Shown: in pieces, positions 1-64,000 of the stretch | How the letters are laid out: every line of letters begins with the position of its first letter | Numbering within the stretch: position 1 is the stretch's first letter | DNA from: a virus | Length of the DNA: 64,000 nt | Direction: 5' to 3' (one strand) | Virus record (IMG/VR): IMGVR_UViG_3300042508_000428 | Notes under the pieces: model-generated | The model's database searches: none | What the model was told of the DNA's origin: nothing | What the model saw: the letters and a program-made list of their open reading frames with translations, nothing else | Made by a program: the position numbers and the translations under genes

Positions 1-47
1 AGATAGATAATAATTTATATGGTGATGAGGATTGGTATTATTAATAA

Positions 48-55
48 ACTATTTA
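48..55 (+). promoter_or_regulatory. ACTATTTA putative late promoter element
   Basis: Intergenic octamer recurring upstream of at least 11 late-type genes. Confidence 0.65.
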
Positions 56-77
56 GTATAATTGTAGGAGAGTAACA

Positions 78-971
78 ATGAGAGTTGAGAAATGGGATAT
101 TTTGATGCACCGCCTTCTAACAGAAAAGAAGGAAAAAGAAGAAAAAGCAAGCAAATCGAAAGGTTCAAAGCCAGATTTTCTTGATTTAGATAAAGACGGT
201 GATACTTCTGAACCAATGAAGAAGGCATCAAAAGAGTCGGGTGGTAAAAAAGAAACAAAATCCAAGAAAGGAAAAGGCAAGATCCCTCCTCAACTAAAAA
301 TGCACATCAAGAAAAAGAAAAACAAACTTGATGAAGCAATTGAGAGACTAGAAAAAATTCTTTTTGAACAACACGATCTTCAAGAATATGGAGAAGATAA
401 ACACCCTGATATTGAAGACGACGATGATGATTTTGATGCTGATGATCTGCCATCCTATGGTGAAGAAGACTTTGGTGATTATGGCGAAGAAAGTATGAGA
501 AAATTTGCTCAAAAATCAAAAAATTTTGCAGATAAATACACCGAAGAAGATGACTATGAAGAAGAGGAAGAAGAAGATTACGAAGACGAAGATGATTTTG
601 AAGATGATGATGATATGGAGGACGAAGAAGTTGAAGATGATGATGATATGGATTTAGATGATGAAAATGATATGGAAGAATATCTAACCGAAGCAGAGGT
701 TAAGAAAAAACAACCACGACTTGGTAAAGTAACTCGTAATCCATCCGGCTCAAAAAAAAAGTTTCACGTCTACGTTAAATGTGGCGGAAGAGTAAAGAAG
801 ATCTCATTCGGTGATCCAGGATTATCAATTAAAAGAGATTCTGCTGCCCGTAGAAAGAACTTTAGAGCAAGACATAAGTGTGATCAACCAGCAGGAAAAG
901 ATCGTTGTACAGCGAGATATTGGTCTTGCTATCAATGGAGAGCAGGAAAGAAGGTTGAAGGCGAGGAGTAA
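78..971 (+). CDS. Asp/Glu-rich protein with basic C-terminal Cys/His domain (FGDPGLSIKRDSAARRKNFRARHKC..RYWSC) of a type seen in large phages
   Basis: ORF with GGAG RBS, acidic low-complexity core, motif recognised by eye. Confidence 0.8.
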   Translation: MRVEKWDILMHRLLTEKKEKEEKASKSKGSKPDFLDLDKDGDTSEPMKKASKESGGKKETKSKKGKGKIPPQLKMHIKKKKNKLDEAIERLEKILFEQHDLQEYGEDKHPDIEDDDDDFDADDLPSYGEEDFGDYGEESMRKFAQKSKNFADKYTEEDDYEEEEEEDYEDEDDFEDDDDMEDEEVEDDDDMDLDDENDMEEYLTEAEVKKKQPRLGKVTRNPSGSKKKFHVYVKCGGRVKKISFGDPGLSIKRDSAARRKNFRARHKCDQPAGKDRCTARYWSCYQWRAGKKVEGEE

Positions 972-1825
972 TGAAACAACTTCTTGAAAATTGGAATAGA
1001 TTTATCTTAAAAGAAGCTTCGTACCGCCAAGTTATGGAAAGATTTGGTAGTTCAAAGTTTCTTAAATCTTCCGAATTTAATCAAGTTGACCCAGAAGAGG
1101 CAAAGCAAAAGATATTAGAAACTGTACCAGAGAACTTTGATGTTCAAGAAAAAGCAAATTATCTGGATTGGAGAATCTCAACCTTTATCAAGACTGGTAA
1201 ATATGAAGGTCCATCTGCTGAAATCGTCAAAAGATATTATGAGATTAAGTCTGACGAAGGCAAGAAGAAACTCCTTAACAAAATTAACATCTCAGATATA
1301 AACTCTGTTGAAGAATTTGAAGAGATCGTCTATAATGCTGAAGGATCTCTTGGAGAAAAAGAGAAGAGTAGAAAAGAAGAAAGTACATCTGGTGAAGGTC
1401 AAAATCTTGTTTATGAAGATGATAATTGGAAAGTATATCTTCCAGAAACCAAAGGAGCATCTGTTGCCCTATGTCGTGGACCAAACCCAGACGGAATCAA
1501 GGGTAAATCAACCAGAGCAAAATGGTGTACTGGTGTGTTGACAAGAAAGTATTATGAGGTTTATCATAAACCAGATAATCCTCTGATTATTTTTATTTCT
1601 AAATCTGATCCCGCTGAGAAATATCAACTTAGTTATTTTGGAATTTCAAGCGAATCTCCGTTCTGGAATCCAAATGATCCTGAAAAACCAGAATTTAAAA
1701 ACAACAGAGACAAAGACATTACAGGAACGGATGTATTTTCGGAACTAAATAATATAGTAGCAAGTCTTGAAGATAAACTTCCAGAGAGAGTTGTTAATAA
1801 AGCAAAAAAATTTGCAGGAATGTAA
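971..1825 (+). CDS. Hypothetical protein with N-terminal W-tag (MKQLLENWNRFILKE)
   Basis: Translationally coupled ORF, shared N-terminal motif. Confidence 0.8.
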   Translation: MKQLLENWNRFILKEASYRQVMERFGSSKFLKSSEFNQVDPEEAKQKILETVPENFDVQEKANYLDWRISTFIKTGKYEGPSAEIVKRYYEIKSDEGKKKLLNKINISDINSVEEFEEIVYNAEGSLGEKEKSRKEESTSGEGQNLVYEDDNWKVYLPETKGASVALCRGPNPDGIKGKSTRAKWCTGVLTRKYYEVYHKPDNPLIIFISKSDPAEKYQLSYFGISSESPFWNPNDPEKPEFKNNRDKDITGTDVFSELNNIVASLEDKLPERVVNKAKKFAGM

Positions 1826-1827
1826 AA

Positions 1828-2172
1828 ATGAACTTTAAAGATATAAACGACAAATGGAAATCCTTCTTGACTGAAAATGCTTTCAAAGAAGATAAACTTG
1901 TCAAAAAAGATAAGAAAGAAAAAGTTAAAGATAAAAAAGGCAAAAAGAAAGAATTAATTGTTTCCGAAGAAGATGATGTAAATGAATGGGAAGAATTTGA
2001 AGAAGCCGTAATTAATGAACCATCTGGCGCTGGTGTAAATAAAGCAATAAACTCCGTAGAAGAAAATGAACCACTAGAAGAAATGTCTGCCATGTCCGGC
2101 GGAGCAGTTCAGGGTTTTGCTGGTAATGCTTTTGGAACTCCTGTTAGAAGAAGAAAAAAGAGAAGACATTGA
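1828..2172 (+). CDS. Hypothetical charged protein with N-terminal W-tag
   Basis: ORF 2 nt after previous stop. Confidence 0.7.
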   Translation: MNFKDINDKWKSFLTENAFKEDKLVKKDKKEKVKDKKGKKKELIVSEEDDVNEWEEFEEAVINEPSGAGVNKAINSVEENEPLEEMSAMSGGAVQGFAGNAFGTPVRRRKKRRH

Positions 2173-2197
2173 CAACAACAATAACTTGTCGTATCAT
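2169..2197 (+). promoter_or_regulatory. sigma70-type promoter of thyX
   Basis: TTGACA-N17-TATCAT. Confidence 0.75.
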
Positions 2198-2220
2198 AGA
2201 CCCAAACTTAGAGAGGTCTT

Positions 2221-2916
2221 ATGAAAGTTAGTTTAGTTTCCTATACAAAACCAGCAGGTATATTAGAAGATACAGATATAACCACCCCTACTGATCTGGT
2301 GGCATATTGTGCTCGCGTATCAAACCCAACAAATCAAATGAACTCCGCAACTTCCGAGAAGTTGATTAAGTATCTAATCAAGAATAAACACTGGTCTCCG
2401 TTGGAAATGGTTGATGCTACAATAGAGATTGAAACAACAAGAGATATTGCTCGTCAGATTCTTCGCCACCGATCATTCTCTTTCCAAGAGTTCTCACAGA
2501 GATACTCCGATGTATCTCATTTGGGAGATAGCAAAGAATTTGATTCCTTCTTTGATTATTCAGAGTTAAGACTTCAAGATACAAAGAACAGACAGAATAG
2601 TGTTGAGACAGACGATCAAGCATTAAAGAATACTTGGATTATGTATCAGAAAGAAGTTATGAGAGTATCTCAAGAGGCTTATGTTTGGGCAATTAAACAT
2701 GGAGTAGCAAAAGAAGTTGCTCGTAAAGTTCTACCAGAAGGTTTAACCAAATCTCGTATGTATATGAAGGGTTCATTAAGATCCTGGATTCACTACCTAG
2801 AGGTTCGTGGGGAAGGTTCAGGAACACAAAAAGAGCATATGTTGGTAGCAAACGAAATAGCGAAGATTATTGCAGAAATATTCCCGGTATCAGAGGAATT
2901 AAAAAATGAAATATAA
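2221..2916 (+). CDS. thyX: FAD-dependent thymidylate synthase
   Basis: RHRSFSFQEFSQRY ThyX motif, AYCARVS, HWSPLEM. Confidence 0.97.
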   Translation: MKVSLVSYTKPAGILEDTDITTPTDLVAYCARVSNPTNQMNSATSEKLIKYLIKNKHWSPLEMVDATIEIETTRDIARQILRHRSFSFQEFSQRYSDVSHLGDSKEFDSFFDYSELRLQDTKNRQNSVETDDQALKNTWIMYQKEVMRVSQEAYVWAIKHGVAKEVARKVLPEGLTKSRMYMKGSLRSWIHYLEVRGEGSGTQKEHMLVANEIAKIIAEIFPVSEELKNEI

Positions 2917-3100
2917 AAAGATCTATGAAGGTAATGTAATTCTAACAACCACAAGTCTAACAGAACTTTTAAAAAATGTTCCGTCCGATGTTAAAATGGA
3001 AGAATTAAAAATCATTCCAGTATTTAATGTATTAGGAAGCGGAGGAACAGAGTTGGTTGGTTTTCGACTCGTAGCATACAGACAAGATGGAGAGTCTTAA
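2906..3100 (+). CDS. Hypothetical protein
   Basis: Overlapping start/stop packing. Confidence 0.6.
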   Translation: MKYKKIYEGNVILTTTSLTELLKNVPSDVKMEELKIIPVFNVLGSGGTELVGFRLVAYRQDGES

Positions 3101-3956
3101 GAATCATATTTATCAGTTTGACGAGGTGGTGGTTGGTTTAACAACCACTTCTCTTTTGTATTCTTACATCTTTAATCTTCCTATTGTCTATAAACATAAA
3201 ACCACCCCAAGATTCTTTGAGTTTATCGACAACTCTGTTAATCTTACCAAAACTGGTTTGCTGAAAGAGAACAAACAACTTAACTTTCCAAAAGGAAAAC
3301 TTGTTAAGTCCTACTCGAAGAAGAGAGTTATGGATCATTTATATATGATTCAGTCTCTATGCGGAAACATACCGATCAAAGATGTAGCAGATTTAAGAGT
3401 CGATGAAGAAGAAAAGATCTTAAAGATTACCACAAAGAATCAACGACTATTCCGTTACAAATTTAATAAACTAAGAGTGTTCGATACAAGAGGGTTGGAG
3501 TTCTTACAACCAATCGGGGAATCAATAGAGAAGCATTATGTATTAGACGAGTTCAAGATTAAAATGAAGAACGATAAGTTTTATCATGTAATCCAAAGAG
3601 GCGGGGACTTTCCGAGAAACATTTATATTTCTTCCGATAAGAAACGATTAATGTCTCACTCTTTATTAACTCCCGGAGAAATGGCTTTACCAGACTTCTC
3701 TTCTTTCTTTATTCAGAAATCAACAGAGAGAGAATTAGAGAATCATGGAATCAAAGCAAAGTTGGAATGGGTTAAGAGACACTACGAGGATAAAGATAAA
3801 GACACCTACGAAGAGAAAGATTGGTTGATCATAGACCAGAGGGACGAAGAAGAAGTATGGAAGGATCGCAAAATAAATACATATCACACATGGTTGGGAT
3901 CGTTCCGATCCAGAATGGTCCAACGAATGATGGACTCCCTTGGCCAAAATGTTTAA
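3087..3956 (+). CDS. Hypothetical protein
   Basis: Long ORF, phage-like codon use. Confidence 0.75.
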   Translation: MESLKNHIYQFDEVVVGLTTTSLLYSYIFNLPIVYKHKTTPRFFEFIDNSVNLTKTGLLKENKQLNFPKGKLVKSYSKKRVMDHLYMIQSLCGNIPIKDVADLRVDEEEKILKITTKNQRLFRYKFNKLRVFDTRGLEFLQPIGESIEKHYVLDEFKIKMKNDKFYHVIQRGGDFPRNIYISSDKKRLMSHSLLTPGEMALPDFSSFFIQKSTERELENHGIKAKLEWVKRHYEDKDKDTYEEKDWLIIDQRDEEEVWKDRKINTYHTWLGSFRSRMVQRMMDSLGQNV

Positions 3957-4777
3957 CACCATTATACAACAACTATACTGCCCTTCATCGTAGTGTTCTT
4001 GAGTGCGCAATGGCGGGTTGTTCTTCTATCTGGGTAATAACTGAAAAAAGATATATACCACTTATGAAAGCAGTTGTTGGTTGTTATGTTGAAGATCCAA
4101 TTCTTGCTCAATTACCTGTAGAGTTCAAAGATAATTTCTCAATGAGGATTCCAATATGGTATACTTCGTTACCAGTCAGAGATTTAAAGCGAAGAGAATG
4201 TTATGGAAGAACAATCTTAGCGGGAGCAGAGTATGCAACAAGAGTGGCAAATGGTTTAAGTGAAAACCTAAAACCAGGAAAGTTTTATGTTTCTTTCCCC
4301 GAGTCTGTCTATTCTCCCTGGGTTCTACAAAAAGATAGAAAGAAGATTAAGAGTTCAGATAAAAATTTCTTTATCACCCATGAAGGTAAATCAATAAAAG
4401 ATGGATTGCCTCTTGGATTCACAATGTTTAAAGAAGATTTTGACAGATACAAACTCGATTTTAAATCGAGAGATCAAGGATCGTGGATGGGAGAGACACT
4501 CAAAGATCTTAGACGAAGACCAATAGAAGAGAGGAATTTGGCCTCTAAACTCACCCTTGACGAAATATTCAGGTCTGCTACACTAGAGGGGTCAGTCCTT
4601 AGAGAACTCATAGTTTATTCCAATATCTCAACTTGGGATGGATATGTTAAGTATCTTACAAAAGGACACTTCTACAAAATGCCAAAGAAAGTCAAGTATT
4701 TCAGGTATAATAAAATGAAAAACCTAGAAGAAAGACCAATACAAACAGGGGATTATGAACACGATGACCAGAACTAA
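3890..4777 (+). CDS. Nucleotidyltransferase-like (sugar-phosphate NTase-type N-terminus) protein
   Basis: MVGIVPI..LPWPKCLTPL..ALHRSVLECAMAGCSSIWVIT; start moved to internal Met. Confidence 0.55.
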   Translation: MVGIVPIQNGPTNDGLPWPKCLTPLYNNYTALHRSVLECAMAGCSSIWVITEKRYIPLMKAVVGCYVEDPILAQLPVEFKDNFSMRIPIWYTSLPVRDLKRRECYGRTILAGAEYATRVANGLSENLKPGKFYVSFPESVYSPWVLQKDRKKIKSSDKNFFITHEGKSIKDGLPLGFTMFKEDFDRYKLDFKSRDQGSWMGETLKDLRRRPIEERNLASKLTLDEIFRSATLEGSVLRELIVYSNISTWDGYVKYLTKGHFYKMPKKVKYFRYNKMKNLEERPIQTGDYEHDDQN

Positions 4778-5057
4778 AGATGAAATGTATGCAATAGCGA
4801 AAGAAACTTATAGTCATTTATCGTCAGGAGATCTACAAGAACTAGACCTACCTGATGTATTTGATTTGCTCTCCACTCGCCAGAAAGAGTTGTTTATGAA
4901 CTTCTTCTCTTTGGCGGAGCAGAGTTTCAGAGAAGAACTAGATCCGAAACTAGAGTCTGAATTTATCAACGAAGTAGAAAGAGAATTAGGATTTACCGGC
5001 GGAGAAACGGTAGAAGATATTATTCACCGTATGAATGTAAAGATTTGTAAGTTTTAA
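4755..5057 (+). CDS. Hypothetical protein
   Basis: ORF bridging to dnaE. Confidence 0.65.
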   Translation: MNTMTRTKDEMYAIAKETYSHLSSGDLQELDLPDVFDLLSTRQKELFMNFFSLAEQSFREELDPKLESEFINEVERELGFTGGETVEDIIHRMNVKICKF

Positions 5058-5065
5058 GGAGTTTT

Positions 5066-8000
5066 ATGGGAATCAAGTTTGTAAATTTACACGGCCATAG
5101 TTGTTTCAGTGTGTTCGATGGACTTGGTTTCCCGAATGAACACATTGATTTTGCTTATGGTAATGGAGCAGATGCTCTTGCGTTGACCGATCACGGCAAC
5201 ATGAATGGTTTGTCTTATCAAGTTCTTCACACGAAGAAGATGAAGGCAGAAGGAAAGAACTTTAAACCAATCTTTGGTGTCGAGTCATACTTCATTCCAT
5301 CCATTCCAGAATGGAAAGAGGCATACGATAAATACAAAGAAGAAAAGAAGTCAAAGAAAAACGACGATGAAGAATCCGGAATTGTCGTAGAAGATGAAGA
5401 AGAATCAAAGAAGGATGAAAAGAGTTTCATTAACTTTCGTGCTCACTTGGTTCTTCTTGCTCAAAACCAGAAAGGTCTATCAAATATTTTTCAGTTGGTT
5501 TCCAAGTCTTACAATCCAGGAAACTTTTATCGGTTTCCTCGTCTAGATTATGAAATGCTTAAGCAACACAGCGAGGGTGTTATTGCCCTGACTGCTTGCA
5601 TGGGCGGTCCTTTGTCTAAATGCTTCTGGCAACACAAAGACGAAGGCGAAGAAAAGGTTCTGGAAGAAATGACCAAAGTTGTCAAGAACTTCAAGGCAAT
5701 TCTTGGTGATCGTTTCTATTGTGAACTACAGTGGAATGCTTATCATGAGCAACATGAGATTAACAAATTGGTAATCAAGGTTGCCAAAGAAAACGGTGTT
5801 AAACTTGTTTCCACTTGCGACTCTCACTATCCTCGTCCTGATCTGTGGAAAGAGCGAGAAATCTACAAGATGCTTGGATGGTTGGGTTCAAAGAATATGT
5901 CTTTGGATTCTCTTCCATCAAAGCGTGAAGAACTGATGTCTGAACTCTATCCTAAGAATGGACAGCAGATGTGGGACGCTTATAAAAAGTATTCCACTCA
6001 GACATTTAACGAGTATGATGACGATCTTGTTCGCGAGTCGTTCGAGAATACTTGGAAGATTGCTCACGAACAGATTGAGGAGTTTCTACCGGATACAACG
6101 GTTCGTCTACCTTCTTTCGTTGTTCCAGAGGGTAAGACAGACGTTCAGGCTTTGATTGAATTATGTTCCTCCTCTATGAGAAAGAAAGGCTTGGACAAAA
6201 ACCGCGAATACATCGAAAGACTTAAAGAAGAACTCACTGTTATTAAAGACCGTGGTTTCTGTAAGTATTTCTTGACGATGAAAGCGATCGCTGATAAAGC
6301 CGTTGAGAATCAACTTGTTGGTGCTGGTCGTGGTTCGGCGGCGGGTTCTCTTGTATCTTATCTTCTGAATATTACTCAGATTGACCCAATCAAGTATGGT
6401 CTTCTGTTTAGTCGCTTCCTGCAAAAGAATGCCAAGGATTACCCAGATATTGACTATGACACAAGCGATCCAATGACGCTGAAACAAATGTTGATTGAAG
6501 AGTGGGGTCAAGATTCGGTTGTTCCAATCTCAAATTGGAATACTCTACAACTTCGTTCTCTAATTAAAGATGTTGGCAAGCTTTATGGTATTCCATTCAC
6601 GGAGGTAAATGATACAACTTCTGTCATGGTTAAGGAAGCAACTGCTCCTGCCAAAGAAAGACATGGTATTACTGCTGGTGTTTACACTCCAACATTTGAA
6701 GAGTGTTTGGAGTTCTCAACAACCTTACAGAAATTTCTTGCCAAATATCCAGAGGTCGGCAAGCATATTAAAGCATTACAAGGTCAAGTAAGATCCGCAT
6801 CAAGACATGCGGGTGGAGTTATTGTATCGGAGAACATTTCACACTTCATGCCACTAATTAATAGTGGTGGAGTAACTCAAACACCTTGGAGCGAGGGACA
6901 GAATGTTAGACACTTGGAACCTCTTGGGTTTATTAAGTTTGATATTCTTGGCCTCGCAACTCTTCGTATTATTGAGAATACGATCCGTAGAGTCCTCATT
7001 AAACAAGGTAATGCAAACCCCACCTTCAAAGACATCAAAACCTTCTACGAACAGAATCTCCACCCGTCAACAATAAACTTTGACGATCAAAAGGTCTATG
7101 AACATGTATTCCATGAAGGACGATGGGCGGCGATCTTTCAGTTCGCTGAGAAGGGCGCTCAAGAGTTTTGTAAACGTGCAAAGCCTCGTAGTATTATTGA
7201 TCTTTCTGCTATTACTTCTATTTATCGCCCAGGTCCATTGTCGGCAAAAGTGGACGAAAATTATGTCACGGCTAAGGAAGATCCGAGTTCAATCAAATAT
7301 CTACATCCAATCGTTAAGGAAATCACAGAAGAAACCGCAGGGTTCCTAATATTCCAAGAACAAATTGCTTTGATTGCTCACAAGTTGGGCAAAGATCTAA
7401 CTTTGGATGAAGGTAACTTACTGCGTAAAGTCCTAACCAAGAAAGGCACAGGTAAAGGACACGAGGTTAAAGATGAGATTCACACAAAGTTTATTGAAGG
7501 CTGTCTCGAAAAAGGTATTCAACAAGAAGATGCTCAAAACCTTTGGCAGACATTTGAGTTCTTTTCCGGTTACGGTTTTAATAAGTCTCACGCCGTTTGC
7601 TATAGCATTCTTTCTTATCAGTGTGCATGGCTTCTTACTTATTATTCAAATGAGTGGATTGCTTCATACCTAGACGACGAAAAGGATGATGGTAAATCAA
7701 AAGCAATCTCAATCGTTAAGTCGCTTGGATATGAAGTTGAACCACCAAATGTAAATAACTCTGGCGATCAATGGGAATGCTCAAGCAATGGCAAAACTTT
7801 CTATCAACCTTTGAGTTCAATCAAAGGTCTTGGTGAGAAAGCGATTGAACAGGTAATTAATAATCGCCCATTTAAAACAATTGATGACTTACTTTTTAAC
7901 GATAAAATTGCTTACACCAAACTCAACAAAAAAGGTTTGGATGCTCTTGCTAGATGTGGAGCGCTAGATGATCTAATGGATAATCGCTTCACTGGTCGTA

Positions 8001-8470
8001 AACATTTCTGGATGTCTTTCTGCGATGAACGACCAAAAACAAAGAAGAAGTTTGATGCTTATATTGAGCAGTTCAAAGGAGAGGGTGACTTCTCAAGAAA
8101 TGAAGTGATCAACAATTGTGTTGAACTTCTCGGATTCTTTCCAGTGACGATGGTTATGAGTCCTCAGTTATACAAAAGATTAGAGGACAGCAATGTTCCA
8201 TCTATCTCAAAGTATGATTCAGAACTACAAGTATGCTGGTTTGTTCCAATCTCGTTTGAAACAAAAAGATCTAAGAATGATAAAAACTATTATGTTGTAG
8301 ATGTTGTTGATGACACCGGAAAGACAACTGAGGTTAAGTGCTGGTCTGTTGATACAGAGAAAGATGTGATTTATCTCAATCGTCCTTATGTTGCAAAACT
8401 TAATTACGATGAAAACTTTGGTGGATTTTCTTGCATAGGAATTTCTAAGAGTTGGAAGATGGTTGGATAG
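5066..8470 (+). CDS. dnaE: DNA polymerase III alpha subunit (family C)
   Basis: PHP domain (LHGHS..DG, ALTDHGN), GRGSAAGSLV, PDIDYD catalytic motif, GFIKFDILGL, GYGFNKSHA. Confidence 0.97.
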   Translation: MGIKFVNLHGHSCFSVFDGLGFPNEHIDFAYGNGADALALTDHGNMNGLSYQVLHTKKMKAEGKNFKPIFGVESYFIPSIPEWKEAYDKYKEEKKSKKNDDEESGIVVEDEEESKKDEKSFINFRAHLVLLAQNQKGLSNIFQLVSKSYNPGNFYRFPRLDYEMLKQHSEGVIALTACMGGPLSKCFWQHKDEGEEKVLEEMTKVVKNFKAILGDRFYCELQWNAYHEQHEINKLVIKVAKENGVKLVSTCDSHYPRPDLWKEREIYKMLGWLGSKNMSLDSLPSKREELMSELYPKNGQQMWDAYKKYSTQTFNEYDDDLVRESFENTWKIAHEQIEEFLPDTTVRLPSFVVPEGKTDVQALIELCSSSMRKKGLDKNREYIERLKEELTVIKDRGFCKYFLTMKAIADKAVENQLVGAGRGSAAGSLVSYLLNITQIDPIKYGLLFSRFLQKNAKDYPDIDYDTSDPMTLKQMLIEEWGQDSVVPISNWNTLQLRSLIKDVGKLYGIPFTEVNDTTSVMVKEATAPAKERHGITAGVYTPTFEECLEFSTTLQKFLAKYPEVGKHIKALQGQVRSASRHAGGVIVSENISHFMPLINSGGVTQTPWSEGQNVRHLEPLGFIKFDILGLATLRIIENTIRRVLIKQGNANPTFKDIKTFYEQNLHPSTINFDDQKVYEHVFHEGRWAAIFQFAEKGAQEFCKRAKPRSIIDLSAITSIYRPGPLSAKVDENYVTAKEDPSSIKYLHPIVKEITEETAGFLIFQEQIALIAHKLGKDLTLDEGNLLRKVLTKKGTGKGHEVKDEIHTKFIEGCLEKGIQQEDAQNLWQTFEFFSGYGFNKSHAVCYSILSYQCAWLLTYYSNEWIASYLDDEKDDGKSKAISIVKSLGYEVEPPNVNNSGDQWECSSNGKTFYQPLSSIKGLGEKAIEQVINNRPFKTIDDLLFNDKIAYTKLNKKGLDALARCGALDDLMDNRFTGRKHFWMSFCDERPKTKKKFDAYIEQFKGEGDFSRNEVINNCVELLGFFPVTMVMSPQLYKRLEDSNVPSISKYDSELQVCWFVPISFETKRSKNDKNYYVVDVVDDTGKTTEVKCWSVDTEKDVIYLNRPYVAKLNYDENFGGFSCIGISKSWKMVG

Positions 8471-8488
8471 TATTTAAGAAATCTACAT

Positions 8489-8496
8489 ACTATTTA
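8489..8496 (+). promoter_or_regulatory. ACTATTTA putative late promoter element
   Basis: Intergenic, upstream of 8527 ORF. Confidence 0.65.
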
Positions 8497-8526
8497 TTAG
8501 TGAATCTTTTCGAGGAGAACTAATAC

Positions 8527-9342
8527 ATGGCAAGTGGACACAGAAAAAGAAAAGCAGCCGCATTAAGACTTGATGTTTTAAATCCAGCAGGATTAACAAA
8601 TGTATCCGAAGCAGATCGTGGAAACACAACTAATCAAAATAATCTCATTAACATAGCAACTTACTCAAGGGATGGAGTTACCCCTACTTTTACAGCTGGT
8701 TCTACTACATTATTAAATAATGTTGTAGCAAATGCAGATGGTGCTTGGACAAAAGCAGGATTAACTGGCGAATCAACAAATACTGGGGTTTTCCTCGGAA
8801 CATCGTTGAGTGGAGCGGTTGGTATAACAGCTACAACTAAACATTATTATTTTCCAGCTGTTGGAGGATTACAAACAAACTTATCTGGCGCAAACGGTGT
8901 ATCGGCTCCAGTTATTGTTTATTCTAATGATGGTCCGCAAGCAGGTTATGTTCCTTATTATTTAGGTGGTAGTACTGCAACTAGTTCAATTAAATTCGGT
9001 TCTCAAATCACCGGCGCTGGTTCTGCAACTCACGTTATTGTTTATGTTGGCGGAGAGTTAGAAGCGTCTGATAGAATTAGAATTATGAAGGCGTCTGATG
9101 GTTCGTTGTACGGAACAGTGCCATATATGATAGGTACAAACATTACAACTGGCTCAACTAGTCCAACGATTGTATCTGGTTCAGAATTAAGCGGTTATTC
9201 ATATAGAAAAGCCTTTTTCCTTACAAAAGCCTCAATAAATACCGCACAAGGATTTATACTAGAATTCTCGTCCTCTGCCAGAACATCAACTACACCAGTT
9301 GCTGGCGTATTTGTGGCAATCTCTTCTGGCACTTATGCGTAA
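8527..9342 (+). CDS. Gly/Thr/Ser-rich putative virion structural protein
   Basis: GAGGAG RBS, beta-rich composition, late motif upstream. Confidence 0.6.
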   Translation: MASGHRKRKAAALRLDVLNPAGLTNVSEADRGNTTNQNNLINIATYSRDGVTPTFTAGSTTLLNNVVANADGAWTKAGLTGESTNTGVFLGTSLSGAVGITATTKHYYFPAVGGLQTNLSGANGVSAPVIVYSNDGPQAGYVPYYLGGSTATSSIKFGSQITGAGSATHVIVYVGGELEASDRIRIMKASDGSLYGTVPYMIGTNITTGSTSPTIVSGSELSGYSYRKAFFLTKASINTAQGFILEFSSSARTSTTPVAGVFVAISSGTYA

Positions 9343-9346
9343 TTAG

Positions 9347-9398
9347 TTGACAAATTAGTTCTCTTATGATAACCTCCATAGACAACTATGGAGGTTAT
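9347..9398 (+). promoter_or_regulatory. sigma70-type promoter with 13-bp hairpin occluding the dut RBS
   Basis: TTGACA-N17-TAACCT; ATAACCTCCATAG-ACAA-CTATGGAGGTTAT. Confidence 0.75.
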
Positions 9399-9404
9399 TC
9401 ATTT

Positions 9405-9863
9405 ATGGACAAGATTTATGTTAAGAAACTAAAACCAGAAGCAATCTTACCAACAAGAGCAAACCCTTCTGATGCTGGAGCAGATGTTTATTTTTGCAGT
9501 CACGAACCGCTGACGATCGCTCCTGGAGAGTCTGTATTGCTTGGGACTGGTCTACAAGTCGCAACACCAATTGGTTATGTATGTGAAGTTAAAAACAGGT
9601 CTGGTATGGCATACAAGAAAAGTTTGGTTGTTGGTTCGTGCGTAATTGACTCTGGATATTCTGGAGAAGTTAAAATCAATCTTCACAATATCGGAAGAGA
9701 AGTAAGAACAATTGATCCTTTTGAGAAAATTGCCCAACTTATTTTTTATCAAGTCAATCTACCAACATTTGAATGTTTACCAAGCGAAGTAGATCTTTAT
9801 CTTCATACCCCAACTGTATCCAGTAGAGGTGAATGTGGGTTTGGATCAACAGGAAATAAATAA
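9405..9863 (+). CDS. dut: dUTPase (trimeric type)
   Basis: AGADV, NRSG, VIDSGYSGE, IAQL, SRGECGFGSTG motifs; start after GGAGG. Confidence 0.97.
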   Translation: MDKIYVKKLKPEAILPTRANPSDAGADVYFCSHEPLTIAPGESVLLGTGLQVATPIGYVCEVKNRSGMAYKKSLVVGSCVIDSGYSGEVKINLHNIGREVRTIDPFEKIAQLIFYQVNLPTFECLPSEVDLYLHTPTVSSRGECGFGSTGNK

Positions 9864-10132
9864 TGAGCAACGCAACAAGGAAAATACAAAGACAAAAAGC
9901 AGTTGAAGCAAAGAAAGAGGTGGAAAAAGAACTTACCAGCAAGATTGGTATGTTTGGAAGACTGCCTGATGAATGTTCTGCCTGCCAAAAACCTTTTGAT
10001 AAAAAGTCAAAAGAGATGGCGCAGACTTGGGTGGTGGTAGTTCGCAGTGAACAGAAACTAGTTAGGTTGTTCTGTCCTGAATGTATAGACAAAGTAAAGG
10101 AGTTTTTACCAGATGAAAACGAAGAAACTTGA
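9863..10132 (+). CDS. Small zinc-finger protein (CxxC..CxxC)
   Basis: CSAC and CPEC pairs. Confidence 0.7.
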   Translation: MSNATRKIQRQKAVEAKKEVEKELTSKIGMFGRLPDECSACQKPFDKKSKEMAQTWVVVVRSEQKLVRLFCPECIDKVKEFLPDENEET

Positions 10133-10442
10133 TCTGCTTAGATTTAAAAGCAAAGTTGATAAAAACATTCCATTTATTGTAAAGTTCAAGAGCGATGGTT
10201 GTCCAATCTGTGTTGATCTTGAACCAGATTTCCAAGCAGTTGCTCAATCATTCCCACAGTTAGGCTTCTACGACGTAGATATAAACGAAGAGGAAGACCT
10301 AGCAGATCTTTTTATTGAAGACGGAGTTCCGACACTTTATTACATTAAAGGAAAACACTTCAAAGAATTACCATATCCTCAAAATGGATTTGACAAAGAT
10401 TCTCTAACCTCAGTTATCAAAGATATTTTAAATGGAAAATAA
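10113..10442 (+). CDS. Thioredoxin-like protein
   Basis: GCPIC redox motif, cis-Pro GVPT. Confidence 0.85.
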   Translation: MKTKKLDLLRFKSKVDKNIPFIVKFKSDGCPICVDLEPDFQAVAQSFPQLGFYDVDINEEEDLADLFIEDGVPTLYYIKGKHFKELPYPQNGFDKDSLTSVIKDILNGK

Positions 10443-10770
10443 AAAACTATCAGAAAATTACCAGAAAAGAATTGTTGTTAATCTCTCTGAATATGAATAC
10501 GGAGAGTTTATGGCAAATCTTAAATATGAAAACGTTAATCATCCCGCTAAATTAGTTCGCTTCTTCATAGAACTTTATTTAGCGGGAGACAAAGACGTTA
10601 GAAGTATTGTAGAAAGTTATAAACAAAAAAATAAAATTGCTGGTAGAGCAAAAAAAGATTATATTATTAAACAAGAGACGCTTGCCAAGAATACCGAAAA
10701 GTTATATAATCTAAGTGAAGATGACATAGATGATATTTATGATCTGCTTGACGAAGACTTTCCAGACTGA
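10432..10770 (+). CDS. Hypothetical protein
   Basis: Coupled ORF. Confidence 0.7.
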   Translation: MENKKLSENYQKRIVVNLSEYEYGEFMANLKYENVNHPAKLVRFFIELYLAGDKDVRSIVESYKQKNKIAGRAKKDYIIKQETLAKNTEKLYNLSEDDIDDIYDLLDEDFPD

Positions 10771-10776
10771 GGTATA

Positions 10777-11019
10777 ATGAATTGCGACGAAATCTGTGAG
10801 AAAACAAATACTCCCTGTGATATATCTGATTGTAGAAACTATATAGATTATAAAGATGATCTAAATTGTGTATTGGTTTGTACAAGAAAAAACGGACCTT
10901 TAACTCTTGAAGAAGTTTCTAAACGACTCGGAGTATCTTATGTTCGCATAAAGCAGATTGAAGAAAAGGCAATGTCAAAGATAAAATCAAATGTGCGAAA
11001 TTGTGATGAGGTCATTTAG
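10777..11019 (+). CDS. Stand-alone sigma-70 region 4 HTH protein with Cys-rich N-terminus
   Basis: PLTLEEVSKRLGVSYVRIKQIEEKAMSKIK matches the sigma region 4.2 pattern. Confidence 0.8.
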   Translation: MNCDEICEKTNTPCDISDCRNYIDYKDDLNCVLVCTRKNGPLTLEEVSKRLGVSYVRIKQIEEKAMSKIKSNVRNCDEVI

Positions 11020-11029
11020 TTTTTTCGAT

Positions 11030-11037
11030 ACTATTTA
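11030..11037 (+). promoter_or_regulatory. ACTATTTA putative late promoter element
   Basis: Intergenic, upstream of 11064 ORF. Confidence 0.65.
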
Positions 11038-11063
11038 TTATGATTTCTTAAGGAGAAACTATA

Positions 11064-12002
11064 ATGGCGAAACGTAAAGATTTACTTTTAACAGAATCAA
11101 CAACAATGAGAATGATGGGACTTGCTGGTATTGGTTCCCTAGCAAATCCGTTTTTGAGAGAAGGCGCGAATGTAGATACAGCAGAGGATCCAAATAGTGT
11201 TGACTTTGATATGGACGACATGGGTGACATGGATGACATGGGCGATGTTGACATGATGGAAGAAGGTGAAGAGCTAGATGAAATGTATGGCGAAGAAGAC
11301 TCAATGATGGAAGAATCATACGAAGAAGAGATGGAAGAAAATCTCTATGAAGGCGAAGAAGACCTAGAAGAAGCAAAGAAAAAACCACATGGCGATGGTG
11401 ATGATAGTGATGATTATGAAGAAGACGAAGATCTAGAAGAAGCAAAGAAAAAAGAAAAATGCCCACACTGCCATAAAATCCACGAAGGAGATTGTGGGGC
11501 GATGAAGGAAAGTATTCGTAGAAGCATGAGTAGATTAAAGAGACTTCTAGAACAAGCAGAAACCGATGCGCCACCACCACCAGCAGCAGAACCACCACCA
11601 GCAATGGAAGGTGGAGATCAAATGGAAGCAAAGATTAAAGAGTTCGTAAAGAAACTTGGTGAATTAGTACAAGAAACACTAGGCGTGGAAGTTAAGGTTG
11701 AGGAAGAAGGTGAAGAAGAAATGGAGCCAGCAGAAGGCGGAGAGGGCGAAGAACCAGCAGGCGCATCACCTCCACCACCAGCCGCTCTACAAGAGGCAAT
11801 TGACCGCCTAGTTAATAAAGTTGCTCTCAGAGTTAAGGCTCGTTTAATGGAAGCAAAGAAAGATCCAAAAGCTGCAGCAAAAGCTAAGAAAATGATGAAA
11901 GAAAAGCAAATGGCTGCAAAGAAAAAAGAGAAAGAAGAAGCTGCCAAGAAAAAAGAAATGATGATGAAGAAAAAGAAAGCAGCAATGGCTAAGAAGAAAT
12001 AA
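11064..12002 (+). CDS. Acidic/Pro-rich protein with Lys-rich tail, possible head scaffold/core protein
   Basis: AAGGAG RBS; internal repeats EEDLEEAKKK and DMDDMG; many L/M-x-E sites. Confidence 0.6.
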   Translation: MAKRKDLLLTESTTMRMMGLAGIGSLANPFLREGANVDTAEDPNSVDFDMDDMGDMDDMGDVDMMEEGEELDEMYGEEDSMMEESYEEEMEENLYEGEEDLEEAKKKPHGDGDDSDDYEEDEDLEEAKKKEKCPHCHKIHEGDCGAMKESIRRSMSRLKRLLEQAETDAPPPPAAEPPPAMEGGDQMEAKIKEFVKKLGELVQETLGVEVKVEEEGEEEMEPAEGGEGEEPAGASPPPPAALQEAIDRLVNKVALRVKARLMEAKKDPKAAAKAKKMMKEKQMAAKKKEKEEAAKKKEMMMKKKKAAMAKKK

Positions 12003-12030
12003 GCAGGTAAGCAATCTCCAAGAAATCAAG

Positions 12031-12066
12031 TGAAGCCCAGCCTAAAAACTGGGCTTCATCTTTATT
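12031..12066 (+). terminator. Intrinsic terminator
   Basis: TGAAGCCCAG-N8-CTGGGCTTCA followed by TCTTTATT. Confidence 0.75.
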
Positions 12067-12095
12067 AAGAACCTAATTACTCCAGAGGTAAAACA

Positions 12096-13397
12096 ATGAA
12101 TCTTGAGAAGTTAATTGAAAAACATTTCGCTCCAAAAAAAGGAAACGAATTGTTAATTGAAATGATTGAATCAAAATTGAATGAGCAAGCATTTGGTCCA
12201 ATTTATTCAAAATCAAGAATAAATCTATTATCAGGAGATCCAGATACAGAAGCATATAGAGAATTGCAATCATTATTCTCCGGATTGTTTAAAGGTCAAG
12301 GTGAGTTATTATCTGATCGTTTATCAACCGTTAATAGTTTCTTAACCGCTGACAAAGCACAGGTAAAGAGTTTTCCAATTAATGTTGCGTTTTCATCGAT
12401 ATTGTTAATTCAAGAACTTAAAGAAGCGCTTGAAAAACTAGAGGCAAGTTCTGCCGGTTTCCAAATGGAAACAATTATTGCACAAATCATTCAAGGTTCA
12501 AAATTAGCAAATAACTCAATTGTTGACGTTATTAAAGTTCAAAAGTCTTCCGGCGGAGAAGAATTTGTGAGAGATTATTCAATAAAAACTTTATCAGCAA
12601 CCAGTTTAAAAATCAAAGGTAGTTTTTTAAATCTCTGTAAGAAATTTGCTAATCTTGATAGAAACGAAGAATATGAGTATTTAATTATCACAAAAGATGT
12701 TAAAAATGGTATTTATAGATTTTATGAATGGGTCTTACCATATGAAAACTTTTTTACGCAAATAACTTATCCAAAAGGTTTTCTTGAGGCTGGTGGAAAC
12801 AATGGTAATTTTATTTTTAAAGATGGCGTAGATTTAAATGCAATTAACAAATTAATACAGAAAGAAGGACTAAGTCTAAAGATTTCTTCGAATCAAAATG
12901 TTTATTATTTACACTTCCCGGTTTTAACAGAAAGAGAATCTGATGCTATTTTGAGCAGAATACAATCAGGATATGAGAACAACACTTACAGAAATGCCGG
13001 AGAGGCAATGGTCGATAGGTTTAGGAATCTACAATTTATAGAAGACAACAAAGACTTATTTACAAATGCTGATTCTTTTTCACTAGAAACTCAATTTAGT
13101 ATATCAAAAGGTGTTATCGATGCAAACATAAAAGGATCCGAAGCTTTAATAGGAGAATTTAATTTATCAGACGAAAGATTGCAACAAATTTCAAATGAGT
13201 ATCAAAAAACTCTTGTTGGTAAAATGAATCAAATTCTTAAGGACAACCAAGAAGTGCTATCAAGCATGAACTCATATTTTTCAACAATGAATAAAGAAAG
13301 CGCAGAAAATACATTTCAAGCGATGACAAAGGTTAGAAAAGGATTTAGACAATTCACAACCAAAGCAACACCTGGAGTATCTGACTCGGAAGGATAA
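12096..13397 (+). CDS. Hypothetical protein (late-type, AT-rich)
   Basis: GAGG RBS, 433 aa ORF. Confidence 0.75.
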   Translation: MNLEKLIEKHFAPKKGNELLIEMIESKLNEQAFGPIYSKSRINLLSGDPDTEAYRELQSLFSGLFKGQGELLSDRLSTVNSFLTADKAQVKSFPINVAFSSILLIQELKEALEKLEASSAGFQMETIIAQIIQGSKLANNSIVDVIKVQKSSGGEEFVRDYSIKTLSATSLKIKGSFLNLCKKFANLDRNEEYEYLIITKDVKNGIYRFYEWVLPYENFFTQITYPKGFLEAGGNNGNFIFKDGVDLNAINKLIQKEGLSLKISSNQNVYYLHFPVLTERESDAILSRIQSGYENNTYRNAGEAMVDRFRNLQFIEDNKDLFTNADSFSLETQFSISKGVIDANIKGSEALIGEFNLSDERLQQISNEYQKTLVGKMNQILKDNQEVLSSMNSYFSTMNKESAENTFQAMTKVRKGFRQFTTKATPGVSDSEG

Positions 13398-13400
13398 ATA

Positions 13401-13931
13401 ATGAAAAAAAAGATCTTGACAAAACCATTTGGTCATGTTAGCATAGGTTCGAAGCATTATGTTGTGGAAGTTGCTATGGATGATCAATCTCGTCACAAAG
13501 GACTTTCCAAGAGACATAATCTTGACGAAGGACTCGGCATGTTATTTGATATGCCAAAGGAAGATGTTCATTCTTTCCAAATGAAAGAAACATACATACC
13601 GCTTGATATGGTATTTATTGGAAAATACGGACAGATTGTTGATTACATACCAAATGTTCAACCACTCACCGCTGGACCATATTCCCCAAAAGAGAAGTGT
13701 AAGTTTGTTTTGGAAGTTAGAGGGAACGATTTAAAGGACGAAATAAAAGAAAAAGCTCTTGCAAAAATGAGATTCTTTGATACAATGGAGAAGGCTCAAG
13801 CATACAGAGATAAAAGAATGCTTCAAGAGCAGTTAATACATTACTTAAATGAGGCGATTAATGGCGAAGGCATACGAAGGAAACAAGATTCTTCAAGAAA
13901 AAGTTCTAAACGGAGTGGAAAAACTCTCTAA
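13401..13931 (+). CDS. DUF192-family protein
   Basis: VEVA..R.KGL..R..L....GMLF....FQMKETYIPLDMVFI pattern. Confidence 0.85.
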   Translation: MKKKILTKPFGHVSIGSKHYVVEVAMDDQSRHKGLSKRHNLDEGLGMLFDMPKEDVHSFQMKETYIPLDMVFIGKYGQIVDYIPNVQPLTAGPYSPKEKCKFVLEVRGNDLKDEIKEKALAKMRFFDTMEKAQAYRDKRMLQEQLIHYLNEAINGEGIRRKQDSSRKSSKRSGKTL

Positions 13932-15429
13932 CATTGTAAGTTCTACCCTTGGACCTGGTGGTAGAAATGTAATCCTACAACAAAAAGATAAAAGACCAAT
14001 CATTACAAAGGACGGAGTAACCGTTGCTCGTTTTGTTGATTTTGAAGATCCATTTGAAAATGTTGGAGCACAGATTCTCAAGCAAGTCTCGGCTCTTACT
14101 GCTCACGAAGCAGGTGACGGAACAACTACTAGTACCCTCCTAGCACATAGAATGCTTAAAGAATCTCAAAGATTTATTTCTGCTGGAGTTTCTCCAACTG
14201 AAATGAGAAGAGGAATGGAAAGAGCATCAAAGGATGTTATTGAGTTTGTTCAGTCAAAAGCAAAAACTATTCAGTCAATCGAAGATATTGAGAACATTGC
14301 GACAGTTTCGGCCAATAACGATCCAGTTATTGGTAAGTTGATTGCCAAGGCAGTTGATCTGGCGGGAAAGAACGGAGCAATAACAATTGAAGATTCAAGA
14401 TCTTACGAGACAGAACTTGATCTGACAGAAGGGTTTATCTTTGAATCCGGTTATCTATCTCCTCAATTCATTACTGACGAGATGAGGAAGGTTGCAAAGC
14501 ATAATGATTGTCTTGTCTTTATTACAGACTGGAAACTGGAACATGTTGAACCAATCCTCCCAGTGTTAGAGTTGGCATCAAGAGAAAAGAAACCATTAGT
14601 AATTGTTGCTGATGATATTGAAGGTCAATTGCTTGCTGCACTTATTGTTAATGCTGTTCGTAATTCAATGAAAGTTGTTGCTGTAAAAGCCCCTTACTAT
14701 GGAGAAGAGAGAAGAAATGTTCTGGCTGATCTTGCTGTTGCTACTGGTGGTAAGTTCTTTACTCGCGAGTCTGGTTTGGATTTCAGTTCCTTTACTCTCG
14801 CGGATTTTGGACGTTGTAAAGGAGTCGAGATTGGAAAGTCTCAGACAGCAATCATCGGCGGAAAAGGATCCGCTGAAGCAATTGATAATCGTTCAGAAGA
14901 ACTAAAACAACTAATCAAAGAAACAAATGATCTTGAGGAATGTAAGAGAATTCAAGATCGTGTTACTAGACTAGCAAGTGGAGTCGTTTCAATTAGAGTC
15001 GGTGGTTCAAGCGAAGTAGAGGTGATTGAGAAGAAACATCGCATTGAAGACGCCTTAGAGGCGGTTAGATCCGCCCAACTAGCGGGAACCCACCCAGGGG
15101 GAGGTGTAACGCTTCTACGAGCTTCTAGAACCCTTAAGGCCCCAAAGTTACCACAAGATCAAGTTGACGGATATAACATTGTTATTAGATCCTTATCTGC
15201 TCCGTTTGAAAAGATCTGCGAGAATCTTGACCTTGTTCCACAAACTTTGGCAGAACGAGTCACCAAGTCAAAGGATGGATATGGACTTGACGTAAAGACC
15301 CTGAGGGTGGTAGACTTGTATGAGGCAGGCGTGATAGATCCTGTTCGTGTGACAACTTCTGCGGTCAAGAATTCTGTATCAGTTGTTTCTACTTTGATTA
15401 CAACAAACAACGCAATCGTGGAGGTTTAA
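13861..15429 (+). CDS. groEL: Phage chaperonin GroEL homologue
   Basis: TLGPGGRNV, ITKDGVTVA, GDGTTT, GGGVTLL, GVIDP motifs; no GGM tail; no groES in window. Confidence 0.97.
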   Translation: MAKAYEGNKILQEKVLNGVEKLSNIVSSTLGPGGRNVILQQKDKRPIITKDGVTVARFVDFEDPFENVGAQILKQVSALTAHEAGDGTTTSTLLAHRMLKESQRFISAGVSPTEMRRGMERASKDVIEFVQSKAKTIQSIEDIENIATVSANNDPVIGKLIAKAVDLAGKNGAITIEDSRSYETELDLTEGFIFESGYLSPQFITDEMRKVAKHNDCLVFITDWKLEHVEPILPVLELASREKKPLVIVADDIEGQLLAALIVNAVRNSMKVVAVKAPYYGEERRNVLADLAVATGGKFFTRESGLDFSSFTLADFGRCKGVEIGKSQTAIIGGKGSAEAIDNRSEELKQLIKETNDLEECKRIQDRVTRLASGVVSIRVGGSSEVEVIEKKHRIEDALEAVRSAQLAGTHPGGGVTLLRASRTLKAPKLPQDQVDGYNIVIRSLSAPFEKICENLDLVPQTLAERVTKSKDGYGLDVKTLRVVDLYEAGVIDPVRVTTSAVKNSVSVVSTLITTNNAIVEV

Positions 15430-15430
15430 A

Positions 15431-15838
15431 ATGTTGGCATATTATACGAGCTTGGTAAAGAAAGAGGATTTAGTAAGAAGATTATCAAATGATGGCAAAG
15501 AACTATCCAGTATGTCTAATGATCTTGTTTGCCTTGTAAAGGAATTTGTAAATTCTTGTGATACTAGAGATTTAGAAAATGCTCAAAAATTAATTTTAGA
15601 AGCAGAAGAATTATCAAAAGTAGTATCTACGATGACTTCAAATTTAAAATCTAACTACGAATCTTACTTGTTTTCTTTGTTGCCACAAAGGACAGTGGAA
15701 GAGGAAAAAGAAACAGAAGAAAAGCAAGAAAATGTTTCAAGTCAAACACCCGATACAAAACAACTTACAACTCTATTAGAAGCTATGAAATCTCTTAAAG
15801 AAATGAAGGACTCTCTTGGTGAAAACAAAAAAGTATAA
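15431..15838 (+). CDS. Hypothetical protein
   Basis: Coupled ORF. Confidence 0.65.
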   Translation: MLAYYTSLVKKEDLVRRLSNDGKELSSMSNDLVCLVKEFVNSCDTRDLENAQKLILEAEELSKVVSTMTSNLKSNYESYLFSLLPQRTVEEEKETEEKQENVSSQTPDTKQLTTLLEAMKSLKEMKDSLGENKKV

Positions 15839-16145
15839 ATTAGATAAAGATATATTACAAGAAGTTTATGCTGTACTTAAAAATTGTTCAATAAAAGCAA
15901 AGTTTGTCAAGGCTCATATTGTTATGGAGTCTCCATTCGAATCATATTATTATGATCTATTGAGTCTTTACTATAATTCTATCTTTAACTACATGCATGA
16001 GATAGAAAAACTAATTCTTCAAGAGGGAAAATACTATTTAATTTCTCAAGAGTTGATGGATAAACTGAATAACTATAAAAAGATTATCACAAGCATCGAG
16101 GAGGAGATAAATAGTTCTCCAAAGTATAGTTTAAGGATTCATTAA
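15816..16145 (+). CDS. Hypothetical protein
   Basis: Coupled ORF. Confidence 0.65.
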   Translation: MVKTKKYKLDKDILQEVYAVLKNCSIKAKFVKAHIVMESPFESYYYDLLSLYYNSIFNYMHEIEKLILQEGKYYLISQELMDKLNNYKKIITSIEEEINSSPKYSLRIH

Positions 16146-16495
16146 TGAACTATAACTTAATTCTATTTGGTCTATTGCTTGGTACAATAGGCCATTCGAT
16201 CTCTTGGTTTGCTATGAACTCCCAGTTTTTGTGGGAGTTCTGGAGCACAAGACCATTCTTAACAGCAGTTTTATTTGGTATACCGTCTAATGTTGTGTTT
16301 TGGTTTGCTTCAAAGTCCATTCGAGAAGGAATGGCGGACCCTTGGCAGGTTAGATGGTTATTGTTTGCCATGAGTTTCCCGCCAATGTTTGTTTTAACAA
16401 CCACGATGTTTGGAGATTCATTTCTTAATATAAAGAATCTCCTAACTCTATTTTTTGCTATCTGTATTATATTAACTCAATTCTATCACAGGTGA
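16145..16495 (+). CDS. Small multi-pass membrane protein
   Basis: About 4 hydrophobic helices. Confidence 0.7.
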   Translation: MNYNLILFGLLLGTIGHSISWFAMNSQFLWEFWSTRPFLTAVLFGIPSNVVFWFASKSIREGMADPWQVRWLLFAMSFPPMFVLTTTMFGDSFLNIKNLLTLFFAICIILTQFYHR

Positions 16496-16498
16496 AAA

Positions 16499-17239
16499 AT
16501 GTTTAGATTTTTATTTGCTCTTAGTCTTTTGATTCCAAATTTTGGATATGCTTATGAATGTAATGAGGAAATAGATAGGTTAGCAAGAGAATATGAAATT
16601 AAAATAATTTGCAAAGAACAATCTATTGCAGATTATAATACGGAAATTACATTTAAAGAAGCAAATGATGAGATGATAAATAAATCAAGTAATCCAGTTA
16701 AATTATTTCTTTTAAGATATGACAAATCCTTTATCAAAGAAAAAATAAAGTCTTTAAATTTATTTAATAAAATAACTTTTCGAGGTTCTCGGGCAGGCGG
16801 TCTTCATCATGCAGGACACGTATGGTTAACAATTGGAAATTATCCTGAAGAAAAAATACCAATTATATATCAAGAGATTCTTCATCATGAATTTTCCAGC
16901 GTTATATATAAACAACCAAGTCTTTTTGATAAAACATTAATTTGGAAAAAAATTAGTCCAGGTTACGAGTATTCACTACAATTTTTAAAAAAATGTTTAG
17001 ATAATATAAACTTTGGTAATGCAAGTAATGATGAAATATTATATAAAGGTTATCTTTTAAACTATTCAACGACCGATGATGAAAATGATTTTAATGTTTA
17101 TGCGGAACACTTATTCATGCATCCAGATTTACTTAAAATATATTATCAAAAATACCCATTGGTTGCAAAAAAAGCAAGATTATTTAAACAAATGTATCGA
17201 GACGCAGGGTTTAAAGGAAAATTTCCAGACGAGACTTGA
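16499..17239 (+). CDS. Secreted putative zinc metallopeptidase-like protein
   Basis: Signal peptide (..NFGYA), EILHHEFSS and ENDFNVYAE motifs; very AT-rich. Confidence 0.55.
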   Translation: MFRFLFALSLLIPNFGYAYECNEEIDRLAREYEIKIICKEQSIADYNTEITFKEANDEMINKSSNPVKLFLLRYDKSFIKEKIKSLNLFNKITFRGSRAGGLHHAGHVWLTIGNYPEEKIPIIYQEILHHEFSSVIYKQPSLFDKTLIWKKISPGYEYSLQFLKKCLDNINFGNASNDEILYKGYLLNYSTTDDENDFNVYAEHLFMHPDLLKIYYQKYPLVAKKARLFKQMYRDAGFKGKFPDET

Positions 17240-17264
17240 CAGAGTACTACCACCATCCTACTAT
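17236..17264 (+). promoter_or_regulatory. sigma70-type promoter of Hsp20 gene
   Basis: TTGACA-N17-TACTAT. Confidence 0.65.
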
Positions 17265-17309
17265 ACCACCACTACCCCCTAGAGGGATATAACAAATGGA
17301 GGAAAAAGA

Positions 17310-17663
17310 ATGTATTACACTTACGATATTGTAGATAAAGCACTTGATCAACTCTTTGATCAGAGTCTGCCAGTCCAAAACAAGATTGCATTTGTTGATC
17401 AAAAGGACCACTACTCCCTTACTACACCCCTGCCGGGTGCTAAGAGAGAGGATGTGAAAGTTATTGTAACTGGAAATCAACTAGAAATTTCCTACAACCC
17501 AAGTCAGAAGAACATTTATGCTCCGTCATTTTCTAAGTATTGGAAACTAAATGAAGTTGATTTTGATTCCATTACAGCAGATCTAAAAGACGGATTGCTA
17601 ACTGTTGTTGTTCCAAAGCAAAAATCTCAAAAGCAGGGAACTAGAACTATCGCAGTGAATTAA
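17310..17663 (+). CDS. Small heat-shock protein (Hsp20/alpha-crystallin)
   Basis: LPGAKREDVKV, FSKYWKL, ITADLKDGLLTVVVPK. Confidence 0.92.
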   Translation: MYYTYDIVDKALDQLFDQSLPVQNKIAFVDQKDHYSLTTPLPGAKREDVKVIVTGNQLEISYNPSQKNIYAPSFSKYWKLNEVDFDSITADLKDGLLTVVVPKQKSQKQGTRTIAVN

Positions 17664-17723
17664 CAAAAACAACACTATACTTATAGTAGAGGAGGGAAGG
17701 GAAGTTAACAACTTCCCTTCTGT

Positions 17724-18092
17724 ATGAAAATGAAAGGTTCAATTTGGGCGTATGTAAGAGATAAAGACAGTGTAGAGTATAGATTCCAGATTGACGGAAT
17801 TAAAAGAGGAGTTTATACTAAGGTAATTGATCCAGTCTTTAAAGATTGGAAAGAAGTTGGTTCTGGTGTAAACTACAAAAAAGCTACAGAGACTTTAATC
17901 TTTTCAAGATATTTTTCATCTGAGGATGAAGTAATCAAATGGGTGAAATCAACTATTGAGTTCCCAACCGTGTTCAATAGTTGCAGAGCAAGATGCACAG
18001 TTAAAGTCCTCGTAGCTGATAAAAACGAGGTCAAGAATGAAAAATCAACAACCAAAAGTAGGGCAGTTCGTAAGAGTAAAACTAGTTCGTAG
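17724..18092 (+). CDS. Hypothetical protein
   Basis: ORF; 11-bp hairpin at 17696-17720 just upstream. Confidence 0.65.
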   Translation: MKMKGSIWAYVRDKDSVEYRFQIDGIKRGVYTKVIDPVFKDWKEVGSGVNYKKATETLIFSRYFSSEDEVIKWVKSTIEFPTVFNSCRARCTVKVLVADKNEVKNEKSTTKSRAVRKSKTSS

Positions 18093-18464
18093 TATTCGCC
18101 CTCTTGAATTCAGGACTTTTACTTGTGAAGGTTTGGTCACTTCAATCCTGTTTGACGAGAACTTTGAGGTGTCGTACATTGAAGATGAGAAGCCGATCTC
18201 TCACTGGTTTCATGTGAACGACATTTCTGAATTAGAGGTATTATGATTAAGTGTGAAAATTGTATATATTTCAAAAGCGTAGTTCCTAATTCTGCACAAT
18301 GGGCTGGTAATTGCATTCGATATGCTCCAAGAGCAGGTGATATACAAAGTGGTGGATTTTGGCCATTTGTTTACTTTGACCAATCCTGTGGAGAATTTGT
18401 TTCTAAAGTTAATTCAAACGATTACATTTCCAATTATGAGTATGAAGATGAATGTTCAGAGTAA
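18037..18464 (+). other. Two small hypothetical ORFs (18037-18246; 18243-18464, Cys-containing)
   Basis: ORF track, ATGA coupling. Confidence 0.55.
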
Positions 18465-18966
18465 GTATGCAGAGTGGTCAGTTGATTTAATCAAAGAAGA
18501 TGTACAAAGAAACACCCTCCCGTATGCGTGTTTAATGTCGCATGTCGAGGGTGATTTCAATATGTCCACGGCGGTAAGAAATGCTAATGCATTTGGTTGC
18601 AAAGAACTATTTTACTTTGGACAAAAGCGATGGGACAAGAGGGGGTCGGTGGGTACACACCACTACTCCCTCGTATCTCATTTGAAGGATATTGATGCGA
18701 TTAAAGCATTAAAGTCCAAGTATAAATTTGTTGCGATTGAATGCAACATCGAAAGAAATTGTGTTTCTCTCTTTGATTATAAAATTGAACCGAATACCAT
18801 GTTTATCTTTGGCGAAGAGTCAAAGGGATTGAGCGACGAGATACTCGATCTCTGCGAAGATTATGTTTATATCCCAATGATTGGTTCAGTTAGAAGTCTC
18901 AATGTTGGTACAGCAAGCGGAATTTTGATGGCAGAAGCGATGAAATCGATTTCGCATACTATTTAG
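18448..18966 (+). CDS. SpoU/TrmH-family (SPOUT) RNA 2'-O-methyltransferase
   Basis: DFNMSTAVRNANAFG, FGEESKGLS, IPMIGSVRSLNV SPOUT motifs. Confidence 0.92.
   Translation: MNVQSKYAEWSVDLIKEDVQRNTLPYACLMSHVEGDFNMSTAVRNANAFGCKELFYFGQKRWDKRGSVGTHHYSLVSHLKDIDAIKALKSKYKFVAIECNIERNCVSLFDYKIEPNTMFIFGEESKGLSDEILDLCEDYVYIPMIGSVRSLNVGTASGILMAEAMKSISHTI
18958..18965 (+). promoter_or_regulatory. ACTATTTA putative late promoter element
   Basis: Directly upstream of the exonuclease gene. Confidence 0.6.
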
Positions 18967-18986
18967 TAATAGCAAGGAGATCGATA

Positions 18987-20060
18987 ATGTATCAAAAGTT
19001 ATTTGAGAATTGGAGAAACTACAAAAAAGTAATTAAAGAAGACGTAATGCGTTATTCTGAATATGGTTCCTCGTTTCAAGAAATGAGAGAACTTATCAAA
19101 GATGCATCAGATAAGACATGGATATTCTTTGATACAGAAACAACAGGTCTTTCTGCTGAAAAGGACTTCCACCAAGTTACTCAAATAGCAGCAATCGCTG
19201 TCGATGTTAAAAACTTTGATGAAGAACCAGAGATTCTAGAGAAATTTAATGTTAAGATCCAGTTGGGAGATAGAACCCGTGGTTTTATGGATTGGGATCG
19301 TAGTAAGAAAGCAGAGAAACGAGCCGCCGCCCGTGCTGCTGGGGTAGAGGTAGCCCCCGGCATTAAGCGTATAAGACAAGAACCAGAGAAGTTCAAAGGC
19401 ATTTCTGATATTTTCTCTATGACACAATATGGTGTATCAAGAGATCCAGAAAAGGCAAGAAGAAAAGCGTTCTTACAGGCAAGAGAAATGCCTGGAAAAG
19501 AAGATATCTCAATGGAAGATGTACCAGAGTCCGCTACATTTATGAGACTTGTTCCAGCACTAGAGCAATTCAACGAATTTCTAGATAGATATCCAGATAG
19601 AATTCTAGTTGCTCAAAATGCTCCATTCGATAATGGATTCTTAAATAACATGTATCAAAGAATTGGAGAAGTTCCGCCTGATGACATTGTTGTTGACACA
19701 GTTATGATTTTCAGAAAGTTCTTAACCCCTGCACTAAAAATGTTTAAGGCGACCAGAGAAGCAGGAGAAGAACTAAGTCCAGAAGATTCAAAGATTCTCG
19801 ATGCTCTAACCTCAGATAAGGGTAAACTAACTGTATCCTTAGGAAAGATTATTAAGGCATTTGACGTAGAAAACAAGGGCTGGCATGATGCTCTTGCCGA
19901 TGTGACAATGCTTTTGGATGTTCTAAAAGCAGTTATTAACTTCTTGGATGTTCGCACTGACCTATCTTCATTAGAACCAGAGCCAGAACCAAAACCAAGA
20001 GAGAAGAAAGTTAGTAGTCAATTAAACTTACCAGAACCAAAACCATCTGATATTGGTTAG
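18987..20060 (+). CDS. DEDDh (DnaQ-like) 3'-5' exonuclease with N-terminal W-tag
   Basis: FFDTETTGLS (Exo I), AQNAPFD (Exo II), WHDALADV (Exo III). Confidence 0.9.
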   Translation: MYQKLFENWRNYKKVIKEDVMRYSEYGSSFQEMRELIKDASDKTWIFFDTETTGLSAEKDFHQVTQIAAIAVDVKNFDEEPEILEKFNVKIQLGDRTRGFMDWDRSKKAEKRAAARAAGVEVAPGIKRIRQEPEKFKGISDIFSMTQYGVSRDPEKARRKAFLQAREMPGKEDISMEDVPESATFMRLVPALEQFNEFLDRYPDRILVAQNAPFDNGFLNNMYQRIGEVPPDDIVVDTVMIFRKFLTPALKMFKATREAGEELSPEDSKILDALTSDKGKLTVSLGKIIKAFDVENKGWHDALADVTMLLDVLKAVINFLDVRTDLSSLEPEPEPKPREKKVSSQLNLPEPKPSDIG

Positions 20061-20073
20061 TTTTTAATACGAC

Positions 20074-20132
20074 TTGACAGAAATCTTCCACTCCTGTAGA
20101 CTGTAGGGACATTGACAGCGGGAGTGGAAGAT
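20074..20132 (+). promoter_or_regulatory. sigma70-type promoter with 14-bp inverted repeat covering downstream RBS and start codon
   Basis: TTGACA-N17-TAGACT; ATCTTCCACTCCTG / CGGGAGTGGAAGAT. Confidence 0.75.
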
Positions 20133-20448
20133 GAATAATTTTCGTGAGTTTTTTGAGACAAGAAAACTAGAATTTCACAGAAAAGTTAAGAAAGAAATGC
20201 TAGACCAACTAAACGAGTTGAGTGGAAACCTCACCCGATTTGGTTGGCAGTATGAAGACGGTTATTTTTATTGTAACGCCAAAGAGAAAGATATTCTTTT
20301 TATCTTAAAGAGCGACTTCGAACCATACTTATTTGACTCACTTGCAGTTTTACCAGCGGTGGGGCATCCTATGGAGTATGAAGTGGGTGATGTTCAGCAA
20401 GTTGTTGAATCACTACAAGACTTAATTGATCAGGAAGTAGAGGGATAG
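20131..20448 (+). CDS. Hypothetical protein
   Basis: GGGAG RBS. Confidence 0.65.
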   Translation: MNNFREFFETRKLEFHRKVKKEMLDQLNELSGNLTRFGWQYEDGYFYCNAKEKDILFILKSDFEPYLFDSLAVLPAVGHPMEYEVGDVQQVVESLQDLIDQEVEG

Positions 20449-20449
20449 T

Positions 20450-21208
20450 ATGAGCAAGCGTCAAGTTCGTTGTAGTTATTGTTGGCAGTCTGGTCACAAT
20501 CGCACTTCTTGTCCTAAGGTAAAGGCAGAGGCTGCGAATGGTGATTCTTATGCGAAGAGATTGCTTGAAAGTTCAAGTGTCAAGCAGTGTTCTTATTGCC
20601 GTGGAACCGATCACAACAAGGCAGGTTGTGATAAGTTGTTTAGTGATCAAAGAAACGAAGGTCTGGTCAAGTGGGCACATTTGAATGCCATGATCAATGT
20701 GATCAAAACCAAGAAGATTGCGAACGGAGCATTTATCTATGGTCCAATCATTCATCGTTGGAATGATGTTCCATACAACACTTACGATGGTGAACCAAGA
20801 AACTATGATTTGGGTAACTATTGTGTAAAGCATATTGCTTACAATGATAGCACTCCTTATTCTCCATGCTACGGATTTGAAACACTTGTTGAACCAAGTG
20901 GTGATGCTAGATATTTCCGTACCAGTTTGCCGTTGCCCGGTATTCACAACGAGGTCCAAAACCTTTCTTCCACAATGAAGGAGGCAGTTGATACTTGGAA
21001 TGCTCACCAAGATCGTGTTTCCGGTCTTGCTGATTCAAGAATTAACCGCGTTTACGAAGAAAACTATAATGTGCTTGTCGAAGCATCCGACGAGGAAGTC
21101 AATAAGGCGGTTGAGTCTCTGCTCATGGAAAAGCCGGTAATCGTTGATTTCACTGAACGAAAGCCGTATCAGTCGGAAATGAGAAAGAGAAAGAAAGAAG
21201 CACAATAA
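20450..21208 (+). CDS. Protein with two CCHC zinc knuckles
   Basis: CSYCWQSGHNRTSC and CSYCRGTDHNKAGC = CX2CX4HX4C. Confidence 0.85.
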   Translation: MSKRQVRCSYCWQSGHNRTSCPKVKAEAANGDSYAKRLLESSSVKQCSYCRGTDHNKAGCDKLFSDQRNEGLVKWAHLNAMINVIKTKKIANGAFIYGPIIHRWNDVPYNTYDGEPRNYDLGNYCVKHIAYNDSTPYSPCYGFETLVEPSGDARYFRTSLPLPGIHNEVQNLSSTMKEAVDTWNAHQDRVSGLADSRINRVYEENYNVLVEASDEEVNKAVESLLMEKPVIVDFTERKPYQSEMRKRKKEAQ

Positions 21209-21221
21209 ACACGGAGGACGA

Positions 21222-21935
21222 ATGAGATCAGTTACAGGGCAAAATAAATATGGTGGTTGTGGTTGGTGCTATAGCAGATCACATAAGGCTCAAGATTGTC
21301 CAAATCTTAAACATTCGGTCGGTCAAAATAGTGTCGCTGCCATCAAATACGACAAAAGATTGAGTGGTTCTACTGGTCGCCTATGTGGGTACTGTGGTGA
21401 TGAGAATCATACTTCCGGTATTTGTCCAAAAAGATTTGAGGATTCTCGTAGAACCGTTGTCTCTGAGAGACAAATTGCAGAGAAAGCATTTGAATGGTTG
21501 AAGGAAATTGGGTTTGGACCAGGAGCAATGCTTTCTGGTATGGGCAGAACTTCATCTTGGAGTTCAAGAGAGAAGGGAGATAGAATTGTTGTAATTGAAG
21601 AATTTAATAAGATTACTGGAGAAAGGTTTGTGTCTGAGTTGCTCTACGGCAAAGAAAGAAACTGGTTTCCAGTTTGTGCTGTAGACACAACCAATGAAAC
21701 AATCCGAAACATTTATCTTCCGTTCCATCCAGTCTTTTCTCCGAAACCAACTTCCATGAAGGTTCAGATTATTCATCGTTCAAACGATGAAGACATTGAA
21801 AAGATTAAGAACTTTCTTCCTTCATTATCAAGTCCGCTAAATGATTATACAGACTCAGATGATTTCTTTTCATCGGGATACAGATTTGAGACTGGCAAGA
21901 GCAAAAATCCCAAGATCATTAAGATCCACAATTGA
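21222..21935 (+). CDS. Protein with two CCHC zinc knuckles
   Basis: CGWCYSRSHKAQDC and CGYCGDENHTSGIC. Confidence 0.85.
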   Translation: MRSVTGQNKYGGCGWCYSRSHKAQDCPNLKHSVGQNSVAAIKYDKRLSGSTGRLCGYCGDENHTSGICPKRFEDSRRTVVSERQIAEKAFEWLKEIGFGPGAMLSGMGRTSSWSSREKGDRIVVIEEFNKITGERFVSELLYGKERNWFPVCAVDTTNETIRNIYLPFHPVFSPKPTSMKVQIIHRSNDEDIEKIKNFLPSLSSPLNDYTDSDDFFSSGYRFETGKSKNPKIIKIHN

Positions 21936-22055
21936 CAGCAAACTCTGGGCAGGCTATGCTTAGAGAGTAGAAAGGACAGAGAGCAGTTCGATATGGTTTC
22001 GTTCTGCCTCTGGTTCTTAACCGTGCTTGACAGGATCGTTAAGGTGCGGTATGAT
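21932..22055 (+). promoter_or_regulatory. Two tandem sigma70-type promoters upstream of the MoxR gene
   Basis: TTGACA-N17-TATGCT (21932) and TTGACA-N17-TATGAT (22027), both with TG/GG upstream of the -10. Confidence 0.8.
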
Positions 22056-22119
22056 GTGGGTGTCTTGAACGGTTCAAGGCACTTTTTACTTGGTTCCTAT
22101 TTACTTTGAGGTTTCTACA

Positions 22120-23187
22120 ATGGCTACTATTTCGTTCGGTACTTTCAATGCAATCGTTGACAGCGTGATTGACGCTGGTTTCCCCGTCCTTATCCGTGGT
22201 CGTCACGGTATTGGTAAGTCGCAACTTGTCTATCAGTTCGCTGGTCGTCGCACTCTGGACGTTATCGAGCGTCGTGCTTCGCAGATGACCGAAGGCGATC
22301 TGATCGGTCTGCCTACTCTTGAGCAACGCGTTAATGCGACTGTGACCAAGTGGGCTGCGTCGGATTGGTTTCAAGATGCCTGTGAGCGTCCTGTGGTTCT
22401 GTTCTTCGACGAGGTTGACCGTGGTGCGACCGAGGTTCGTCAGGGTCTGTTCGAGTTGATGGACTCCCGCAAGTTGGCGGGTAAGCACATTCACCCCGGT
22501 ACTTTGATGTTCGCCGCAGTCAACGGTGGTATCCACGGTTCCAACTATCAGGTTTCGGACATGGATCCCGCTGAGTTGGATCGTTACACCACTTTCGATG
22601 TCGAGCCGACCGTTGAGGATTGGCTGACGTGGGCTAAGGATAACGTCGCTGGCGAAGTGTGGGACTTTATCAACAACAACCGTGGTCACTTGGAGCACAC
22701 CGATACCTTTGAGCCGAACAAGAAGTATCCTTCTCGTCGTTCTTGGGCGCGTGCTTCGACTGCAATCAGCAAGAGCAAGTTGATTGAGAAGGGTGCAACT
22801 CCTGAACTTCAGGCAATCGTTCAGGGTTTCGTTGGTTTCGAGGCTTCGACTGCCTTCACCGACTTCGTTCGTAACTATGACCGTCAGGTTAAGGTTGAGG
22901 ACGTTCTGAACGGCAAGGCTCTCAAGATGACCAAGAAGTTCTCGCTGAACGAACACCTCGCTCTGATCGAGAAGTTGGGTGCAAGCAAGGTATTTGATTC
23001 GCAACTCGATGCCGATCAGGCAAAGCATGTCGCGGAGTACTATGTCAATCTGCCTTCCGAGGCGGCAACCAAGATCGCAGGTGTGTTCGGTAAGTTGAAC
23101 AACCCGCTGATCATGAAGCAGACCACCAGCAAGGGTCTTGCTTCGCTGTATGCGGTTCAGATCCTGACTGGTAAGAAGGTCGGTTAG
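22120..23187 (+). CDS. MoxR/dynein-related AAA+ ATPase
   Basis: Walker A GRHGIGKS, Walker B LFFDEVDR, MDPAELDRY, SRRSW; GC-richer codon use. Confidence 0.92.
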   Translation: MATISFGTFNAIVDSVIDAGFPVLIRGRHGIGKSQLVYQFAGRRTLDVIERRASQMTEGDLIGLPTLEQRVNATVTKWAASDWFQDACERPVVLFFDEVDRGATEVRQGLFELMDSRKLAGKHIHPGTLMFAAVNGGIHGSNYQVSDMDPAELDRYTTFDVEPTVEDWLTWAKDNVAGEVWDFINNNRGHLEHTDTFEPNKKYPSRRSWARASTAISKSKLIEKGATPELQAIVQGFVGFEASTAFTDFVRNYDRQVKVEDVLNGKALKMTKKFSLNEHLALIEKLGASKVFDSQLDADQAKHVAEYYVNLPSEAATKIAGVFGKLNNPLIMKQTTSKGLASLYAVQILTGKKVG

Positions 23188-23203
23188 AATCAATTAACAA
23201 CTT

Positions 23204-23243
23204 AGTATGCCACCTTGACAGGAAACTGTCAGGGTGGTATGCT
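23204..23243 (+). promoter_or_regulatory. sigma70-type promoter fully contained in an 18-bp GAAA-capped hairpin
   Basis: TTGACA(23215)-N17-TATGCT; AGTATGCCACCTTGACAG-GAAA-CTGTCAGGGTGGTATGCT. Confidence 0.8.
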
Positions 23244-23280
23244 TCTATCATGTTCAACCCTCCACCTCACAGGTGATGTT

Positions 23281-24510
23281 ATGTCTTACGATCTCAATAT
23301 TGATATTGCTCGTCTGCTCAAGGATGAGCCTTTCTTTGCTGCTCTTTCTCGTCGCATCGAGAAGATTTCCACCAATTCTATTCCTACTGCTGCTGTTGGT
23401 CTTAACCGTGAAGCTATGCAGTATGAGTTCCTTTACAATCCAGAGTTCTTTGAGAAGCTTACCGAAGGTCAGCGTCGTGGTGTAATCGTCCACGAGTTCT
23501 ATCACTTGGTTTTCCGCCATGTTGCTAATCGTCGTCCTGCTCAGGTTATTCGTGAACCAGAGCGATTCTTCAAGTTCTGGAACATCGCTACTGACTTGTC
23601 GATCAACTGCTTGATTGGAGCAGAGAACCTGCCCGAGAATTGCTGTATTCCCGGCGGTAAGTCCTTTGAGAATTTCCCCTCGATGGAGTCTGCTGAGTTC
23701 TATTTCCGCAAGATTCTTGAGAAGGTGGAAATGGATCCGAATGGTGGCGGTGGCGATGGTGTTGACGGTTCTGGTCAGTTTGACGATCACGGCAATTGGG
23801 CAGAAGGTTCCGGTGACGGAATGGAAGCCGAGACCGCCAACGAGCGAGTCAAGGAATACCTGAAGGAAGCAGCCGAAAAGGCTGATGCTAAGGGTTGGGG
23901 TTCCATGACCAGCAAGACCCGCGAGGAAATCAAGAAGTTCCTTGAGTCGTATGTTGACTGGCGTAAGGTTCTGCGTATGTTTATTGGTCGCGCCCAGCGT
24001 GCGGACAAGTCCAATACTCGTCGCAAGATTGATAAGCGTACTCACAGTTATGCTCAGGGTATTGATGTTGTCTCAATCAATCCAGGTCGTAAGATCAACA
24101 AGATTGCCAATATCGCTGTGTCGATTGATCAGTCTGGTTCTGTTGACGATGATTTGCTTGGTGCGTTCTATGCCGAGTTGAATAGTCTTTCCAAGTTGGC
24201 AACTTTCACTGTGATTCCGTTTGACGATCAGGTTTTCGAGCAGAAGGTCTATGTCTGGAAGAAGGGCGATAAGCGTCAGCGTGAGCGAGTTCTTCACGGT
24301 GGTACGAACTTCAGTGCTCCGACCAAGTATGTGAATGAGCGTAACTTTGACGGACACATCATTCTAACCGATATGTGTGCAGAGAAGCCTGTTGCCTCCA
24401 AGAAGCAGAGAATGTGGATGACCTCCGCTCGTCACGCAAAGCGTCCTTACTTCGATCCTCGTCCGAATGAGATGATGATTGTTATTGAAGAGCGACAGAA
24501 GCAAAAGTAG
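23281..24510 (+). CDS. Metallopeptidase-like plus VWA domain protein (DUF2201-type MoxR partner)
   Basis: VHEFYH, WNIATDLSIN, MIDAS-like DQSGS, HGGTNF, LTD. Confidence 0.88.
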   Translation: MSYDLNIDIARLLKDEPFFAALSRRIEKISTNSIPTAAVGLNREAMQYEFLYNPEFFEKLTEGQRRGVIVHEFYHLVFRHVANRRPAQVIREPERFFKFWNIATDLSINCLIGAENLPENCCIPGGKSFENFPSMESAEFYFRKILEKVEMDPNGGGGDGVDGSGQFDDHGNWAEGSGDGMEAETANERVKEYLKEAAEKADAKGWGSMTSKTREEIKKFLESYVDWRKVLRMFIGRAQRADKSNTRRKIDKRTHSYAQGIDVVSINPGRKINKIANIAVSIDQSGSVDDDLLGAFYAELNSLSKLATFTVIPFDDQVFEQKVYVWKKGDKRQRERVLHGGTNFSAPTKYVNERNFDGHIILTDMCAEKPVASKKQRMWMTSARHAKRPYFDPRPNEMMIVIEERQKQK

Positions 24511-24522
24511 TTTCCCTCCCGC

Positions 24523-24551
24523 TTGACACTCAACCTCACGTTGGCTATGCT
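24523..24551 (+). promoter_or_regulatory. sigma70-type promoter
   Basis: TTGACA-N17-TATGCT. Confidence 0.75.
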
Positions 24552-24589
24552 ATGTGTGTTGGCTGGGTGTCAGCCTTTCTGGTGTTCCA

Positions 24590-25222
24590 ATGCTGTATGA
24601 ACTGAATACGATTGATAAGCTTGAGAAAATTTTGGTTTCCCCTCGTCTGCGTGAATCGAGCAAGTCCTTTGTGGAATCTCTGCTCGCACAAGCAAAGAAT
24701 CGTGATCTGTCCGAAAAGCAGATTACGTATGTTGATAAGTTTTGGGAGGAGTGTTATCCTCCGCAGGAAGTGGTGGATGCGGAGGAGTCTTGGAAAAACT
24801 CATTTACTCCCGAAATGAAAGAGAACTTGAAGATTACTGGTATGTATTACGAGTATCACTATCCAAATTCTCGTATCGCAAAGTTTTACAAAGATCCTAA
24901 CTGGATTCCCAGCAAGGATATTTATGAGAAGTCTTGCGAATCTCAATGGGCAAAAACTACTATCAAGAATTACAAGACACCATTTCGTTTTTCAGTTGGA
25001 GATCTCGTTGTTCTGCGAGATACACAGAAGAATCGTTCTGGTTTTGCTAAGGAATACAGGGAAAATCCCATTCTGATTCTTGAGCAGATGAAGCCAGTTT
25101 CAACCAACTTTGTAAATTACTACAAGGTTATTTGTACCGCTCTGATGGAAGATCAAAGGATTGTTGAAGTCAAAGAAGCGGATCTTAATGTTATTAAGAA
25201 CAAGAAGGGTCAAAATGGCTAA
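24590..25222 (+). CDS. Hypothetical protein
   Basis: ORF, start adjusted to internal Met. Confidence 0.7.
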   Translation: MLYELNTIDKLEKILVSPRLRESSKSFVESLLAQAKNRDLSEKQITYVDKFWEECYPPQEVVDAEESWKNSFTPEMKENLKITGMYYEYHYPNSRIAKFYKDPNWIPSKDIYEKSCESQWAKTTIKNYKTPFRFSVGDLVVLRDTQKNRSGFAKEYRENPILILEQMKPVSTNFVNYYKVICTALMEDQRIVEVKEADLNVIKNKKGQNG

Positions 25223-25665
25223 GAAGCGATATGTAAAAGCAGAACAAGGCAGATATAATGTTTCCCTTTCAAGGGCAGAGGCAAGTTATGAAGCAAGCAG
25301 AACCGGAGAGTCATGTATGTATTGCGGAGAATACTATCCCAATGTCCGAAAGTCTCTTTCCGGAAGGTCTTTCACTTGCGACCCTTGTCTCACACGGGCA
25401 TTCTGTCGTTAATAAGGTGAAGACTAGACTTATCAAACCAAAGTTTAATGTTGGTGATATTGTTTATCTTTCCGCTTTTGTGACTGATATTAACTGGAAG
25501 ATGGCAACTTATATTGGGAGACCCTTTGTAATTGTTCAGCTTCCAGTTGACACACAAAAGTTCAAGACCTATACTCTAAGACTGCTGGATGACCCCTCCA
25601 ATGAGGAATGTTGGTATGATCTAGCATTTCACGAAGACTTTCTTGTTAGAAGAGCAGAGGATTAA
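25215..25665 (+). other. Two small ORFs (25215-25412 zinc-finger-like; about 25417-25665)
   Basis: CMYC/CDPC pairs; GTG start after AAGG. Confidence 0.55.
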
Positions 25666-25666
25666 A

Positions 25667-26422
25667 ATGCCTAATTGGTGTAATAACAAAGCAACATTCA
25701 TTCCTGTAACTGATGAAGCAAAGGAACTGCTAAAGCAGTTTAAGGAGTATCTGGATTCAGCACCAGAAGAACCAAAGTTCTTTGGTTGGTTTTATCCTAT
25801 GCCAGAAGATCAAGCAGAAAACTGGTATAGATGGAACATTGATAATTGGGGAACCAAGTGGGATGTAAGTCTTAGCAAAGACAATGTCCATCCAGAAGAA
25901 GGTGTTATTGACTTCTACGAGGAGACTGCTTGGTCACCTCCGGTTGGGTTCTATAACTTTATGACCGAAAAAGGATTCTCCGTAGAGGCTTCTTATTATG
26001 AACCAGGAGCAGGTTTCGTTGGAACTTATTCCGATGGAGTTGATGATTGTGAAGATATTCCAAATGGCGATAAGGCATTCAATCTTCTAAGAAATCTAAC
26101 TTATGATTCGGTCGATGTGTATTTGGAAAATGATCTTGATTTTTCTAGTCTGAAGAATGGTGATGTTATTGGAACAAACCGAGAAGGTAATAGCATTATT
26201 TATCTCAGTCATGAGTTTGTTCCTTGGAGTGAACTTAGAAAGAACAATCTAGGGATCTTTAACTCCGATGCCCGAGATTGGGATAGTGAACTTGATGAAG
26301 TTTGTAATACCGATGAGGATTTCTATTTGCTAGAGATTATCGAGGATAATAGCAAGTGCGGATCTACGAGCGCAATTGTATATTCAAACCGTTTGAATAC
26401 GATTAGTTATTATCCGGATTGA
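25667..26422 (+). CDS. DUF1281/ferredoxin-like-domain phage protein
   Basis: MPNWCNN, WYRWNIDNWGTKWD, TAWSPP, YYEPG. Confidence 0.8.
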   Translation: MPNWCNNKATFIPVTDEAKELLKQFKEYLDSAPEEPKFFGWFYPMPEDQAENWYRWNIDNWGTKWDVSLSKDNVHPEEGVIDFYEETAWSPPVGFYNFMTEKGFSVEASYYEPGAGFVGTYSDGVDDCEDIPNGDKAFNLLRNLTYDSVDVYLENDLDFSSLKNGDVIGTNREGNSIIYLSHEFVPWSELRKNNLGIFNSDARDWDSELDEVCNTDEDFYLLEIIEDNSKCGSTSAIVYSNRLNTISYYPD

Positions 26423-26447
26423 CAGGAAATCTCAGGGGTGGTAGACT
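26419..26447 (+). promoter_or_regulatory. sigma70-type promoter
   Basis: TTGACA-N17-TAGACT. Confidence 0.75.
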
Positions 26448-26476
26448 TGTTCTATCAATGACCCAACGAGGACACA

Positions 26477-27175
26477 ATGAAGAAGCAAGCAGAACCACAA
26501 TTTCAAATGGGCGATGTTGTTAGAGTTGTCATGCCAACAATGGCAGTTAATCTAAAAGAGCCAGCGGAAGGCGAAAAGAAGCTTCAAATTGATGAGGTTC
26601 TGCTTGTTGGCGACGAAGGTATGGTTGTTGTTAATGTTGAATATGTTAAGAGATCAAATGAGTATTTGTACCAGGTGTTGACAGAGAACTCGCTAGAGAC
26701 TAAGATGTTCAGCATCCCAGAGGATCAACTCACTCTATTTTAGGAGACACAATGAAGCGGTTTGTCGTAAATGTTATTGAACAGAAGATCACTCCATTTG
26801 TCGTTGAGGCAAATGATGAGTGGGAAGCAATGGTTAAGGCAAAAGACGGGGAAGGTTATGTTAGTGAAACCGGTTCCATTGATTTGCCAATTGATCCCAT
26901 GTCGTGGGAAGTAACTGAATTTGATCACACTGAACTCTTTGCTGATTGGTTTTAATATGAATACTGCTATTTGTCGTTTTTGTGGTGATGATTATTCGAT
27001 CAAGCGATTTGAGCTTGGTTATATCTCTTGTCTTGATTGCGGTGGCAGACAGGCAGAAGCAGAGAAAGCATTCAAGGCAAGATGTACCGCTCCCGCATAT
27101 AACAAGGGAGCATACACTTATGTCGCCAGCACTGAACAAGTAAAAGGTATTTTTAAGTGCGGTGATTATAAATAG
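26477..27175 (+). other. Three small ORFs (26477-26743, 26752-26955, 26957-27175 zinc-finger)
   Basis: GAGGA/GGAG RBSs; CRFC..CLDC in the last. Confidence 0.65.
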
Positions 27176-27177
27176 GC

Positions 27178-27215
27178 TTGACACGCAAGCTCACTTCGCC
27201 TACAATGGTGGAGTG
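27178..27215 (+). promoter_or_regulatory. sigma70-type promoter of tRNA-Ser, with the -10 as loop of a 9-bp inverted repeat
   Basis: TTGACA-N17-TACAAT; CACTTCGCC-TACAAT-GGTGGAGTG. Confidence 0.8.
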
Positions 27216-27219
27216 TCGA

Positions 27220-27310
27220 GGGGAGATGGTCGAGTGGTTTATGGCAATCGCTTGGAAAGCGATCGAACGTGAATAGCGTTCCGGGGGTTCGAATCCCCCT
27301 CTTCCCGCCA
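27220..27310 (+). tRNA. tRNA-Ser(GGA)
   Basis: Cloverleaf, long variable arm, ATCGC-TTGGAAA-GCGAT, GCCA end. Confidence 0.95.
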
Positions 27311-27334
27311 ACTACTTTGTTATTGAGGATTATT

Positions 27335-28476
27335 ATGGAACCGAGAGACATTGTATACAAAATTCTTGTTGAAGAGGAAACTGGTAATAAGACTTATTTC
27401 CTCAACGACGAACCATGGACTTTCGTTGATCCCGCCCATGTTAAGATCGGAGATATTATTTATTTCGATCCAAATGGTTTGAATCGTTGGGGGATTGTCT
27501 CAAGCATTCGTGAAGCAGACTTTATTTATTATGATGTAGTTTTTCCAAATACCTTCCGCAAGGAAGAGATTGCTATGTTCCAAGTCTACAAAGTGGGGGA
27601 TTCAGATGATGGTTCTAATTCTTAAGAAACTTAATCCAAGGCAGATCGTTGTTCGGCAAGATGATAAGTTCTATCTTGTTTCTGAATCCAGCGAGCATAT
27701 TCAACCAGTCGAGACTATGATCTTTGAATGCGATGAAGCAGGAAGAGTTGAAAATTGGAATGAAGTTGGTGGAGCAGTTGGTTATTCTTTGGAATCACTT
27801 ATGCCAATGATAATGGAACACGGCGTCCACTACAAAGATTGGGACGATTTCCCGTGGTAAAAATGCGAATCGTTATTTTGTGGAGCGACGATAAAGAAGA
27901 TGCCGATGTTGTCGTAAGCCTTTCAAATACGAAAGTAAGTGGAAGTGCTTTGCTTCCAAAGAAATTGGTTGGTAGTTGGATTGTTCACCTAATCAAAAAG
28001 TATCGGAGGATCAAATGAAGAAGATGAAAAACATGGTTTTTCGAATGAATCTGATTCGTAAGATCAAGAGACTTACCATTTACAATCCACTTTTTATGTT
28101 CCTCAAAAACATTTGGCTCTTCCGTAAAGAGTTGTGGAACTTCCGAACTTTTGATTACAAGTATAACATGGATCTTTTCTGCCGTTCTCTGGAGCATACC
28201 AGAGACTTTATGGCAAGTTCCGATGCTGTTTGTGAATCTTCAAACCAAACGGCAGAAGAGATTGATGATTTCCTGAATGCGATTGATAATTTCAACAACC
28301 ATGTTGGAGTTGGAATTGATGAACTTGGTTATGATTTCTCTCCGCTGTGGTCTGAATCCGAAGAGGGCAGAATAAAAGATAAAATCCTGCTTGACAGAGT
28401 TCAGCAGATCGAGGAAGATAGTTGGGAGAGAGCGATGGATCTGTTGAAGAATCGCATGAGACACTGGTGGGATTAA
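27335..28476 (+). other. Hypothetical ORFs 27335-27625, 27606-27860, 28015-28476
   Basis: ORF track with adjusted starts. Confidence 0.6.
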
Positions 28477-28514
28477 CTTAAAATATGATCCTACTTATGG
28501 TAGGATCGTTGTAT

Positions 28515-28586
28515 GCGGGTATAACTCAGGGGTAGAGTGTCAGCCTTCCAAGCTGTTCGTCATGGGTTCGAATCCCATTACCCGCT
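28515..28586 (+). tRNA. tRNA-Gly(TCC), CCA not encoded
   Basis: GCGGGTA/TACCCGC acceptor, CAGC-CTTCCAA-GCTG. Confidence 0.93.
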
Positions 28587-28596
28587 CTGAGACAAT

Positions 28597-28673
28597 CGGT
28601 GTTTAGCGCAGTCTGGTAGCGCATCTGCTTTGGGAGCAGAGGGTCGTGGGTTCAAATCCCCCAACACCGACCA
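28597..28673 (+). tRNA. tRNA-Pro(TGG)
   Basis: TCTGC-TTTGGGA-GCAGA, ACCA end. Confidence 0.95.
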
Positions 28674-28681
28674 ATCATTAC

Positions 28682-28755
28682 GGGCGGTTAGTTAAACGGG
28701 ATAACATCGGCTTTGCAAGCCGAGATCGAGGGTTCGATTCCCTCACTGTCCACCA
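28682..28755 (+). tRNA. tRNA-Ala(TGC)
   Basis: TCGGC-TTTGCAA-GCCGA, G3:U70 pair, ACCA end. Confidence 0.9.
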
Positions 28756-28779
28756 ACAATAAACAACCAAGAGTTCGTT

Positions 28780-30130
28780 ATGATTTTAGATATTAGTGAA
28801 ATCTATGTCATTCTACAGGGATTTGATCCAATCATAGATCCCGTGAGCAATACACAAGACCTCTATTTTGATTATGATGAAGCAATCTTTGAATGCGAAA
28901 GAAAAAACTTTCTTGAGAAAGAAAAATCAGGCGATAGTATTTCCAAAAGTTATTTGTATTATGTTCGCTCTTTAAAAGAAGCAATCGAATCTACGATTGA
29001 GAAAGCAAAAGAGGATGAACAAGAAGATTGTTACAATAGAGGTTGGAAAGACGGAAGAGATAGCGGATACGAAGAAGGATATGATGCCGGATACGATGAA
29101 GGAATCGAACAAGGACGAAGTGAAGGAGAAAGATGAGCATTTTAATTGAAAACATCAAGTTTATTTCGCCATACACTCGGGATGTATTAAAGTCTCATTA
29201 TCCAGAGTTCTGTAAGGCAGATCTATTTGAAGAGTTGGAAAAGATTTGTAGAGAAGCGGTTATGTCGAGATACAATCGTGTTAATTTTGCTCAACAAGAG
29301 GCAAAGGAAAGAATGCCTTCTGCTGAAAATGTAATCTTCCGCATTGAGCATTATTACGAATACTCCTTGATCAAGGGTTCCAAGATGCGATTTACCAAGA
29401 AGGAACTTGATCAGGCGATGGAAACCCTGAATCCAGAAGAACAAGAAAAGGTTCTTAAGTGGATGAATGATAATGGCGGGTTTGACAAGTATATTCATGT
29501 AGGGTACAATGCCTAAGCTGATGGACACAGAGCAGTTGGAGAAGATTAGAAAAGAGTTTGAAGATGCCCGTATTGCTTACGACAATGCCTCAGAAACTCT
29601 TTGGAACTCTTTACCCTACGACGATCAGTTGAAAGTGTTTCACGCGGTTGTAAAGCGAATTTGTAAGGCTGAAATCGAAGAACGAGGCTCATACCGATAT
29701 GCTTTATACGATGTGTTCGGTTTCGAATCAGATGCTTATGTAATTGGAATGGACTGCGGTTATTTGGATCTTCATAATGCTCTTTATGACGCAGGGGTTT
29801 ACGCCAAACTGAAAAAGGAAGGAAAGCTTCCAGAGGATAAGAAAGATGTTGGACTTTAAGGTAAGAGAACTGGTTTCAAGACTCGAAGCAGAAACTGATG
29901 GTATTCTTGTAACTTGTGTTGAAAATCGTAAGTGGGATCGTAAAGCAAAAAAGTATAATCAGGAAACTGATTGGCGAGTAACCGCTGAGTTTATTGATGA
30001 TTCGAATTATTCCAGCATTGATCTTTGTGTTGCCTCAGAAGAAGAAGCAAGAGCGGTTGCTTCAAATGCTGTTGCTTTCCTAAAAACAATGCGACCAGTT
30101 CTATTAATTGAGAAAGAAGATAAAGAATAG
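28780..30130 (+). other. Four coupled hypothetical ORFs (28780-29136 with GxxxG repeats; 29133-29516; 29509-29859; 29846-30130)
   Basis: Overlapping start/stop codons. Confidence 0.65.
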
Positions 30131-30133
30131 TGT

Positions 30134-30168
30134 TTGACAAGCGAACGGAGACACGCTATACTGTCTCC
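30134..30168 (+). promoter_or_regulatory. sigma70-type promoter of the tRNA-Ile/ncRNA/tRNA-Ser unit
   Basis: TTGACA-N17-TATACT; GGAGACA/TGTCTCC inverted repeat around the -10. Confidence 0.8.
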
Positions 30169-30174
30169 AACAAC

Positions 30175-30252
30175 GCGCCTGTGGCACGACTGGTTAATGG
30201 CATTCGTCTTATAAGCGATGGTATGTTGGTTCAAATCCAACCGGGCGCACCA
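30175..30252 (+). tRNA. tRNA-Ile(TAT), atypical D and anticodon stems
   Basis: GCGCCTG/CGGGCGC acceptor, TCGT-CTTATAA-GCGA, canonical T arm, ACCA. Confidence 0.78.
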
Positions 30253-30452
30253 GATCTATAATAAGTAATTCTTCTAGTGTAAGAAAGGATAAAATAATTA
30301 ACCAGGTCGTGTAGTACTTAAATAACCCTGTCAAAGGGGACAGATGCTACAACCTTTAGGGGGAAGTGGTCCCGAAGCAAAAAGAACAGGCACATTAGTT
30401 CCGTAGAATACGAAATATGGTCAATTCGTGTGCTGAACTCTTATTATAGATC
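30253..30452 (+). ncRNA. Putative 200-nt structured ncRNA between two tRNAs
   Basis: Perfect 13-bp terminal stem GATCTATAATAAG/CTTATTATAGATC plus nested helices; no ORF. Confidence 0.65.
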
Positions 30453-30457
30453 AATCT

Positions 30458-30548
30458 GGAAACATACCCAAGAGGCTGAAGGGGGCGGTTTGCTAAACCG
30501 CTAGGGGGCGAAAGTCCCGCACAGGTTCAAATCCTGTTGTTTCCGCCA
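30458..30548 (+). tRNA. tRNA-Ser(GCT)
   Basis: GCGGT-TTGCTAA-ACCGC, long variable arm, GCCA. Confidence 0.95.
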
Positions 30549-30559
30549 AGGAGAAGGAA

Positions 30560-31393
30560 ATGAGAAAAATATTTACATCTTTAATATTATCGCTGGGCTT
30601 GGTTGCTTCGAGAGCAGATGCTCTTTCAATCGAAGATAAGATTTATAAGCCGACAGCGGAAGATGTAAAGAAGGCAGACAAGAGTTTTGCTCTGCCGATT
30701 TGGACAAAGGTTGCAATCATCAAAGGTAATGACGAATTAGATCCCCGTCACGCGAATAAAGTGAGAGCAACCTTTCTCGCTCATCATGAGAACAAAGATG
30801 CCAAAAAGCATTATGTTGTCATTTGGAATCATGGAATGAATGGTTTCAGAAACTTCTCCTCCAATACTTATCCATTCCTAAAATGGTTATATGAAAACAA
30901 AAAGAGTTTCACTTGGATTGCTCCAGAACTTCCTTGGAGCAAGAATGTAAACGGAATTGATGGAAGAACATCTTGGAGCAAAAAAGATAGTTTCAAGATA
31001 TTTGTTAAATCAGCGATGGATGCAACTCCACTTATGACAACTGGTATTCAGCCGAATAAAGAACTTGTCTTTGTCGTTGCTGGACATTCTCGTGGAGGCA
31101 AGTCAATTCGTGATGCTGCTAAACATGGTGGACTCTGTGATATTTTACCAAACTGGGTTCTCTGGTCTGATTCTAGTTATAGCAAATGGTTAGATACAGC
31201 TTGGGATGCTTGCTTGGGGAATAGCCCTGTTCGTATGGAAGTATTCTACATGAGGGGAACTGAAACTCAGGCATCAGCAAAAAGAATGCAAGCAAAAGGA
31301 AATCCACTTGTTGAATTTTACCCCTTGACTTCCCCTTGGTATCATGGTAAGATTGGATCATCAGTGATAATGATGTCAGAGGCTTTTAGATGA
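30560..31393 (+). CDS. Secreted alpha/beta-hydrolase-like protein
   Basis: Signal peptide (..SRADA), HG oxyanion motif WNHGM, nucleophile elbow GHSRGG. Confidence 0.65.
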   Translation: MRKIFTSLILSLGLVASRADALSIEDKIYKPTAEDVKKADKSFALPIWTKVAIIKGNDELDPRHANKVRATFLAHHENKDAKKHYVVIWNHGMNGFRNFSSNTYPFLKWLYENKKSFTWIAPELPWSKNVNGIDGRTSWSKKDSFKIFVKSAMDATPLMTTGIQPNKELVFVVAGHSRGGKSIRDAAKHGGLCDILPNWVLWSDSSYSKWLDTAWDACLGNSPVRMEVFYMRGTETQASAKRMQAKGNPLVEFYPLTSPWYHGKIGSSVIMMSEAFR

Positions 31394-31605
31394 AGAATCC
31401 ATTTACACAACATCCACAATCAGTAGGCGAAACATATATTGAACACTTGCTGATTGCTTGGAAAGGAACTTACAGGCTTGGTGTTTCAGCAATAATCTTC
31501 TTCTTTCACGCAGTCTTTCCATTCCTTCCAATCCCAAAACCTTTCGACTTGACTTCTACATCGGATTGGCTAAACTCTATTAGGAACAACAGGGAGAAGA
31601 AATGA
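31390..31605 (+). CDS. Small membrane protein (FTQHPQSVGETYIEH, DUF6356-like)
   Basis: Motif recognised by eye. Confidence 0.65.
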   Translation: MKNPFTQHPQSVGETYIEHLLIAWKGTYRLGVSAIIFFFHAVFPFLPIPKPFDLTSTSDWLNSIRNNREKK

Positions 31606-31746
31606 TTACCTTTTTTTATGGTTTCGGTTTTGCCTTTCTTCTTTTCGCGATCCTAGCGGGTCTTACAAAAGACAAAGAGGCTTTGGCAGATCGTAAACCA
31701 ATTTATCTTTCTAACAAAAAGAAGAATGTAAACAGGAGAGTATAGA

Positions 31747-32703
31747 ATGAATTTAAAGATGATTGATCTATTTGCTGGAACTGGAGCCTTTTCTTTGGCA
31801 TTTGAGTCAACAAAAAAAGTTGACGTTGTTTTTGCAAATGACATGGAAAAAACTTCAAAGCAAATTTATGATCTTAACTTTAATCACAAACTAACTCTTG
31901 CAGATATTGATAAGTTTGATGTTAATCTAATCCCTTCTCATGACATTCTGACAGGTGGCTTTCCGTGCCAACCTTTCAGTATCGCTGGCAAACAACAAGG
32001 ATTTTCTGATAAAAGATCAAACGTTTTCTGGAAAATCCTTGAGATTATCGACAAGCACTCTCCATCTTGTATTGTTCTAGAGAACGTTAAAAATCTAACT
32101 TCTCATGATGGTGGTAATACTTTCTCCGTTATCAAATCAAATCTTGTAAACAGAGGTTATCATCTTCATTACAAAGTGTTGAATACCTCAGAAATTACAC
32201 AAGTTCCACAGAATAGAGAGAGAATTTACATTGTTGGGTTTAAGCAAAAAGAAATGGCTGACAAGTTCAATCTTGATTTTCCATCTCAAACAAACCTGAA
32301 AATTGGTTCTCTATTGGAAACAAGCGTTCTAGGTAAGTATTATTATGGAAACAATGTTAAAATCTATGGGAAACTAGTCTCAGATGTTGTTAAAAAAGAT
32401 GTGATCTATCAATACCGTAGATATTATGTCAGAGAAAACAAGAGTAATGTATGTCCAACATTAACTTATAACATGGGTAGTGGCGGACATAATGTTCCAA
32501 TCTTGCTTGATTCAAACGGGATTAGAAAACTCACTCCAAAAGAGTGTTTTAATTTCCAAGGCTTTCCACAAACATATATTGTTCCATCAAATATTTCTGA
32601 CAGTGGACTTTACAAACTAGCTGGAAATGCTGTATCATACCCAGTAGTAGAACTAATCGCAAACAGAATCGTTGGTCTTTATGAAGAAACAAATGACGCA
32701 TAG
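31747..32703 (+). CDS. C5-cytosine DNA methyltransferase, M.Bsp6I-like (probable GCNGC)
   Basis: DLFAGTG, GFPCQPFS, ENVKNL, QNRERIY, YKLAGNAV; TRD YQYRRYYVRENKSNVCPTLTYNMGSGGHNVP. Confidence 0.95.
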   Translation: MNLKMIDLFAGTGAFSLAFESTKKVDVVFANDMEKTSKQIYDLNFNHKLTLADIDKFDVNLIPSHDILTGGFPCQPFSIAGKQQGFSDKRSNVFWKILEIIDKHSPSCIVLENVKNLTSHDGGNTFSVIKSNLVNRGYHLHYKVLNTSEITQVPQNRERIYIVGFKQKEMADKFNLDFPSQTNLKIGSLLETSVLGKYYYGNNVKIYGKLVSDVVKKDVIYQYRRYYVRENKSNVCPTLTYNMGSGGHNVPILLDSNGIRKLTPKECFNFQGFPQTYIVPSNISDSGLYKLAGNAVSYPVVELIANRIVGLYEETNDA

Positions 32704-32711
32704 AGGATAAA

Positions 32712-33074
32712 ATGGCAACTAGATCTTATATCGGAAAAGTTAATCAAGATCAAACTATCAGCGCTATTTATTGTCATTGGGATGGTTATCCTTCTCACAA
32801 TGGAAAAATCCTTCTTCAGAATTATGAAACAGATGATAAAGTTGATTCGTTGCTTTCGAAAGGAGATCTCTCTGTTTTAGGAGAAACAATAGATACTTGC
32901 TCATTCTATCAAGATGGATCTATCGGAGAATACAGCAATATTGATTTGTTTTTTGATAGAGGCAAGAATTGTTGGATAGAATATTATTACCTATACGACA
33001 ATGGATATTGGAAATGTTTTGATTATGATTGTGAACCAATCTCTATCGTAGAGGCAATTAAAGAGGCAGGTTGA
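32712..33074 (+). CDS. Conserved phage hypothetical protein (IYCHWDGYP)
   Basis: Motif MATRSYIG..YCHWDGYP. Confidence 0.75.
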   Translation: MATRSYIGKVNQDQTISAIYCHWDGYPSHNGKILLQNYETDDKVDSLLSKGDLSVLGETIDTCSFYQDGSIGEYSNIDLFFDRGKNCWIEYYYLYDNGYWKCFDYDCEPISIVEAIKEAG

Positions 33075-33099
33075 CAGGAACCTCCAGCTAGTGTAGACT
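33071..33099 (+). promoter_or_regulatory. sigma70-type promoter of tRNA-Leu
   Basis: TTGACA-N17-TAGACT. Confidence 0.8.
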
Positions 33100-33107
33100 A
33101 GCATCAT

Positions 33108-33191
33108 GCTCTTGTGGCGGAACAGGTAGACGCAGCAGACTTAAAATCTGCCAACTATTTAGTTATGTGAGTTCGAGTCTCACCGGGAGCA
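33108..33191 (+). tRNA. tRNA-Leu(TAA), CCA not encoded
   Basis: GCAGA-CTTAAAA-TCTGC, variable arm, T arm. Confidence 0.93.
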
Positions 33192-33536
33192 CTAAAAAGA
33201 GGTGAGTTATGAAAGCAGTAGAATTCGTTTTTGACGGCAAAGACTACTACATTCTATCTCACCGAGAACTCGGAATGAGCATTTTCGAAGGTAATGCTAG
33301 ATTTCTTTGGTTTAAACAAGCAATGAATATCAAAGAAGTTCGTATGGTTTCAAAAAGTTTGTTTGAGATCTTAAAAAATAAACACGGATCTCGTATAGTA
33401 AAAGAATGAAAGTAATTAAACTAAAAATTGATTATTTTCCAGAACCAAGAGATTGGATAAGAAAAACTTGGATATATTCTAATGGTAATAAGAGAAAAAC
33501 TTGTAAGGTAAAATTTAGAGAAGTAGATTTAGATAT

Positions 33537-33612
33537 GCCGTCGTAGCTCAGTTGGTAGAGCATCTGATTTGTAATCAGGCGGTCAGGGGTTCGACTCCCT
33601 TCGACGGCACCA
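33537..33612 (+). tRNA. tRNA-Thr(TGT)
   Basis: CTGA-TTTGTAA-TCAG, ACCA end. Confidence 0.95.
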
Positions 33613-33779
33613 ATCCAGAAGTAGCCGAAAGATTGGTTAAAATCACTTTGAATGATTGGATTGAATAGGATCCTGACCGTTAGGTAGGTTAAAGAAGGCT
33701 CAACCAGTGAGATTAGTTTTTAACAACATCAATATATGGTCCCTGTAACAAAATAACTCTTAACCGCAATCCTGGATAA
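33613..33779 (+). ncRNA. Putative structured ncRNA immediately after tRNA-Thr
   Basis: Ends pair: ATCCAG/CTGGAT and GATTG-GTTAA/TTAAC-CGCAATC; no ORF. Confidence 0.45.
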
Positions 33780-33781
33780 CC

Positions 33782-33923
33782 AACAAACACTGGAAGTAGA
33801 AAGCTTGCATTAGTTTAAAGTGGTAAATTCCCGGATTGCCGGGCGATGTAGGTTCAAATCCTACATGTTAAAAAGATTCAGGGTATCATGGAACTTGATA
33901 ATTCCGAAATCCCAGTGTTTGTT
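33782..33923 (+). ncRNA. tRNA-like element with a 4-nt anticodon loop inside a 12-bp closing stem
   Basis: AACAAACACTGG/CCAGTGTTTGTT; D-loop GG; CCCGG-ATTG-CCGGG; GTAGG-TTCAAAT-CCTAC. Confidence 0.65.
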
Positions 33924-33935
33924 CCCTTCTGTTAT

Positions 33936-33943
33936 ACTATTTA
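33936..33943 (+). promoter_or_regulatory. ACTATTTA putative late promoter element
   Basis: Intergenic, upstream of 33968 ORF. Confidence 0.6.
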
Positions 33944-33967
33944 TTATATAATGGGAGGGATCTATGA

Positions 33968-34441
33968 ATGTTAAACCTATTAGCACAAGTTGACTTAGCA
34001 AATCATGTTTCTAGCGCCGTATCAAACGGCGAAATCGACATAAACCAATTGGCGCACCTAAGTGGAGGCAATCCTATGATGATTGTTGCACTAGGTGCTA
34101 TTGCCGTTTTGGGCGGTAAAAAAGTTTGGGATTGGCTCAAACAACGACAAGAACAACAACACGAACAAAAGATGGCTGAAATTGAAGCATCAAAGGTTTC
34201 TGTTGGAACGGGACACGAACAATGTGTCGCCAAACAACAAGAACTAGAATCACAAGTTTCAGGGTTAAAAGGAAAAATCTCTGATATTGAATCAAAAGCA
34301 ACAACGGCAGAAAAGAAAGCAGAAGAAATCAAAGTCTCCAATCAAGAAACACTTGAATCAATTGAAGATGCCGTAAAGAAAGTAAAGAAGAAAGTTAAAA
34401 AACTTGAGGAGCAGGTAGAATCAACCAAGAAGGGGAAATAA
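33968..34441 (+). CDS. Membrane-anchored coiled-coil protein
   Basis: TM helix MMIVALGAIAVLGG followed by heptad coiled coil. Confidence 0.7.
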   Translation: MLNLLAQVDLANHVSSAVSNGEIDINQLAHLSGGNPMMIVALGAIAVLGGKKVWDWLKQRQEQQHEQKMAEIEASKVSVGTGHEQCVAKQQELESQVSGLKGKISDIESKATTAEKKAEEIKVSNQETLESIEDAVKKVKKKVKKLEEQVESTKKGK

Positions 34442-34444
34442 GAA

Positions 34445-35209
34445 TTGGATGAAACTCTCTTGCCAAAAGAAGCAACCTCTGCTACACTTACCAAAGATAA
34501 ACAAGGAACCGCTTGTGTTGTCAAATCTGGTGAGAAAGTTGAGATATTATCATCGGGCAAATACAGAATGCCTGATGGTTCAATCATAAGCGACATATCG
34601 GATTGCGATTTACAAAGTGGATCTCAGTTGGTTTATAGAGAAGAAGAACCAAAGGAGGAAAAATTGATCGCTATTAAAAGAGAGAAACCAAAACCAAAGA
34701 TTCATAAAACTGAAACTGCTGTCGTATTACCCACCGACACCACACCACCCATACACGACCCCACCATACCTACAATACCTGTGGTGGAATCTACCCTTAT
34801 TCCTCCAACAACAGGTAGAGATATAAACCCAGTTAACTCTGGTGTAATTGATCCAATCGTTGCTGGAGCAATCGCAACCGCTGCTATTGCCTCTGTTGTT
34901 TCTTCCGTAGCATCTTCATCGACAAAAGCAAGAAGAGCAAAGAAAATGGAAAATTCACAAAGATCGCAAGACTCACAGAAGCGGGAGCAGAAGGAAAAGG
35001 AAGAGCAGACCAAATGCAATTCCAAATCTGATGGTGTTAAGTCCTCAATCGCTATGACAGAAGAGATTGTAAATACCAGTCCAGCAAATAGAATTGAGAT
35101 CAAGGAAGATAGAGAGTTTAATAAGAGAGTTAAAGTTCTTAATGCTGAGATTATGAAACTTAATAAAGATATTAGATCAATAGAAGAAAGTCTTTCAAAG
35201 AAGAAATGA
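34445..35209 (+). CDS. Pro/Thr-rich protein with a TM-like helix
   Basis: ORF; IVAGAIATAAIASVV segment. Confidence 0.65.
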   Translation: MDETLLPKEATSATLTKDKQGTACVVKSGEKVEILSSGKYRMPDGSIISDISDCDLQSGSQLVYREEEPKEEKLIAIKREKPKPKIHKTETAVVLPTDTTPPIHDPTIPTIPVVESTLIPPTTGRDINPVNSGVIDPIVAGAIATAAIASVVSSVASSSTKARRAKKMENSQRSQDSQKREQKEKEEQTKCNSKSDGVKSSIAMTEEIVNTSPANRIEIKEDREFNKRVKVLNAEIMKLNKDIRSIEESLSKKK

Positions 35210-35238
35210 AAACAAACTAAAGAAGATTATTCGCCCAC

Positions 35239-35291
35239 TTGACACAAAAACCCTCCTCTGCTATAGTTAGGTATATAGAGAGGAGGGTTTT
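35239..35291 (+). promoter_or_regulatory. sigma70-type promoter with 13-bp inverted repeat covering downstream RBS
   Basis: TTGACA-N17-TATAGT; AAAACCCTCCTCT/AGAGGAGGGTTTT. Confidence 0.8.
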
Positions 35292-35294
35292 GCT

Positions 35295-35755
35295 ATGCTT
35301 GTCGTATGTAAAAAGTGTAAAGTCGAACACGATTCGAGAGACATTAACTCCAACGGATTTTGTGTTTGGTGTGAACAGAGAGAATCTGTTGAGATGGTTA
35401 GGTTTCAGCAGGATCAAAAGTATTTCTATAACTACTTTCATAAACAATTTGACTGGAAATCTCTGCCTTGCTATGCTAAGGGTATGAGAACGAGGTAGAT
35501 ATGAGCAAATATTACTGGTCTACAAAGTCATCGGTAAAGCACAATCTTGGCACCAACATTTCTAATTTGGAATCGTTGTTCTGCCAAGAATCTGAAAGAA
35601 TGTTGTCAACTGATTTGATTGAGGTGGAAGGTCCGAATATGATTTCGTGTCCTCCACATTTTATCAAGCTCATTCATGCCCTTAAGTTGTTAAGGGAAGT
35701 TGAGAATTCAATTGACAATGGCGAGTTCTTTTCTCTGGAAGAGAAGTCTGATTAA
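35295..35755 (+). other. Two small ORFs (35295-35498 zinc-finger; 35501-35755)
   Basis: GAGGAGG RBS; CKKC..CVWC. Confidence 0.65.
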
Positions 35756-35764
35756 ACAATTAAC

Positions 35765-36123
35765 GGGTCTGAAATGGTATCGATCGGGTAGAGTTTTATG
35801 ATTATGCAGGACGATGGGGAGCGAGGCATCGTAAAAACGCTTAAATGTTTAATTGCCAACGACAACGTTGCTTTTGATTACGCCGTAGCGGCTTAAATCA
35901 CGGAGTCTCCAAACACTCTGTAAAATAAGTTTGGATAGGTTGGAATCTTATCGAAAACAAGATTCATCGGCTTTTCTAACTGGTTTTGCCCTGAATAAAT
36001 CAGTATGAAGTCCCTGTAACCCAGGTGTTTTGTCAAGGGTAGGTTGGGTGCTTGACTATTCCTGTGAATGAGTAATCATAAAAACTATGTGAGACGCGGG
36101 TTCGACTCCCGCCAGATCCACCA
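35765..36123 (+). ncRNA. ssrA: tmRNA (one-piece), tag ANDNVAFDYAVAA at 35855-35896
   Basis: GGGTCTG..TGGTATCGA 5' end, GCGGG-TTCGACT-CCCGC T arm, CAGATCC-ACCA 3' end with G3:U, tag ending in AA-stop. Confidence 0.95.
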
Positions 36124-36136
36124 AGCGGAGAATAAA

Positions 36137-36788
36137 ATGCCTTATATCAGATTGACAACTTATACTGCGAAAGAGTTGAGAGAAAAGTTGTTGGAAGTTG
36201 TTCATGAGATTAGTCTTGCGAATGAAGATGAAATCTATTCTGGTTCTCTTGACTTCTCATCGACAGATGAAGTTAGAGGCAGTATCGCTTATGATATGGA
36301 GATGCATTATGATTTCTCTGTTAGTGAAAAAGAACTACGAGAGAACTTGGAATTTGTTCCTCCCCATGTGATTCATACATACAATACTTATCCAGAAGAT
36401 TGTGCTAGAGATAATGATCGTTATTGGGAAATTGTAAATGATATGAAACAGGATATATTTTCTGATGATATTTCACCTTTCTTCCCAAAGAAGGATGAAC
36501 CAAGCGAGGAAAAAGATGAACCAAAGGAAGGCGATTAGAATTGTTAATTCCAAGAACTTTATTTGGATGGAAGGTATGCTCGCCTACATTCCTGTTGAGG
36601 ATGAATGGCATCCCATTCGTCTAACTCCTCCACTTGTGGATAATTGGAATTCTAAACAAATTAAAAACTGCTTGCCAGATATTGACGACCCTGCTACTAT
36701 TGGGTGTCTGCTTGTGCTGGCAGGAGAAGAAATTGATCTTGATAAGATCGAAGAAATGTTGGAACCAGAATCGGATATGATTGCTTAA
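36137..36788 (+). other. Two hypothetical ORFs (36137-36538; about 36516-36788)
   Basis: GGAG RBS after tmRNA; starts adjusted. Confidence 0.6.
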
Positions 36789-36931
36789 CAATGAAAGTTT
36801 ATCATCTTAAAGTTGAAATAGACAATACATATATTCCCTCTCGTTCTTCTTGTAAGTATATGCTTTATTACAACTGGCTGACTGACGGGAAAATCTGGAA
36901 AACTAAAGCAGTCGCAGTTATTGGATGAAAA

Positions 36932-37339
36932 ATGGCAAACAGAATAGAACTTACCAGAAGAAACGAGCGACTCTTTGGATTCGCAAAGAGAATGGCGGAA
37001 CTTTCCAGTTACGGGAAGTTTCGTCATGGTGCTGTTTTGGTTCACCATGGTGTTGTCCTTAATGCTTCCCACAACAAGGATAAGCCTTGTTCGTTTGGAA
37101 GCAGATTCCGTTGTAGATCAAAGGGTCAGGCAACTCTCCATGCTGAACTTGGGGCAATCCTCAATATGCCCCGTGAGTCAACCGAAGGTTCTGATATTTA
37201 TGTGGTGAGAGTGAATTACGAGAATCAATACAGAAACTCCAAGCCCTGTCCAATGTGTCAAGAGGCAATGAGATTCTGTGGAGTCAAGAGAGTATTTTAC
37301 TCAACTGAATACGGGCACTTTGAAGTGATGAAGCTATGA
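36932..37339 (+). CDS. Zinc-dependent cytidine/dCMP deaminase-family protein
   Basis: HAE and PCPMC zinc motifs. Confidence 0.9.
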   Translation: MANRIELTRRNERLFGFAKRMAELSSYGKFRHGAVLVHHGVVLNASHNKDKPCSFGSRFRCRSKGQATLHAELGAILNMPRESTEGSDIYVVRVNYENQYRNSKPCPMCQEAMRFCGVKRVFYSTEYGHFEVMKL

Positions 37340-37599
37340 GAACAATTGAATTGCAAGTTGAAATTTTTTATTATAACAAAATCAGAAACCTTCGTTATGA
37401 ATGGTTTGGCTTAAAGAATCAGGCAAAAAGGGTTAGGGTTTGGGTAGAGTTGGATGAAGAAATCTTATAAGAATAAAATTGAGTTATATATTCGATATGG
37501 TTCAGATAATTCAATATCTAAGGTGTGGAATATCACAAAAGCAGAAGGTTTATTTCCATACAAAAAGAATGAATGCTTCTATCTAGAATAGGAAACACC

Positions 37600-40500
37600 A
37601 TGAAAACCATTCCCTGCTCTTACAAAGATTGCGACCAAAGACGAGTTCACTTTTCTATTCCAGATGAAACCCGCTCTCACCGAATGGTTGAGGTCAAAGA
37701 TGATCATGAAGGCGATGCTTATTGCTCCTTGACTTGTGCTATTGTGGATGGTAAGATGAGTGTCAAGAACGAACAACCGAAACATTCTCCAACTTGTGGT
37801 TGGCATAAAGATTGGCATGATTGTAGTTGTGGAGCGTTTGACAAGAAACCTTCCAAGTGGTACGATTGTGCCAAGTGTGATGCTGGTTATGAAGATCAGC
37901 AATGCACATGTAAGGAATCAAAATGAGTGGCGGACACTTTAACGGAAACGGATACATCTATTATCAAGTATATCAGTTTGCTGATGAACTCGATAATGAA
38001 ATCGAACGGAATAACACTAAGGATGAATGGGGTTATGCTCCTGAACTTAGTGAAGAAACCCTAAACTACCTTCGACAGAAAGTTGTTGAACTCCGCAAGA
38101 TCGCAGAAGAAATGAGACACATTGATTATCTCTATTCTGGCGATCATAGTGAAGAGTCCTTTATGGAAAGGATGAATGAATCAAATGCCTGATATGAACC
38201 CAGAAAATAACCGCGATACATTTCAAGGTCGTGGAGTTCAAATTCAACAATACAAAGACGCTCTTGAAAAGACCAAAAAGAATATGATGGAAATGGAAAG
38301 AGATTTGTATTTGAAGATTAATGTTCTTGAAGAACAAAACGAAGAGATGAAAGAACTTCTCAAAATCATTTATGAAACTGATTGTTTGCGTGATTGGGCT
38401 TTTGAGGATGATGATGGAAATTCTATTGCCGATAAGGTTCGCAAGATTGTGAAGGACTAAGAATGAAGTTTATTTTTTTGGACAGGGATGGTAACGAAAC
38501 CTACAAAGGGTGGAAATATCCATCACAATCAACGCCTATGGAGTTTCCTTCTTTGGAAAAATTTGTCGAGTGGTCGGTAGAGGTTGAACTTCCAAGACAC
38601 ACATTCATTCCACCTAACGGATATGCTGGCGGATATCAAAATAAAACTCCTTACTGGATGGTTTATTGCGAGAGTGGTTATGACTGATGAAAAAGGAATC
38701 AGATCCAAACACTTAAAGGAGTGTTCTTGGTATCAAGATGACACAACTTGCGATTGCGATCTTTTTAGTCCATTAGGGATCTACGCTCCTTACATCCCTT
38801 TACAAATCAGCAAAATTGAAATCACCAACGACAAGGAATCAAAATGAGCAAAAAATTCGTATGCAAAAGCGACACGATTTTTGATGAATTCATTATCATT
38901 GAAGCCCTCAAACAAAGTATTCTTTTTGAAAAACCTGCCCATGAAATTCTGAACATTACCAAAAATGACCTGAAACGATTCATTCTAGAAATGGATGGAA
39001 TTGTAGAGCAGGAGCAAGAGGAATCAAAATGAGTGCTTATTCTTACAATGCTGGTTATCACAGAGGTCTGAACACTGAATACCACAACGTTCCCGTTGAA
39101 ATACTATACAAGCAATGGGCTGATGGAGTAGACATTCTTTTAATTCCTGTATCTTTTGACCCTGTTGCTTTTGAGGAAGGTTATGCAGACGGCGTGCGTG
39201 ATTATCTAAAAAATAGAAACTGCGTTGAAGATTAGACAAGAAGTAAAAATGAAACCCTACGAATTAATTGACGGAAAACTGATCATCAGAGATCCTGAAA
39301 TCATCCAGAAGTTGGATCACCTTTCGGAAGAAGAACTGAAGCAAGTTGCCGAGATCATGAGAAAAGATCTTGATGAGATGAAGAACAATCCGGAGAAATC
39401 AAATGCCTAACTGGTCTGATGATGAGGGAAGAAGTTATTTTGGTAAAGTAGAGTGCAAACGATGCTTACAAGACTTTGATTACGATAAGAAAACAGGAGA
39501 AGTACCAATTCATAAATGTATTGGTGGAGAACTCTGGACTTCTGCGTATGTAAATGGTGTGTGGCATTATCCAGTCAAAGTGAGGTCAAAATGAACATTG
39601 ATCAATTCCTACAACAAAACCAATTGACACTTATCAAATCATTTCCTGTTCTTTGGAGAGCTTGGGCTTGTGATTCTGAATGGTACTTGACGCAGAACTC
39701 AAACGGTGATAAGATTCTTGTTGCAAGCGATCATGGCGTACCTCGCGTTGGTAGTCCAGAAGAGCTTGAAGAACGAATTGAATATTATAAAGAGATCACA
39801 AAAGAATCAGAAGAGATTCTAAAAGAGTTAGAGACAAAATGAAATTCCCAATCCGTCGTGAGAAAGCAGGAGTCATTGGCGATAAACCTATGTGGGTTTG
39901 TTGCTATTCGTGCTATTTACACGCAGACGAGTCTCTGCTAAGATTGCTGTGGCAAGTGATCACGGAATACAAGAGCGATAATTATTTGGTGGGTTAAGAA
40001 TGTTAGGGCCACAAATTTGCGTAAAATGTAGAGCGGAATATAATTGTGAAAAGATTAGCGAAGATGTGGTGCGTTGGTTTTGTCCCAAGTGCGGAGAAAC
40101 AGATAGCCAAGATTATGCTTTGACAATTCCAGAAGAACTTTATGAAGAGATTTATGGAACCAAGTGGATTCTATAATAAGGAGAAACATGGCTGATATAT
40201 CAAAATGCCGTGGAACTGATTGCCCAATGAAAGATAAGTGTTGGCGATATTTGGCCCCATCCAGCAAATGGCAAGCATACTTTCATGCTGAAAGTGGATT
40301 AAATCAAGACAAGAACGAATGTAAAAACTTTATCGAAGCAAAAGAAAATCAAGTGGTCCAAATTAAGGGAAATTTATTCAAATGATTAATGTCTTCTTAT
40401 TAAGAATTGATCGGGAAGGAAGTAAGCTGTGGTTTAGAAACAGTCTCTTACATAGAGATTACGGTAAGCCTGCTATTATTTATTCAGATGGTAGAAAGTG

Positions 40501-40823
40501 GTGGTGTAAAGATGGGGGCGTTATTGGATACGAATACAAAGGCAAGGACTAAGATCATTGTGCTCAAAGTTAGGTTAGAAAAACCAGTTGAATTGTTTCG
40601 TTTATCCACTGGTGAATCATTTGTTGAAAATGGAAGAGTTTATTACATTGATTACAGAGATCAATTTGCACGAAAAGTCTTTACCAAAGATTATGAAAGC
40701 GATCATTTTTCTCCATCATACACTATGTTTGAATTTCAAGAAGTAGTTCCAGTAAAATCTTGGATATATCTTGATGATGCATATCGTGATTGGAAGAGAA
40801 TAAGAAGAGATAAACAGACTTGA
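37600..40823 (+). other. Dense run of about 12 small hypothetical phage ORFs, many Cys-rich
   Basis: Tightly packed + strand ORFs with recurrent AGGAATCAAAATG starts. Confidence 0.6.
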
Positions 40824-40848
40824 CAGAGTAGAAGAGAGGTGCCATACT
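40820..40848 (+). promoter_or_regulatory. sigma70-type promoter of the HNH gene
   Basis: TTGACA-N17-CATACT. Confidence 0.6.
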
Positions 40849-40882
40849 ACCTACCTACTTGTGAGTGAGATACGGGGATGTT

Positions 40883-41401
40883 ATGGACACACTGGTTTTA
40901 AGCACAGCATATCAGCCTATGCGCTATGTTGACTGGAAAGAGGCATTTTGCCTTTGGTTCTCTGGTCGAGTTGAAGTCATTGAGTTCCACAAAGACAAGG
41001 TGGTAAACACCATCAGTGAAACCTTTAATGTTCCTTCAATTGTCCGCTTTGTAAAGGGTGTGATTAGAAGAAGCAAACAATCGAAGTCAGCAAAATTCAA
41101 TAGAGCAAATGTATTGCTCCGCGACAATAGTGAATGTCAGTATTGCCGTGTTAAATTGGAACGAAAGAACTTTACATTTGATCATGTCCTGCCTGTTTCT
41201 CAAGGCGGAAAGACAAATTGGAAGAATATTGTTGCTTGTTGTGTTCCTTGTAATCAAAAGAAAAAAGATAGAACACCTTATCAATCAGGAATGAAACTTA
41301 TTCGAGAACCTTATGTTCCGGATAGTTTTGAAATACTAAACAAGTCCAGAGCCAATATAACTTGGCCGGAAGAATGGAAGGATTACATAGGTGATTTATG
41401 A
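40883..41401 (+). CDS. HNH endonuclease (McrA-like)
   Basis: CQYC, FDHVLPVSQGGKTNWKNIVACCVPCNQKK. Confidence 0.92.
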   Translation: MDTLVLSTAYQPMRYVDWKEAFCLWFSGRVEVIEFHKDKVVNTISETFNVPSIVRFVKGVIRRSKQSKSAKFNRANVLLRDNSECQYCRVKLERKNFTFDHVLPVSQGGKTNWKNIVACCVPCNQKKKDRTPYQSGMKLIREPYVPDSFEILNKSRANITWPEEWKDYIGDL

Positions 41402-43144
41402 CGATGGTTCACAGAGAAGGATTCATTTCAGCAGATATTAGTGAAATGTGGGCAGGTTATTATGCTCACTTGGTTACGGAATGGAAGGATGGAAAAAGTG
41501 AAGAGCGATCCATCCCTTGTCGAACGAAAGAAGAAGCAGAAGAGATTGTTGAAAAATTTCTAACAGGAGAATACAATGCCGAGGGTTAAAGCAGTTAAAC
41601 AAAAGAAACTTACAGTTGCCGAACTCAAACGGCGAATGACAGAGGGAGCAGTATTGACCATGGTTGATTTCCATGGAACTCCAGTTAAAAAGCGAAGAGT
41701 TGTTGCTGGCATCTCAACCACTTTTGTTAAATTTAGTGGGGATGAAATTAAAGAAGGTCAATATTCATATTTGAATTGGCCGAAATCAACCGAGTTGACA
41801 GGAAATGACGAAGGGTTTACAATCTCTCTCAAGTATGGAGCAGTCCGATATGTCTGGGGAGAACCAAAGACCGAAGACAACGAAAACCCTGAGAATCAGG
41901 AATAGCGAACCAAAAGATCGCAAAGATATTCTCATTATAGAGAAAGTTTGGTATTGGAAAGAACTCACTCATAGAGATCCAGAAACTGGTCCTGCTTACT
42001 CTTATTGTTCATTTTATAAAGAAACTCTTGATGTTTGTACAGAGTTTCACACATACTACGAATTAGGATTTCAAGTAAGGGAACCAAAATGAGAGAAGAA
42101 CTCGAAAACAAATTGTATGAAAAGTATCCCAAACTCTTTGCCCAAAGGAACCTTCCTGATACGATTAGTCTTATGTCGTATGGGATTGGTGTTGGTGATG
42201 GTTGGTATAACATTATGAATGTCCTTTGCTGGACGATTCAAAATCATGTTGATTACCAGCAGAGAAAGAATCCAGAATACAAACAGGTTGAGTTCTTCCA
42301 GATCAAGGAAAAGTTTGGTGGTCTGCGAGTTTATACCAGCGGTGCCGATGAAGTAGTTAATAACCTAATCGTTTTTGCCGAGAACATGGCAATTGTTACT
42401 TGCGAACAATGCGGAAACCCTGGGAAGATTAGATACACCAGTTGGAATACTTGTCGGTGTGATGAATGTCAGAAGAAGTATTGCGATCAAAGAGGAATCA
42501 AAGATGAAGAAGAAGATGAACAAGATGACTGATACTGATTCAGTTTTCGCAGAAAAGGTAGTGAAACGAAAGAAACCAAAGAAGCAGATTGTTTCTAAGG
42601 AATCGAAGTCCAGCGGAGACAAAGAAGATGATCTAATCGAAATCTATGATGTTGACGATTTGGATGTTGATCTTGGTTATTATCGTGATGTTGCTTCGTC
42701 CATGCGAGATTGGTAAAAGGTAGTAGACATATAGTGGGATAGTACTACTCCACCCCACTACTACACCCCTATACCCCTGCCCGCATATACGAGAGAGAGG
42801 GCGATATGTCAAATTATTCCGTGGCAAACAATATTCATGGTATAAAAGAAAAAATCGAAAACGGAATAACTATCTTGTATGATGAATACGAATATGAGGT
42901 TGGAGACATTGTTTTAACCGCTCCACATGTTTGGTACATGTATAAAATTTTATCTGGTTATAAAACAGCAAGTAATGAAGTATTATTTGTAGTCTCGTCT
43001 AAGGAAAAACCTATTGAATCATCATCACATATGATTCGGGATCACAGATACTCTTATAAAATAGTTGCTCTGGAGAATCCAAGAATTGTTCTTGATTATT
43101 TAAGATATGAAGAGTTAATACCTTTAAAACTTAATAAAGATTAG
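41398..43144 (+). other. Small hypothetical ORFs incl. 41576-41905, 42089-42532 (QIKEKFGGLRVY conserved phage motif), about 42504-42716 and 42806-43144
   Basis: ORF track. Confidence 0.6.
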
Positions 43145-43318
43145 AACTTAATAAAGATTAATAGTTCTATTTATTTGATTGTTGAATACTTTATTACTTA
43201 ATAATCATTCTCGATAAAGTAGGCATTTAACTTCCTCAGCATATTCCGCTGAAAGCATATGTGACACTGAAAAAAAAGATCTTTATGCCTCACTTTGTAT
43301 ATGAGGGACTGAAAGCCA

Positions 43319-43976
43319 AACGGCAGACTGAGAGGTCTTGACGCCAGCAAACAGATCGGGTAAGATACCTAAGTCAAAGCGAGAGACCTGCGCGGTTTCT
43401 CGAAACGGCAAACGGCAAACCGGGGAACGCGAGACTGCGAGGTCTTGACAACCGTTCCAAGTTGTGGTAAGCTACTAAGGTCAACGCGGGAAACGGGCTT
43501 CGCGCTCTGAAACCGCAAACGCTCCTTGAAAACCGAGTAGATTCGCAAACGTGATACTGCGAGGGCTTGACAACCGAATCTGGTTGTGGTAGACTACTAA
43601 ACGCGGAATGGTTCCGCAAGGAGGCGAAATGTCGATTACGAATGACGCACTGAAGGGTATTGTTCTTGGTCTGACGATTGCCAAATTGGTTATTCTGCTG
43701 AACGGCTAACTGAACCGAAACGTGAGACCGCGAGGTATTGACAGCGGTTCCGAGTTGTGGTAAGATCCTGACTGTGACGGCGACCTGAGCGGTTGCCGAG
43801 ATTAAGAAACGCGGTACTGAGAAACGCGATACTGCGAGGGCTTGACAACGGTTCGAAGTTGTGGTAAACTCCTGAATGTGAGCGAGCCTGAGCGGTTCGC
43901 GAAACGACGGAGAGAAGCAGAAATCGGAAACGTGATACTGCAAGCTCTTGACAAGCGAATCTACTTGGTGTACAAT
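43319..43976 (+). promoter_or_regulatory. Array of six tandem sigma70 promoters, each with a conserved 19-nt upstream element
   Basis: TTGAC(A/G) at 43338, 43445, 43567, 43738, 43842, 43948, all N17 to TAAGAT/TAAGCT/TAGACT/TAAGAT/TAAACT/TACAAT. Confidence 0.9.
43629..43709 (+). CDS. 26-aa hydrophobic peptide MSITNDALKGIVLGLTIAKLVILLNG
   Basis: AGGAGG RBS 4-5 nt upstream, directly downstream of promoter P3. Confidence 0.6.
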   Translation: MSITNDALKGIVLGLTIAKLVILLNG

Positions 43977-43988
43977 CCCTAAGTCGGC

Positions 43989-44038
43989 GGTGAGCTTCGC
44001 GTTCACCCACTCCGCATCGGATCTTTGATAACTGAATA
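43989..44038 (+). promoter_or_regulatory. boxB-like hairpin plus rrn-type boxA-like antitermination element
   Basis: GGTGA-GCTTCGCGT-TCACC then GATCTTTGATAACTGAATA. Confidence 0.65.
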
Positions 44039-44166
44039 ACGATTGCGAGCACAGAGTTGCTCTGCAAAGATGATGGACTGCCGTGGTCTGCGAAGTCACG
44101 AGACCTTCCACATCGCAATCAAGACGACACGCAATAAGTGCGTGACGTAGAGTGAGTACGATTAAT

Positions 44167-44240
44167 CCGCCTTTAGCTCAGTTGGATAGAGCATCTGCCT
44201 TCTAAGCAGAGGGTCGCAAGTTCGAGTCTTGCAAGGCGGG
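44167..44240 (+). tRNA. tRNA-Arg(TCT), CCA not encoded
   Basis: TCTGC-CTTCTAA-GCAGA; CCGCCTT/AAGGCGG. Confidence 0.93.
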
Positions 44241-44282
44241 CCGAGTAAGTGTGAAGCAAACCCCTAACCATGCGAGGTTACA

Positions 44283-45098
44283 ATGAGCACGAACACCAAG
44301 ATCGGAAATTTCCTCTACACGAACGCTGACTTGCCGTTCTATTCGCAAGTCCTGTCGATCCTGAACGAAAACCCCAAGGGTGCGTCGTTCATCACTGTTG
44401 CGGGTAAACCGCAAATCATGTCGCAGTTCAACAACGATGTTGCTCGTTCGCAACAGAAGGTCAAGTCGATCCTGTCGAGTCTGCGTATGCGTTCGGTTAT
44501 CTTTGAGACTCAGCAACCCGGAAGTTCGTTCTCGGTTTACAAGATTGCGGATAAGGATGTGGCCTTGACGCTAATCTCTGAGGGTGGTAAGATTGTTGAA
44601 AGGTTGGTGCAGCGTACCGCTGACTGCGCTAATACTGAAAAGGTTTCGGCGGTTGTTTCCAATATCAATACCAATACCAAGAAGGTGAATACCATGGCTA
44701 CCAAGACTGCTACCAAGAAGGCTCCTCGTTTGTTCGTTAACCCTGAGACCAGCAAGGTTGAGCCGTTTGGCGCTGGTCGTCCGTCCAAGGCAAAGTTGGC
44801 GTTCGAGTGCAACGCCGATGGTCAGTATCTCAATCCGCAGGCGGCGCTTGCGTTCGCTCAACAGGGTGGCAAGTCGGAAGATAAGCTGACCAAGGCTGAG
44901 TTGCTCGATCTGCTCCGTAAGGTTCGCGCCGAGCGTGACGAGGCAATCGCCGCTCGCGACACTCTCGCCGGTGTCCTCGGTTCGCTGAATACCGCTTCGG
45001 TTGACGCTGAAGCGGATTCGGATGACGGCGATGACCTCGATCTCGATGCTGAGTCGGTCGATGCCGATGACGAGATTGAGGCGACCGACGCCGAGTAG
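44283..45098 (+). CDS. Early protein with GRP (AT-hook-like) motif, coiled coil and highly acidic tail
   Basis: GAGG RBS; strongly biased GC-richer codon use; tail DAEADSDDGDDLDLDAESVDADDEIEATDAE. Confidence 0.8.
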   Translation: MSTNTKIGNFLYTNADLPFYSQVLSILNENPKGASFITVAGKPQIMSQFNNDVARSQQKVKSILSSLRMRSVIFETQQPGSSFSVYKIADKDVALTLISEGGKIVERLVQRTADCANTEKVSAVVSNINTNTKKVNTMATKTATKKAPRLFVNPETSKVEPFGAGRPSKAKLAFECNADGQYLNPQAALAFAQQGGKSEDKLTKAELLDLLRKVRAERDEAIAARDTLAGVLGSLNTASVDAEADSDDGDDLDLDAESVDADDEIEATDAE

Positions 45099-45104
45099 TC
45101 AAAC

Positions 45105-45386
45105 GGTGGCTTGCGATAGACCCCAAACAGAATGGGGTTCAATCAACGGTTTCCCGCTGTAGGGAAATGCAGTTGGACGCAAGCCACCATTCGCGGTGTG
45201 GTTCCACCGATTGGAAGTGAACCCATCCCGCTGTGGTTGAACAGCACAGCAGGCGACGGTTACGCCGATTGGAAGCTAACCCATCCAACCGTGGATGACA
45301 AGCACGGCTACTTGCACAATCGTCTAAATGGAAAGTGCGCGTGAATATACGCGTGATGCGGGTTCGACTCCCGCTTGTGCAAGCCA
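45105..45386 (+). ncRNA. Putative multi-domain ncRNA with two CGATTGGAA-loop hairpins and a 3' tRNA-like domain
   Basis: 11-bp stem 45105-15/45178-88; repeated hairpins; T arm GCGGG-TTCGACT-CCCGC; 6-nt anticodon loop. Confidence 0.7.
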
Positions 45387-45408
45387 ATCAATAGACAGAG
45401 GTTTCACA

Positions 45409-45954
45409 ATGCTGTTCTGTTTCATTCACAAAGATACCAAGCGGTTCAAACAGTTCTGGATTGAACAGGTAAACCTTAGCGAAAGCATTTACGAATCCGA
45501 AAACCCCAGCGATGTTGCGTTGGTTCGCAAAGTTCAACAAGAAAATGCAAGGCTATTTGATAATCAGGTAAGGGAGTTGCTTCAGCGTGGTTGGGTTCGC
45601 CCATAACACCCAATCAATAGACGGAGGTTCCATATGTTTGATGCAAGCAAGATGACGATTGCTGAGGTTATGCAAAAGGCGCAGGAACACATGATCGCCC
45701 TGCGACAGGAAATCGAAGAGACGGAAGTCAAGTGTAACGATATTAGTGATCGTTGTATGGAACTTGACGATATGGAAAATCGCGATGATGGCGAACTCCA
45801 ACGAATGGACATTCGTCGGTGGGTTATGAACGGCAAACTGGATGACCTCAACGATCAACTGGCCGATACACATCGGGTTGTCGAAATCTTCAGCAAGGTG
45901 GTTTACAATACATCGAATATTCAAGATGTCATCGACGCCATTCGCTCTGTGTAG
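45409..45954 (+). other. Two small early ORFs (45409-45606; 45634-45954 coiled coil)
   Basis: GAGG/GGAGG RBSs. Confidence 0.7.
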
Positions 45955-45970
45955 TGAATAGGTGTTCAAT

Positions 45971-46046
45971 TTCCCGATAGCTCAGTTGGTAGAGCGAGTG
46001 ACTGTTAATCACTTTGTCGTGTGTTCGATTCACACTCGGGGAGCCA
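45971..46046 (+). tRNA. tRNA-Asn(GTT)
   Basis: AGTGA-CTGTTAA-TCACT, GCCA end. Confidence 0.95.
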
Positions 46047-46057
46047 AACGAATAAAT

Positions 46058-46133
46058 GGATCAGTAGCTCAGTCGGTAGAGCAGCGGACTCTTAATCCGT
46101 AGGTCGTGGGTTCGATCCCCTCCTGATCCACCA
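46058..46133 (+). tRNA. tRNA-Lys(CTT)
   Basis: GCGGA-CTCTTAA-TCCGT, ACCA end. Confidence 0.95.
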
Positions 46134-46227
46134 GATACGAATAAACAATAGACGGAGGGAACAAATGATCGTTATTGATTGGCAACTTCGTTCTTGGATC
46201 TACGACGAAAGTTTCTGGGACTAACAA

Positions 46228-46455
46228 ATGCAGGAGGTCATCATGTATGATGTTCACACGAATGAAGAACTGATTGATTTTCATAACAAGCATGATCCTT
46301 TGTTCGCTAGACTGCTACGGGAAACTGAAGTAGAAAAGGACGAGAACAAGTTTCAGATTGGTGTTGCCCTTGTGTCTCTCGTTCTGTCGGGCAAGGTAAA
46401 AATCATTCAGAGTCCACAGGGCGAACTTCTATTCGAGCACCAACTCCCCAACTGA
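46228..46455 (+). CDS. Small hypothetical early protein (true start may be the second Met)
   Basis: GGAGG RBS. Confidence 0.6.
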   Translation: MQEVIMYDVHTNEELIDFHNKHDPLFARLLRETEVEKDENKFQIGVALVSLVLSGKVKIIQSPQGELLFEHQLPN

Positions 46456-46655
46456 TTGAGGTAAATGATGGATGCAACTAAAGTGGTGAAGCAGATCAAG
46501 GACAAGGTTCGTGAAACAGTTGTTCAGGAAAAGGAAGACTGGACTAAAGCGGTTTCTGAATACAAGAAAAGGCAGGAACTTCTAGCGAAGTCGCAAGAGC
46601 AAAGAGTCATTGGTTTCAAGTGGTAGGAACAAACGGGACTAACAATCCCACAATC

Positions 46656-46727
46656 GGCCTTGTCGTCCAAAGGTTAGGACGAGAGACTTTCAATCTCTAA
46701 ATCCGGGTTCGAGTCCCGGCAAGGTCA
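46656..46727 (+). tRNA. tRNA-Glu(TTC), CCA not encoded
   Basis: AGAGA-CTTTCAA-TCTCT; GGCCTTG/CAAGGTC. Confidence 0.92.
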
Positions 46728-46765
46728 CCGATAATGAATAAACAATAGACCGAGCGGAGATACGA

Positions 46766-47356
46766 ATGGATGTTTACACAGAGGCAGAACTGAGAGAGTC
46801 GTTTGCAGACTTCAAGGACTATGCACTGAAAATTGAGAAACGAAACAAGAGGCTTGGATTGAAAAGCCGATTGCCCAACATGCCAGAGGAAGTTAGCGAA
46901 AACATCGCCAAGTTTATCGTTCAGAATCATATGAATGATCAGACTGCGTTGTGGCCCAAGGGCACGAAGGGAAAGGTCAAACTTCCAGGCGATCTCCGTT
47001 CAGATTCATTCGGCAGGCTGGAAGTCAAGTGTTTCACTTCAACTGGCCCGATCTCATTCGGTCCAACCGAAGCATGGGATACGCTACTGTTCCTTGATGC
47101 AACAGATTGGCGGAATGATCGTTTCGTTATGTATGGTGTTTCGCTTGCAAACAATGACCCGCTATGGGAAGCCGTGCAGATTAGCAAGAAGCAAACGTAT
47201 GGCGATCAATGCAAAGCTCAACGTCGCCCACGCATTGGATGGGGTGCGCTGAGTCCACAGATCACATCCAACTGCACAAAGGTATTTGATGGAACGTTTG
47301 ATGAAGTGTTTGTGAATATTCAGCAGACTCAACAGGGGCATAGTTCAGTTGGTTAG
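46766..47356 (+). CDS. Type II restriction endonuclease, R.Bsp6I-like (probable GCNGC)
   Basis: SRLPNMPEEVSE, GD..LEVK PD-(D/E)xK core, SFGP..WDTLLFL, QTYGDQ..RRP, all paralleling R.Bsp6I motifs as recalled. Confidence 0.75.
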   Translation: MDVYTEAELRESFADFKDYALKIEKRNKRLGLKSRLPNMPEEVSENIAKFIVQNHMNDQTALWPKGTKGKVKLPGDLRSDSFGRLEVKCFTSTGPISFGPTEAWDTLLFLDATDWRNDRFVMYGVSLANNDPLWEAVQISKKQTYGDQCKAQRRPRIGWGALSPQITSNCTKVFDGTFDEVFVNIQQTQQGHSSVG

Positions 47357-47410
47357 AGCATCGCTCTGATAAGGCGAAAGTCGGTGGTTCAAGTCCACCT
47401 GCCCCTACCA
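47334..47410 (+). tRNA. tRNA-Ile(GAT)
   Basis: TCGC-TCTGATAAG-GCGA arm, AGGGGCA/TGCCCCT, ACCA; overlaps the last codons of the endonuclease ORF. Confidence 0.92.
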
Positions 47411-47662
47411 CACACGAAGGAGACAACATGACGTTCAAATTGAAAGTGCCGACCTACAATAAAGTAATCACACATTTCAGCGGTGGCTTGGTTCATCGAA
47501 CAGTATCCAGCCGTTACAGTCCAAAGTGGGTTTGGTTCATTCAATAGACTGCGGGAGGATAGAATGGATTGGTTGCTTGTGATCGGAGTCACTTTCGTTT
47601 GGGCTTCCTTCACTCTTTATATGTCCGAGAAAGAATAAACACCTAAACAGATAGGACGAACA

Positions 47663-47758
47663 ATGAATACCTCTCAACTGCTTCTGCTTATGCTTTCCAT
47701 CCTTCCGCTCACCATGTCCATTGGTTTGGTGGCAACGAAGGTTGAGAATCGAGCTTGA
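47663..47758 (+). CDS. 31-aa hydrophobic peptide MNTSQLLLLMLSILPLTMSIGLVATKVENRA
   Basis: AGGA RBS; single TM helix. Confidence 0.5.
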   Translation: MNTSQLLLLMLSILPLTMSIGLVATKVENRA

Positions 47759-47795
47759 CAGAAATCGTGGGACTTGCTATAATCATTCCCACGAT
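47755..47795 (+). promoter_or_regulatory. sigma70-type promoter with 9-bp inverted repeat around the -10
   Basis: TTGACA-N17-TATAAT; ATCGTGGGA/TCCCACGAT. Confidence 0.85.
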
Positions 47796-47796
47796 C

Positions 47797-47873
47797 GCTA
47801 GGGCAACCACGAACCCAATGGTATTAGGCATGAACCCGATTGGAATGTACGGTTCTGTAAGTCCTGCCCTAGC
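47797..47873 (+). ncRNA. Small structured RNA with a third CGATTGGAA loop
   Basis: GCTAGGGCA/TGCCCTAGC closing stem; GAACC-CGATTGGAATGTAC-GGTTC. Confidence 0.55.
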
Positions 47874-47879
47874 ACATTC

Positions 47880-47957
47880 GCCAGCATAGCTTAATTGGAA
47901 TAGAGCCAATCCTTGGTATGGATTGTGATGGTGGTTCGAGTCCACCTGCTGGCACCA
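47880..47957 (+). tRNA. tRNA-Thr(GGT)
   Basis: AATCC-TTGGTAT-GGATT, GCCAGCA/TGCTGGC, ACCA. Confidence 0.9.
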
Positions 47958-47981
47958 CGAACAATCGTGAATGGGGGAAAC

Positions 47982-48992
47982 ATGAATGGAAATGATCTAA
48001 TCGAGTTGTTTGAATATGCATATGATTACTGCGAGGACAACGACTATGATCCATCCGTTGATGTTTCACGTTCAAACGATGATGAGATCGGTTTCGATTA
48101 TTCAGATACTCTTGACCACCTGTGGGCAGGATAGATAAACGGAGATAGCGAATGTCTTTCTATACAATGTATGCCCTATGTGTGCTGATTACGACTTGCT
48201 ACGTCGCGATTGATCTATCAGAGAATACGAAGGATTATTCGCAATACAAAGCAAGGGATAAACTCTTTGCCATTTCTGTTCTCGGTCTATTCTGGCCCGT
48301 GCTATTCGTTGGGGTTGTGGTTGGCTTTCTATACAGCGCAATCAAATCATTAAACGGAGGTGTCAAATGATCGCATGGATGCGCCGTCATATCGAACAAT
48401 ACAAGTTCCTTGCGGAAGCAAGAGGACAGCATTACGATCGTTTGTATATTGATCAGAATGGTAAGCTATGTCGCGAACATCTATTCGTGGAAGAAGAAGG
48501 GTGGAACGACGACCAGTATCCCTATGACATTGATGACGATGAAGAATGGGACTACTCCGATGAAATGGAAGACGGAAGCCTATAACGAATAGATGAACCA
48601 TAACAACCAATCGGGAGGAATAAACATGGCACTGGAAGATAAGAAGAGTTTGTATTTGATCCTTGACCTAGCACGTTACCTTGCGGATAGAGAAAGAGCA
48701 AACACTAGAATGAATGAGGGTGAGTTTTCAATGGCAGAGAACATTGCAAGACACACACTCAATCTACTGAGGGAGGAACAATCGCATGACTAGGAACGAA
48801 CTCATTCTCATTATCGGTCTCAGCATTGTTGTATTCATTCCCATGGGATGGATGGCATACCACATGCACAAACTAAACCAGTGGGTAGAGAAAGTAGATA
48901 AGCAATCAGTCCTGCTGGATAAACGAGTAACCTATCCCTATCCAAAGACACCAGAACCACCTAGACCAAAGAAGAAGTCAGAGGGTAAGTAA
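47982..48992 (+). other. Five small early ORFs (47982-48134, 48152-48370 membrane, 48367-48585, 48593-48793, 48786-48992 membrane)
   Basis: RBS-preceded, coupled ORFs. Confidence 0.6.
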
Positions 48993-49791
48993 ATGGTGTT
49001 AGATAGATTGCACTATCACATACATTCACACATGGTATACGAATAGGTAATCAGTAGATAGCAGGGGAGATAGAGAAGCCTAAACGATGCTGTTAAATAA
49101 TCGTGGTAGGAGAGAATAGATAATGGGCAGGAAATGGATGACCAGTGAACCAGCCAAATACACTATCCCGACCTGTTGACAACCATCGTTAAATGCGTTA
49201 TTATGCATGTGGTACTGCTCCCCTGCTGGATTACATAGCAACACTCCTCTACCACGGGTAGGTGAACAGCATAGGCGGAGGCACCCAAACAGTGGGTATG
49301 GACTAGACCCCTGGATCTGTATTATCAAGCATGACCCCTCCGCCATAGGGTATCACACTTCATCTATTCAGTCAAGGGTAGATTATGGGTGGACAACGAT
49401 TACGTTTCTTTCTAACACCCAGCGAAAGTTGAATACCTCAGGGCACAACGCATTATATAACAAACGGTTAAGGTTGTCAACCAAACGTGTGATAAGGTTC
49501 TATCAGCGCCTAGCGAAATGTTAATCAACCCTGTTTAAACATTGCAGACCAGCATAAGGAATATTCATTTCGATTAAATGATTAATGAATAAACGTTTAA
49601 CAGCAAAGCATTGCAGCAAAGTCAAACATCGTTCAGGGCACAAACAATGCCCCCTCCCCCTCCCCCTTCTAAACCGAATGGAAACCGGAATTTATGTTTC
49701 AAGGCGCAGTATCGCGAATAAACGGTTTGCTTGACCCTCTTTCAACGCGCCTATAATTTTCCCAGATTTGAACTTTTTTGTCAAGTCTCAC

Positions 49792-49799
49792 ACTATTTA
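49792..49799 (+). promoter_or_regulatory. ACTATTTA putative late promoter element (further copies at 50951, 51656, 55540, 58057, 62332)
   Basis: Intergenic copies upstream of late-type genes. Confidence 0.65.
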
Positions 49800-49803
49800 A
49801 TCT

Positions 49804-50421
49804 ATGATGAAATCATTATTAACAGAGTGGCGTAATTTTATTCTCAAAGAGAATTGGATTCGAATCAAAGAAGAACCAGAAACAAGAGACTCAGATCTTT
49901 CTCCTACAACTTGTGCTTATAAGGGTCAAAAAGGAACTTGCATGAAGTTCCTTCAAAAGAAGAATGGTAAGAAAATTGTTGTAACAATGTTTGAACCAGA
50001 TCCTAAACAAGCAAGTGTTGCAAAACAAGAATCATACTTTAAACCAGAAAATATAAAAAAAGTTTTGGAAATGCTAAATGATTCAAAATCAATTTTTGCA
50101 TATGAACAAGAATCGGGATCTGAAATCTTGGAACCAGAACAATATCTTAAAGAATTAAAAGCAAAGTGTCCAAGAGATCCAAGAACTGCTTATAATTATG
50201 CACAAATTAATAATACTATATTAATTGCTATTAATCAAGAATACAATAAATATAAAAAACAATTTCCAAATCAAGAGTATCCAGATTGGGTGGAACAAAA
50301 TATAAACGTTCTTGAACAAAATCTTATTAAAAAATATGTAGGAGCACCTCAAGAAATTCAGAACATAAATTATTTTAGAAATAATGATGATCTTTGTTTA
50401 ACACTAATTGGACTTAAATAA
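49804..50421 (+). CDS. Hypothetical protein with W-tag (MMKSLLTEWRNFILKE)
   Basis: Shared N-terminal motif. Confidence 0.75.
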   Translation: MMKSLLTEWRNFILKENWIRIKEEPETRDSDLSPTTCAYKGQKGTCMKFLQKKNGKKIVVTMFEPDPKQASVAKQESYFKPENIKKVLEMLNDSKSIFAYEQESGSEILEPEQYLKELKAKCPRDPRTAYNYAQINNTILIAINQEYNKYKKQFPNQEYPDWVEQNINVLEQNLIKKYVGAPQEIQNINYFRNNDDLCLTLIGLK

Positions 50422-50951
50422 TGAAACAAATTTTAACAGAGTGGAGAAAGTATGTCAATGAGGAATTAACGGATGTGGTCGTTCCGGAGGAACAAAAATA
50501 TCCAAGATTTCCAGGATTCGACATAAACAAAGTTGATTTTAAAATTAAGTTTGGAAAGTTAAGAGACTTATTGGTAGATGATAAAAAGATAAAAAAATTA
50601 AGAGTTCCAAGTTGGTCTTTGCAAACAGATGCATATTTAAATCCTGGAGAAAATGATATTGCTGCGGTTGCATATGATGGAGATCGACCTGTTGCAATTG
50701 CTGCTATAACACAGGATAAGTATAGTCCATATGGTTTGATAAATGTATATGTAGATTCTTGGTATCGTGGTCTTGATTTGGCAAGCAAAGTTATTGATAA
50801 AGCATTGGAAAATTCTGGACATTGGAAAAAACTTGTTGCTTCAAGAGTTCCTGTTAAAATGTTAAAAAAGCGCGGTTATGAAACAACCGATAATTATTGT
50901 AATTATGTTGATTGTGAGGTTTTTAGAAACAAGAACTATAAAAAAATATAA
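50421..50951 (+). CDS. GNAT-like acetyltransferase with W-tag
   Basis: INVYVDSWYRGLDLASKVI resembles GNAT motif A. Confidence 0.65.
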   Translation: MKQILTEWRKYVNEELTDVVVPEEQKYPRFPGFDINKVDFKIKFGKLRDLLVDDKKIKKLRVPSWSLQTDAYLNPGENDIAAVAYDGDRPVAIAAITQDKYSPYGLINVYVDSWYRGLDLASKVIDKALENSGHWKKLVASRVPVKMLKKRGYETTDNYCNYVDCEVFRNKNYKKI

Positions 50952-50976
50952 CTATTTATACAAAGAGGTATTTTAA

Positions 50977-51567
50977 ATGAAAGAATTAATTGCTGAGTGG
51001 AGAAAATATATTAACGAGCAAACTGCTCAACAAGCTCCAAGTCAAGATGTCATTGCTAGTGCTCTTGGATATTTGATGACATATGTAAAAGATAATCCAA
51101 ATAAATTATCTTCTATTGAACCAGCAATTAATGAACTTGTTGCTTATAGAACAAATCCCAAATCAGCATTAAGTCAAAAGGTTTCAACAATTGCGTTAAA
51201 TAAAGCAAGGGATACAGCACAACAAGATCCTGAATTGTTTAATTTTTGGAAAGGTTATGGAAACATGGATGTTGCAAAATTCTTGAATTCAATTCGTTCC
51301 AAACCTTCAACACAAGCGCAAGAACAAGCAAAAGATCAACCAGCCTCACAGCCAAAAGTAACTGAATATAGATTTAAAGGCAGGATTGACTCACCAGAAA
51401 TAAAAGTGGACGATGATGGTACTGTAACAGCTACGGTTACAAGTCCAGATGCACCAGGAATAGTTGGTGTTGGCAAGGTGTCTGGTATGAAAAATTTTGG
51501 TCTTGCAAGAGATGCTGCAATTTCAAGAGCAATAACAGATCTTGCGAGAAAAGCGCAGCAACAATAA
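50977..51567 (+). CDS. Hypothetical protein with W-tag (MKELIAEWRKYINE)
   Basis: GAGG RBS, shared motif. Confidence 0.75.
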   Translation: MKELIAEWRKYINEQTAQQAPSQDVIASALGYLMTYVKDNPNKLSSIEPAINELVAYRTNPKSALSQKVSTIALNKARDTAQQDPELFNFWKGYGNMDVAKFLNSIRSKPSTQAQEQAKDQPASQPKVTEYRFKGRIDSPEIKVDDDGTVTATVTSPDAPGIVGVGKVSGMKNFGLARDAAISRAITDLARKAQQQ

Positions 51568-51668
51568 CAAATTTTAATAAACAAATTCAAAAAAAATTTT
51601 TGGAAAAATTTCGCGATTTTGGTCTTTGACTTTTATCCTGTTTCTAGGTTCTTTGACTATTTATTGGT

Positions 51669-52394
51669 ATGATGAAACAATTATTAACAGAATGGCATAA
51701 ACATATTTTAAACGAAGTTAAACCACAAATCAAACCAAAAGTTAAACCACAAGTTAAAACCCCACAGGCTCCAACTCCTGGTAAATTCTCATATACTTAT
51801 AGTCCAAAATTAATTTCCTTTTTAAAATCAAGAGAGGCATTTAAAAGTAGTCCATATCAAAAGAAGGGCGATAGACCAACAATTGGTTATGGGACAACTT
51901 ATTATGTAAAAAATGGTAAAGAAGTTGCTGTTACATTAGATGACAAACCAGTAACAGAGCAACAAGCAAATCAATTAATGCTTGATTATTTAAACCAGAT
52001 TGTTATGCCTAGTTTGAATCGATACCTTAAAGATAAACCATTGACACAAAATCAAATAGATGCTCTTGCCTCTGTTATGTATAATATGGGAAATAAAGGA
52101 TTTTTAGACACAGAATTGTTTACGGTAGCAAGTTTAAATCCAGATGATCCAAAAGTAAAAGATCTTTTTTTATCTGATGAAGTTGCAACTGTTGGAGGAA
52201 AAGTTTCTTTAGGATTAAAAAAGAGAAGAAGAGAAGAATTAAATATGTATTTAATTCCTGGTTCAGGAAATATTAGTAAGGGAACAGTAACTCCTCCAGG
52301 GGAAATTAAACCGATTTCTTCTGCTTCTCCTCAAAAATCTGATCCAAAAGAACCAGAAGAAGATATGTTGTCAAGATTTTTAAGAAAATTTTAA
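51669..52394 (+). CDS. GH24 (T4-type) lysozyme with W-tag
   Basis: REAF...PY....RPTIGYG, QNQIDALAS..YNMG, GL..RR..E. Confidence 0.9.
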   Translation: MMKQLLTEWHKHILNEVKPQIKPKVKPQVKTPQAPTPGKFSYTYSPKLISFLKSREAFKSSPYQKKGDRPTIGYGTTYYVKNGKEVAVTLDDKPVTEQQANQLMLDYLNQIVMPSLNRYLKDKPLTQNQIDALASVMYNMGNKGFLDTELFTVASLNPDDPKVKDLFLSDEVATVGGKVSLGLKKRRREELNMYLIPGSGNISKGTVTPPGEIKPISSASPQKSDPKEPEEDMLSRFLRKF

Positions 52395-52406
52395 TTGGAA
52401 TTTAAT

Positions 52407-54632
52407 ATGAAAAAGAAAAGTCTTTATCAAAAATTATTGGAAGCAATCGATAATCAATTAAATGAGATTACTCGTGAAAAACTTAGAGGCACAAAATTAC
52501 AAACTTATATTTCTAAAAAAGAAGATGTAACAACTCAATTAAATCACATATTTGAAGGGCAAAATCGTATATTAATTCCTTTTAATACGGGAACGAATTA
52601 TACAGGCAGAGATGCCGAAATGATTGAATATATCAATATGTTAAGGAACGAAGGTTGGACAATCGATTTTAATGAACCATTTGGTTATGCCACAAAAATT
52701 GTTAAATCTGAATATGGTGGCAAAACATTTGAAACAAAAAGAAAAGAACGACTTGGTCCTTTGTTCGCCAAAATGGGCAGAGAAGCAAGTGAGTTTTGGC
52801 AAAAACATAATAAGTTTTATACAACAAAAGAGAATGAATTTTATTTTAATAAAAAATATACAATTATAATTTCTAGAGTTCCAATGGATATTTTAAGAAT
52901 GTCTGATCATGATGGTTGGAGTTCTTGTCACGGAACACACGGTAGTTATTTTAAGTGTGCTGTCTCAGAAGCGGTTGATGGCGGAGCAATTGCATACGTT
53001 GTTAATAACGATGATGTTCAAGGACTTGATTTAACAAAAGCAGAAATATTTGCCGACTGGGAAAGACAAGTTTCTGGTATCAAGCCTCTATCAAGATTAA
53101 GAATCAGAAGATTTGTTGGAACTGATAAATATCAAGGAATTGAACTAGGAATACCAGAGCAAAGAGTTTATGGACAATCTTTTGAAGGTTTCTACGAAGC
53201 AATTGCTAGTTTTGTTCAACAAAAACAAACTGATATGACATCGAAACTTAAAGATGTTGTAAGCAAATCAAGAGATCCTGTTGTAAGATTGGATTATTTT
53301 TTTCTAACCGGAGGATCATATCAAGATCATCCAGGAAGAGAATTGTTTGAAGAGTTTTATGGAAATGAATTTAAGTTTAAATATGAGACAAGTTATAGAG
53401 CATCTACATCAGAAAGGGAAGAAGTAGAAGGAAGAGTTGCAGAAATAGTAGAAAATTTTAATAATCAAAGCAAACATGCTTCTCTATCTGCCGATGTTGA
53501 TGTTGGAGAAGAAGAAATTATAGTTAATGCAACTGCAAGATTTGTAATTGATTTTAACGAAGCAGTTGATGTTGCCAAAGCAAAAGCAGTTGAAAATTTA
53601 GTACAAGATAAATTAACTAATTTTAAATATATGTTTCGTGGCGACATGAGTGTAGAATATTTTGAAAAAGAACCTGGAAAATATTTTCCAGAATTTAGAT
53701 TTTTAATTGATTTAGATGAGGATTATGAAACCAGCGTAGATGGTTTAGAAATATTTGCTCGCGATTTATTTTATGCTGAAGAAGATTACTCATCGGCTTT
53801 GTTATCTATTAAATCAGCATATATAACTTACGGAGTTATAGAAAATGAATATTTTGAAAAAATAAAAAATTTAAATCTAAATAAACTTGAAAATATTGAA
53901 ATAAAAGACGGAATTATTTTTACAAGATTAAAAGAAATGAGATTTCTAAATGATTTTGAAAAAATAAAAAATGAAATTGTTAATCAACAACCTCAAGAAA
54001 CAAGAGAAAAAATTGATACAACACTTTATGATAGAGATCCTAACATTACCTATGCAATAAGAAGAGATTATTTAGAAGAGGCGATGTTAAACACTGTTTC
54101 TCAAATAAAAGAAAACTTTCTTAGTGGAAATTCATTTACACCAAAACAACCAGATTTATTTTTATCACAAGAAAAAACTGGATCTGATTTACAAGCTGGT
54201 TTAAATAACCTTTCAAAGTTTAATATTAATTTTAACATGGAAATTGGACCAATTGCAGACTATTACATATTTAGATCAATTATTCAATACGATGATGAAG
54301 AAGAGTTAACCGCTGGTCAAGACAGAAATAAAAATAGAGAAGTATTTATTAAATTTTTAACTTATTTAAATAACAATTATGCTCAAATTTTTCAAGCTTT
54401 TAGATCGATTGTTATACAAGCAAACGAAATGAGAAAAGAAAAAATGTTAGAAATCATAGAAAACATGAAATCTTTAAGAGATAAAGGCGGGTATATTCCT
54501 GCAGACTTATCGCAAAGAAGACTTACTCAAACATTAAAAGGTCGCGATGGTCAAGAATATCAAGAATATATTGAAGAAAAGAAAAATAGGTTATTTAAAT
54601 TAGACGGGGCAACTTGGAGAATACTTAAATGA
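52407..54632 (+). CDS. Large hypothetical protein (ISRVPMDILRMSD..SSCH motif)
   Basis: About 740-aa ORF, AT-rich. Confidence 0.75.
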   Translation: MKKKSLYQKLLEAIDNQLNEITREKLRGTKLQTYISKKEDVTTQLNHIFEGQNRILIPFNTGTNYTGRDAEMIEYINMLRNEGWTIDFNEPFGYATKIVKSEYGGKTFETKRKERLGPLFAKMGREASEFWQKHNKFYTTKENEFYFNKKYTIIISRVPMDILRMSDHDGWSSCHGTHGSYFKCAVSEAVDGGAIAYVVNNDDVQGLDLTKAEIFADWERQVSGIKPLSRLRIRRFVGTDKYQGIELGIPEQRVYGQSFEGFYEAIASFVQQKQTDMTSKLKDVVSKSRDPVVRLDYFFLTGGSYQDHPGRELFEEFYGNEFKFKYETSYRASTSEREEVEGRVAEIVENFNNQSKHASLSADVDVGEEEIIVNATARFVIDFNEAVDVAKAKAVENLVQDKLTNFKYMFRGDMSVEYFEKEPGKYFPEFRFLIDLDEDYETSVDGLEIFARDLFYAEEDYSSALLSIKSAYITYGVIENEYFEKIKNLNLNKLENIEIKDGIIFTRLKEMRFLNDFEKIKNEIVNQQPQETREKIDTTLYDRDPNITYAIRRDYLEEAMLNTVSQIKENFLSGNSFTPKQPDLFLSQEKTGSDLQAGLNNLSKFNINFNMEIGPIADYYIFRSIIQYDDEEELTAGQDRNKNREVFIKFLTYLNNNYAQIFQAFRSIVIQANEMRKEKMLEIIENMKSLRDKGGYIPADLSQRRLTQTLKGRDGQEYQEYIEEKKNRLFKLDGATWRILK

Positions 54633-55537
54633 TTAATTGGTATAAATTTTTATTAAACGAAGGAACAAGAAACTTCCTTAATCATAATCTTCGATATATT
54701 TCATTTATATCTCCAGAAAGAGGTAATGCAACTTTATTAAATTTATCAAGATTTTATACTGAAGAAGAATTTATAAATGCATTAAAAGAATCAAATACTA
54801 TAAAAATAATGAGTGAATACCAGATTGATGAACTTTTAGGTAAAGGAGCAATGGGTCTTGCCTTTACATTAAAAGATCCACATGAAAATTATATTTTAAA
54901 ATTTCAAATTCTTGATGAAGATGCTATACATGAAGGCGGAGAAGTTGGAACTGAATACATCACTCATCTTTACAAAAAACAAGAACAAGATGATTTTGAT
55001 CCCAAAGAATTAAGAGTTTTAGATTCTGAAAAAGGATTTGCAACTATAGGAAGCAACGATAAGATATTTATCTCCGCTACAGTTATGGCGAAAGCAGCGC
55101 AAACTGGTATATCTGGTAAAACAGGAAAACCAATGACCACTGATGATGTAATGAATGATATTATTAGAACAAGAATTAAATATATAATTATGAATATTGT
55201 AGATTTGAAACATGCAACACAAGATTTTAGAAAAACAAGTATAACAAAAAAAATAAAAGAAGATACACGTGCATCAGATTATGAAGGAGAAAGAATAGAA
55301 CACCTTTTAAAAATAGGTGATAATAAAAATCTTTTTAGACTTTTGTACAGCATTTTTGATATTAGAAATTTGCTTCGTCAATTATCTGAAAAACAATTTA
55401 TAGGTATTTGTTTACAATTATATAAAATTATGGACGAAGCATTTGTTAAAAACGGTTATCACGTAACACTGGATCTACATAGTGGAAACTTTGGATTCAG
55501 ACCGAATTCAGATATTCCAATCTTCTTCGACATTTAG
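54629..55537 (+). CDS. Protein-kinase-like enzyme with W-tag
   Basis: Gly loop LGKGAMG, Lys in ILKF, catalytic loop DLHSGN, terminal FFDI. Confidence 0.75.
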   Translation: MINWYKFLLNEGTRNFLNHNLRYISFISPERGNATLLNLSRFYTEEEFINALKESNTIKIMSEYQIDELLGKGAMGLAFTLKDPHENYILKFQILDEDAIHEGGEVGTEYITHLYKKQEQDDFDPKELRVLDSEKGFATIGSNDKIFISATVMAKAAQTGISGKTGKPMTTDDVMNDIIRTRIKYIIMNIVDLKHATQDFRKTSITKKIKEDTRASDYEGERIEHLLKIGDNKNLFRLLYSIFDIRNLLRQLSEKQFIGICLQLYKIMDEAFVKNGYHVTLDLHSGNFGFRPNSDIPIFFDI

Positions 55538-55570
55538 AAACTATTTATAATACCAAACGGAGGATAATTT

Positions 55571-56509
55571 ATGCTAATTAAAAGAGGTATGACAGGTCCA
55601 GTGGTTGCATCTTTGCAACAAAACCTAGAAGATCTAGGTTATGAATTGGGCAATGTAGATGGAGCATTTGGTAAGAATACAGAAGCCGCTGTAAAAGATT
55701 TTCAAACAAAGAAAGGTCTTGGTGCAGACGGTGTTGTTGGTCCAAAAACATTACAAGCAATTGATGCTGCTCTAAAAGCTGCTGGTAAAGAAGGCGCAGA
55801 GTTTGATGACCAACCAGAAGAACCCCCCGCAGTTGTTCAAGAAGCTGCTGTAAAGATGGGCTGGGTTACATGCCCCGCCGATAAAGTCGCTGGTAAAGAC
55901 GGTTACGGTTCAACAGTATTAAGAACCGATGCTTCCGTGGTTTATAAGAATCTAAAAGCCGAAGTAAATGCCCTTGGTGGTGTCGTAACCTCTGCTGGTG
56001 GTCGTCGTGCCCTAAGCTCTGGTGCTGGTCCTGCAAGATCAAAGACCTCCATGCATTATACTGGTTTAGCTTTTGATATGTCATTGGCAACTGGTATGCA
56101 AAACTTCGATACAGATCCTTATCTCTGTGTAAGAGTTGAAGGAACTCGTAAATGGACCGTGTGGTGCAAATCACCAAATGCTCCAGAAGTTACACTAGAT
56201 GCCGTTGTTTGTAGAACAAAAGGCGGTAAAACCGTTCTAGAAACAAAGAAGATGACTGTAAAAGCCTTCAATTTCACAGAAGTCGCAGCCAAGCATGGTT
56301 TCGTAAACATTTCAGCAAGAAAGAGTTTCTTTGAGGGTGGAGCCTATGGTGGTGCTGAATGGTGGCATTTCCAATATGACAAAGCCCTAACAAAGAATGT
56401 TTCTAAGTTTGGTGAAGAATTATTAAAAGTTTACTCCTTAAATGAAGCTCAAAAGTTTGTATACTGGAGCGAAGTAAAAGATAACGTTTATGGCGTCAAC
56501 TGGTTCTAA
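55571..56509 (+). CDS. Endolysin: PG-binding domain plus M15-type peptidase
   Basis: LQQNLEDLGY..VDGAFGKNTEAAVKDFQ..GLGADGVVGPKT; SMHYTGLAFD; EWWHFQY. Confidence 0.9.
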   Translation: MLIKRGMTGPVVASLQQNLEDLGYELGNVDGAFGKNTEAAVKDFQTKKGLGADGVVGPKTLQAIDAALKAAGKEGAEFDDQPEEPPAVVQEAAVKMGWVTCPADKVAGKDGYGSTVLRTDASVVYKNLKAEVNALGGVVTSAGGRRALSSGAGPARSKTSMHYTGLAFDMSLATGMQNFDTDPYLCVRVEGTRKWTVWCKSPNAPEVTLDAVVCRTKGGKTVLETKKMTVKAFNFTEVAAKHGFVNISARKSFFEGGAYGGAEWWHFQYDKALTKNVSKFGEELLKVYSLNEAQKFVYWSEVKDNVYGVNWF

Positions 56510-56518
56510 GAGGTATAA

Positions 56519-56932
56519 ATGAAAACTTGGTTAAAAGACAACCTACCCACACTGGCAGTATTTACAATTATTCTAGCTACTTGTCTCTGGTTTAAAAATC
56601 AGTTTGATAAAGATGCGCTTGAAGAAGCACAACATCAACATGTTTTAGAACTAGAAAAACAGAGAAAAGCTTATGATGCTCAAGTAGAACAAATTAATAA
56701 AGTAAATGCTGAAACAATAGCAAAGCAGAAGTTATTGATGGAAGAATACAAAAACCATCTTGACTCTTTACAACTTGAATACGATCAAAAGGTAAAAGAG
56801 TTAGAAGATTTGCGTGTTACAAAGATTCAAGAACTCACAAAGAAAATCAAACAAGACCCAGAAGTTGTTCTCGACAACCTTGCTCACAAGTTTGGTTTTG
56901 AAGTTGTTCCAATAACAGAGGATGTTCCATGA
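56519..56932 (+). CDS. i-spanin-like protein (N-terminal TM plus coiled coil)
   Basis: Position after endolysin and predicted topology. Confidence 0.55.
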   Translation: MKTWLKDNLPTLAVFTIILATCLWFKNQFDKDALEEAQHQHVLELEKQRKAYDAQVEQINKVNAETIAKQKLLMEEYKNHLDSLQLEYDQKVKELEDLRVTKIQELTKKIKQDPEVVLDNLAHKFGFEVVPITEDVP

Positions 56933-57360
56933 ACAAACTAATCGCCATTATTCTATGCTTTATGTTTGCTTCGCCAGCATTTGCTGATGGAAAAGTAGCA
57001 AGTATCAAGGAGGGTCAGAAGGCTCCATTTACCGGTTATCTATTTGACCCTGCTGCATTTGCCACAATAGAAACAGATAAAGAGTTGTTAATAAAGAAGT
57101 GTGAGGCAGACAAAGAGTTCTTAGTAAAGAAGTGTGATGGCGAATGTAAATTCATAAATGATACTTGCAAAAATGAAAAGGAAGCGCTTGAAAAAACCTT
57201 CAAGATTCAACTCGATACAAAGAATAGCGAGATAACAAGATTAAATGAAATAATCAATGGTCACAAGCCAGTCAGCAGAGGTTTGTGGTTTGGAATTGGT
57301 GCCGGAGTTGGTGTTATCGTTACGACTGGACTAGTTATAAGCATAGCAAAGATTTTATAG
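56929..57360 (+). CDS. Signal-peptide protein with C-terminal TM helix, possible spanin partner
   Basis: SPAFA cleavage site; GLWFGIGAGVGVIV tail. Confidence 0.5.
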   Translation: MNKLIAIILCFMFASPAFADGKVASIKEGQKAPFTGYLFDPAAFATIETDKELLIKKCEADKEFLVKKCDGECKFINDTCKNEKEALEKTFKIQLDTKNSEITRLNEIINGHKPVSRGLWFGIGAGVGVIVTTGLVISIAKIL

Positions 57361-57372
57361 GAGATTAAATGA

Positions 57373-57813
57373 ATGTCAATAAAAGATGCATTAGCAAACG
57401 TAATAAAGTCAGAGGGTCAAGTGCAAGTTCCACAAGATAAATCAAACCGTTTCAACATTCTTTTTCAGAGAATGATGAGTGTTAGATGGTACATTACATT
57501 TATCACAATGGTTACATTGCTCGCCATTCTCTGTGGTATCGTTCTTTCCATTATGGTAAAAGCAACAATGGAACAAGAATGGAAAGAGATACTACTTCTA
57601 ATACTTGGTGCCTTCATTGGTTCCTACAATAGAGTCATTGACTTCTGGTTTAATAATTCCCAAAGAGATCAGATAATGCTACAAAAGATTGATGAAGAGG
57701 ACGACCCACCAGGAACTCCAAAATCAGATACATTGTTGGTATCTCCTCCGCAAGATGCTATTGAAGTCAAAATGCCAGAACCAGTTCCAACAAAATCCAA
57801 AGAGGATAAATGA
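57373..57813 (+). CDS. Two-TM holin-like membrane protein
   Basis: Two hydrophobic helices, lysis-cassette position. Confidence 0.5.
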   Translation: MSIKDALANVIKSEGQVQVPQDKSNRFNILFQRMMSVRWYITFITMVTLLAILCGIVLSIMVKATMEQEWKEILLLILGAFIGSYNRVIDFWFNNSQRDQIMLQKIDEEDDPPGTPKSDTLLVSPPQDAIEVKMPEPVPTKSKEDK

Positions 57814-58043
57814 TAGAAAGTGAAGAGGAAGATTACGAATATTTAGACGAGAAACAGGTAAAAAAACTGATTTCTCGTCTTATGTTTGAGATAGAAAAAC
57901 TGAAAGATGAAAACGAATCACTTTGGTTTATGTTGGAAGAATTAGAACAAAGTAATATAGATGGTAATAAAGTAATCAGTGAATCATTAAAAAATTTAAA
58001 ATCTTACAAACAAGCATACAATAAAAAGCCAGCAGAAGCTTAA
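57810..58043 (+). CDS. Small coiled-coil protein
   Basis: Coupled ORF. Confidence 0.6.
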   Translation: MIESEEEDYEYLDEKQVKKLISRLMFEIEKLKDENESLWFMLEELEQSNIDGNKVISESLKNLKSYKQAYNKKPAEA

Positions 58044-58082
58044 TTCTCTCTAAGCGACTATTTAGTTAGAGAGGTTTATTGT

Positions 58083-58442
58083 ATGAATAATATTATTGAT
58101 AAATTAATAGAATACGAACAACAATTCAGAATTCTTCACTGGCAGACTAAGTCTTATGCTCGTCATAACGCATATGGAGACTTTTATTCTACTATGGGTG
58201 ATTTAATCGATCAATTTGTTGAAACCCAAATGGGCAAATATGGTAGAGTAAAAACTGATGGTTCAATCCAAGTTTCAAACATGAATGATGTTCAAATTAA
58301 AGATTATCTTGAAGAAATAGAGCAATTTTTAATTGAAATGAGCGAAGAATATGATTCGACAAAAGATAGTGATCTTTTGAATATTAGAGACGAAATGCTT
58401 GGAGAAGTAAATAAACTCAAATATCTACTAACATTGGATTAA
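58083..58442 (+). CDS. Ferritin/Dps-like four-helix protein (DUF5856-like)
   Basis: LHWQTKSYARHNAYGDFY..IDQFVE; LLNIRDEMLGEVNKLKYLLTL. Confidence 0.75.
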   Translation: MNNIIDKLIEYEQQFRILHWQTKSYARHNAYGDFYSTMGDLIDQFVETQMGKYGRVKTDGSIQVSNMNDVQIKDYLEEIEQFLIEMSEEYDSTKDSDLLNIRDEMLGEVNKLKYLLTLD

Positions 58443-58447
58443 GCAAA

Positions 58448-59239
58448 ATGAAATTAATTGTAGAAAATTGGCAAAATTATATTGAAGAAGGTATTGAAGA
58501 TGGAGAGCACAACTTCAAATATTATGCTTTTGACTGGGATGATAATATTGTTGAAATGCCAACAAAAATTATTCTTTTAGATAAATCTGGTAATGAAGTT
58601 GGCATGGGAACAGAAGATTTTGCTCACTATAGAGGAATGATCGGCAAAGAAGAATTTGATTATGAAGGTGTTGTCGTAAAAGACTTCGCCTCAAATCCAT
58701 TTAGAAACTTTAGAGTTGCAGGTGATGGACAATTCTTAAAAGATATTCGTTCTGCGGAACCTGCTCCTTCTTGGAATGATTTTGTCGAATGTATTAATTC
58801 AGCATCAATTTTTGCTATTATTACAGCAAGAGGACACAAACCATCTACCCTTAAAAGAGCGGTATATAAATATATAATCTCGAATCATGATGGAATTAAT
58901 TCTGGGGAAGTAAAAAGAAATATTCAAAAATACAATAAACTTTTTAACAAAACTAATAAAGATAGTTCAATTCAGGGATACTTAGATCTTTGTAAATTCT
59001 ATCCTGTTTCTTTTGGACCAATGGCATCAATGGCAAGTCCAGAACAAGCAAAAGTTCAAGCATTAGGTGAATTTATTGATTATTGTCAAAAAATAAATAA
59101 ATATATGCCAATTAAAGTTGGTTTTTCTGACGACGATGGAAAAAATATTGATCTCATTGAGAAACACTTTGGCGAACCAAGAGAACTAGTTAGTATGACA
59201 ATTAAGTATACAGGCAAACAACATGGAGAGAAAAAATGA
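58448..59239 (+). CDS. HAD-superfamily phosphatase/nucleotidase-like protein with W-tag
   Basis: FDWDDNI (motif I), IITARGH (II), GFSDDD (IV). Confidence 0.8.
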   Translation: MKLIVENWQNYIEEGIEDGEHNFKYYAFDWDDNIVEMPTKIILLDKSGNEVGMGTEDFAHYRGMIGKEEFDYEGVVVKDFASNPFRNFRVAGDGQFLKDIRSAEPAPSWNDFVECINSASIFAIITARGHKPSTLKRAVYKYIISNHDGINSGEVKRNIQKYNKLFNKTNKDSSIQGYLDLCKFYPVSFGPMASMASPEQAKVQALGEFIDYCQKINKYMPIKVGFSDDDGKNIDLIEKHFGEPRELVSMTIKYTGKQHGEKK

Positions 59240-59616
59240 AGTTAGACATTAATACACTAAGAAAAGCAGTTAATCAAAAACTTGTTTCTGAGCAATTTGT
59301 TGGATTTGCTGAGCCAGTTGAGGTTCATCAAGGTTCTCACAGTTCTTTCGGTCATGATGATTTTGAAGAAGATCACAACTATAGTCATGATTATGAAATG
59401 CATATGGATGATGGACACACAGATGGTGGTGAAGAACAAGAAATGATTAAACAAAATCTTTTTCAACTCTCCGTTTATGCTGCCAAACTCCATGATTTAA
59501 TGGAAGAGGGTTGTGATACTGAAGAGTGGGTACAAGAAAAAATTGTAGAAGCAACCTCAAAAATTAGCGATGTTTATCACTACCTAGAATATCAACAATA
59601 TAAGAAATCGAGATAA
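59236..59616 (+). CDS. Hypothetical large-phage protein (EWVQEKI...ISDVYHYLEY)
   Basis: Coupled ORF. Confidence 0.7.
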   Translation: MKLDINTLRKAVNQKLVSEQFVGFAEPVEVHQGSHSSFGHDDFEEDHNYSHDYEMHMDDGHTDGGEEQEMIKQNLFQLSVYAAKLHDLMEEGCDTEEWVQEKIVEATSKISDVYHYLEYQQYKKSR

Positions 59617-60833
59617 TGAGAAATGATAATTTAACTCATGATTGGTTAGACTTTGTTGCCGAACACAAAGAGGCAAATAAACTTGTATTAAAAGAACAAG
59701 AAACAAAAAAAATTGGTGATGTTAACGTAATTGTTAAACATGGTTTAGAATTTAGATCTTCTGAAAGAACTAAACCAATAAAAGGCGTCGTAATTCATCA
59801 TACTGCTGGCAATACTCCTTCTGCCACTTTTGCAACCTTAAAATACAGTAAAAGTCCAAAATCTACAAATTACGAAGTAGATAAAGATGGAACAATTTAC
59901 GAATATATCCCAGCAGATAGAGTTTCTTGGGCAACTGGTGGTGGGGCAAATGAACATACAATAGGAATAGATTTAACACACCTAAGCGGAGCAAAATGGC
60001 CTCCTGCTCAAATAGATGCAGTAAGAAGACTTGTTCAAGCGTTAGCAAAAAAATATAATTTTGGATTAGTTGTTGCTCCAGATAAAGGACCAATGAGATG
60101 GCCCGAGTGGCAGAAAGAAGGTGGCGGATATACTTTGTTTAGACATAGAAATTTTGTTAATACTGGATGTCCTGAAAATTTTCCGATGGATCAATTAGCA
60201 TCTGGAGGTTCTTCAGTTTCAAGCGGTCCTGAAAATTTAACTAAATTTGATATTAGTAACCCTGAAACATATCTACCAAGTTTACTATCCACTTCTGATG
60301 ATGAAGAGCCTGGAGTTTTATCAAAGGCTTATGATTATATAAAAGATATTGGATCTTCTGCTTGGGAAAAAGTTAAATCTGTATTTACAGAATCAATTGA
60401 TGAAAAATTATTTCATGTTCAAGATAAATCCAAAAATAAAATTTATGAAAATAATAAGAAATATTTTGATTCACTTTTAATGTTCTTAAAAAAAGAACTA
60501 AAAATAACAAAACCAGTTAAAATTATCCTTGAAGAGGATGAAAAAAATTCTAAAAAAGTTTTAGGTAGAACTGGTGGATATGTAAATCAAGAAAACAAAA
60601 TTCATATCTTTGTGACCAATAGACACGTAAAAGACGTTTTAAGATCTCTTGCTCACGAGATGGTTCATCATAGACAAAACATTCGCGGAGAATTTAAGAA
60701 AAATCAACCAACGATTCATGGTTATGCACAACAAAATCCACATTTAAGAAAAATGGAAAAAGAAGCGTATTTAAAAGGAAATATGACTTTTAGAGACTGG
60801 GAAGACGATTATAAATACAGAGGTAAAAAATAA
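59616..60833 (+). CDS. N-acetylmuramoyl-L-alanine amidase fused to an HExxH metallopeptidase-like domain
   Basis: VIHHTAG, YEVDKDG, FRHRN..CP; SLAHEMVHHRQ. Confidence 0.8.
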   Translation: MRNDNLTHDWLDFVAEHKEANKLVLKEQETKKIGDVNVIVKHGLEFRSSERTKPIKGVVIHHTAGNTPSATFATLKYSKSPKSTNYEVDKDGTIYEYIPADRVSWATGGGANEHTIGIDLTHLSGAKWPPAQIDAVRRLVQALAKKYNFGLVVAPDKGPMRWPEWQKEGGGYTLFRHRNFVNTGCPENFPMDQLASGGSSVSSGPENLTKFDISNPETYLPSLLSTSDDEEPGVLSKAYDYIKDIGSSAWEKVKSVFTESIDEKLFHVQDKSKNKIYENNKKYFDSLLMFLKKELKITKPVKIILEEDEKNSKKVLGRTGGYVNQENKIHIFVTNRHVKDVLRSLAHEMVHHRQNIRGEFKKNQPTIHGYAQQNPHLRKMEKEAYLKGNMTFRDWEDDYKYRGKK

Positions 60834-62299
60834 TGTTTTTGTCCGAAAGAAGATTAAAACAATCAATATTAAAAAAACAAATTCTTAATGAATTAAATTT
60901 TTTATTAAATGAGTGGTCTCCTTTTGATGATTTTTATGTAGAAATGCCACCAGAAGATCCAAATTCTCCAACTGAAGTAACAAAAAGATTTTGTAAAAAA
61001 AATCCAAATGATCCAAATTGTCAACCATCAATCTTTTATAATGCAACAAAATTTATTCTTTATGATAATTGGGTGGAATTTTATAAAGCATTTAAGGGAG
61101 CAAACTACGAATCTATAAAAAAAATGTTTGAAATGATGGGAAAAGATACCATGTGGGTTTTAAAAAACGATCCCGTTGCTGCTATTACATATGGACTAGA
61201 TATATTGAGTATTGCTGATCCAACTGGGCTTGCGGATTTAACTCAAGGAGTTGTTCTTTTAAGTCAAGGTCAAAAAATTGGACTTTTGCCTTTAATATTT
61301 GGATCTATCCAAGTCGCTTCAAATATCGCCGCTGCCGAAACTGGTGTCGGAATATTGGGAGCTGTTGGAGTAAAAGTTACCATCATTGGACTAAAGACGA
61401 TGATAAGATCTGGAAAAATAATGGATACTTTACGTCTATTAGCAAATCCTAATATTAAAAAAGTAGTTAGCAGATTAGAAAAGAGTAATTCACCTCAGTT
61501 TAGATCTGCGGGTCAAAGTTTAAACAATGCCCACAAAAAAGCGGAGCAAATTATACAATCTGGCAAAAACATCCCTGATGGTCAAGATGGTATTAGAAAG
61601 TTAGAAGAGATTATTGGTGACAGTATATCAAAATATGATGCAACTAGTGCCAATAGATATCAAAATGTTATAGATAACATGAAAAGTGGACAACCAATTT
61701 CTACAGGCATGAGAGTGTTACAAGTTGCTGGCGCTGCTACTTCTACTGCAAGTCTTACATCTTCTGATGAACTAGCAAAAAAGAAGGAAGAAGAAAGAAA
61801 AGCAAAAGCATATGCCAGTATAAAAAACTGGTGTAAAGAAAGAGCAAACATTGAATTTTGTAATAAATTTGCAGTTATAAATAAAGAAAAGATTACAATT
61901 GAAATTCCAGAATTGAACATTAGTGGACCAAGTTCGGTTTTTGATGAAAAAATTAAAAATAGTCTAGTTTTTCGTGATTTAAAACGAAGAGAATATGATA
62001 AAACATCAGAAGAAGTAATTGAAGATATTAAAAGCGCTCTTGAGATGTGGCAAAAAAGAGCGCAAAATAATTACAACAATTTTTATCAAAATAAAACAGA
62101 ATATGGTGATCCAACAGAAAAAGATGATAAACAATATTTATCCGATGAAAGTACTGGTAAGTCGCGACCGTTTGGATCACCAGGTCTTCCGGCAACAAGA
62201 CCATACGGTTCTACAGGGCTTCCAGCATCAAGACCTCCTCGAAAAAGAAGTAGAATAGATGATGAAACAAGAGGTGGAAGGGGAGTTGTAGTTAAATAA
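60833..62299 (+). CDS. Hypothetical late protein with hydrophobic helices and C-terminal repeats ending DDETRGGRG
   Basis: 488-aa ORF. Confidence 0.7.
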   Translation: MFLSERRLKQSILKKQILNELNFLLNEWSPFDDFYVEMPPEDPNSPTEVTKRFCKKNPNDPNCQPSIFYNATKFILYDNWVEFYKAFKGANYESIKKMFEMMGKDTMWVLKNDPVAAITYGLDILSIADPTGLADLTQGVVLLSQGQKIGLLPLIFGSIQVASNIAAAETGVGILGAVGVKVTIIGLKTMIRSGKIMDTLRLLANPNIKKVVSRLEKSNSPQFRSAGQSLNNAHKKAEQIIQSGKNIPDGQDGIRKLEEIIGDSISKYDATSANRYQNVIDNMKSGQPISTGMRVLQVAGAATSTASLTSSDELAKKKEEERKAKAYASIKNWCKERANIEFCNKFAVINKEKITIEIPELNISGPSSVFDEKIKNSLVFRDLKRREYDKTSEEVIEDIKSALEMWQKRAQNNYNNFYQNKTEYGDPTEKDDKQYLSDESTGKSRPFGSPGLPATRPYGSTGLPASRPPRKRSRIDDETRGGRGVVVK

Positions 62300-62365
62300 G
62301 TAAGAAACAAAGGCAATAAAAGAAAAATAAAACTATTTAAGATATACCAAGGGTAGGAGAAGAAA

Positions 62366-63781
62366 ATGTTAATTAACGAAAAATTTTATAGTAAATTAAA
62401 AGTTAAAAATTCTGAACTTTTATATGAAAGATTATTAAAAGAAGTTACAGGTGGCGCTTCTTGGTGGGACGAGGTTGTTGCGGCAATAAAAAATCTTGAT
62501 ATGAGTAACTTGCGCACTTCTGATGTTTTTGAAGATATAATACAAGATACCATTACTTCTATAAAAAAATCTGGAAAATCACTTCCCGCAGATCTTGATG
62601 GTATTGTAAGACGAATTTATATAGAAGCCCAAAACACATTAACTGCAAAAAATGTTGATCAGATGGATCCAGCAGAAGCTGTAAAAGTTTATAATCAAAC
62701 AAAGTCTGATATTGCAAAGAAATTAAATAAAGATTTAAGCCTTGGACAAAAATCACCAACAGTAAAAGACTTTTCTCAAGGTACACAAGTTGGTGGAGCA
62801 CAAACTGGTGGAGCACAAACTGGTGGAACAACTACTGTTCGACCCGTAGACCCTCCTTTAATGCCAGTACCCGCTTCTACTTCCCTTGAAGTAGTTCAAG
62901 ATTTTTACCGTGATTTTTCAGTACGAATTGATCAACTTAAGAAAAATAGTGTTAATTTTGATGACTATGTTAAAGGTTTTTATAATCTTCTTATGGAATA
63001 TAAAAAAGCAAATCTTCCTAGGGGATTTTCTGTGCATGATTTAGCTTATATTGTTAAGTCGGATTCCGACTTAATGAAGAATGCAAATACTTGGTATAGC
63101 AGACTTTTTGATAGTTTTGTTCAAGGTAGAATTTCGGGTTTTGAAGCCGCTGCTAAATCACCACCAAATTGGTTTGAAAGAATCTTTAATAAAACTCTTG
63201 TAGGAACTGGAGCGATCGTTACAATTGGAGGCCCTGTGGCATATCTTGCTGACATGCTTGGTTATACTGGTTCTAGATACTTTCCACCAGATGGTATGGC
63301 CAAAAAATTAATAGGAGAATGTAATCGAGATATTCAAAATGCACAAAAATGGGATTGGATAACAAGATATAAATGTGAAATGGCTTCTAAAACATTTACT
63401 GAAAGTTTACGAAGTCGTCCAGCTGATGAACAACAGTTTGTAGATACTGGTTATGTTATTCTTAGAAAATTAGATGAATTAGTAAACCAAAATTTAGTTC
63501 CAGAGGCACCAAAAGAAAAACCAGCACCAAAAGATGGTGATTATACTCCAAGTCCAGCGCCTCAAAAAGCTGAAGAAGTCAATGGGCCTGAACTAAAAGT
63601 TAAAATAGTATCTAAAGAAGGAAAAACTCTTACATTTACTGTAATTAAAAGAAACGGTAAATATTATTTACCAGCAGAAACTGTAGGAGAAAAACAATTT
63701 GAGGAAGAAGAACTTAATCCAAGTATTCCAAAAGATAAAAAAATTATAGATGCATACGAAAAAGAAAGAAAAAAATCATAA
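62366..63781 (+). CDS. Hypothetical late protein with a TM-like segment
   Basis: GGAG RBS; GGAQT repeat. Confidence 0.7.
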   Translation: MLINEKFYSKLKVKNSELLYERLLKEVTGGASWWDEVVAAIKNLDMSNLRTSDVFEDIIQDTITSIKKSGKSLPADLDGIVRRIYIEAQNTLTAKNVDQMDPAEAVKVYNQTKSDIAKKLNKDLSLGQKSPTVKDFSQGTQVGGAQTGGAQTGGTTTVRPVDPPLMPVPASTSLEVVQDFYRDFSVRIDQLKKNSVNFDDYVKGFYNLLMEYKKANLPRGFSVHDLAYIVKSDSDLMKNANTWYSRLFDSFVQGRISGFEAAAKSPPNWFERIFNKTLVGTGAIVTIGGPVAYLADMLGYTGSRYFPPDGMAKKLIGECNRDIQNAQKWDWITRYKCEMASKTFTESLRSRPADEQQFVDTGYVILRKLDELVNQNLVPEAPKEKPAPKDGDYTPSPAPQKAEEVNGPELKVKIVSKEGKTLTFTVIKRNGKYYLPAETVGEKQFEEEELNPSIPKDKKIIDAYEKERKKS

Positions 63782-63802
63782 ACAATAATTTTGGGACCAA
63801 AA

Positions 63803-64000
63803 ATGAATAAATTTTTTAACAACAGAAAAAAATTTTCTAATAATATTTCACCCGCCTCTCTTTTATATGAGCAAGACGATGAATCAAGAGGTGGTAGAGG
63901 AACTGTAGCAGACGATGAATCAAGAGGTGGTAGAGGAACTGTAGCAGACGATGAATCAAGAGGTGGTAGAGGAACTCCAGTCGTAGTAAGACCAAAATCT
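63803..64000 (+). CDS. Partial ORF (runs off window) with DDESRGGRGTVA repeats
   Basis: Open frame from ATG 63803 to window end. Confidence 0.65.
   Translation, partial: MNKFFNNRKKFSNNISPASLLYEQDDESRGGRGTVADDESRGGRGTVADDESRGGRGTPVVVRPKS
63875..63976 (+). repeat. 36-bp in-frame tandem repeat, 2.8 copies
   Basis: GACGATGAATCAAGAGGTGGTAGAGGAACTGTAGCA. Confidence 0.95.

Follow-up and report, generated by a model that had tools for sequence, protein, structure and literature searches.

A Trp-containing N-terminal leader on unrelated late-looking proteins of an uncultured phage as a candidate capsid-targeting sequence of the T4 kind

Tagged genes and their neighbours in the window

The window analysed here, the whole 64,000-nucleotide stretch from the IMG/VR virus record IMGVR_UViG_3300042508_000428, carries about 10 unrelated late-looking genes that share an N-terminal Trp-containing amphipathic leader of 11-18 residues, hereafter the W-tag (Table 1). 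Its cargos include a nuclease, an acetyltransferase, two cell-wall hydrolases, and a kinase-like protein. The strict pattern W..[FYH][ILV].{1,2}E gives 10 matches among the 137 called genes of the window, nine of them beginning at protein residue 4-10 (genes at 971, 1828, 49804, 50421, 50977, 51669, 54629, 58448, and 59616), against a chance expectation in residue-shuffled proteomes of ~1 match at any position and ~0.04 at N-termini. Moreover, a looser N-terminal pattern is observed in 11 genes, with 1.8 expected. An earlier sequence-only reading of this DNA had listed 11 such N-termini as one shared leader; all are found in their places. Nine are the strict matches, the leader at 18987 is the W-tag itself with an insertion of 3 residues, and the one at 78 is a different, weaker W-leader.

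Table 1. Tagged genes and neighbouring genes of the window, with their leaders and the ACTATTTA boxes located for individual genes.
Coordinates	Strand	Leader	Product	ACTATTTA box
78..971	+	variant leader MRVEKWDILMHRLLTE	charged protein, basic C-terminal domain (phrog_7595)	48-55
971..1825	+	W-tag 971-1015, MKQLLENWNRFILKE	284 aa	
1828..2172	+	short-form W-tag ..DKWKSFLTE, 1828-1875	114-aa charged protein	
18987..20060	+	W-tag 18987-19040, 3-residue insertion	DEDDh (RNase_T) exonuclease	18958-18965
49804..50421	+	W-tag 49804-49851	205 aa, no family assigned	49792-49799
50421..50951	+	W-tag 50421-50462	GNAT acetyltransferase	
50977..51567	+	W-tag 50977-51018	196 aa, no family assigned	50951-50958
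51669..52394	+	W-tag 51669-51716	GH24 phage lysozyme	51656-51663
52395..54632	+	non-W helical leader ending LNE	745 aa, no family	
54629..55537	+	short W-tag MINWYKFLLNE, 54629-54661	protein-kinase-like protein	
55571..56509	+	untagged	peptidoglycan-binding protein, then small membrane/signal-peptide proteins	
58448..59239	+	W-tag 58448-58489	263 aa, HAD-like motifs (candidate)	58057-58064 (heads the unit)
59616..60833	+	short-form W-tag ..HDWLDFVAE, 59616-59663	Amidase_2 domain and C-terminal HExxH region	
60833..63781	+	non-W [IL]xE leaders	two proteins, 488 and 471 aa, Gly/Ala-rich hydrophobic segments	

The exonuclease (18987), acetyltransferase (50421), and lysozyme (51669) recognised by the sequence-only reading correspond to the Pfam families RNase_T, GNAT, and Phage_lysozyme, and its amidase-peptidase (59616) to Amidase_2, with the HExxH motif visible in the sequence after the amidase domain. 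In the lysozyme, the W-tag is followed by a Pro/Lys-rich linker and by the catalytic domain from about residue 54; a related-locus search found no relatives of this locus. The kinase assignment at 54629 found weak fold support. In the AF2 model of this protein, the tag is predicted, at low confidence, as a detached helix, and its residues W4, Y5, F7, L8, and E11 are invariant among homologues down to 43% identity. The HAD assignment at 58448 draws only on motifs and one Atlas lead, and was confirmed neither by the AF2 model (pLDDT 38) nor by a phmmer search against the PDB, which gave no match. Also, the 971 product matches no Pfam family, its homologues bearing MORN-like repeats, and the 1828..2172 product ends in a basic tail and has several [ILV]xE sites besides that of its tag.

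Among the neighbours, the 745-aa protein gene adjoins tagged genes within one late-looking unit, and the 488- and 471-aa proteins would be candidate ejection proteins. The peptidoglycan-binding protein at 55571, for which a catalytic domain was searched for and none identified, and the small membrane/signal-peptide genes after it probably constitute a lysis cassette. This provides an internal contrast, where the wall hydrolase of the lysis-like cassette lacks the tag, whereas the two other wall hydrolases (51669 and 59616) carry it.

The motif ACTATTTA occurs in 13 plus-strand copies in the window, compared with 3 expected, and 12 of the 13 lie 12-38 nt upstream of a start codon. Most of the tagged genes had been placed by the sequence-only reading in units preceded by this motif, and in fact all 11 belong to ACTATTTA-headed units. 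Two of them begin merely 4-5 nt past the box, without a Shine-Dalgarno sequence; for example, the box of the 49804 gene is located just 4 nt upstream of its ATG. Moreover, in the closest relative (G001), ACTATTTA precedes the scaffold/capsid genes and the tail-sheath gene. Judged by this distribution, ACTATTTA would be a late-promoter motif common to tagged and structural genes, and the tagged genes look late.

Conservation and modularity of the leader

The consensus of the W-tag is M-K-x-[LI]-[LMI]-x-x-W-x-x-[FY]-[LIV]-x-E, with charged and hydrophobic residues alternating in its column composition. The Glu is located at W+6 (50 tags) or W+7 (13 tags), behind an aliphatic residue, in 63 of 64 distinct tags, which were selected solely by MK.....W..[FYH][ILV], with the Glu not required. 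At the level of its residues, this near-invariant aliphatic-x-Glu end is the cutting rule of gp21. Synonymous codons vary among the tags (58-81% nucleotide identity) while the residues are kept, which places the likeness at the peptide level. The Sec/Tat signal features sought in the column composition, a twin-arginine motif and a hydrophobic core of ~10 residues or longer, were not found.

The tag recurs in related IMG/VR phages. For example, G004 carries tagged genes at 9.7, 19.3, 89.6, and 152.7 kb, and in G008 five tagged genes form a tandem cluster, with near-identical tag DNA between neighbours. The tag profile gave no matches in Flavobacterium phage immuto, Microcystis phage Mel-JY01, Rhodothermus phage RM378, the uncultured phage LR756508, or five sister-clade records. 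In marine metagenomes, where homologues were sought with 40-residue N-termini as queries, at least 31 BLAST-unrelated mature protein families are tagged. Also, tags are found internally in fusion proteins, at domain boundaries, as in P0028 and in a 698-aa protein of G001, which contains a leader of the 78 type.

The exonuclease family of the 18987 gene carries different leaders. Among its best 120 homologues, 107 have W-type leaders of several subtypes, 8 were assigned to a second leader class ending in [ILV]xE (P0246 among them, although on inspection its leader reads as W-type), and a leader is lacking in 5, of which 2 are fragments. The presence of W-type, second-class, or no leader on one family suggests that leaders are swappable modules. 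The second leader class is also found on small genes adjoining the protease gene.

Head machinery of the relatives and comparison with known systems

G001 (DnaE 88% identity; colinear with the window from -2005 to 39516) has a head module with a T4-type terminase, Portal_T4 (gp20), Peptidase_S77 (gp21-type), and a Gp23 capsid protein, and a Peptidase S77 gene is also present in G003, G004, and G005. In the 77-kb record of the window itself, 37% complete, no S77 protease gene was found, so that the link between tag and protease runs via the relatives. In the capsid proteins of the clade, an LLRE/[AS]S site preceding the mature domain is retained, and the density of [ILV]xE in scaffold-like proteins of the clade is 3.6-6.8 per 100 residues, compared with a background of 1.7. 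T4 gp23 reads ..LLNKWKPLLE/G and T4 gp21 ..QLLIE/TW, and the clade proteases begin MKNLLTEY...

The capsid-targeting sequence (CTS) of T4 was reportedly described on internal proteins by Mullaney and Black in 1996. It is carried by IPI, IPII, IPIII, and Alt and is removed by the prohead protease gp21 (reviews PMC9026906, PMC3012670). The T4 leader cited by the sequence-only reading, MKTYQEFIAE, is indeed the start of both ipII and ipIII, and in it targeting depends on residues 4 and 7 and processing on residues 8 and 10 (PMC9026906). As a pattern match only, W8-x-x-[FY]11-[LIV]12-x-E14 of the tag corresponds to Y4-x-x-F7-I8-x-E10. Moreover, the two systems resemble each other in having a short N-terminal candidate propeptide on otherwise unrelated proteins that ends in aliphatic-x-Glu, a T4-type head module with an S77 protease (for the clade, in the relative G001), late-looking genes, a variable cargo set, and neighbouring genes with near-identical tag DNA (ipII/ipIII in T4, the G008 cluster in the clade). 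The tag HMM gave nothing meaningful against 40 kb of T4 that included genes 20-24 and alt, with ipII and ipIII outside, and the likeness therefore lies in pattern and spacing and does not amount to demonstrable homology. However, the W-tag differs in its length of 14-16 residues, its extra N-terminal turn (LL), and its invariant Trp, its cargos are more numerous and larger enzymes (some 10 within 64 kb, at least 31 families in total), and the clade, whose system is known from sequence alone, has a second interchangeable leader class. A copying of the tag from the N-terminus of the capsid protein or the protease was considered and dropped, as the tag HMM gives those no score and the likeness is at the pattern level only.

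In the giant phages phiKZ, 201phi2-1, and SPN3US, many internal/ejection proteins are cut after Glu by the prohead protease, and their propeptides, some conserved between paralogues, presumably direct proteins to the prohead interior (PMC5694885, PMC7411985), two features that resemble those proposed here. However, these propeptides are mostly of 80-160 residues with the motif [AS]-x-E, and there is no single portable short tag. Encapsulin tags are usually C-terminal and uncleaved. Encapsulin cargo-loading peptides and the Dar system of phage P1 are alike in that enzymes enter an HK97-fold shell by means of a short address or of dedicated partners, although P1 packaging relies on DarA and Hdf and not on a clip-off consensus tag (PMC9024508, PMC12810830).

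Proposed capsid targeting and alternative explanations

Based on these comparisons, the W-tag is likely a lineage-specific capsid-targeting sequence of the T4 kind. The underlying idea is the known T4 CTS principle and not a new mechanism, and the W-tag would be a lineage-specific form of it. This is supported by the S77/T4-type head module in relatives, the near-invariant [ILV]-x-E end, the T4 CTS spacing, the promoter motif common with structural genes, the tags at fusion joints, and leader swapping. In this mechanism, a protein made late would be docked by its tag helix to the scaffolding core while the prohead assembles, the head protease of the gp21 type (Peptidase S77) would then remove the tag after the Glu, and the mature enzyme would remain in the capsid and exit with the DNA at infection; docking would involve the W and [FY], and cutting would take place at [LIV]-x-E. 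Every computational test run fits such a T4-type propeptide, in partial agreement with the packaging tag of the sequence-only reading, and we infer docking, packaging, cleavage, capsid retention, and injection of the tagged proteins.

Nonetheless, several points stand against capsid targeting, among them the S77 gene not found in the record of the window and the T4 sequences not picked out by the tag profile. Also, the Glu is displaced by one residue in 13 of the 64 tags, breaking the exact T4 register. The cargo that bears the tag most widely is an exonuclease resembling Pol III epsilon, in a DnaE-replicating phage; its N-terminal helix may have a replisome-related role. This DEDDh enzyme, the most conserved carrier, would also suit a docking helix that gathers enzymes on a common intracellular partner (replisome, phage chaperonin, or other hub), with neither packaging nor cleavage, as would the tag modelled as an amphipathic helix detached from the fold and a GroEL-length ORF at 13849-15429, recognised by eye only. 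We consider this explanation unlikely, because it accounts neither for the [ILV]-x-E end nor for the putative late promoter common with structural genes or the tags at polyprotein joints, and it gives no reason for a lysozyme, an amidase, a GNAT, and a kinase-like protein to meet on one intracellular hub.

On the other hand, the products of 1828-2172 and 78-971 have a low-complexity, strongly charged sequence rich in additional [ILV]xE sites, and the second leader class occurs next to the protease gene, as if the tag recruited transient prohead assembly or core components that, like T4 gp67, gp68, and gp22, are lost by degradation or expulsion when the head matures, with no delivery to the host. 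However, the majority of the tagged proteins are folded enzymes whose domains contain few internal sites, and in T4 the folded proteins with a tag (IPI-III, Alt) set a precedent of delivery (PMC9026906, PMC3012670), which makes this possibility quite doubtful. It is very improbable, and was dropped, that the tag serves as a leader recognised by a RiPP-like or radical-SAM modifying enzyme, given that no Radical_SAM genes were found in G000, G001, G002, and G003, that the single one favouring the idea, in G004, lies at 46 kb, distant from the tagged genes, and that large enzymes rather than small peptides carry the tag. Hardly more credible is an element acting at the RNA level, for instance an enhancer of translation initiation on leaderless late mRNAs, or else a signal for secretion; the closely spaced ACTATTTA boxes would fit the former, which was discarded on the synonymous codon differences among conserved residues, whereas the internal tags of fusion proteins speak against both, and a charged, amphipathic tag with no hydrophobic core or twin-arginine motif, on carriers that include cytoplasmic-type enzymes, against secretion.

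Finally, to extend the capsid-targeting reading, the clade may run a plug-in address system, which we propose tentatively, with two interchangeable clip-off leader classes that load dozens of enzyme families into the capsid for co-injection as first-strike effectors, among them the near-universally tagged DEDDh exonuclease, the kinase-like protein, the acetyltransferase, metallopeptidases, and wall hydrolases. The tag would then be a sequence handle for mining injected effectors from uncultured phages. If the tag is a capsid address, a simple sequence rule would list the proteins that an abundant uncultured marine T4-type clade delivers with its DNA, and, once delivered, these would act ahead of any phage gene expression and be prime candidates for counter-defence and takeover. 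Also, the mapping of W and [FY] to the T4 targeting positions would offer a model of prohead-core recognition. Moreover, the T4 CTS principle, documented so far mainly in T-even phages, would be old and widespread, and would serve large enzymes besides small basic proteins.

Presence of the tag and its likeness to the T4 targeting signal

The sequence-only reading proposed that unrelated late proteins in the window share a tryptophan leader, and the 11 N-termini it quoted are all found there. Nine of them match a strict pattern for the tag, whose overall consensus is M-K-x-[LI]-[LMI]-x-x-W-x-x-[FY]-[LIV]-x-E, and gene 18987 (genes are named by their start coordinates) carries it with three residues inserted, whereas gene 78 begins with a different W-containing leader. 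Among the 137 called genes, the pattern W..[FYH][ILV].{1,2}E is matched 10 times, 9 of the matches beginning at protein residue 4-10, against a chance level in shuffled proteomes of about one match anywhere and hence about 0.04 at N-termini. Also, a looser N-terminal pattern retrieves 11 genes, with 1.8 expected. Over the first 12 codons, the nucleotide identity between tags is 58-81%, and the codons for Leu, Glu, Arg, and Ile vary among the copies, the residues being common but not the codons.

The position of the terminal Glu was examined in 64 distinct tags selected solely by MK.....W..[FYH][ILV], a pattern that does not require this residue. Glu is found at W+6 in 50 and at W+7 in 13, the single exception having I-N-E three residues later. 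The hydrophobic positions 4, 5, 8, 11, and 12 lie on one helix face, and in the AF2 model of 54629 the tag is predicted as a short low-confidence helix standing apart from the fold. In T4, the propeptides known as capsid targeting sequences (CTSs) are 10-19 residues long, and for IPIII the first ten suffice for encapsidation; targeting of this protein depends on residues 4 and 7 and processing on residues 8 and 10 (PMC9026906). A second study agrees on CTSs for diverse T4 internal proteins (PMC3012670). Both ipII and ipIII of T4 begin with MKTYQEFIAE, encoded by the same DNA in the two genes, and the tag positions W8-x-x-[FY]11-[LIV]12-x-E14 are spaced exactly as Y4-x-x-F7-I8-x-E10 of this sequence, the likeness being one of pattern only. 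A tag HMM run against 40 kb of T4 (genes 20-24 and alt, without ipII and ipIII) picked out no sequence.

Regarding the proteins that follow the tag, Pfam bears out the exonuclease (RNase_T), GNAT, GH24 lysozyme, and Amidase_2 domains, the amidase protein having an additional HExxH region. The kinase assigned to 54629 (302 residues) is better described as tentatively kinase-like: Foldseek matches its AF2 model (mean pLDDT 77.8) exclusively to protein kinases and aminoglycoside phosphotransferases (best E 3.5e-4, with low TM-scores), a Gly-rich loop and an HxxN motif are present, and JGI labels one homologue a Ser/Thr kinase. The HAD phosphatase label of 58448 is tentative, its basis being motifs and one Atlas lead, and its structure model failed. 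Nearby, a lysis-like cassette comprises an untagged PG_binding_1 protein followed by membrane-anchored, signal-peptide, and 146-residue proteins, and further downstream a pair of proteins, each about 480 residues long, combines non-W [IL]xE leaders with hydrophobic segments rich in Gly and Ala and recalls, by analogy, membrane-inserting ejection proteins.

Relatives, head genes, and a promoter-like motif

The window corresponds to the minus strand of an IMG/VR record of 77,468 bp, estimated as 37% complete, with nearly all genes on the window plus strand and a DnaE-type polymerase. A close cultured relative is lacking, and proteins of the window occur on contigs as long as 179,912 bp. With DnaE as the query, 34 related IMG/VR loci were retrieved. 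The closest, G001 (88% DnaE identity), is colinear with window positions -2005 to 39516 and has a T4-type module with Terminase_6N, Portal_T4, Peptidase_S77 (the family of the T4 prohead protease gp21), and a 628-residue Gp23 capsid protein, some 35-45 kb upstream of the part equivalent to the window. G003, G004 (complete, 185 kb), and the sister-clade record G005 carry S77 genes as well. The gene is absent from the window's own 77,468-bp record, as expected because this fragment does not reach the head genes. In G001 and G004, the capsid proteins have an LLRE|[AS]S site shortly ahead of the conserved mature domain, and the scaffold-like proteins contain 3.6-6.8 [ILV]xE sites per 100 residues, compared with a background of 1.7. 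Both features suggest that the T4 cutting rule plausibly holds in this clade.

Four tag-headed proteins are encoded in G004 and further ones in G002 and G003. Scanning the relatives with a profile, as the sequence-only reading advised, extended the tag to G006, G007, G008, and G009 (16 columns), and G008 has five tandem tagged genes with near-identical tag DNA. The absences concern the sister clade, with no matches in five records (40% DnaE identity), and cultured phages, with none in Flavobacterium phage immuto, Microcystis phage Mel-JY01, or Rhodothermus phage RM378, the cultured T4-like phages whose capsid proteins are closest. The uncultured phage LR756508 gave no match either. Moreover, a profile of the 40-residue N-termini searched against 5.8 billion proteins retrieved a wide variety of tagged marine metagenomic proteins, including LRV/HEAT-repeat, HExxH, ParB-like, and SH3-containing proteins. 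Stripped of their tags, the metagenomic and genomic examples form 31 families (BLAST E 1e-5). The literature searched contains no description of such tags in uncultured T4-like phages.

Concerning gene order, a single cluster at 9.6-24 kb of G004 holds counterparts of the left-end (-2005, 78) and right-end (59616, 65145, 67239, 68168) cargo genes, which in the window phage are parted by a replication and tRNA gene block of about 47 kb, the right-end genes lying at 49.8-68 kb.

The motif ACTATTTA, said to precede the units of most tagged genes, heads those of all of them, each gene lying directly behind a copy or within a tightly coupled unit. On the window plus strand there are 13 copies, with 3 expected, and 12 of the 13 sit 12-38 nt upstream of a start codon. 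For G001, 17 of 19 copies are at most 60 nt upstream of a start, including those of the scaffold-like gene directly 5' of the capsid gene and of the tail sheath gene, and from these two locations we infer a late promoter. At 49792-49806 and 51656-51671 of the window, the motif stands 4-5 nt ahead of an ATGATG start lacking a Shine-Dalgarno sequence, an arrangement suggesting that these two putative late units may yield leaderless or near-leaderless mRNAs.

Coordinates of features in the window and in related records
Feature	Record	Coordinates	Remark
ACTATTTA-headed units	window	78-971-1828; 18987; 49804-50421; 50977; 51669-52395-54629; 58083-58448-59236-59616	
S77 protease gene	G001	32786-33376	
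Scaffold-like gene	G001	34575-36236	
Second-class leaders	G005 (L062-L071)	28, 300, 4967, 7209, 7457, 7798, 8705, 74189	
Second-class leaders	G004	28110, 98165, 98809	
Second-class leader	G001	62226	
15 tRNA genes and tmRNA (35765-36123)	window	27220-47957	higher-GC region separating two late blocks
Odd tRNA-like call	window	45312-45386	4-base anticodon
DUF192 protein, then 526-residue ORF	window	13401-15429	ORF GroEL-like by eye
Lysis-like cassette	window	55571-57813	
Two proteins of about 480 residues	window	60833-63781	
Deviating end	window	63977-64000	14 of 24 final bases differ from the genome record, remainder identical; probably a cutting artefact

Internal tags and a second leader class

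The leader of window gene 78-971 reappears in G001 inside a 698-residue protein, after a domain that by eye resembles a cell-wall hydrolase, and in the fusion protein P0028 a canonical W-tag stands at about residue 264, after a module with its own leader. These internal copies indicate that the tag, as judged from sequence, is a peptide module that would not need to lie at the mRNA start. The window has this gene split where G001 (71546-73642) has it fused, and the leader marks the exact boundary; at its C-terminus, 78-971 has a basic domain of about 95 residues that matches phrog_7595, with an L-x-E site ahead of it.

The DEDDh, Pol III epsilon-like exonuclease family (18987-20060; homologues P0128-P0247) nearly always carries a leader, over a range of 28-100% identity. 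Within its best 120 homologues, 107 have W-type leaders, of several subtypes that include both the canonical and the short form, 8 are classed as having a ..L[RK][RK]II[KR]E.. leader (one of them, P0246, reads as W-type on inspection), and 5 are leaderless, two of these being fragments. This second class dominates the sister clade, where at least eight G005 proteins begin with MKITKRQL[RK]RII[KR]E and W-tags are lacking, whereas the window's clade has both classes. It is also found on small genes near the G001 protease gene and in the G004 head-gene region, a location that recalls the placement of T4 genes 67 and 68. Both classes have in common hydrophobic-x-x-hydrophobic-hydrophobic-x-Glu, and their interchange on one enzyme argues for equivalent address functions.

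Function of the tag

For the small charged proteins, it is possible that the tag would direct them to the head core without subsequent delivery. Another explanation is that the helix could serve for docking inside the cell, notably for the epsilon-like exonuclease, which in a phage with its own DnaE might join the replisome; however, docking accounts neither for the invariant cutting motif nor for the putative late promoter. A recognition leader of the radical-SAM/RiPP type is not supported, as G000-G003 lack a Radical_SAM gene and the single one in G004 lies far from that genome's tagged genes, and an RNA-level element and a secretion signal both conflict with the variation in codons, the presence of internal copies, and the charged make-up of the tag. 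We consider it fairly likely that the tag is a T4-like capsid targeting sequence, which in this clade would have a distinct form of its own and an unusually large set of putative enzymatic cargo.

Follow-up and report, generated by a model that had tools for sequence, protein, structure and literature searches.

Stable RNAs other than tRNAs have been known from phage tRNA operons since bacteriophage T4. In the T4 cluster, the tRNA-Arg gene is followed after 1 nt by rnaD (species 2, 119 nt), which is followed after a further 6 nt by rnaC (species 1, 139 nt). The function of these two RNAs is still unknown (PMC9697503). GOLLD and ROOL are phage-borne, elaborately folded RNAs that are often located near tRNA genes and for which neither the function nor a protein partner is known (PMC12286853). 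RNase P separates polycistronic tRNA precursors and also accepts helices that are not part of a tRNA (PMC11143913). Its non-tRNA substrates include pre-4.5S RNA, pre-tmRNA, and the C4 RNA precursor of phages P1 and P7, which offer a helix resembling an acceptor/T-stem (PMC11143913). RNase E cuts E. coli proline tRNAs in one step exactly at the CCA (PMC5291269).

The window analyzed here, a stretch of 64,000 nt, is part of the 77-kb IMG/VR virus record IMGVR_UViG_3300042508_000428, which is estimated to be ~37% complete. The record contains phage genes for a DnaE-type polymerase, a GroEL-like chaperonin, a MoxR ATPase with its VWA partner, 16 tRNAs, and a transfer-messenger RNA (tmRNA). DNA of this stretch is present in 17 lake-water metagenome runs, and the source is an uncultured large phage of the lake-water type. 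Analysis of the tRNA region revealed a 200-nt structured noncoding RNA, designated element X, located between the genes for tRNA-Ile(UAU) and tRNA-Ser(GCU). According to the sequence, the leader, tRNA-Ile(UAU), X, tRNA-Ser(GCU), and ORF277 form a predicted operon that is read as one precursor from a consensus host-type promoter. The features of the locus are as follows.

30134..30162, + strand: sigma-70-type promoter TTGACA-N17-TATACT (11/12 in the consensus scan), 12 nt upstream of tRNA-Ile
Up to 30174, + strand: leader, with the palindrome GGAGACA-N8-TGTCTCC (30147-30168) overlapping the -10 box
30175..30252, + strand: tRNA-Ile(UAU), CCA encoded at 30250-30252 (ARAGORN; Rfam tRNA model, 46.5 bits)
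30253..30452, + strand: element X, structured noncoding RNA, 200 nt (fold, homologues, covariance model R1)
30453-30457, + strand: trailer AAUCU, 5 nt, between X and tRNA-Ser
30458..30548, + strand: tRNA-Ser(GCU), CCA encoded (ARAGORN and Rfam)
30560..31393, + strand: ORF277, 277 aa, signal-peptide-like N-terminus and invariant GHSRGG motif
35765-36123: one-piece, phage-encoded tmRNA (Rfam, 111 bits), tag ANDNVAFDYAVAA, 88% identical in a related phage

The ARAGORN and Rfam coordinates agree with the boundaries proposed in an earlier note on this DNA, in which X starts right after the CCA of tRNA-Ile and ends 5 nt before tRNA-Ser. The statement of that note that X contains no ORF also holds, since no frame of at least 25 aa was detected on the + strand of X and only minus-strand frames of 41 aa and 25 aa overlap it.

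The promoter of the X operon is 98% identical in the related phage. Scanning of the window for TTGACA-N17-TAnACT with at most one mismatch revealed 14 sites on the + strand (17791-47783), compared to 0.46 expected by chance, and the X-operon promoter is a perfect member of this family. This excess indicates a real phage class of strong host-type promoters. The 14 sites cover the tRNA-rich middle of the window, and one more is located on the minus strand (49452-49480). The palindrome at 30147-30168, which is fully kept in the related phage, could serve as an operator or as a leader hairpin. No terminator-like site was found between X and tRNA-Ser. The ribosome-binding site of ORF277 directly follows the CCA of tRNA-Ser, with neither a promoter of its own nor a terminator in between; therefore, ORF277 is probably cotranscribed. 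No Pfam or PHROG family was assigned to ORF277, and its N-terminus together with the GHSRGG motif suggests a secreted alpha/beta-hydrolase-like enzyme. Relatives of ORF277 are encoded in 149 metagenome stretches from lakes and oceans.

In a river metatranscriptome, the sole contig on a 901-nt stretch was 172 nt long and lay wholly inside X. The strand, ends, and level of this contig are not readable and such libraries can hold DNA, so that it provides a weak hint of X expression, which fits a stable RNA. The variant from the river RNA library carries a 5-nt GTAGA duplication after position 30402, in the loop of the variable hairpin described below. Runs X19 and X20, which are labeled RNA-Seq and are probably DNA, cover only tRNA-like parts from other organisms. 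The lack of coverage on the flanking ORFs in run X18 carries no evidential weight.

Other features of the region were recorded in the course of the analysis. A second tRNA-flanked noncoding stretch is located at 33613-33872. Its 191 nt after tRNA-Thr are 83% identical in the related phage, with a fold that is not significant (z = -0.33), and it ends with a tRNA look-alike with a shortened anticodon loop (Rfam tRNA model, 34.9 bits; ARAGORN silent). At 45312-45386, ARAGORN predicted a tRNA with a four-base anticodon (aata), to which it assigned no identity. The gene for a C5 cytosine DNA methyltransferase (31747-32703) and its upstream spacer (together 31606-32703) form an insertion relative to the related phage contig L003. 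A 1-kb stretch of raised G+C content (43145-44166) contains no + strand ORF of at least 50 aa, carries promoter-family sites at 43567 and 43842, is overlapped by a 245-aa minus-strand frame, and has tRNA-Arg just downstream. The tmRNA tag in relatives is ANDNVAFDYAVAA, as in the window, or ANDNVEFDYALAA.

Folding of X yielded a minimum free energy of -53.7 kcal/mol (z = -3.66), which was better than 200 of 200 shuffled sequences. The minus strand folds about as well in silico (z = -3.61). When the whole 398-nt precursor is folded, X appears as a closed domain of its own, flanked by the two cloverleaves. The first 13 nt (30253-30265) are perfectly complementary to 30440-30452, which bears out the terminal stem described earlier. 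The first pair of X is G1-C200, and position -1 of tRNA-Ser is U. The parts of X, as predicted and compared with the homologues described below, are the following.

30253..30265, + strand: P1, 5' strand of the 13-bp closing helix, pairs with 30440-30452
30266..30303, + strand: 5' domain, less conserved (6 changes, no clear compensation), with invariant UAGUGUAA
30304-30318 pairing with 30342-30355, + strand: P3 arm, contains TGTAGTA/TGCTACA
30326-30338, + strand: invariant apical hairpin CCCU/AGGG of the P3 arm (predicted fold)
30350..30392, + strand: 43-nt block identical in both lineages (invariant alignment columns 98-140)
30361-30373, + strand: small hairpin P4 within the 43-nt block (predicted fold)
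30374-30388, + strand: A-rich stretch, predicted to be single-stranded, with five consecutive A-R-N triplets, AGCAAAAAGAACAGG
30389..30434, + strand: P5, variable hairpin, with the stem base kept and the top replaced and 15 nt shorter in the other lineage
30440..30452, + strand: P1, 3' strand (perfect complementarity to 30253-30265; comparison)

In addition, the UUC of the 5' domain (30269-30271) may pair with GAA at 30435-30437 in the modeled fold, and AAAGG/CCUUU could form a pseudoknot.

Searching for X homologues by BLAST with X and its surroundings against 50,697 GenBank phage records revealed nothing except a tRNA. Among 185,579 species genomes scanned with 20-mers, two matches were obtained, both in Victivallales metagenome-assembled genomes; they are only 21 nt long and close to chance. 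In IMG/VR, three 20-mers of the core and the ORF277 protein all led to one contig, IMGVR_UViG_3300027973_000031. This contig contains the same promoter, tRNA-Ile(UAU), a 191-nt X, and tRNA-Ser(GCU), with a tmRNA ~4.4 kb downstream. An alignment of 21 ORF277 sequences, made up of the copy in the window and 20 of 31 homologues, was used to scan IMG/VR and JGI metagenomes. The two-sequence covariance model R1 was then run on 14 IMG/VR loci, 79 metagenome loci, and five whole related virus records, and it recovered X only at the window locus and in L021, L024/L034, and L023. The L021 copy is identical to the X of the window, L024/L034 represent the IMG/VR type, and L023 is one base off L024. The position of X is the same in IMGVR_UViG_3300027973_000031 and two metagenome contigs. 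The spacing between X and the upstream CCA is zero in all copies, and that between X and tRNA-Ser is 5 to 6 nt. Thus, X is known from two deep lineages with 3 distinct sequences, and it is single-copy in the 77-kb record. No X was found next to ORF277 relatives at ~50% identity, and BLAST of X on the five related records gave chance-level short matches only. A gap in relative L007 that seemed analogous to the X site holds an 87-aa ORF. Beyond the loci covered by this search, more X variants are probably carried by the ENA and Logan contigs that encode the ORF277 relatives P0001 to P0009 (60 to 96% identical).

Comparison of the two lineages revealed that X is better conserved than its neighbors. 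Identity amounts to 92% in the 5' part and core of X and to 95% in its 3' strand, compared to 67% for tRNA-Ile, 65% for tRNA-Ser, and 66% for the ORF277 DNA; across the flanking tRNAs and ORFs, ~35% of the positions differ. The variable hairpin is 37% identical. In a 9.6-kb conservation profile, X and the tmRNA are among the clearest peaks. Because the locus clearly recombines, part of this identity could stem from a recent exchange of X between the lineages and not from constraint.

The RNAalifold consensus contains 52 pairs, all of which are standard in the 3 distinct sequences, while in control structures slid by 1 to 3 columns only 35 to 46% of the cells pair. Four pairs changed on both sides: pair 3 of P1, one pair in the TGTAGTA/TGCTACA helix, and two at the base of the 3' hairpin. 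Pair 3 of P1 is U-A in the window, U.G in L023, and C-G in L024. In P3, one pair changed from U-A to C-G on both sides and one from U.G to C-G. Four further pairs changed on one side through G.U, and the stem base of P5 shows two double and three one-sided changes. In column shuffles, 14 of 500 reached the observed values. Since only two deep lineages (3 distinct sequences) were found, the covariation rests on the four double changes, and it is informative for varying pairs only; P1a, the 5' hairpin, CCCU/AGGG (P3a), and GGGA/UCCC (P4) never vary. The X of the second lineage, folded alone, adopts the same architecture (z = -4.35). Each X sequence contains 2 to 4 G.U pairs, which would be A.C mismatches on the opposite strand. 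Such pairs fit the + strand only, which indicates that the folded molecule is the + strand RNA and neither its complement nor a DNA cruciform. As judged by these comparisons, X is a real RNA gene that evolves independently, and it belongs to a small clade of large, uncultured phages from fresh water.

The same comparison bears on five internal helices that the earlier note had listed, at most two of which survive. The TGTAGTA/TGCTACA helix stands, and the base of the 3' hairpin is supported as well. The AATTAACCA/TGGTCAATT helix is interrupted by an A.C mismatch, and its 3' strand is part of the hairpin that is replaced in the homologue. The CTGTC/GACAG helix is broken in the homologue, which reads GAAAG, and the GAAC/GTTC and CGTA/TACG helices lie in, or pair into, the variable hairpin. 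The broader proposal of a discrete multibranched noncoding RNA bounded by two tRNAs is backed by the compensatory changes in the second phage lineage. Homologues from related phages and their covariation had been suggested as a check, and the four double-changed pairs in 3 sequences from two lineages are the outcome.

An Rfam search, the other check suggested at the outset, matched no known family. With Rfam 15, at E ≤ 10 as well as at the gathering thresholds, X alone and its homologue gave no match, and in the window only tRNAs and the tmRNA were found; detection of the phage tmRNA (111 bits) and of the tRNAs served as a positive control. The absence of RNase P, SRP, and tmRNA signatures from X was thus confirmed at E ≤ 10, and group I introns and known self-cleaving ribozymes gave no Rfam match at this threshold either. 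Kinship with GOLLD or ROOL, which had been considered, was not borne out: neither Rfam model matches, and X comprises 200 nt compared to more than 500 nt. Bacterial Y RNA (YrlA) gave no match, and no TROVE or RtcB gene was found in the 77-kb record; since the record is only ~37% complete, the missing Ro/TROVE protein is weak evidence. A retron msr-msd was rejected because the record contains no RVT_1 match and the neighboring ORFs lack a reverse transcriptase domain. No RNA-related domain was found in the neighboring small ORFs. A scan of the window for antisense targets of at least 11 nt for the conserved X segments gave 3 matches, about as many as expected by chance. Model R1, run with filters off on T4 positions 68000 to 76000, gave noise only, which argues against homology to rnaC and rnaD.

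The likeness to the T4 RNAs is therefore one of kind and not of family: in both cases, phage genes for non-tRNA RNAs abut tRNA genes in one operon, and rnaC and rnaD would be matured together with the tRNAs, as is proposed for X. However, X exceeds both T4 RNAs in length, has a 13-bp closing helix, and is flanked by a tRNA on either side, whereas the T4 pair is positioned at the end of its cluster, and rnaC has a tRNA-like T-arm (GGUUCGAAUCC) that X lacks. GOLLD and ROOL resemble X as ornate phage-borne RNAs beside tRNA islands, but they exceed 500 to 800 nt, compared to the 200 nt of X, and nothing suggests cage-forming multimers for X.

Analysis of related contigs revealed that the site of X varies. 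In L046, whose tRNA-Ile and tRNA-Ser are closer to those of the window than are those of the other X-bearing lineage, the place of X (593-1121) is occupied by an ORF for an HNH-type endonuclease (661-1116) and a second tRNA-Ile(UAU), which is only 2 nt from tRNA-Ser; no X is present. L025 also lacks X, and ORF277 follows directly after tRNA-Ile. In L021 and L023, and thus before both types of X, the canonical tRNA-Ile has been swapped for an odd, longer tRNA look-alike, with the promoter and X unchanged and the breakpoint exactly at CCA|X. The look-alike (L023, 2616-2705; L021, 76-162) is ~87 nt long and has a normal acceptor stem, a T-arm, CCA, and a UAU anticodon-type loop, with the middle rearranged or extended; it was missed by ARAGORN and gave a weak tRNA-Sec-like match of 20.6 bits. 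X therefore behaves as a separate, dispensable module in a recombining region. The existence of close relatives without X suggests that it is an accessory factor and does not belong to the core machinery. Recombining regions are a frequent location of phage accessory genes for host interaction.

The best explanation overall, which we consider probable, is that X is a real RNA gene that would be released by tRNA-processing enzymes and may act in trans as an accessory RNA. X folds as a self-contained domain with the 13-bp closing helix, a multihelix junction, the invariant 43-nt core, and the variable hairpin, and the tRNA-maturation nucleases of the host would cut it out. With a tRNA at each of its exact boundaries, X would be released as the tRNAs mature. 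One endonucleolytic cut, at CCA|G, would generate both the mature 3' end of tRNA-Ile and the 5' end of X. This cut could be made by RNase P, with the closing helix read as a mimic of an acceptor/T-stem, or by RNase E. RNase P cleavage at the 5' end of tRNA-Ser would leave X with a 3' tail of 5 to 6 nt, which would then be trimmed back to the helix. The blunt closed helix would shield X from exonucleases, so that a stable RNA would accumulate. The release route proposed here is the same as that of the non-tRNA substrates of RNase P, although the helix of X is not followed by a 3' RCCA; the tail reads AAUCU in the window and UAUUUA in the other lineage. Once free, X may act in trans, with its invariant core serving to bind a protein of the host or the phage, either as a platform or as a decoy. 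We favor a scaffold or decoy that acts in trans because the core, with a small hairpin followed by the A-R-N single strand, looks like a protein-binding site in the predicted fold, and we propose this protein-binding function with low confidence. No partner protein, target, or known motif for X was found in the neighboring ORFs or in the antisense scan of the window.

A more specific version of this proposal, which we regard as unlikely, would make X a new functional class, i.e., an abundant early RNA that tRNA-processing enzymes produce at no extra cost and whose invariant core captures a host RNA-binding protein or an RNA-targeting defense nuclease. If this were true, X would be an RNA-only factor for host takeover or counterdefense in a recombination hot spot of a tRNA operon, and there would be a natural example of a single endonucleolytic cut, at CCA|G, that both completes the 3' end of a tRNA and starts another RNA.

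The variable occupancy of the site would also be expected if X were an intervening-sequence-like or selfish insert, the remnant of a mobile cassette, that is constrained solely to fold back so that the flanking tRNAs are processed. The site is a hot spot that holds an HNH ORF and a second tRNA-Ile in L046, no X is present in L025, the tRNA slot upstream of X swaps alleles, and the closing helix brings the two tRNAs back together. The T4 tRNA cluster likewise contains a homing endonuclease, SegB, comparable to the HNH ORF at the X site of L046. The intervening sequences of 23S rRNA are inserts of a stable-RNA operon with a long terminal helix and are excised without religation; they are cut by RNase III, discarded, and poorly conserved. 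X also closes on itself with a long terminal helix, but its core is invariant, and its location is intergenic and not within a gene. A constraint on folding only leaves an identical, largely predicted-unpaired block of 43 nt unexplained, and it also fails to account for the stronger conservation of X relative to the adjacent functional tRNAs. Moreover, only one copy of X is present in the 77-kb record, no target-site duplication was found, and other IMG/VR loci that share its terminal 10-mers have unrelated interiors. An origin of this type thus appears doubtful to us. We consider it quite improbable that X acts in cis, either on the processing order or efficiency of tRNA-Ile(UAU) and tRNA-Ser or on the amount or stability of the ORF277 message. 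The constant spacing, zero to the CCA of tRNA-Ile in all copies and 5 to 6 nt to tRNA-Ser, and the position of ORF277 downstream without its own promoter or an intervening terminator would fit such a role. However, in relatives the same tRNAs and ORF277 occur although X is absent, exchange of the preceding tRNA leaves X unaltered, and a 200-nt multihelix RNA with an invariant core far exceeds the needs of a processing signal.

A DNA-level element, such as a miniature inverted-repeat transposable element (MITE), a recombination or packaging site, or an origin, would account for the perfect 13-bp terminal inverted repeats and for the nearly equal folding of both strands (z = -3.66 and -3.61). 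Against this, the changes in the arms are compensated via a U.G intermediate and G.U pairs occur only in the + strand reading, which fits RNA and neither a cruciform nor DNA ends bound by a protein, and X lies inside a transcribed tRNA operon. X is also single-copy and lacks a target-site duplication at its ends, and no family with these ends was found: ten IMG/VR loci with the same terminal 10-mers and spacing are unrelated inside, which indicates that X does not belong to a MITE family. We therefore judge a DNA-level role to be very unlikely. The 6S-like decoy of host RNA polymerase suggested in the earlier note is equally hard to credit. The length of ~200 nt, the closing helix formed by the ends, and the early host-type promoter would suit such a decoy, but at E ≤ 10 neither X nor its homologue is matched by 6S RNA (RF00013) or related models. 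Furthermore, 6S RNA forms an extended rod that is interrupted by a large central bubble and ends in a terminal loop, whereas the consensus and both single folds of X form a junction with 4 to 5 arms. Release of X from the tRNA precursor as a trans-acting accessory RNA remains the explanation that we prefer.

X represents a new RNA family with a narrow distribution; its kind, stable RNAs encoded in phage tRNA operons, is known. The earlier suggestion of a new phage RNA class therefore holds for the sequence family and not for the kind, which has T4 as a precedent. The immediate reach of the finding is modest because X is known from only two lineages of uncultured phages. Unexplained structured RNAs recur in or beside phage tRNA clusters, as T4 rnaC/rnaD, GOLLD, and ROOL illustrate, and to our knowledge none of these has a known function. 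X is a tractable model because it is compact and has clean boundaries, a clear promoter, a small invariant core, and relatives that represent natural "knockouts." As such, it may help to reveal the roles of RNAs of this kind and the use of tRNA-processing enzymes for making other RNAs. X adds a family to the catalogues of known RNAs and pinpoints a hot spot for accessory elements within the tRNA operon of lake phages that are abundant.

What the first reader, a model, noticed from the sequence alone, without database searches (positions are those of the whole stretch)
31747..47356. Split phage-encoded type II restriction-modification system (Bsp6I-like, GCNGC)
Seen: a C5 methylase at 31.7 kb whose target-recognition region (YQYRRYYVRENKSNVCPTLTYNMGSGGHNVP) closely parallels M.Bsp6I (GCNGC) as I recall it. 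Some 14 kb away, in the early module, is a PD-(D/E)xK protein with R.Bsp6I-like motifs (NMPEEVSE, EVK, SFGP..WD.L.FL, QT..DQ...RRP). The two differ in base composition and are not adjacent. GCNGC sites are common in this window (e.g. GCTGC/GCAGC near 11872 and 44610). Known: chloroviruses use RM pairs to degrade host DNA, but cognate REase plus MTase pairs are unusual in lytic bacteriophages. Inference: pre-methylated phage DNA enters and the early endonuclease destroys unmethylated host or competitor DNA, a self/non-self weapon built from an RM system.
Basis: partly seen in the sequence, partly recalled or inferred. Interest (0 to 1): 0.8.

Follow-up and report, generated by a model that had tools for sequence, protein, structure and literature searches.

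The report
Split Bsp6I-type restriction-modification pair in phage
A large uncultured phage carries both halves of a GCNGC-type restriction-modification system, whose nearest relatives sit side by side in giant viruses of eukaryotes, at two sites 14 kb apart in its early region, so the pair must act in trans if it is active.

Summary
Both genes are real. Window 31747-32703 encodes a full C5 cytosine methyltransferase. It is 47% identical to the methylase next to a Bsp6I-family endonuclease on a Bacillus plasmid, and its target-recognition stretch is almost the same. Window 46766-47356 encodes a divergent Bsp6I-family PD-(D/E)xK endonuclease (profile-profile 98%, PADLOC REase_II E 4.5e-8, PvuII/NhoI-like fold). 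The local Pfam RE_Bsp6I model does not detect it.

In 61 of 63 related viral loci, many from giant-virus MAGs, the two homologues are adjacent, and two loci carry them fused. Both trees place the phage genes in the same clade. Five related phage records lack both genes. The methylase is a clean one-gene insertion. The 14 kb between the genes is ancestral phage backbone.

Both genes lie in sigma70-promoter units. The endonuclease sits in a tRNA operon and its stop codon lies inside tRNA-Ile.

An active trans-acting pair that cuts unmethylated host or rival-phage DNA is the best reading, but it is untested.

Another note of this scan (e1-5491921) describes a look-alike convergent pair on other DNA.

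The parts
31747..32703 (+). M gene: 318-aa C5 cytosine methyltransferase with a Bsp6I-partner-type target-recognition domain. The predicted target is GCNGC.
   Evidence: PF00145 1.7e-78 over residues 3-309. 47% identical to the methylase at L001:4008-4955, with a near-identical recognition stretch. Motifs FAGTG, PCQ, ENV, QNRER and GN are visible. AGGAGA lies 8 nt before the ATG.
31606..32711 (+). Extent of the single-gene insertion that brought the methylase (141-nt leader plus gene), relative to related phage G002.
   Evidence: The flanking genes 31390-31605 and 32712-33074 match G002 104536-104742 and 104747-105103, which are directly adjacent there. blastn synteny agrees.
46766..47356 (+). 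R gene: 196-aa Bsp6I-family PD-(D/E)xK restriction endonuclease. The catalytic candidates are D76, E86 and K88.
   Evidence: hhalign 98%, E 1.6e-13 against the Bacillus Bsp6I-family enzyme. PADLOC REase_II 4.5e-8. AF2 pLDDT 90, best matches NhoI and PvuII at Z 6-7.5. Invariant residues. GGAG lies 7-8 nt before the ATG.
46656..46729 (+). tRNA-Glu(ttc), ending 36 nt before the R start codon.
   Evidence: ARAGORN; Rfam tRNA 67.4 bits.
47334..47410 (+). tRNA-Ile(gat). Its first 23 nt hold the last codons of R, and the only R stop codon (TAG 47354-47356) lies in the D-loop.
   Evidence: ARAGORN; Rfam 68.9 bits starting at 47334; sequence read. The same C-terminal ending is kept in population variants.
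43338..43976 (+). Array of sigma70-like promoters (TTGACA, 17-nt spacer) at the head of the tRNA/R transcription unit.
   Evidence: No plus-strand terminator-like site was found between 43976 and 48251.
30134..30162 (+). Nearest strong sigma70-like promoter upstream of the unit that holds the methylase (tRNA-Ile(tat), tRNA-Ser, two ORFs, M).
   Evidence: TTGACA-17-TATACT, 11 of 12 positions.

Best explanation
The phage carries a complete type IIP restriction-modification system of the Bsp6I kind. It consists of an m5C methylase and a PD-(D/E)xK endonuclease, both predicted to read GCNGC. The two genes belong to one clade of R-M pairs that is otherwise found, adjacent, in giant viruses and other aquatic viral contigs. 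In this phage they sit at two separate sites of the plastic, tRNA-rich early region and so must work in trans. Both are predicted to be transcribed by host RNA polymerase from sigma70-type promoters soon after infection. The inferred mechanism is as follows. Phage DNA arrives methylated from the previous cycle and is kept methylated by the methylase. The endonuclease cuts any unmethylated GCNGC DNA in the cell, meaning the host chromosome and co-infecting phages that lack the methylase. The phage's own genome has shed about half of its GCNGC sites, which lowers the cost of incomplete methylation.

Shown here: the identity of both genes, their pairing in relatives, their common origin, their absence from sister phages, the site depletion and the promoter context.

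Inferred: enzymatic activity, GCNGC specificity, expression timing and the target of cleavage.
For: Gene identity.

The two genes form a pair:
- 61 of 63 related viral loci have the two genes within -55 to 547 bp of each other (median 26 bp), and 39 of these are convergent.
- L053 and L057 carry them as one fused ORF. Fused-length relatives of about 500-600 aa appear.
- In the R tree the phage gene sits in a 16-row clade (SH-aLRT 99). In the M tree it sits in a 17-row clade that holds all 16 of those rows (SH-aLRT 96).

The genes look intact:
- Every invariant residue of the family is present.
- Population variants are full length.
- Both genes have Shine-Dalgarno sequences.
- The exact proteins were seen on 13-16 contigs from several sources, up to 179,912 bp. 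This argues against an assembly chimera.

Recent gain:
- Three close relatives and two complete distant relatives lack both genes, with a positive control.
- The methylase is a clean insertion between two genes that are adjacent in G002.

Site avoidance:
- The synonymous-shuffle z score for GCNGC is -5.2 in this phage and -0.5 to +1.2 in three relatives.
- In aligned orthologous DNA of equal GC, this phage has 0.48-0.49 times the GCNGC of each relative (Fisher p 0.003 against G002). That is the lowest or second lowest of ten composition-matched classes.
- Both the GCWGC and GCSGC forms are reduced.

Early expression: the promoter pattern occurs 28 times against 1.16 expected, including sites upstream of both units.

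Precedent: chlorovirus and marseillevirus R-M systems are used offensively (PMC7253447).
Against: - No biochemical or methylome data exist.
- The GCNGC assignment rests on homology to a database-named 'Bsp6I family' pair, not on a characterised enzyme I could align. Related methylases are known to read GCWGC, GCSGC or GCCGC (PMC10734518).
- The endonuclease is only about 29% identical to the Bacillus enzyme over 61% of its length, and it misses the local Pfam model.
- GCNGC depletion is moderate, ranking 12th of 55 palindromes. AGCT, ACGT and GTAC are more depleted. A host isoschizomer or a BisI-type methyl-dependent enzyme could also cause it.
- Two of the three relative-by-relative Fisher tests are not significant (p 0.05 and 0.11).
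- Promoters are consensus matches only.
- The endonuclease ORF has no stop codon of its own before tRNA-Ile, which could limit its expression.
- IMG/VR labels the record 'provirus', so a lytic lifestyle is not proven.
Confidence: 0.6

Rival explanations
1. Only the methylase matters. It is a solitary anti-restriction methylase that shields the phage from a host GCNGC endonuclease. The endonuclease gene is a silent, poorly expressed or decaying passenger.
For: Solitary methylases are far commoner in phages than full systems: 143 solitary methylases against 9 systems in 831 genomes (PMC4176335). The R ORF lacks its own stop codon and ends inside a tRNA. It has atypical GC. GCNGC avoidance fits pressure from a host enzyme.
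Against: All family-invariant and catalytic residues are intact. The confident fold covers residues 4-182. Population variants keep the reading frame open. A ribosome-binding site is present. Both genes derive from one paired clade, so the gain was of a system and not of a methylase alone.
Confidence: 0.17
2. The pair serves a temperate or selfish lifestyle. It stabilises a prophage by post-segregational killing, or protects a lysogen from other phages, as R-M systems do in prophages and plasmids.
For: IMG/VR classes this record and relative G001 as 'provirus'. R-M density is 8-fold higher in prophages than in sequenced phages (PMC4176335). Bsp6I-type pairs sit on small Bacillus plasmids.
Against: The record is estimated to be 37% complete, and the exact proteins occur on a contig of 179,912 bp, so this is a large virus with a tRNA array. 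All genes are on one strand. A replication module, GroEL, an endolysin and a dense set of early promoters are present, and I met no integrase in the ORFs I scanned. A complete relative has direct terminal repeats. I did not search specifically for lysogeny genes.
Confidence: 0.08
3. The two genes are not a matched pair in this phage. They arrived separately, and the endonuclease cuts a site that the methylase does not protect, so it would act as a homing-type or general nuclease.
For: The genes are at separate sites with ancestral backbone between them. Their GC contents differ (34% and 47%). T4-type phages keep nuclease genes in tRNA clusters (my own knowledge: T4 SegB).
Against: Both genes fall at the base of the same clade of adjacent pairs. 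A mismatched active endonuclease would cut the phage's own DNA. The depletion is of GCNGC, which is the methylase family's predicted site.
Confidence: 0.1
4. Assembly artefact: giant-virus fragments were joined to a phage contig.
For: The nearest relatives of both genes are in giant-virus MAGs.
Against: Each gene is embedded between phage genes or phage tRNAs, with tight junctions. The identical proteins recur on 13-16 contigs from NCBI, JGI, ENA and Logan.
Confidence: 0.02

Closest known systems
Bsp6I restriction-modification system (Bacillus; represented here by the pair on B. altitudinis plasmid pTM1, L001)
   Same: The methylase is 47% identical and has an almost identical recognition stretch. 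The endonuclease shares the N(M/F)PE.ISE, GD...E.K, SF.P.E and QT.GDQ...GRRPR motifs. It also hits the same PADLOC model.
   Different: The endonuclease is far diverged: about 29% identity over 61% of its length and no hit to Pfam PF09504.16. The genes are 14 kb apart rather than 100 bp apart and co-directional. The carrier is a large phage, not a small plasmid.
Adjacent R-M pairs of Nucleocytoviricota (GVMAG loci L003-L020), and the published chlorovirus and marseillevirus R-M systems (PMC7253447)
   Same: These are the closest sequence relatives: R up to 50% and M up to 69% identical, in the same clade in both trees. They are virus-borne systems used offensively against host or competitor DNA.
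   Different: The giant-virus pairs are adjacent, mostly convergent, and often carry Rho_N/SAP or low-complexity extensions. The phage copies are bare domains and are split. The published giant-virus systems read other sites (GATC) and belong to other families.
PvuII and the BisI family (NhoI, Eco15I)
   Same: They are the best structural matches to the predicted fold: Z 7.5 for NhoI and 6.2 for PvuII, over 112-125 residues. BisI-family enzymes also read GCNGC (PMC11347163).
   Different: Sequence identity is only 5-15%. BisI enzymes need methylated GCNGC, whereas pairing and fusion with a GCNGC-type methylase implies the opposite dependence here.
Phage T4 host-DNA breakdown (EndoII/EndoIV with hmC-protected phage DNA) and T4 SegB in the tRNA cluster (my own knowledge, not tested here)
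   Same: It is a functional analogy: an early nuclease spares modified phage DNA and cuts unmodified DNA. T4 also keeps a nuclease gene inside a phage tRNA cluster.
   Different: The enzyme families are unrelated. Protection here would come from site-specific m5C rather than full base replacement.

Membership tests
Bsp6I-family type II restriction endonuclease (Pfam RE_Bsp6I, PF09504) | Significant match to the family's sequence model | tested here: inconclusive
   The local PF09504.16 model gives no hit at E<=1, and the six-frame search of the record finds none. That model gives a PGAP-named Bsp6I-family enzyme only 27.8 bits against a cut-off of 25. A precomputed annotation lists PF09504.17 for this protein and its 12 listed homologues, without a score. 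PADLOC PDLC03476 gives E 4.5e-8 over residues 93-157. hhalign of the 13-sequence profile against the Bacillus enzyme gives 98%, E 1.6e-13 over 112 columns.
Bsp6I-family type II restriction endonuclease (Pfam RE_Bsp6I, PF09504) | PD-(D/E)xK catalytic motif aligned with that of the family | tested here: met
   GD76 ... E86-V-K88 aligns with GGD ... E-S-K of the Bacillus enzyme. These residues are invariant in 13 homologues.
Bsp6I-family type II restriction endonuclease (Pfam RE_Bsp6I, PF09504) | PvuII-like restriction-endonuclease fold (the published assignment for Bsp6I, cited in PMC2441816) | tested here: met
   AF2 pLDDT 90.1, pTM 0.85. The top 17 VIA rows are PD-(D/E)xK nucleases, all but two of them restriction endonucleases, led by NhoI (Z 7.5, rmsd 3.9, 125 aligned) and PvuII (Z 6.2, rmsd 3.3, 112 aligned). 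The Z values are middling, so this supports the assignment without proving it.
Bsp6I-family type II restriction endonuclease (Pfam RE_Bsp6I, PF09504) | Cleavage at GC^NGC, blocked by m5C | not testable with these tools
   This needs enzyme assays. Lineage-specific GCNGC depletion gives only indirect support.
Type II R-M operon (adjacent cognate R and M genes) | R and M genes adjacent in one locus | tested here: not met
   14,062 bp of ancestral phage backbone separates them. The relatives meet this feature in 61 of 63 loci.
Type II R-M operon (adjacent cognate R and M genes) | R and M co-occur and share an evolutionary history | tested here: met
   Both genes are present here and both are absent from five related phage records. 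Clade placement is congruent. Fused forms exist.
C5 cytosine DNA methyltransferase (PF00145), Bsp6I-partner type | Full-length match with catalytic motifs I, IV (PCQ), VI (ENV), VIII and X | tested here: met
   PF00145 1.7e-78 over profile positions 1-323 of 324. TIGR00675 1.1e-85. M.HhaI 2.1e-49 over the full length. The motifs can be read.
C5 cytosine DNA methyltransferase (PF00145), Bsp6I-partner type | Target-recognition domain like that of the methylase partnered with a Bsp6I-family endonuclease | tested here: met
   Residues about 220-275 are almost identical to L001:4008-4955.
C5 cytosine DNA methyltransferase (PF00145), Bsp6I-partner type | Methylates GCNGC | not testable with these tools
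   No characterised M.Bsp6I or M.Fnu4HI sequence was available to align. A search with the recognition domain alone did not reach the multispecific Bacillus phage methylases.
Offensive viral R-M (chlorovirus / marseillevirus type) | Endonuclease expressed early or packaged; degrades host or competitor DNA while viral DNA is methylated | not testable with these tools
   Only the promoter context was examined: sigma70-like sites lie upstream of both genes.

The most novel reading that the evidence does not exclude
The endonuclease is held in check by RNA processing. Its ORF is wedged between tRNA-Glu and tRNA-Ile in a strongly promoted tRNA operon, and it has no stop codon before the tRNA. Release of tRNA-Ile by RNase P would therefore leave a non-stop message. 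The product of that message would be tagged for degradation by tmRNA, and the phage encodes its own tmRNA at 35765-36123. Only unprocessed precursor could yield full-length enzyme. This would give a built-in delay or ceiling on the toxic half of a trans-split R-M pair, in place of the controller proteins or promoter logic of bacterial systems.
Probability: 0.12. Interest if true: 0.8.

Novelty: new variant of a known kind. Interest (0 to 1): 0.55.

Why it matters
Complete R-M systems are nearly absent from sequenced phages: 9 in 831 genomes (PMC4176335). No record among 50,697 deposited phage genomes has a detectable relative of this endonuclease.

This case shows three things.
- A large, probably virulent phage can hold a full system with its halves 14 kb apart. 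Surveys that require adjacency would count it as one solitary methylase and one solitary endonuclease.
- Phages and giant viruses of eukaryotes draw on the same pool of R-M pairs.
- Gaining the system coincides with the loss of about half of the cognate sites relative to sister phages.

If the pair is active, it is a bacterial-virus counterpart of the chlorovirus and marseillevirus weapons. It would also be a tractable case for asking how a toxic nuclease is regulated without operon linkage.

Tried and rejected
- Local Pfam and NCBIfam scans of the endonuclease gave nothing. PHROGs gave nothing. A search of PDB sequences gave nothing.
- A six-frame search of the record with PF09504 found nothing, and its controls were also silent, so it is uninformative.
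I could not fetch the 179,912-bp contig or the contigs of the metagenomic homologues.
- A pattern scan of 185,579 prokaryote species genomes with the viral-clade profile found no relative. The patterns were specific to the viral clade, so this does not show absence from bacteria.
- tblastn with the recognition domain alone did not reach the multispecific GCNGC methylases of Bacillus phages, so there is no link to a characterised enzyme.
- PHROG scans of the flanks of the three most divergent loci (L053, L061, L062) did not show whether they are phage or giant virus.
- Pawlak et al. 2005 on Bsp6I mutagenesis is not held.
- An assembly chimera was considered and rejected.
- The idea that inserted DNA split an adjacent pair was rejected, because most of the intervening genes are present in relatives G001 and G002, in largely the same order.
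- The GC-rich character of the endonuclease region is partly explained by the tRNA cluster. Several other GC-rich genes are conserved in relatives, so GC alone does not mark the gene as foreign.

Full report
**What the window is.** Almost all long ORFs lie on the plus strand. The window encodes a DnaE-type polymerase, a GroEL-like chaperonin and an endolysin. It also holds 15 tRNA genes and a tmRNA. It is part of a 77,468-bp IMG/VR record estimated to be 37% complete. No deposited phage is close: the polymerase is 29% identical to its best match. Earlier notes of this scan call it an uncultured T4-like lake phage, and I did not test that label. The pattern TTGACA-N17-TANNNT occurs 28 times against 1.16 expected. 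Twenty-six matches are on the plus strand, all between 2 and 49.2 kb. This marks that stretch as a region read from sigma70-type promoters, which are presumably early. Both genes of the finding lie inside it.

**The methylase.** ORF 31747-32703 is a full-length C5 cytosine methyltransferase: PF00145 at 1.7e-78 and TIGR00675 at 1.1e-85. It has a good ribosome-binding site. A tblastn search with the endonuclease led to two small Bacillus plasmids. On B. altitudinis pTM1 a gene annotated 'Bsp6I family type II restriction endonuclease' is followed by a 315-aa methylase. The phage methylase is 47% identical to that methylase. This is the basis for predicting GCNGC. It is homology to a database-named pair, not to an enzyme I could check, and related methylases are known to read GCWGC, GCSGC or GCCGC (PMC10734518).

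**The endonuclease.** ORF 46766-47356 gave no hit in the local Pfam, NCBIfam, PHROGs or PDB-sequence searches. Four lines of evidence still place it in the Bsp6I family.
- A word-indexed search found 12 homologues at 35-49% identity, all with a precomputed PF09504 label. Their alignment shows invariant R35, N38, S44-E45, G75-D76, E86, K88, the FGP..E.W block and RRPR.
- That profile matches the Bacillus Bsp6I-family enzyme at 98% probability, E 1.6e-13, and the GD...ExK motifs are aligned.
- The PADLOC model PDLC03476 scores the Bacillus enzyme at 5.7e-93 and the phage protein at 4.5e-8.
- An AlphaFold model (pLDDT 90) is most like NhoI and Eco15I of the BisI family and PvuII, at Z 6-7.5. This agrees with the published Bsp6I-PvuII relationship cited in PMC2441816.

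The local Pfam model is narrow. It gives the Bacillus enzyme only 27.8 bits, so the miss is not evidence against membership. A full profile search finds 956 cluster representatives at E<=0.001, so the family is large in metagenomes. No deposited phage genome has a relative at E<=0.01.

**Are the two genes a pair?** A scan of IMG/VR with the endonuclease profile returned 63 loci, many named as giant-virus MAGs. In 61 of them a homologue of the phage methylase (45-69% identical) lies within -55 to 547 bp of the endonuclease homologue. Thirty-nine are convergent and 19 co-directional. In L053 and L057 the two are one fused ORF, and fused-length relatives appear. L013 has an NCLDV major capsid gene 2 kb away, and L040 has an mRNA capping enzyme, so at least part of this clade is truly from giant viruses. 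In maximum-likelihood trees rooted on the Bacillus pair, the phage endonuclease sits near the base of a 16-row clade (SH-aLRT 99). The phage methylase sits near the base of a 17-row clade that contains all 16 of those rows (SH-aLRT 96). The two phage genes therefore come from one lineage of linked pairs.

**How they came to be split.** Phage records related through GroEL (77-87% identical: G001-G003), plus two complete distant relatives, lack both genes. In G002 the orthologues of 31390-31605 and 32712-33074 are directly adjacent (104536-104742 and 104747-105103). The methylase with its 141-nt leader is therefore a clean single-gene insertion. Most genes between 33.4 and 46.5 kb have orthologues in G001 or G002, in largely the same order. 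The 14-kb spacer is thus ancestral backbone and not DNA inserted into a pair. The endonuclease lies in a tRNA array whose gene order is shuffled among relatives. Either the pair entered once and one gene moved, or each gene entered separately from the same donor lineage. The methylase now has the phage's low GC (34.1%), whereas the endonuclease has 47.2%. In the donor clade the two genes have similar GC to each other.

**Site statistics.**
- The window has 53 sites. Observed/expected is 0.50 by maximal-order Markov, the lowest of 16 XYNY'X' patterns, and 0.65 by base composition. Neither gene contains a site.
- Synonymous-codon shuffling over the whole record gives 72 observed against 92.4 expected (z -5.2). 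Three relatives give z from -0.5 to +1.2.
- In aligned orthologous DNA of equal GC, this phage has 27 sites against 55 (G002), 28 against 57 (G001) and 11 against 23 (G003). That is the lowest or second lowest of ten composition-matched classes, with Fisher p values of 0.003, 0.05 and 0.11.
- Both the GCWGC and GCSGC forms are reduced.
- The effect is moderate. GCNGC ranks 12th of 55 palindromes, behind AGCT, ACGT and GTAC.
- It has more than one possible cause: the phage's own endonuclease, a host isoschizomer, or a methyl-dependent BisI-type enzyme that would attack methylated GCNGC (PMC11347163).
- The RM-bearing viral loci show a weak version of the same bias (O/E 0.84).

**Expression context.**
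- The endonuclease lies 2.8 kb downstream of five to six tandem TTGACA-17 promoters (43338-43976). No plus-strand terminator-like site follows before 48251. The unit runs tRNA-Arg, ORF, tRNA-Asn, tRNA-Lys, small ORFs, tRNA-Glu, R, tRNA-Ile.
- tRNA-Glu ends 36 nt before the R start codon.
- The R frame has no stop codon until TAG 47354-47356, which lies in the D-loop of tRNA-Ile; the tRNA begins at 47334.
- Population variants keep this ending.
- The methylase lies in a unit headed by the promoter at 30134.

**Interpretation.** The best reading is an intact, trans-acting Bsp6I-type R-M pair expressed early, with phage DNA protected by m5C and by site loss. The endonuclease would be directed at unmethylated DNA in the infected cell. 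Whether the main target is the host chromosome (the chlorovirus model) or co-infecting phages (the marseillevirus model, PMC7253447) cannot be decided here. Sister phages carry 1.8-2.7 GCNGC sites per kb and no methylase, so they would be vulnerable. The rivals are listed with their odds: a solitary protective methylase with an inert endonuclease, a prophage-stabilising role, mismatched specificities, and an assembly chimera.

**Novelty.** The kinds of genes are known. Four things are unusual.
- The carrier is a phage. Only 9 systems were found in 831 phage genomes (PMC4176335).
- The nearest kin are in giant viruses.
- The arrangement is split.
- The endonuclease is embedded in a tRNA operon.

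One tool (look-up of encoding contigs) was closed, so the longer contig of this phage could not be examined.

Noticed in passing
window 47334-47356: The endonuclease ORF has no stop codon of its own. Its last seven codons and its TAG lie inside tRNA-Ile(gat), so 5' processing of the tRNA would leave a non-stop message. A 46-aa ORF conserved in G002 (33406-33546) likewise ends 10 nt inside tRNA-Thr.
   Followed up: partly
window 35765-36123: Phage-encoded tmRNA (Rfam 111 bits) with the tag ANDNVAFDYAVAA. It is conserved in relatives G001 and G002, where G001 has the tag ANDNVETFNYALAA.
   Followed up: no
window 2169-49204, plus strand: There are 26 plus-strand matches to TTGACA-N17-TANNNT, against about 1 expected on both strands together. 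None lies on the plus strand beyond 49.2 kb, where GC falls to about 0.29-0.31 over much of the remaining window. This looks like the boundary between the early and late regions.
   Followed up: partly
whole record (G000): AGCT is the most avoided palindrome in this phage (68 observed against 216 expected by synonymous shuffle, z -13.6). It is not among the eight most avoided in relatives G001 or G002, which instead avoid TGCA, or ATAT and GGCC. This suggests that the relatives face different host restriction repertoires.
   Followed up: no
L053:9974-11443 and L057: Endonuclease and methylase homologues are fused into single ORFs of 489 and 527 aa. The profile search also found relatives of about 500-600 aa with the endonuclease domain at either end (P0186, P0200, P0202, P0246, P0251).
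   Followed up: partly
L005 about 11237-12270 and L019 about 1234-2330: In two related viral loci (L005 from a giant-virus MAG) the methylase gene is interrupted by about 1 kb at residue 74, inside the catalytic PCQ motif. The position is typical of an intein or a self-splicing intron.
   Followed up: no
P0008, P0012 and many methylase homologues: The metagenomic homologues of both genes often carry N-terminal Rho_N/SAP/HeH modules or low-complexity tails. The phage copies lack them.
   Followed up: no
window 22090-24510 and 44283-45098: Genes with GC of 0.48-0.54 sit in a genome of GC 0.37: an ATPase, a protein matching a PHROG labelled HNH endonuclease, and a 271-aa ORF of unknown function. 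All have counterparts in relatives, so high GC here does not by itself mark recent import.
   Followed up: partly
Pfam PF09504.16 (tool library): The local RE_Bsp6I model scores a PGAP-named Bsp6I-family enzyme at only 27.8 bits (cut-off 25) and misses the whole viral clade. The precomputed labels come from version 17.
   Followed up: partly

Follow-up and report, generated by a model that had tools for sequence, protein, structure and literature searches.

Tandem promoters for early transcription are textbook biology, the standard examples being the A1-A3 promoters of phage T7 and the P1/P2 promoters of rrn operons. The T7 early promoters are not known to share an upstream box or to be followed by a repeated leader hairpin. 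In T7, entry into the cell begins with a stretch of ~1 kb that contains three host promoters, and the rest of the genome is drawn in by transcription (PMC3737178). A second kind of early promoter unit is found in the PeSL cassettes of T4-type phages, repeated composite motifs that combine a consensus sigma70 early promoter with a stem-loop (PMC2839356, PMC4122927).

Here we describe a phage locus that combines elements of several of these systems and most closely recalls the E. coli rrn control region. The likenesses to rrn are that strong tandem sigma70 promoters, here predicted ones, are accompanied by extra conserved DNA immediately upstream of the -35 element, that a boxA-like word comes after a leader hairpin, and that most of what lies downstream is genes for untranslated stable RNAs (tRNAs). 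However, rrn has two promoters (P1/P2), whereas the phage array has four to six; the rrn upstream element is an A/T-rich UP element with Fis sites, whereas the phage box is G+C-rich and lineage-specific; and the hairpin of this phage-encoded system, unlike the rrn boxB-boxA-boxC leader, has a conserved pentaloop and is repeated behind internal promoters.

The other systems resemble the locus in fewer respects. Like the phage array, T7 A1, A2, and A3 are tandem strong promoters for host RNA polymerase that head an early region, but they lie in the first-entering DNA, whereas the phage array is internal to a fragment. The PeSL cassettes share with the phage units the joining of a sigma70 promoter to a stem-loop in a repeated unit. 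However, PeSLs are dispersed and flank ORFans, whereas the phage units are in tandem; the region upstream of the PeSL promoter is A/T-rich, whereas the phage units carry a G+C-rich box; and the G/C-tract stem-loops of PeSLs are terminators in varied positions, whereas the phage hairpin lacks a U-tract and belongs to the transcribed leader. Comparison of these features with the published description (PMC2839356) therefore places the phage units, with their tandem arrangement, G+C-rich upstream sequence, and lack of a U-tract, outside the PeSL class. The nut sites of lambdoid phages likewise have a promoter-proximal hairpin with a conserved 5-nucleotide (nt) loop and a boxA-like word, but boxA lies 5' of boxB in nut, whereas the phage order is hairpin and then boxA, as in rrn; the boxB pentaloop of nut is GNRA-like and bound by N, whereas the phage loops are mostly UGAGC and not GNRA-like; and most of the phage hairpins, unlike nut sites, have no adjacent boxA. 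Among the ORFs scanned, we found no N homologue or N-like protein, and the reversed order, the non-GNRA loops, and the absence of an N-type protein from these ORFs led us to reject a lambdoid nut site. The leader hairpin, the boxA-like leader, and the conservation of the arrays in related phages are new here, the hairpin and the boxA-like leader having been missed in a first-pass annotation of this DNA.

Results

An early/tRNA block and its relatives

The window, by which we mean the whole 64,000-nt stretch of DNA that was analyzed, comes from a virus record of 77,468 bp that is estimated to be 37% complete and has no known terminus. The record encodes a DnaE-like polymerase, GroEL, 16 tRNAs, and a tmRNA, and the + strand carries nearly all of the genes of the window. 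Nucleotide and protein searches found no close relative among cultured phages, with GroEL at 43% identity and the DnaE-like polymerase at 29%. The phage-encoded tmRNA (window positions 35765-36123) specifies the tag ANDNVAFDYAVAA, the ending of which resembles alphaproteobacterial tags and might be a clue to the host.

The G+C content is 45-52% at ~43.3-49 kb versus 30-40% in most of the window. Seven tRNA genes lie in this GC-rich block, together with small ORFs that belong to no known family, and the promoter array forms the exact left edge of the block. The sense strand of the block (43300-49000) is G-rich and C-poor (208 G and 151 C in the array). At the right edge of the block, three near-perfect sigma70 promoters on the - strand (49452-49480, 49756-49784, and 50430-50458) are directed back into it, which is unusual in that 32 of the 36 strong promoter matches across the window are on the + strand, that of the genes, versus 4 on the opposite strand. 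Within the block, at 45312-45386, ARAGORN called a tRNA whose anticodon has four bases (aata) and for which it assigned no amino acid (Rfam tRNA score, 37 bits). This could be a frameshift-suppressor-like or a degenerate tRNA; two adjoining direct repeats of 51 nt that are 78% identical lie immediately upstream of it, at 45200-45308. A 245-amino-acid (aa) reverse-strand ORF over the array (43374-44111) was set aside as spurious, being absent from two relatives (G001 and G003) at a locus where the other genes are all on the + strand.

At least 31 kb separates the array from each end of the fragmentary record. Since it is internal to the fragment, the first-pass proposal that it might also drive transcription-coupled DNA entry is without support.

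Relatives were found as follows. GroEL led to three related IMG/VR records, in two of which DNA comparison placed the syntenic region; a protein alignment with the gene for a 271-aa protein downstream of the array led to seven metagenome contigs; and a promoter-plus-hairpin pattern search in IMG/VR gave only G001 and G003 as real matches. They fall into three lineages, which we call A (the window phage and L187), B (G001, L189, and L191), and C (G003). Tandem arrays of 4-6 units occupy the same place in G001, G003, L187, L189, and L191, between the preceding genes and a leader, tRNA-Arg, and the 271-aa protein gene; wherever upstream sequence suffices, 3 to 5 units of the array are visible. 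The 271-aa protein is 40-48% identical between lineages (45-48% for the lineages that share a 14-nt box core, described below). Given arrays in three lineages between which this protein has diverged so far, we consider the multi-promoter design to be old. For comparison, 23 units from six contigs were anchored on the -35 hexamer, and identity was measured by segment.

Predicted promoters of the array

The first-pass annotation had placed -35 hexamers at 43338, 43445, 43567, 43738, 43842, and 43948, all with a 17-bp spacer, and a TGTGG ahead of the -10 element in P2-P5. We verified these coordinates and the TGTGG, which supplies the TG of an extended -10 element. The promoters and the one small ORF considered with them are as follows.

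43338-43366, + strand: P1, TTGACG, 17 bp, TAAGAT
43445-43473, + strand: P2, TTGACA, 17 bp, TAAGCT, with TG; no pentaloop hairpin
43567-43595, + strand: P3, TTGACA, 17 bp, TAGACT, with TG
43629-43709, + strand: hydrophobic ORF of 26 aa behind P3, with a GGAGG ribosome-binding site (43620-43624) and preceded by a small hairpin (43603-43617)
43738-43766, + strand: P4, TTGACA, 17 bp, TAAGAT, with TG
43842-43870, + strand: P5, TTGACA, 17 bp, TAAACT, with TG
43948-43976, + strand: P6, TTGACA, 17 bp, TACAAT, score 11/12

The -35 hexamer is TTGACA in five units and TTGACG in one, the -10 hexamer fits TAnnnT in all six, and the scores are 9-11 of 12, the weakest -10 hexamer being that of P2 (TAAGCT). 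Between 43300 and 44000, there are 6 promoters that score at least 9/12 with a 17-bp spacer versus 0.05 expected (2000 dinucleotide shuffles, maximum 2). Across the 23 units, the -35 hexamer is 94-100% identical, the spacer length is constant at 17 bp, and the -10 hexamer is also kept, while spacer sequence identity between lineages drops to 0.36-0.43. Because the hexamers and the spacer length are almost invariant while the spacer sequence diverges, we conclude on comparative grounds that the six units are very probably real, strong promoters for host sigma70. It is from the multiplicity of these promoters only that we infer a possible capture of RNA polymerase by the array, as first proposed.

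The spacers of P2-P6 contain an inverted repeat of 4-6 bp (window positions 43451-43467 in P2 and the equivalent positions in P3-P6), which reads ACAAC...GTTGT in P2-P5 and CAAG...CTTG, a compensatory variant, in P6. It is confined to the lineage of the window and is missing from lineages B and C.

Successive units are spaced 107, 122, 171, 104, and 106 nt apart, the long 171-nt unit being accounted for by the 26-aa ORF and the small hairpin behind P3. The stretch of this ORF covered by L187 is nucleotide-identical, and the ORF is missing from lineages B and C. Most of the linkers between units contain no ORF. They are purine-rich and C-poor, with repeated AAACG words, and the AAAC(G/C)G words to which the first-pass annotation drew attention are indeed enriched (7 versus 0.5 expected) but unevenly distributed, 6 of them falling in the interval from P1 to P3.

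A box abutting each -35 element

Immediately upstream of each -35 hexamer, in fixed register and with no indels, is a 19-nt box; all six copies read exactly as they had been quoted.

43319-43337, + strand: box 1, the most degenerate copy, 3 mismatches
43426-43444, + strand: box 2, abutting P2
43548-43566, + strand: box 3, abutting P3
43719-43737, + strand: box 4, abutting P4
43823-43841, + strand: box 5, abutting P5
43929-43947, + strand: box 6, abutting P6, 2 mismatches

The additional partial copy that had been reported is also real and lies at 43808-43822 (+ strand), immediately upstream of box 5. The box pattern has 6 matches in the window versus 0.29 expected, a number reached in 0 of 100 shuffles, and the rest of the 77-kb record contains no copy. 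A search of IMG/VR with the box plus -35 pattern gave 30 single hits, all of which proved upon inspection to be chance matches.

Segment identities set the box apart from its surroundings. Within the window phage, identity is 0.78-0.85 in the box, 0.56 in the spacer, and 0.33 farther upstream; in lineage B, it is 0.63-0.67 in the box versus 0.40 in the spacer; and in lineage C, it is 0.74 in the core versus 0.59 in the spacer. Lineages A and B are 0.53-0.56 identical in the 14-nt core adjoining the -35 element, compared with 0.38-0.40 in the spacer and 0.31 in the upstream sequence. The box is better conserved than the spacer in all three lineages, yet its sequence is lineage-specific. Furthermore, paralogous units within a genome have uniform boxes, whereas their hairpin stems, at a distance of ~40 nt, vary freely from unit to unit, a combination that fits a single genome-specific factor reading all of the boxes. 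These comparisons suggest that the box is probably functional, and we read it as a lineage-specific operator.

We also considered that the box might be an RNA polymerase contact element, an unconventional UP-like element or extended -35 element read by the alpha C-terminal domain or sigma region 4, which would increase recruitment without a dedicated regulator. The box fills the exact position of an UP element (-36 to -54) in fixed register, the bases adjoining the -35 element are the part most common to the lineages, and the sequence at the box position in lineage C is A-rich and UP-like, so that it could work without a dedicated factor. However, UP elements are A/T tracts, whereas the box is ~58% G+C in the window phage and lineage B, in agreement with the first-pass view that it is not an A/T-tract UP element, and none of the ~25 other consensus-grade same-strand promoters of the phage has a box. 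The first-pass annotation had suggested searching host genomes for the box upstream of rrn or other promoters; the box-core plus -35 pattern, used as an exact degenerate pattern, had 2 hits in 185,579 species genomes. This is the chance level, and it therefore lends no support to a motif of host rrn or other host promoters and argues against a common host promoter feature. We think polymerase contact unlikely, if still worth weighing.

A second alternative is that the box has no function of its own and hitchhikes in a cassette that is spread or homogenized by unequal crossing-over or gene conversion. Units of the same genome resemble each other more than they resemble units of other genomes, and the lineage C units are nearly identical along their whole length, indicating recent duplication. 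In the window phage, divergence is greatest in the edge units (P1 and P6), and there is the partial extra copy at 43808-43822; it is on the strength of these degenerate edge boxes and the partial copy that we think concerted evolution probably contributes to the uniformity of the boxes within a genome, and unequal crossing-over in a tandem array also yields first and last boxes that are the most degenerate. Nevertheless, simple homogenization of the cassette fits less well, because in each of the three lineages conservation is lower in the spacer, which would lie in the middle of a conversion tract, than in the box. Moreover, P6 retains 17 of 19 box positions despite a diverged spacer, and the 14-nt core keeps its cross-lineage identity although the adjacent protein is only 45-48% identical. 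Hitchhiking as the whole explanation is, in our estimation, quite unlikely.

We regard as very unlikely a third alternative, that the box is the site of a host transcription factor, through which the phage would read a host signal or titrate the factor (an operator sponge). Multiple identical sites in a noncoding early region would suit such a role, but the strict pattern found no host genome with repeated copies, no known operator consensus was recognized by eye (the candidates included those of CRP, Fis, IHF, sigma-E, and sigma-54, none of which gave a convincing match to the box), and the box differs among closely related phage lineages from similar samples. The reading of the box as a lineage-specific operator for a phage protein is the one that we carry forward.

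Hairpins in the leaders

Behind P1, P4, P5, and P6, at about +8 (5-10 nt past the expected start), the sequence can form a hairpin of 7-9 bp with a conserved 5-nt loop.

43380-43402, + strand: P1 leader hairpin, 9-bp stem, loop UGCGC
43778-43798, + strand: P4 leader hairpin, 8-bp stem, loop UGAGC; one compensatory G-C to A-U change in L187
43882-43900, + strand: P5 leader hairpin, 7-bp stem, loop UGAGC
43989-44007, + strand: P6 leader hairpin, 7-bp stem, loop UUCGC; a compensatory U-A to C-G change in L187

Across units, the loop is most often UGAGC, the others being UGCGC, UAAGC, CAAGC, and UUCGC, and the 7-bp stem core of the P5 hairpin recurs in lineage B, in unit 2 of G001 (loop UGAGC) and unit 1 of L191 (loop UGCGC). 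When twelve hairpins were aligned on their loops, 89.8% of the cells were paired, a fraction that is biased because a stem finder had chosen the sequences, although the hairpins can be recognized independently of pairing by their common loop and their constant distance from the promoter; control partners slid by 1-3 columns were paired in only 26-46% of cells. Both sides change in 7 of the 9 pairs, and the covariation score is 0.77 versus 0.28 in shuffles, with 0 of 500 reaching 0.77. A covariance model found the hairpin solely behind array promoters in 194 kb of phage and relatives. We conclude from these patterns of substitution that the hairpin is maintained by compensatory changes. The loop is common to all lineages and the box is not, which suggests that whatever reads the hairpin would be conserved and whatever reads the box would not.

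These hairpins raise the alternative that the units are mini-genes for short hairpin RNAs, in which the box would be read through as RNA and the product would act as an abundant decoy or an N/boxB-like signal. The loop conserved in all lineages, the covarying stems, the purine-rich linkers with their repeated AAACG words, and the lack of ORFs between most units would all be consistent with this. However, no U-tract or terminator follows any of the pentaloop hairpins, the fixed register of box and -35 element points to a function at the DNA level, box 1 would escape transcription from the array, and an Rfam search of 42.5-50 kb at a permissive threshold returned tRNAs only, with no match in the array. 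Such mini-genes are highly improbable, and we retain the reading of the box as an operator and of the hairpin as a leader element.

The head of the proposed tRNA operon and its first protein

The array leads into a leader, a tRNA gene, and the gene for the 271-aa protein.

43521-43531, + strand: boxA-like word behind P2, 2 mismatches to GYTCTTTAANA
44020-44030, + strand: boxA-like word behind P6, 2 mismatches to GYTCTTTAANA, followed by a structured leader and then tRNA
44167-44242, + strand: tRNA-Arg (TCT), first gene of the operon, syntenic in all relatives
44283-45098, + strand: gene for the 271-aa protein; the operon's first ORF, in synteny with all arrays found

GYTCTTTAANA is the gammaproteobacterial boxA consensus (PMC5725501). 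The number of mismatches to it is 1 in G001, L189, and L187 and 3 in G003, the consensus being a gammaproteobacterial one that may not be that of the host. In each lineage, the last promoter is followed by a different hairpin and then by the boxA-like word. The leader (44020-44166) is structured and purine-rich, with counterparts in L096 (4816-5090, - strand) and L097 (7860-8060, - strand); its sequence is well conserved inside lineage B, and the arrangement is kept in all lineages. The order found in rrn, in which a hairpin (here at 43989-44007) is followed by a boxA-like word and stable RNA genes, is therefore present in all lineages. There is no intrinsic terminator on the + strand from 43.3 to about 48.2 kb. 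Given multiple strong promoters, a boxA-like leader, stable RNA genes, and purine-rich, C-poor linkers, we read the array as the start of an rrn-like early/tRNA operon of ~5.5 kb that is served by several promoters.

In the 271-aa protein, a predicted PadR/MarR-like winged helix at the N terminus, with its recognition helix at about residues 53-69, is followed by a long helix, a GRPSK motif that is invariant in the family, a DKLTKAELL helix, and an acidic tail. Neither Pfam nor PHROGs yielded a match for it or for the neighboring small ORFs. In the AlphaFold model, residues 1-110 have block pLDDT values of 82-95, and residues 13-119 align with PadR, MarR, and ArsR regulators with Z scores of 9.5-10.1 (rmsd, 2.3-3.4 Å over 95-99 residues). 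Almost all of the top-ranked structure matches are winged-helix DNA-binding proteins; the Foldseek match is marginal (E value, about 1e-3). A T4 RegA-like translational repressor was considered and rejected, its ESM Atlas score of 0.85 being within noise and the fold missing from the top 50 of the structure search. The family comprises about 50 unannotated clusters in metagenomes, and two homologues, P0012 and P0034, are encoded on long metagenome contigs (173 kb and 181 kb).

On the basis of its adjacency to the array and its predicted fold, we propose the 271-aa protein as a candidate box-binding regulator. PadR/MarR dimers usually bind dyads; by eye, the box has no clear palindrome and only a weak dyad. 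The notion, put forward in the first-pass annotation, that an activator or repressor acts on the array is reasonable in so far as it posits a trans-acting regulator, since the box is more conserved than the spacer and is not an A/T-rich UP element, but an activator is disfavored. The promoters are intrinsically strong and a factor on the box would be bound directly against the -35 element, both of which make a repressor the likelier of the two. It is barely credible that the boxes are instead iterons, to which the adjacent protein would bind at a replication origin or packaging site, for although 19-nt direct repeats do adjoin a winged-helix gene, they are irregularly spaced at 104-171 bp and each is tied to a promoter, the cumulative GC skew climbs steadily across the array with no inflection, and the 271-aa protein has one winged helix, whereas Rep initiators have two.

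Discussion

We propose that the array is the head of an rrn-like early operon, in which iterated cassettes carry a box that serves as a lineage-specific operator, and we assign this model as a whole a probability of roughly 0.4. The array would consist of four to six iterated cassettes, each made up of the 19-bp box, a strong sigma70 promoter, and the pentaloop leader hairpin, and the last cassette would lead through the boxA-like leader into tRNA-Arg, further tRNAs, and small early genes. Host RNA polymerase would fire from all of the promoters, placing many polymerases on a largely untranslated, tRNA-rich transcript, and the boxA-like leader would recruit Nus factors that shield this transcript from Rho. 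The box would be bound by a lineage-specific DNA-binding protein, for which the best candidate is the winged-helix protein from the operon's first ORF. Because the promoters should need no activator, this protein would most likely switch the array off after the early phase, in an instance of negative autoregulation.

A more far-reaching version, which we offer as a doubtful proposition, is that the cassette is a previously undescribed phage module. In such a module, the box would allow a phage protein to gate all four to six promoters at once, and a conserved second factor would read the hairpin loop, either within an antitermination complex or through titration of a host RNA-binding protein, so that the whole would form a self-contained launch pad for the phage tRNA operon.

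What distinguishes the locus is the cassette as a whole, in which a lineage-specific box, a predicted promoter, and a covarying hairpin are iterated 4-6 times, are kept across diverged phages, and head a tRNA operon with an rrn-style boxA leader. The candidate regulator also brings into view a protein family of ~50 clusters without any annotation. Should the adjacent winged-helix protein prove to use the box as its operator, the pair would be a simple, portable switch for very strong promoters, and the operon would illustrate clearly how a phage can copy the logic of the host rRNA operon for stable RNAs.
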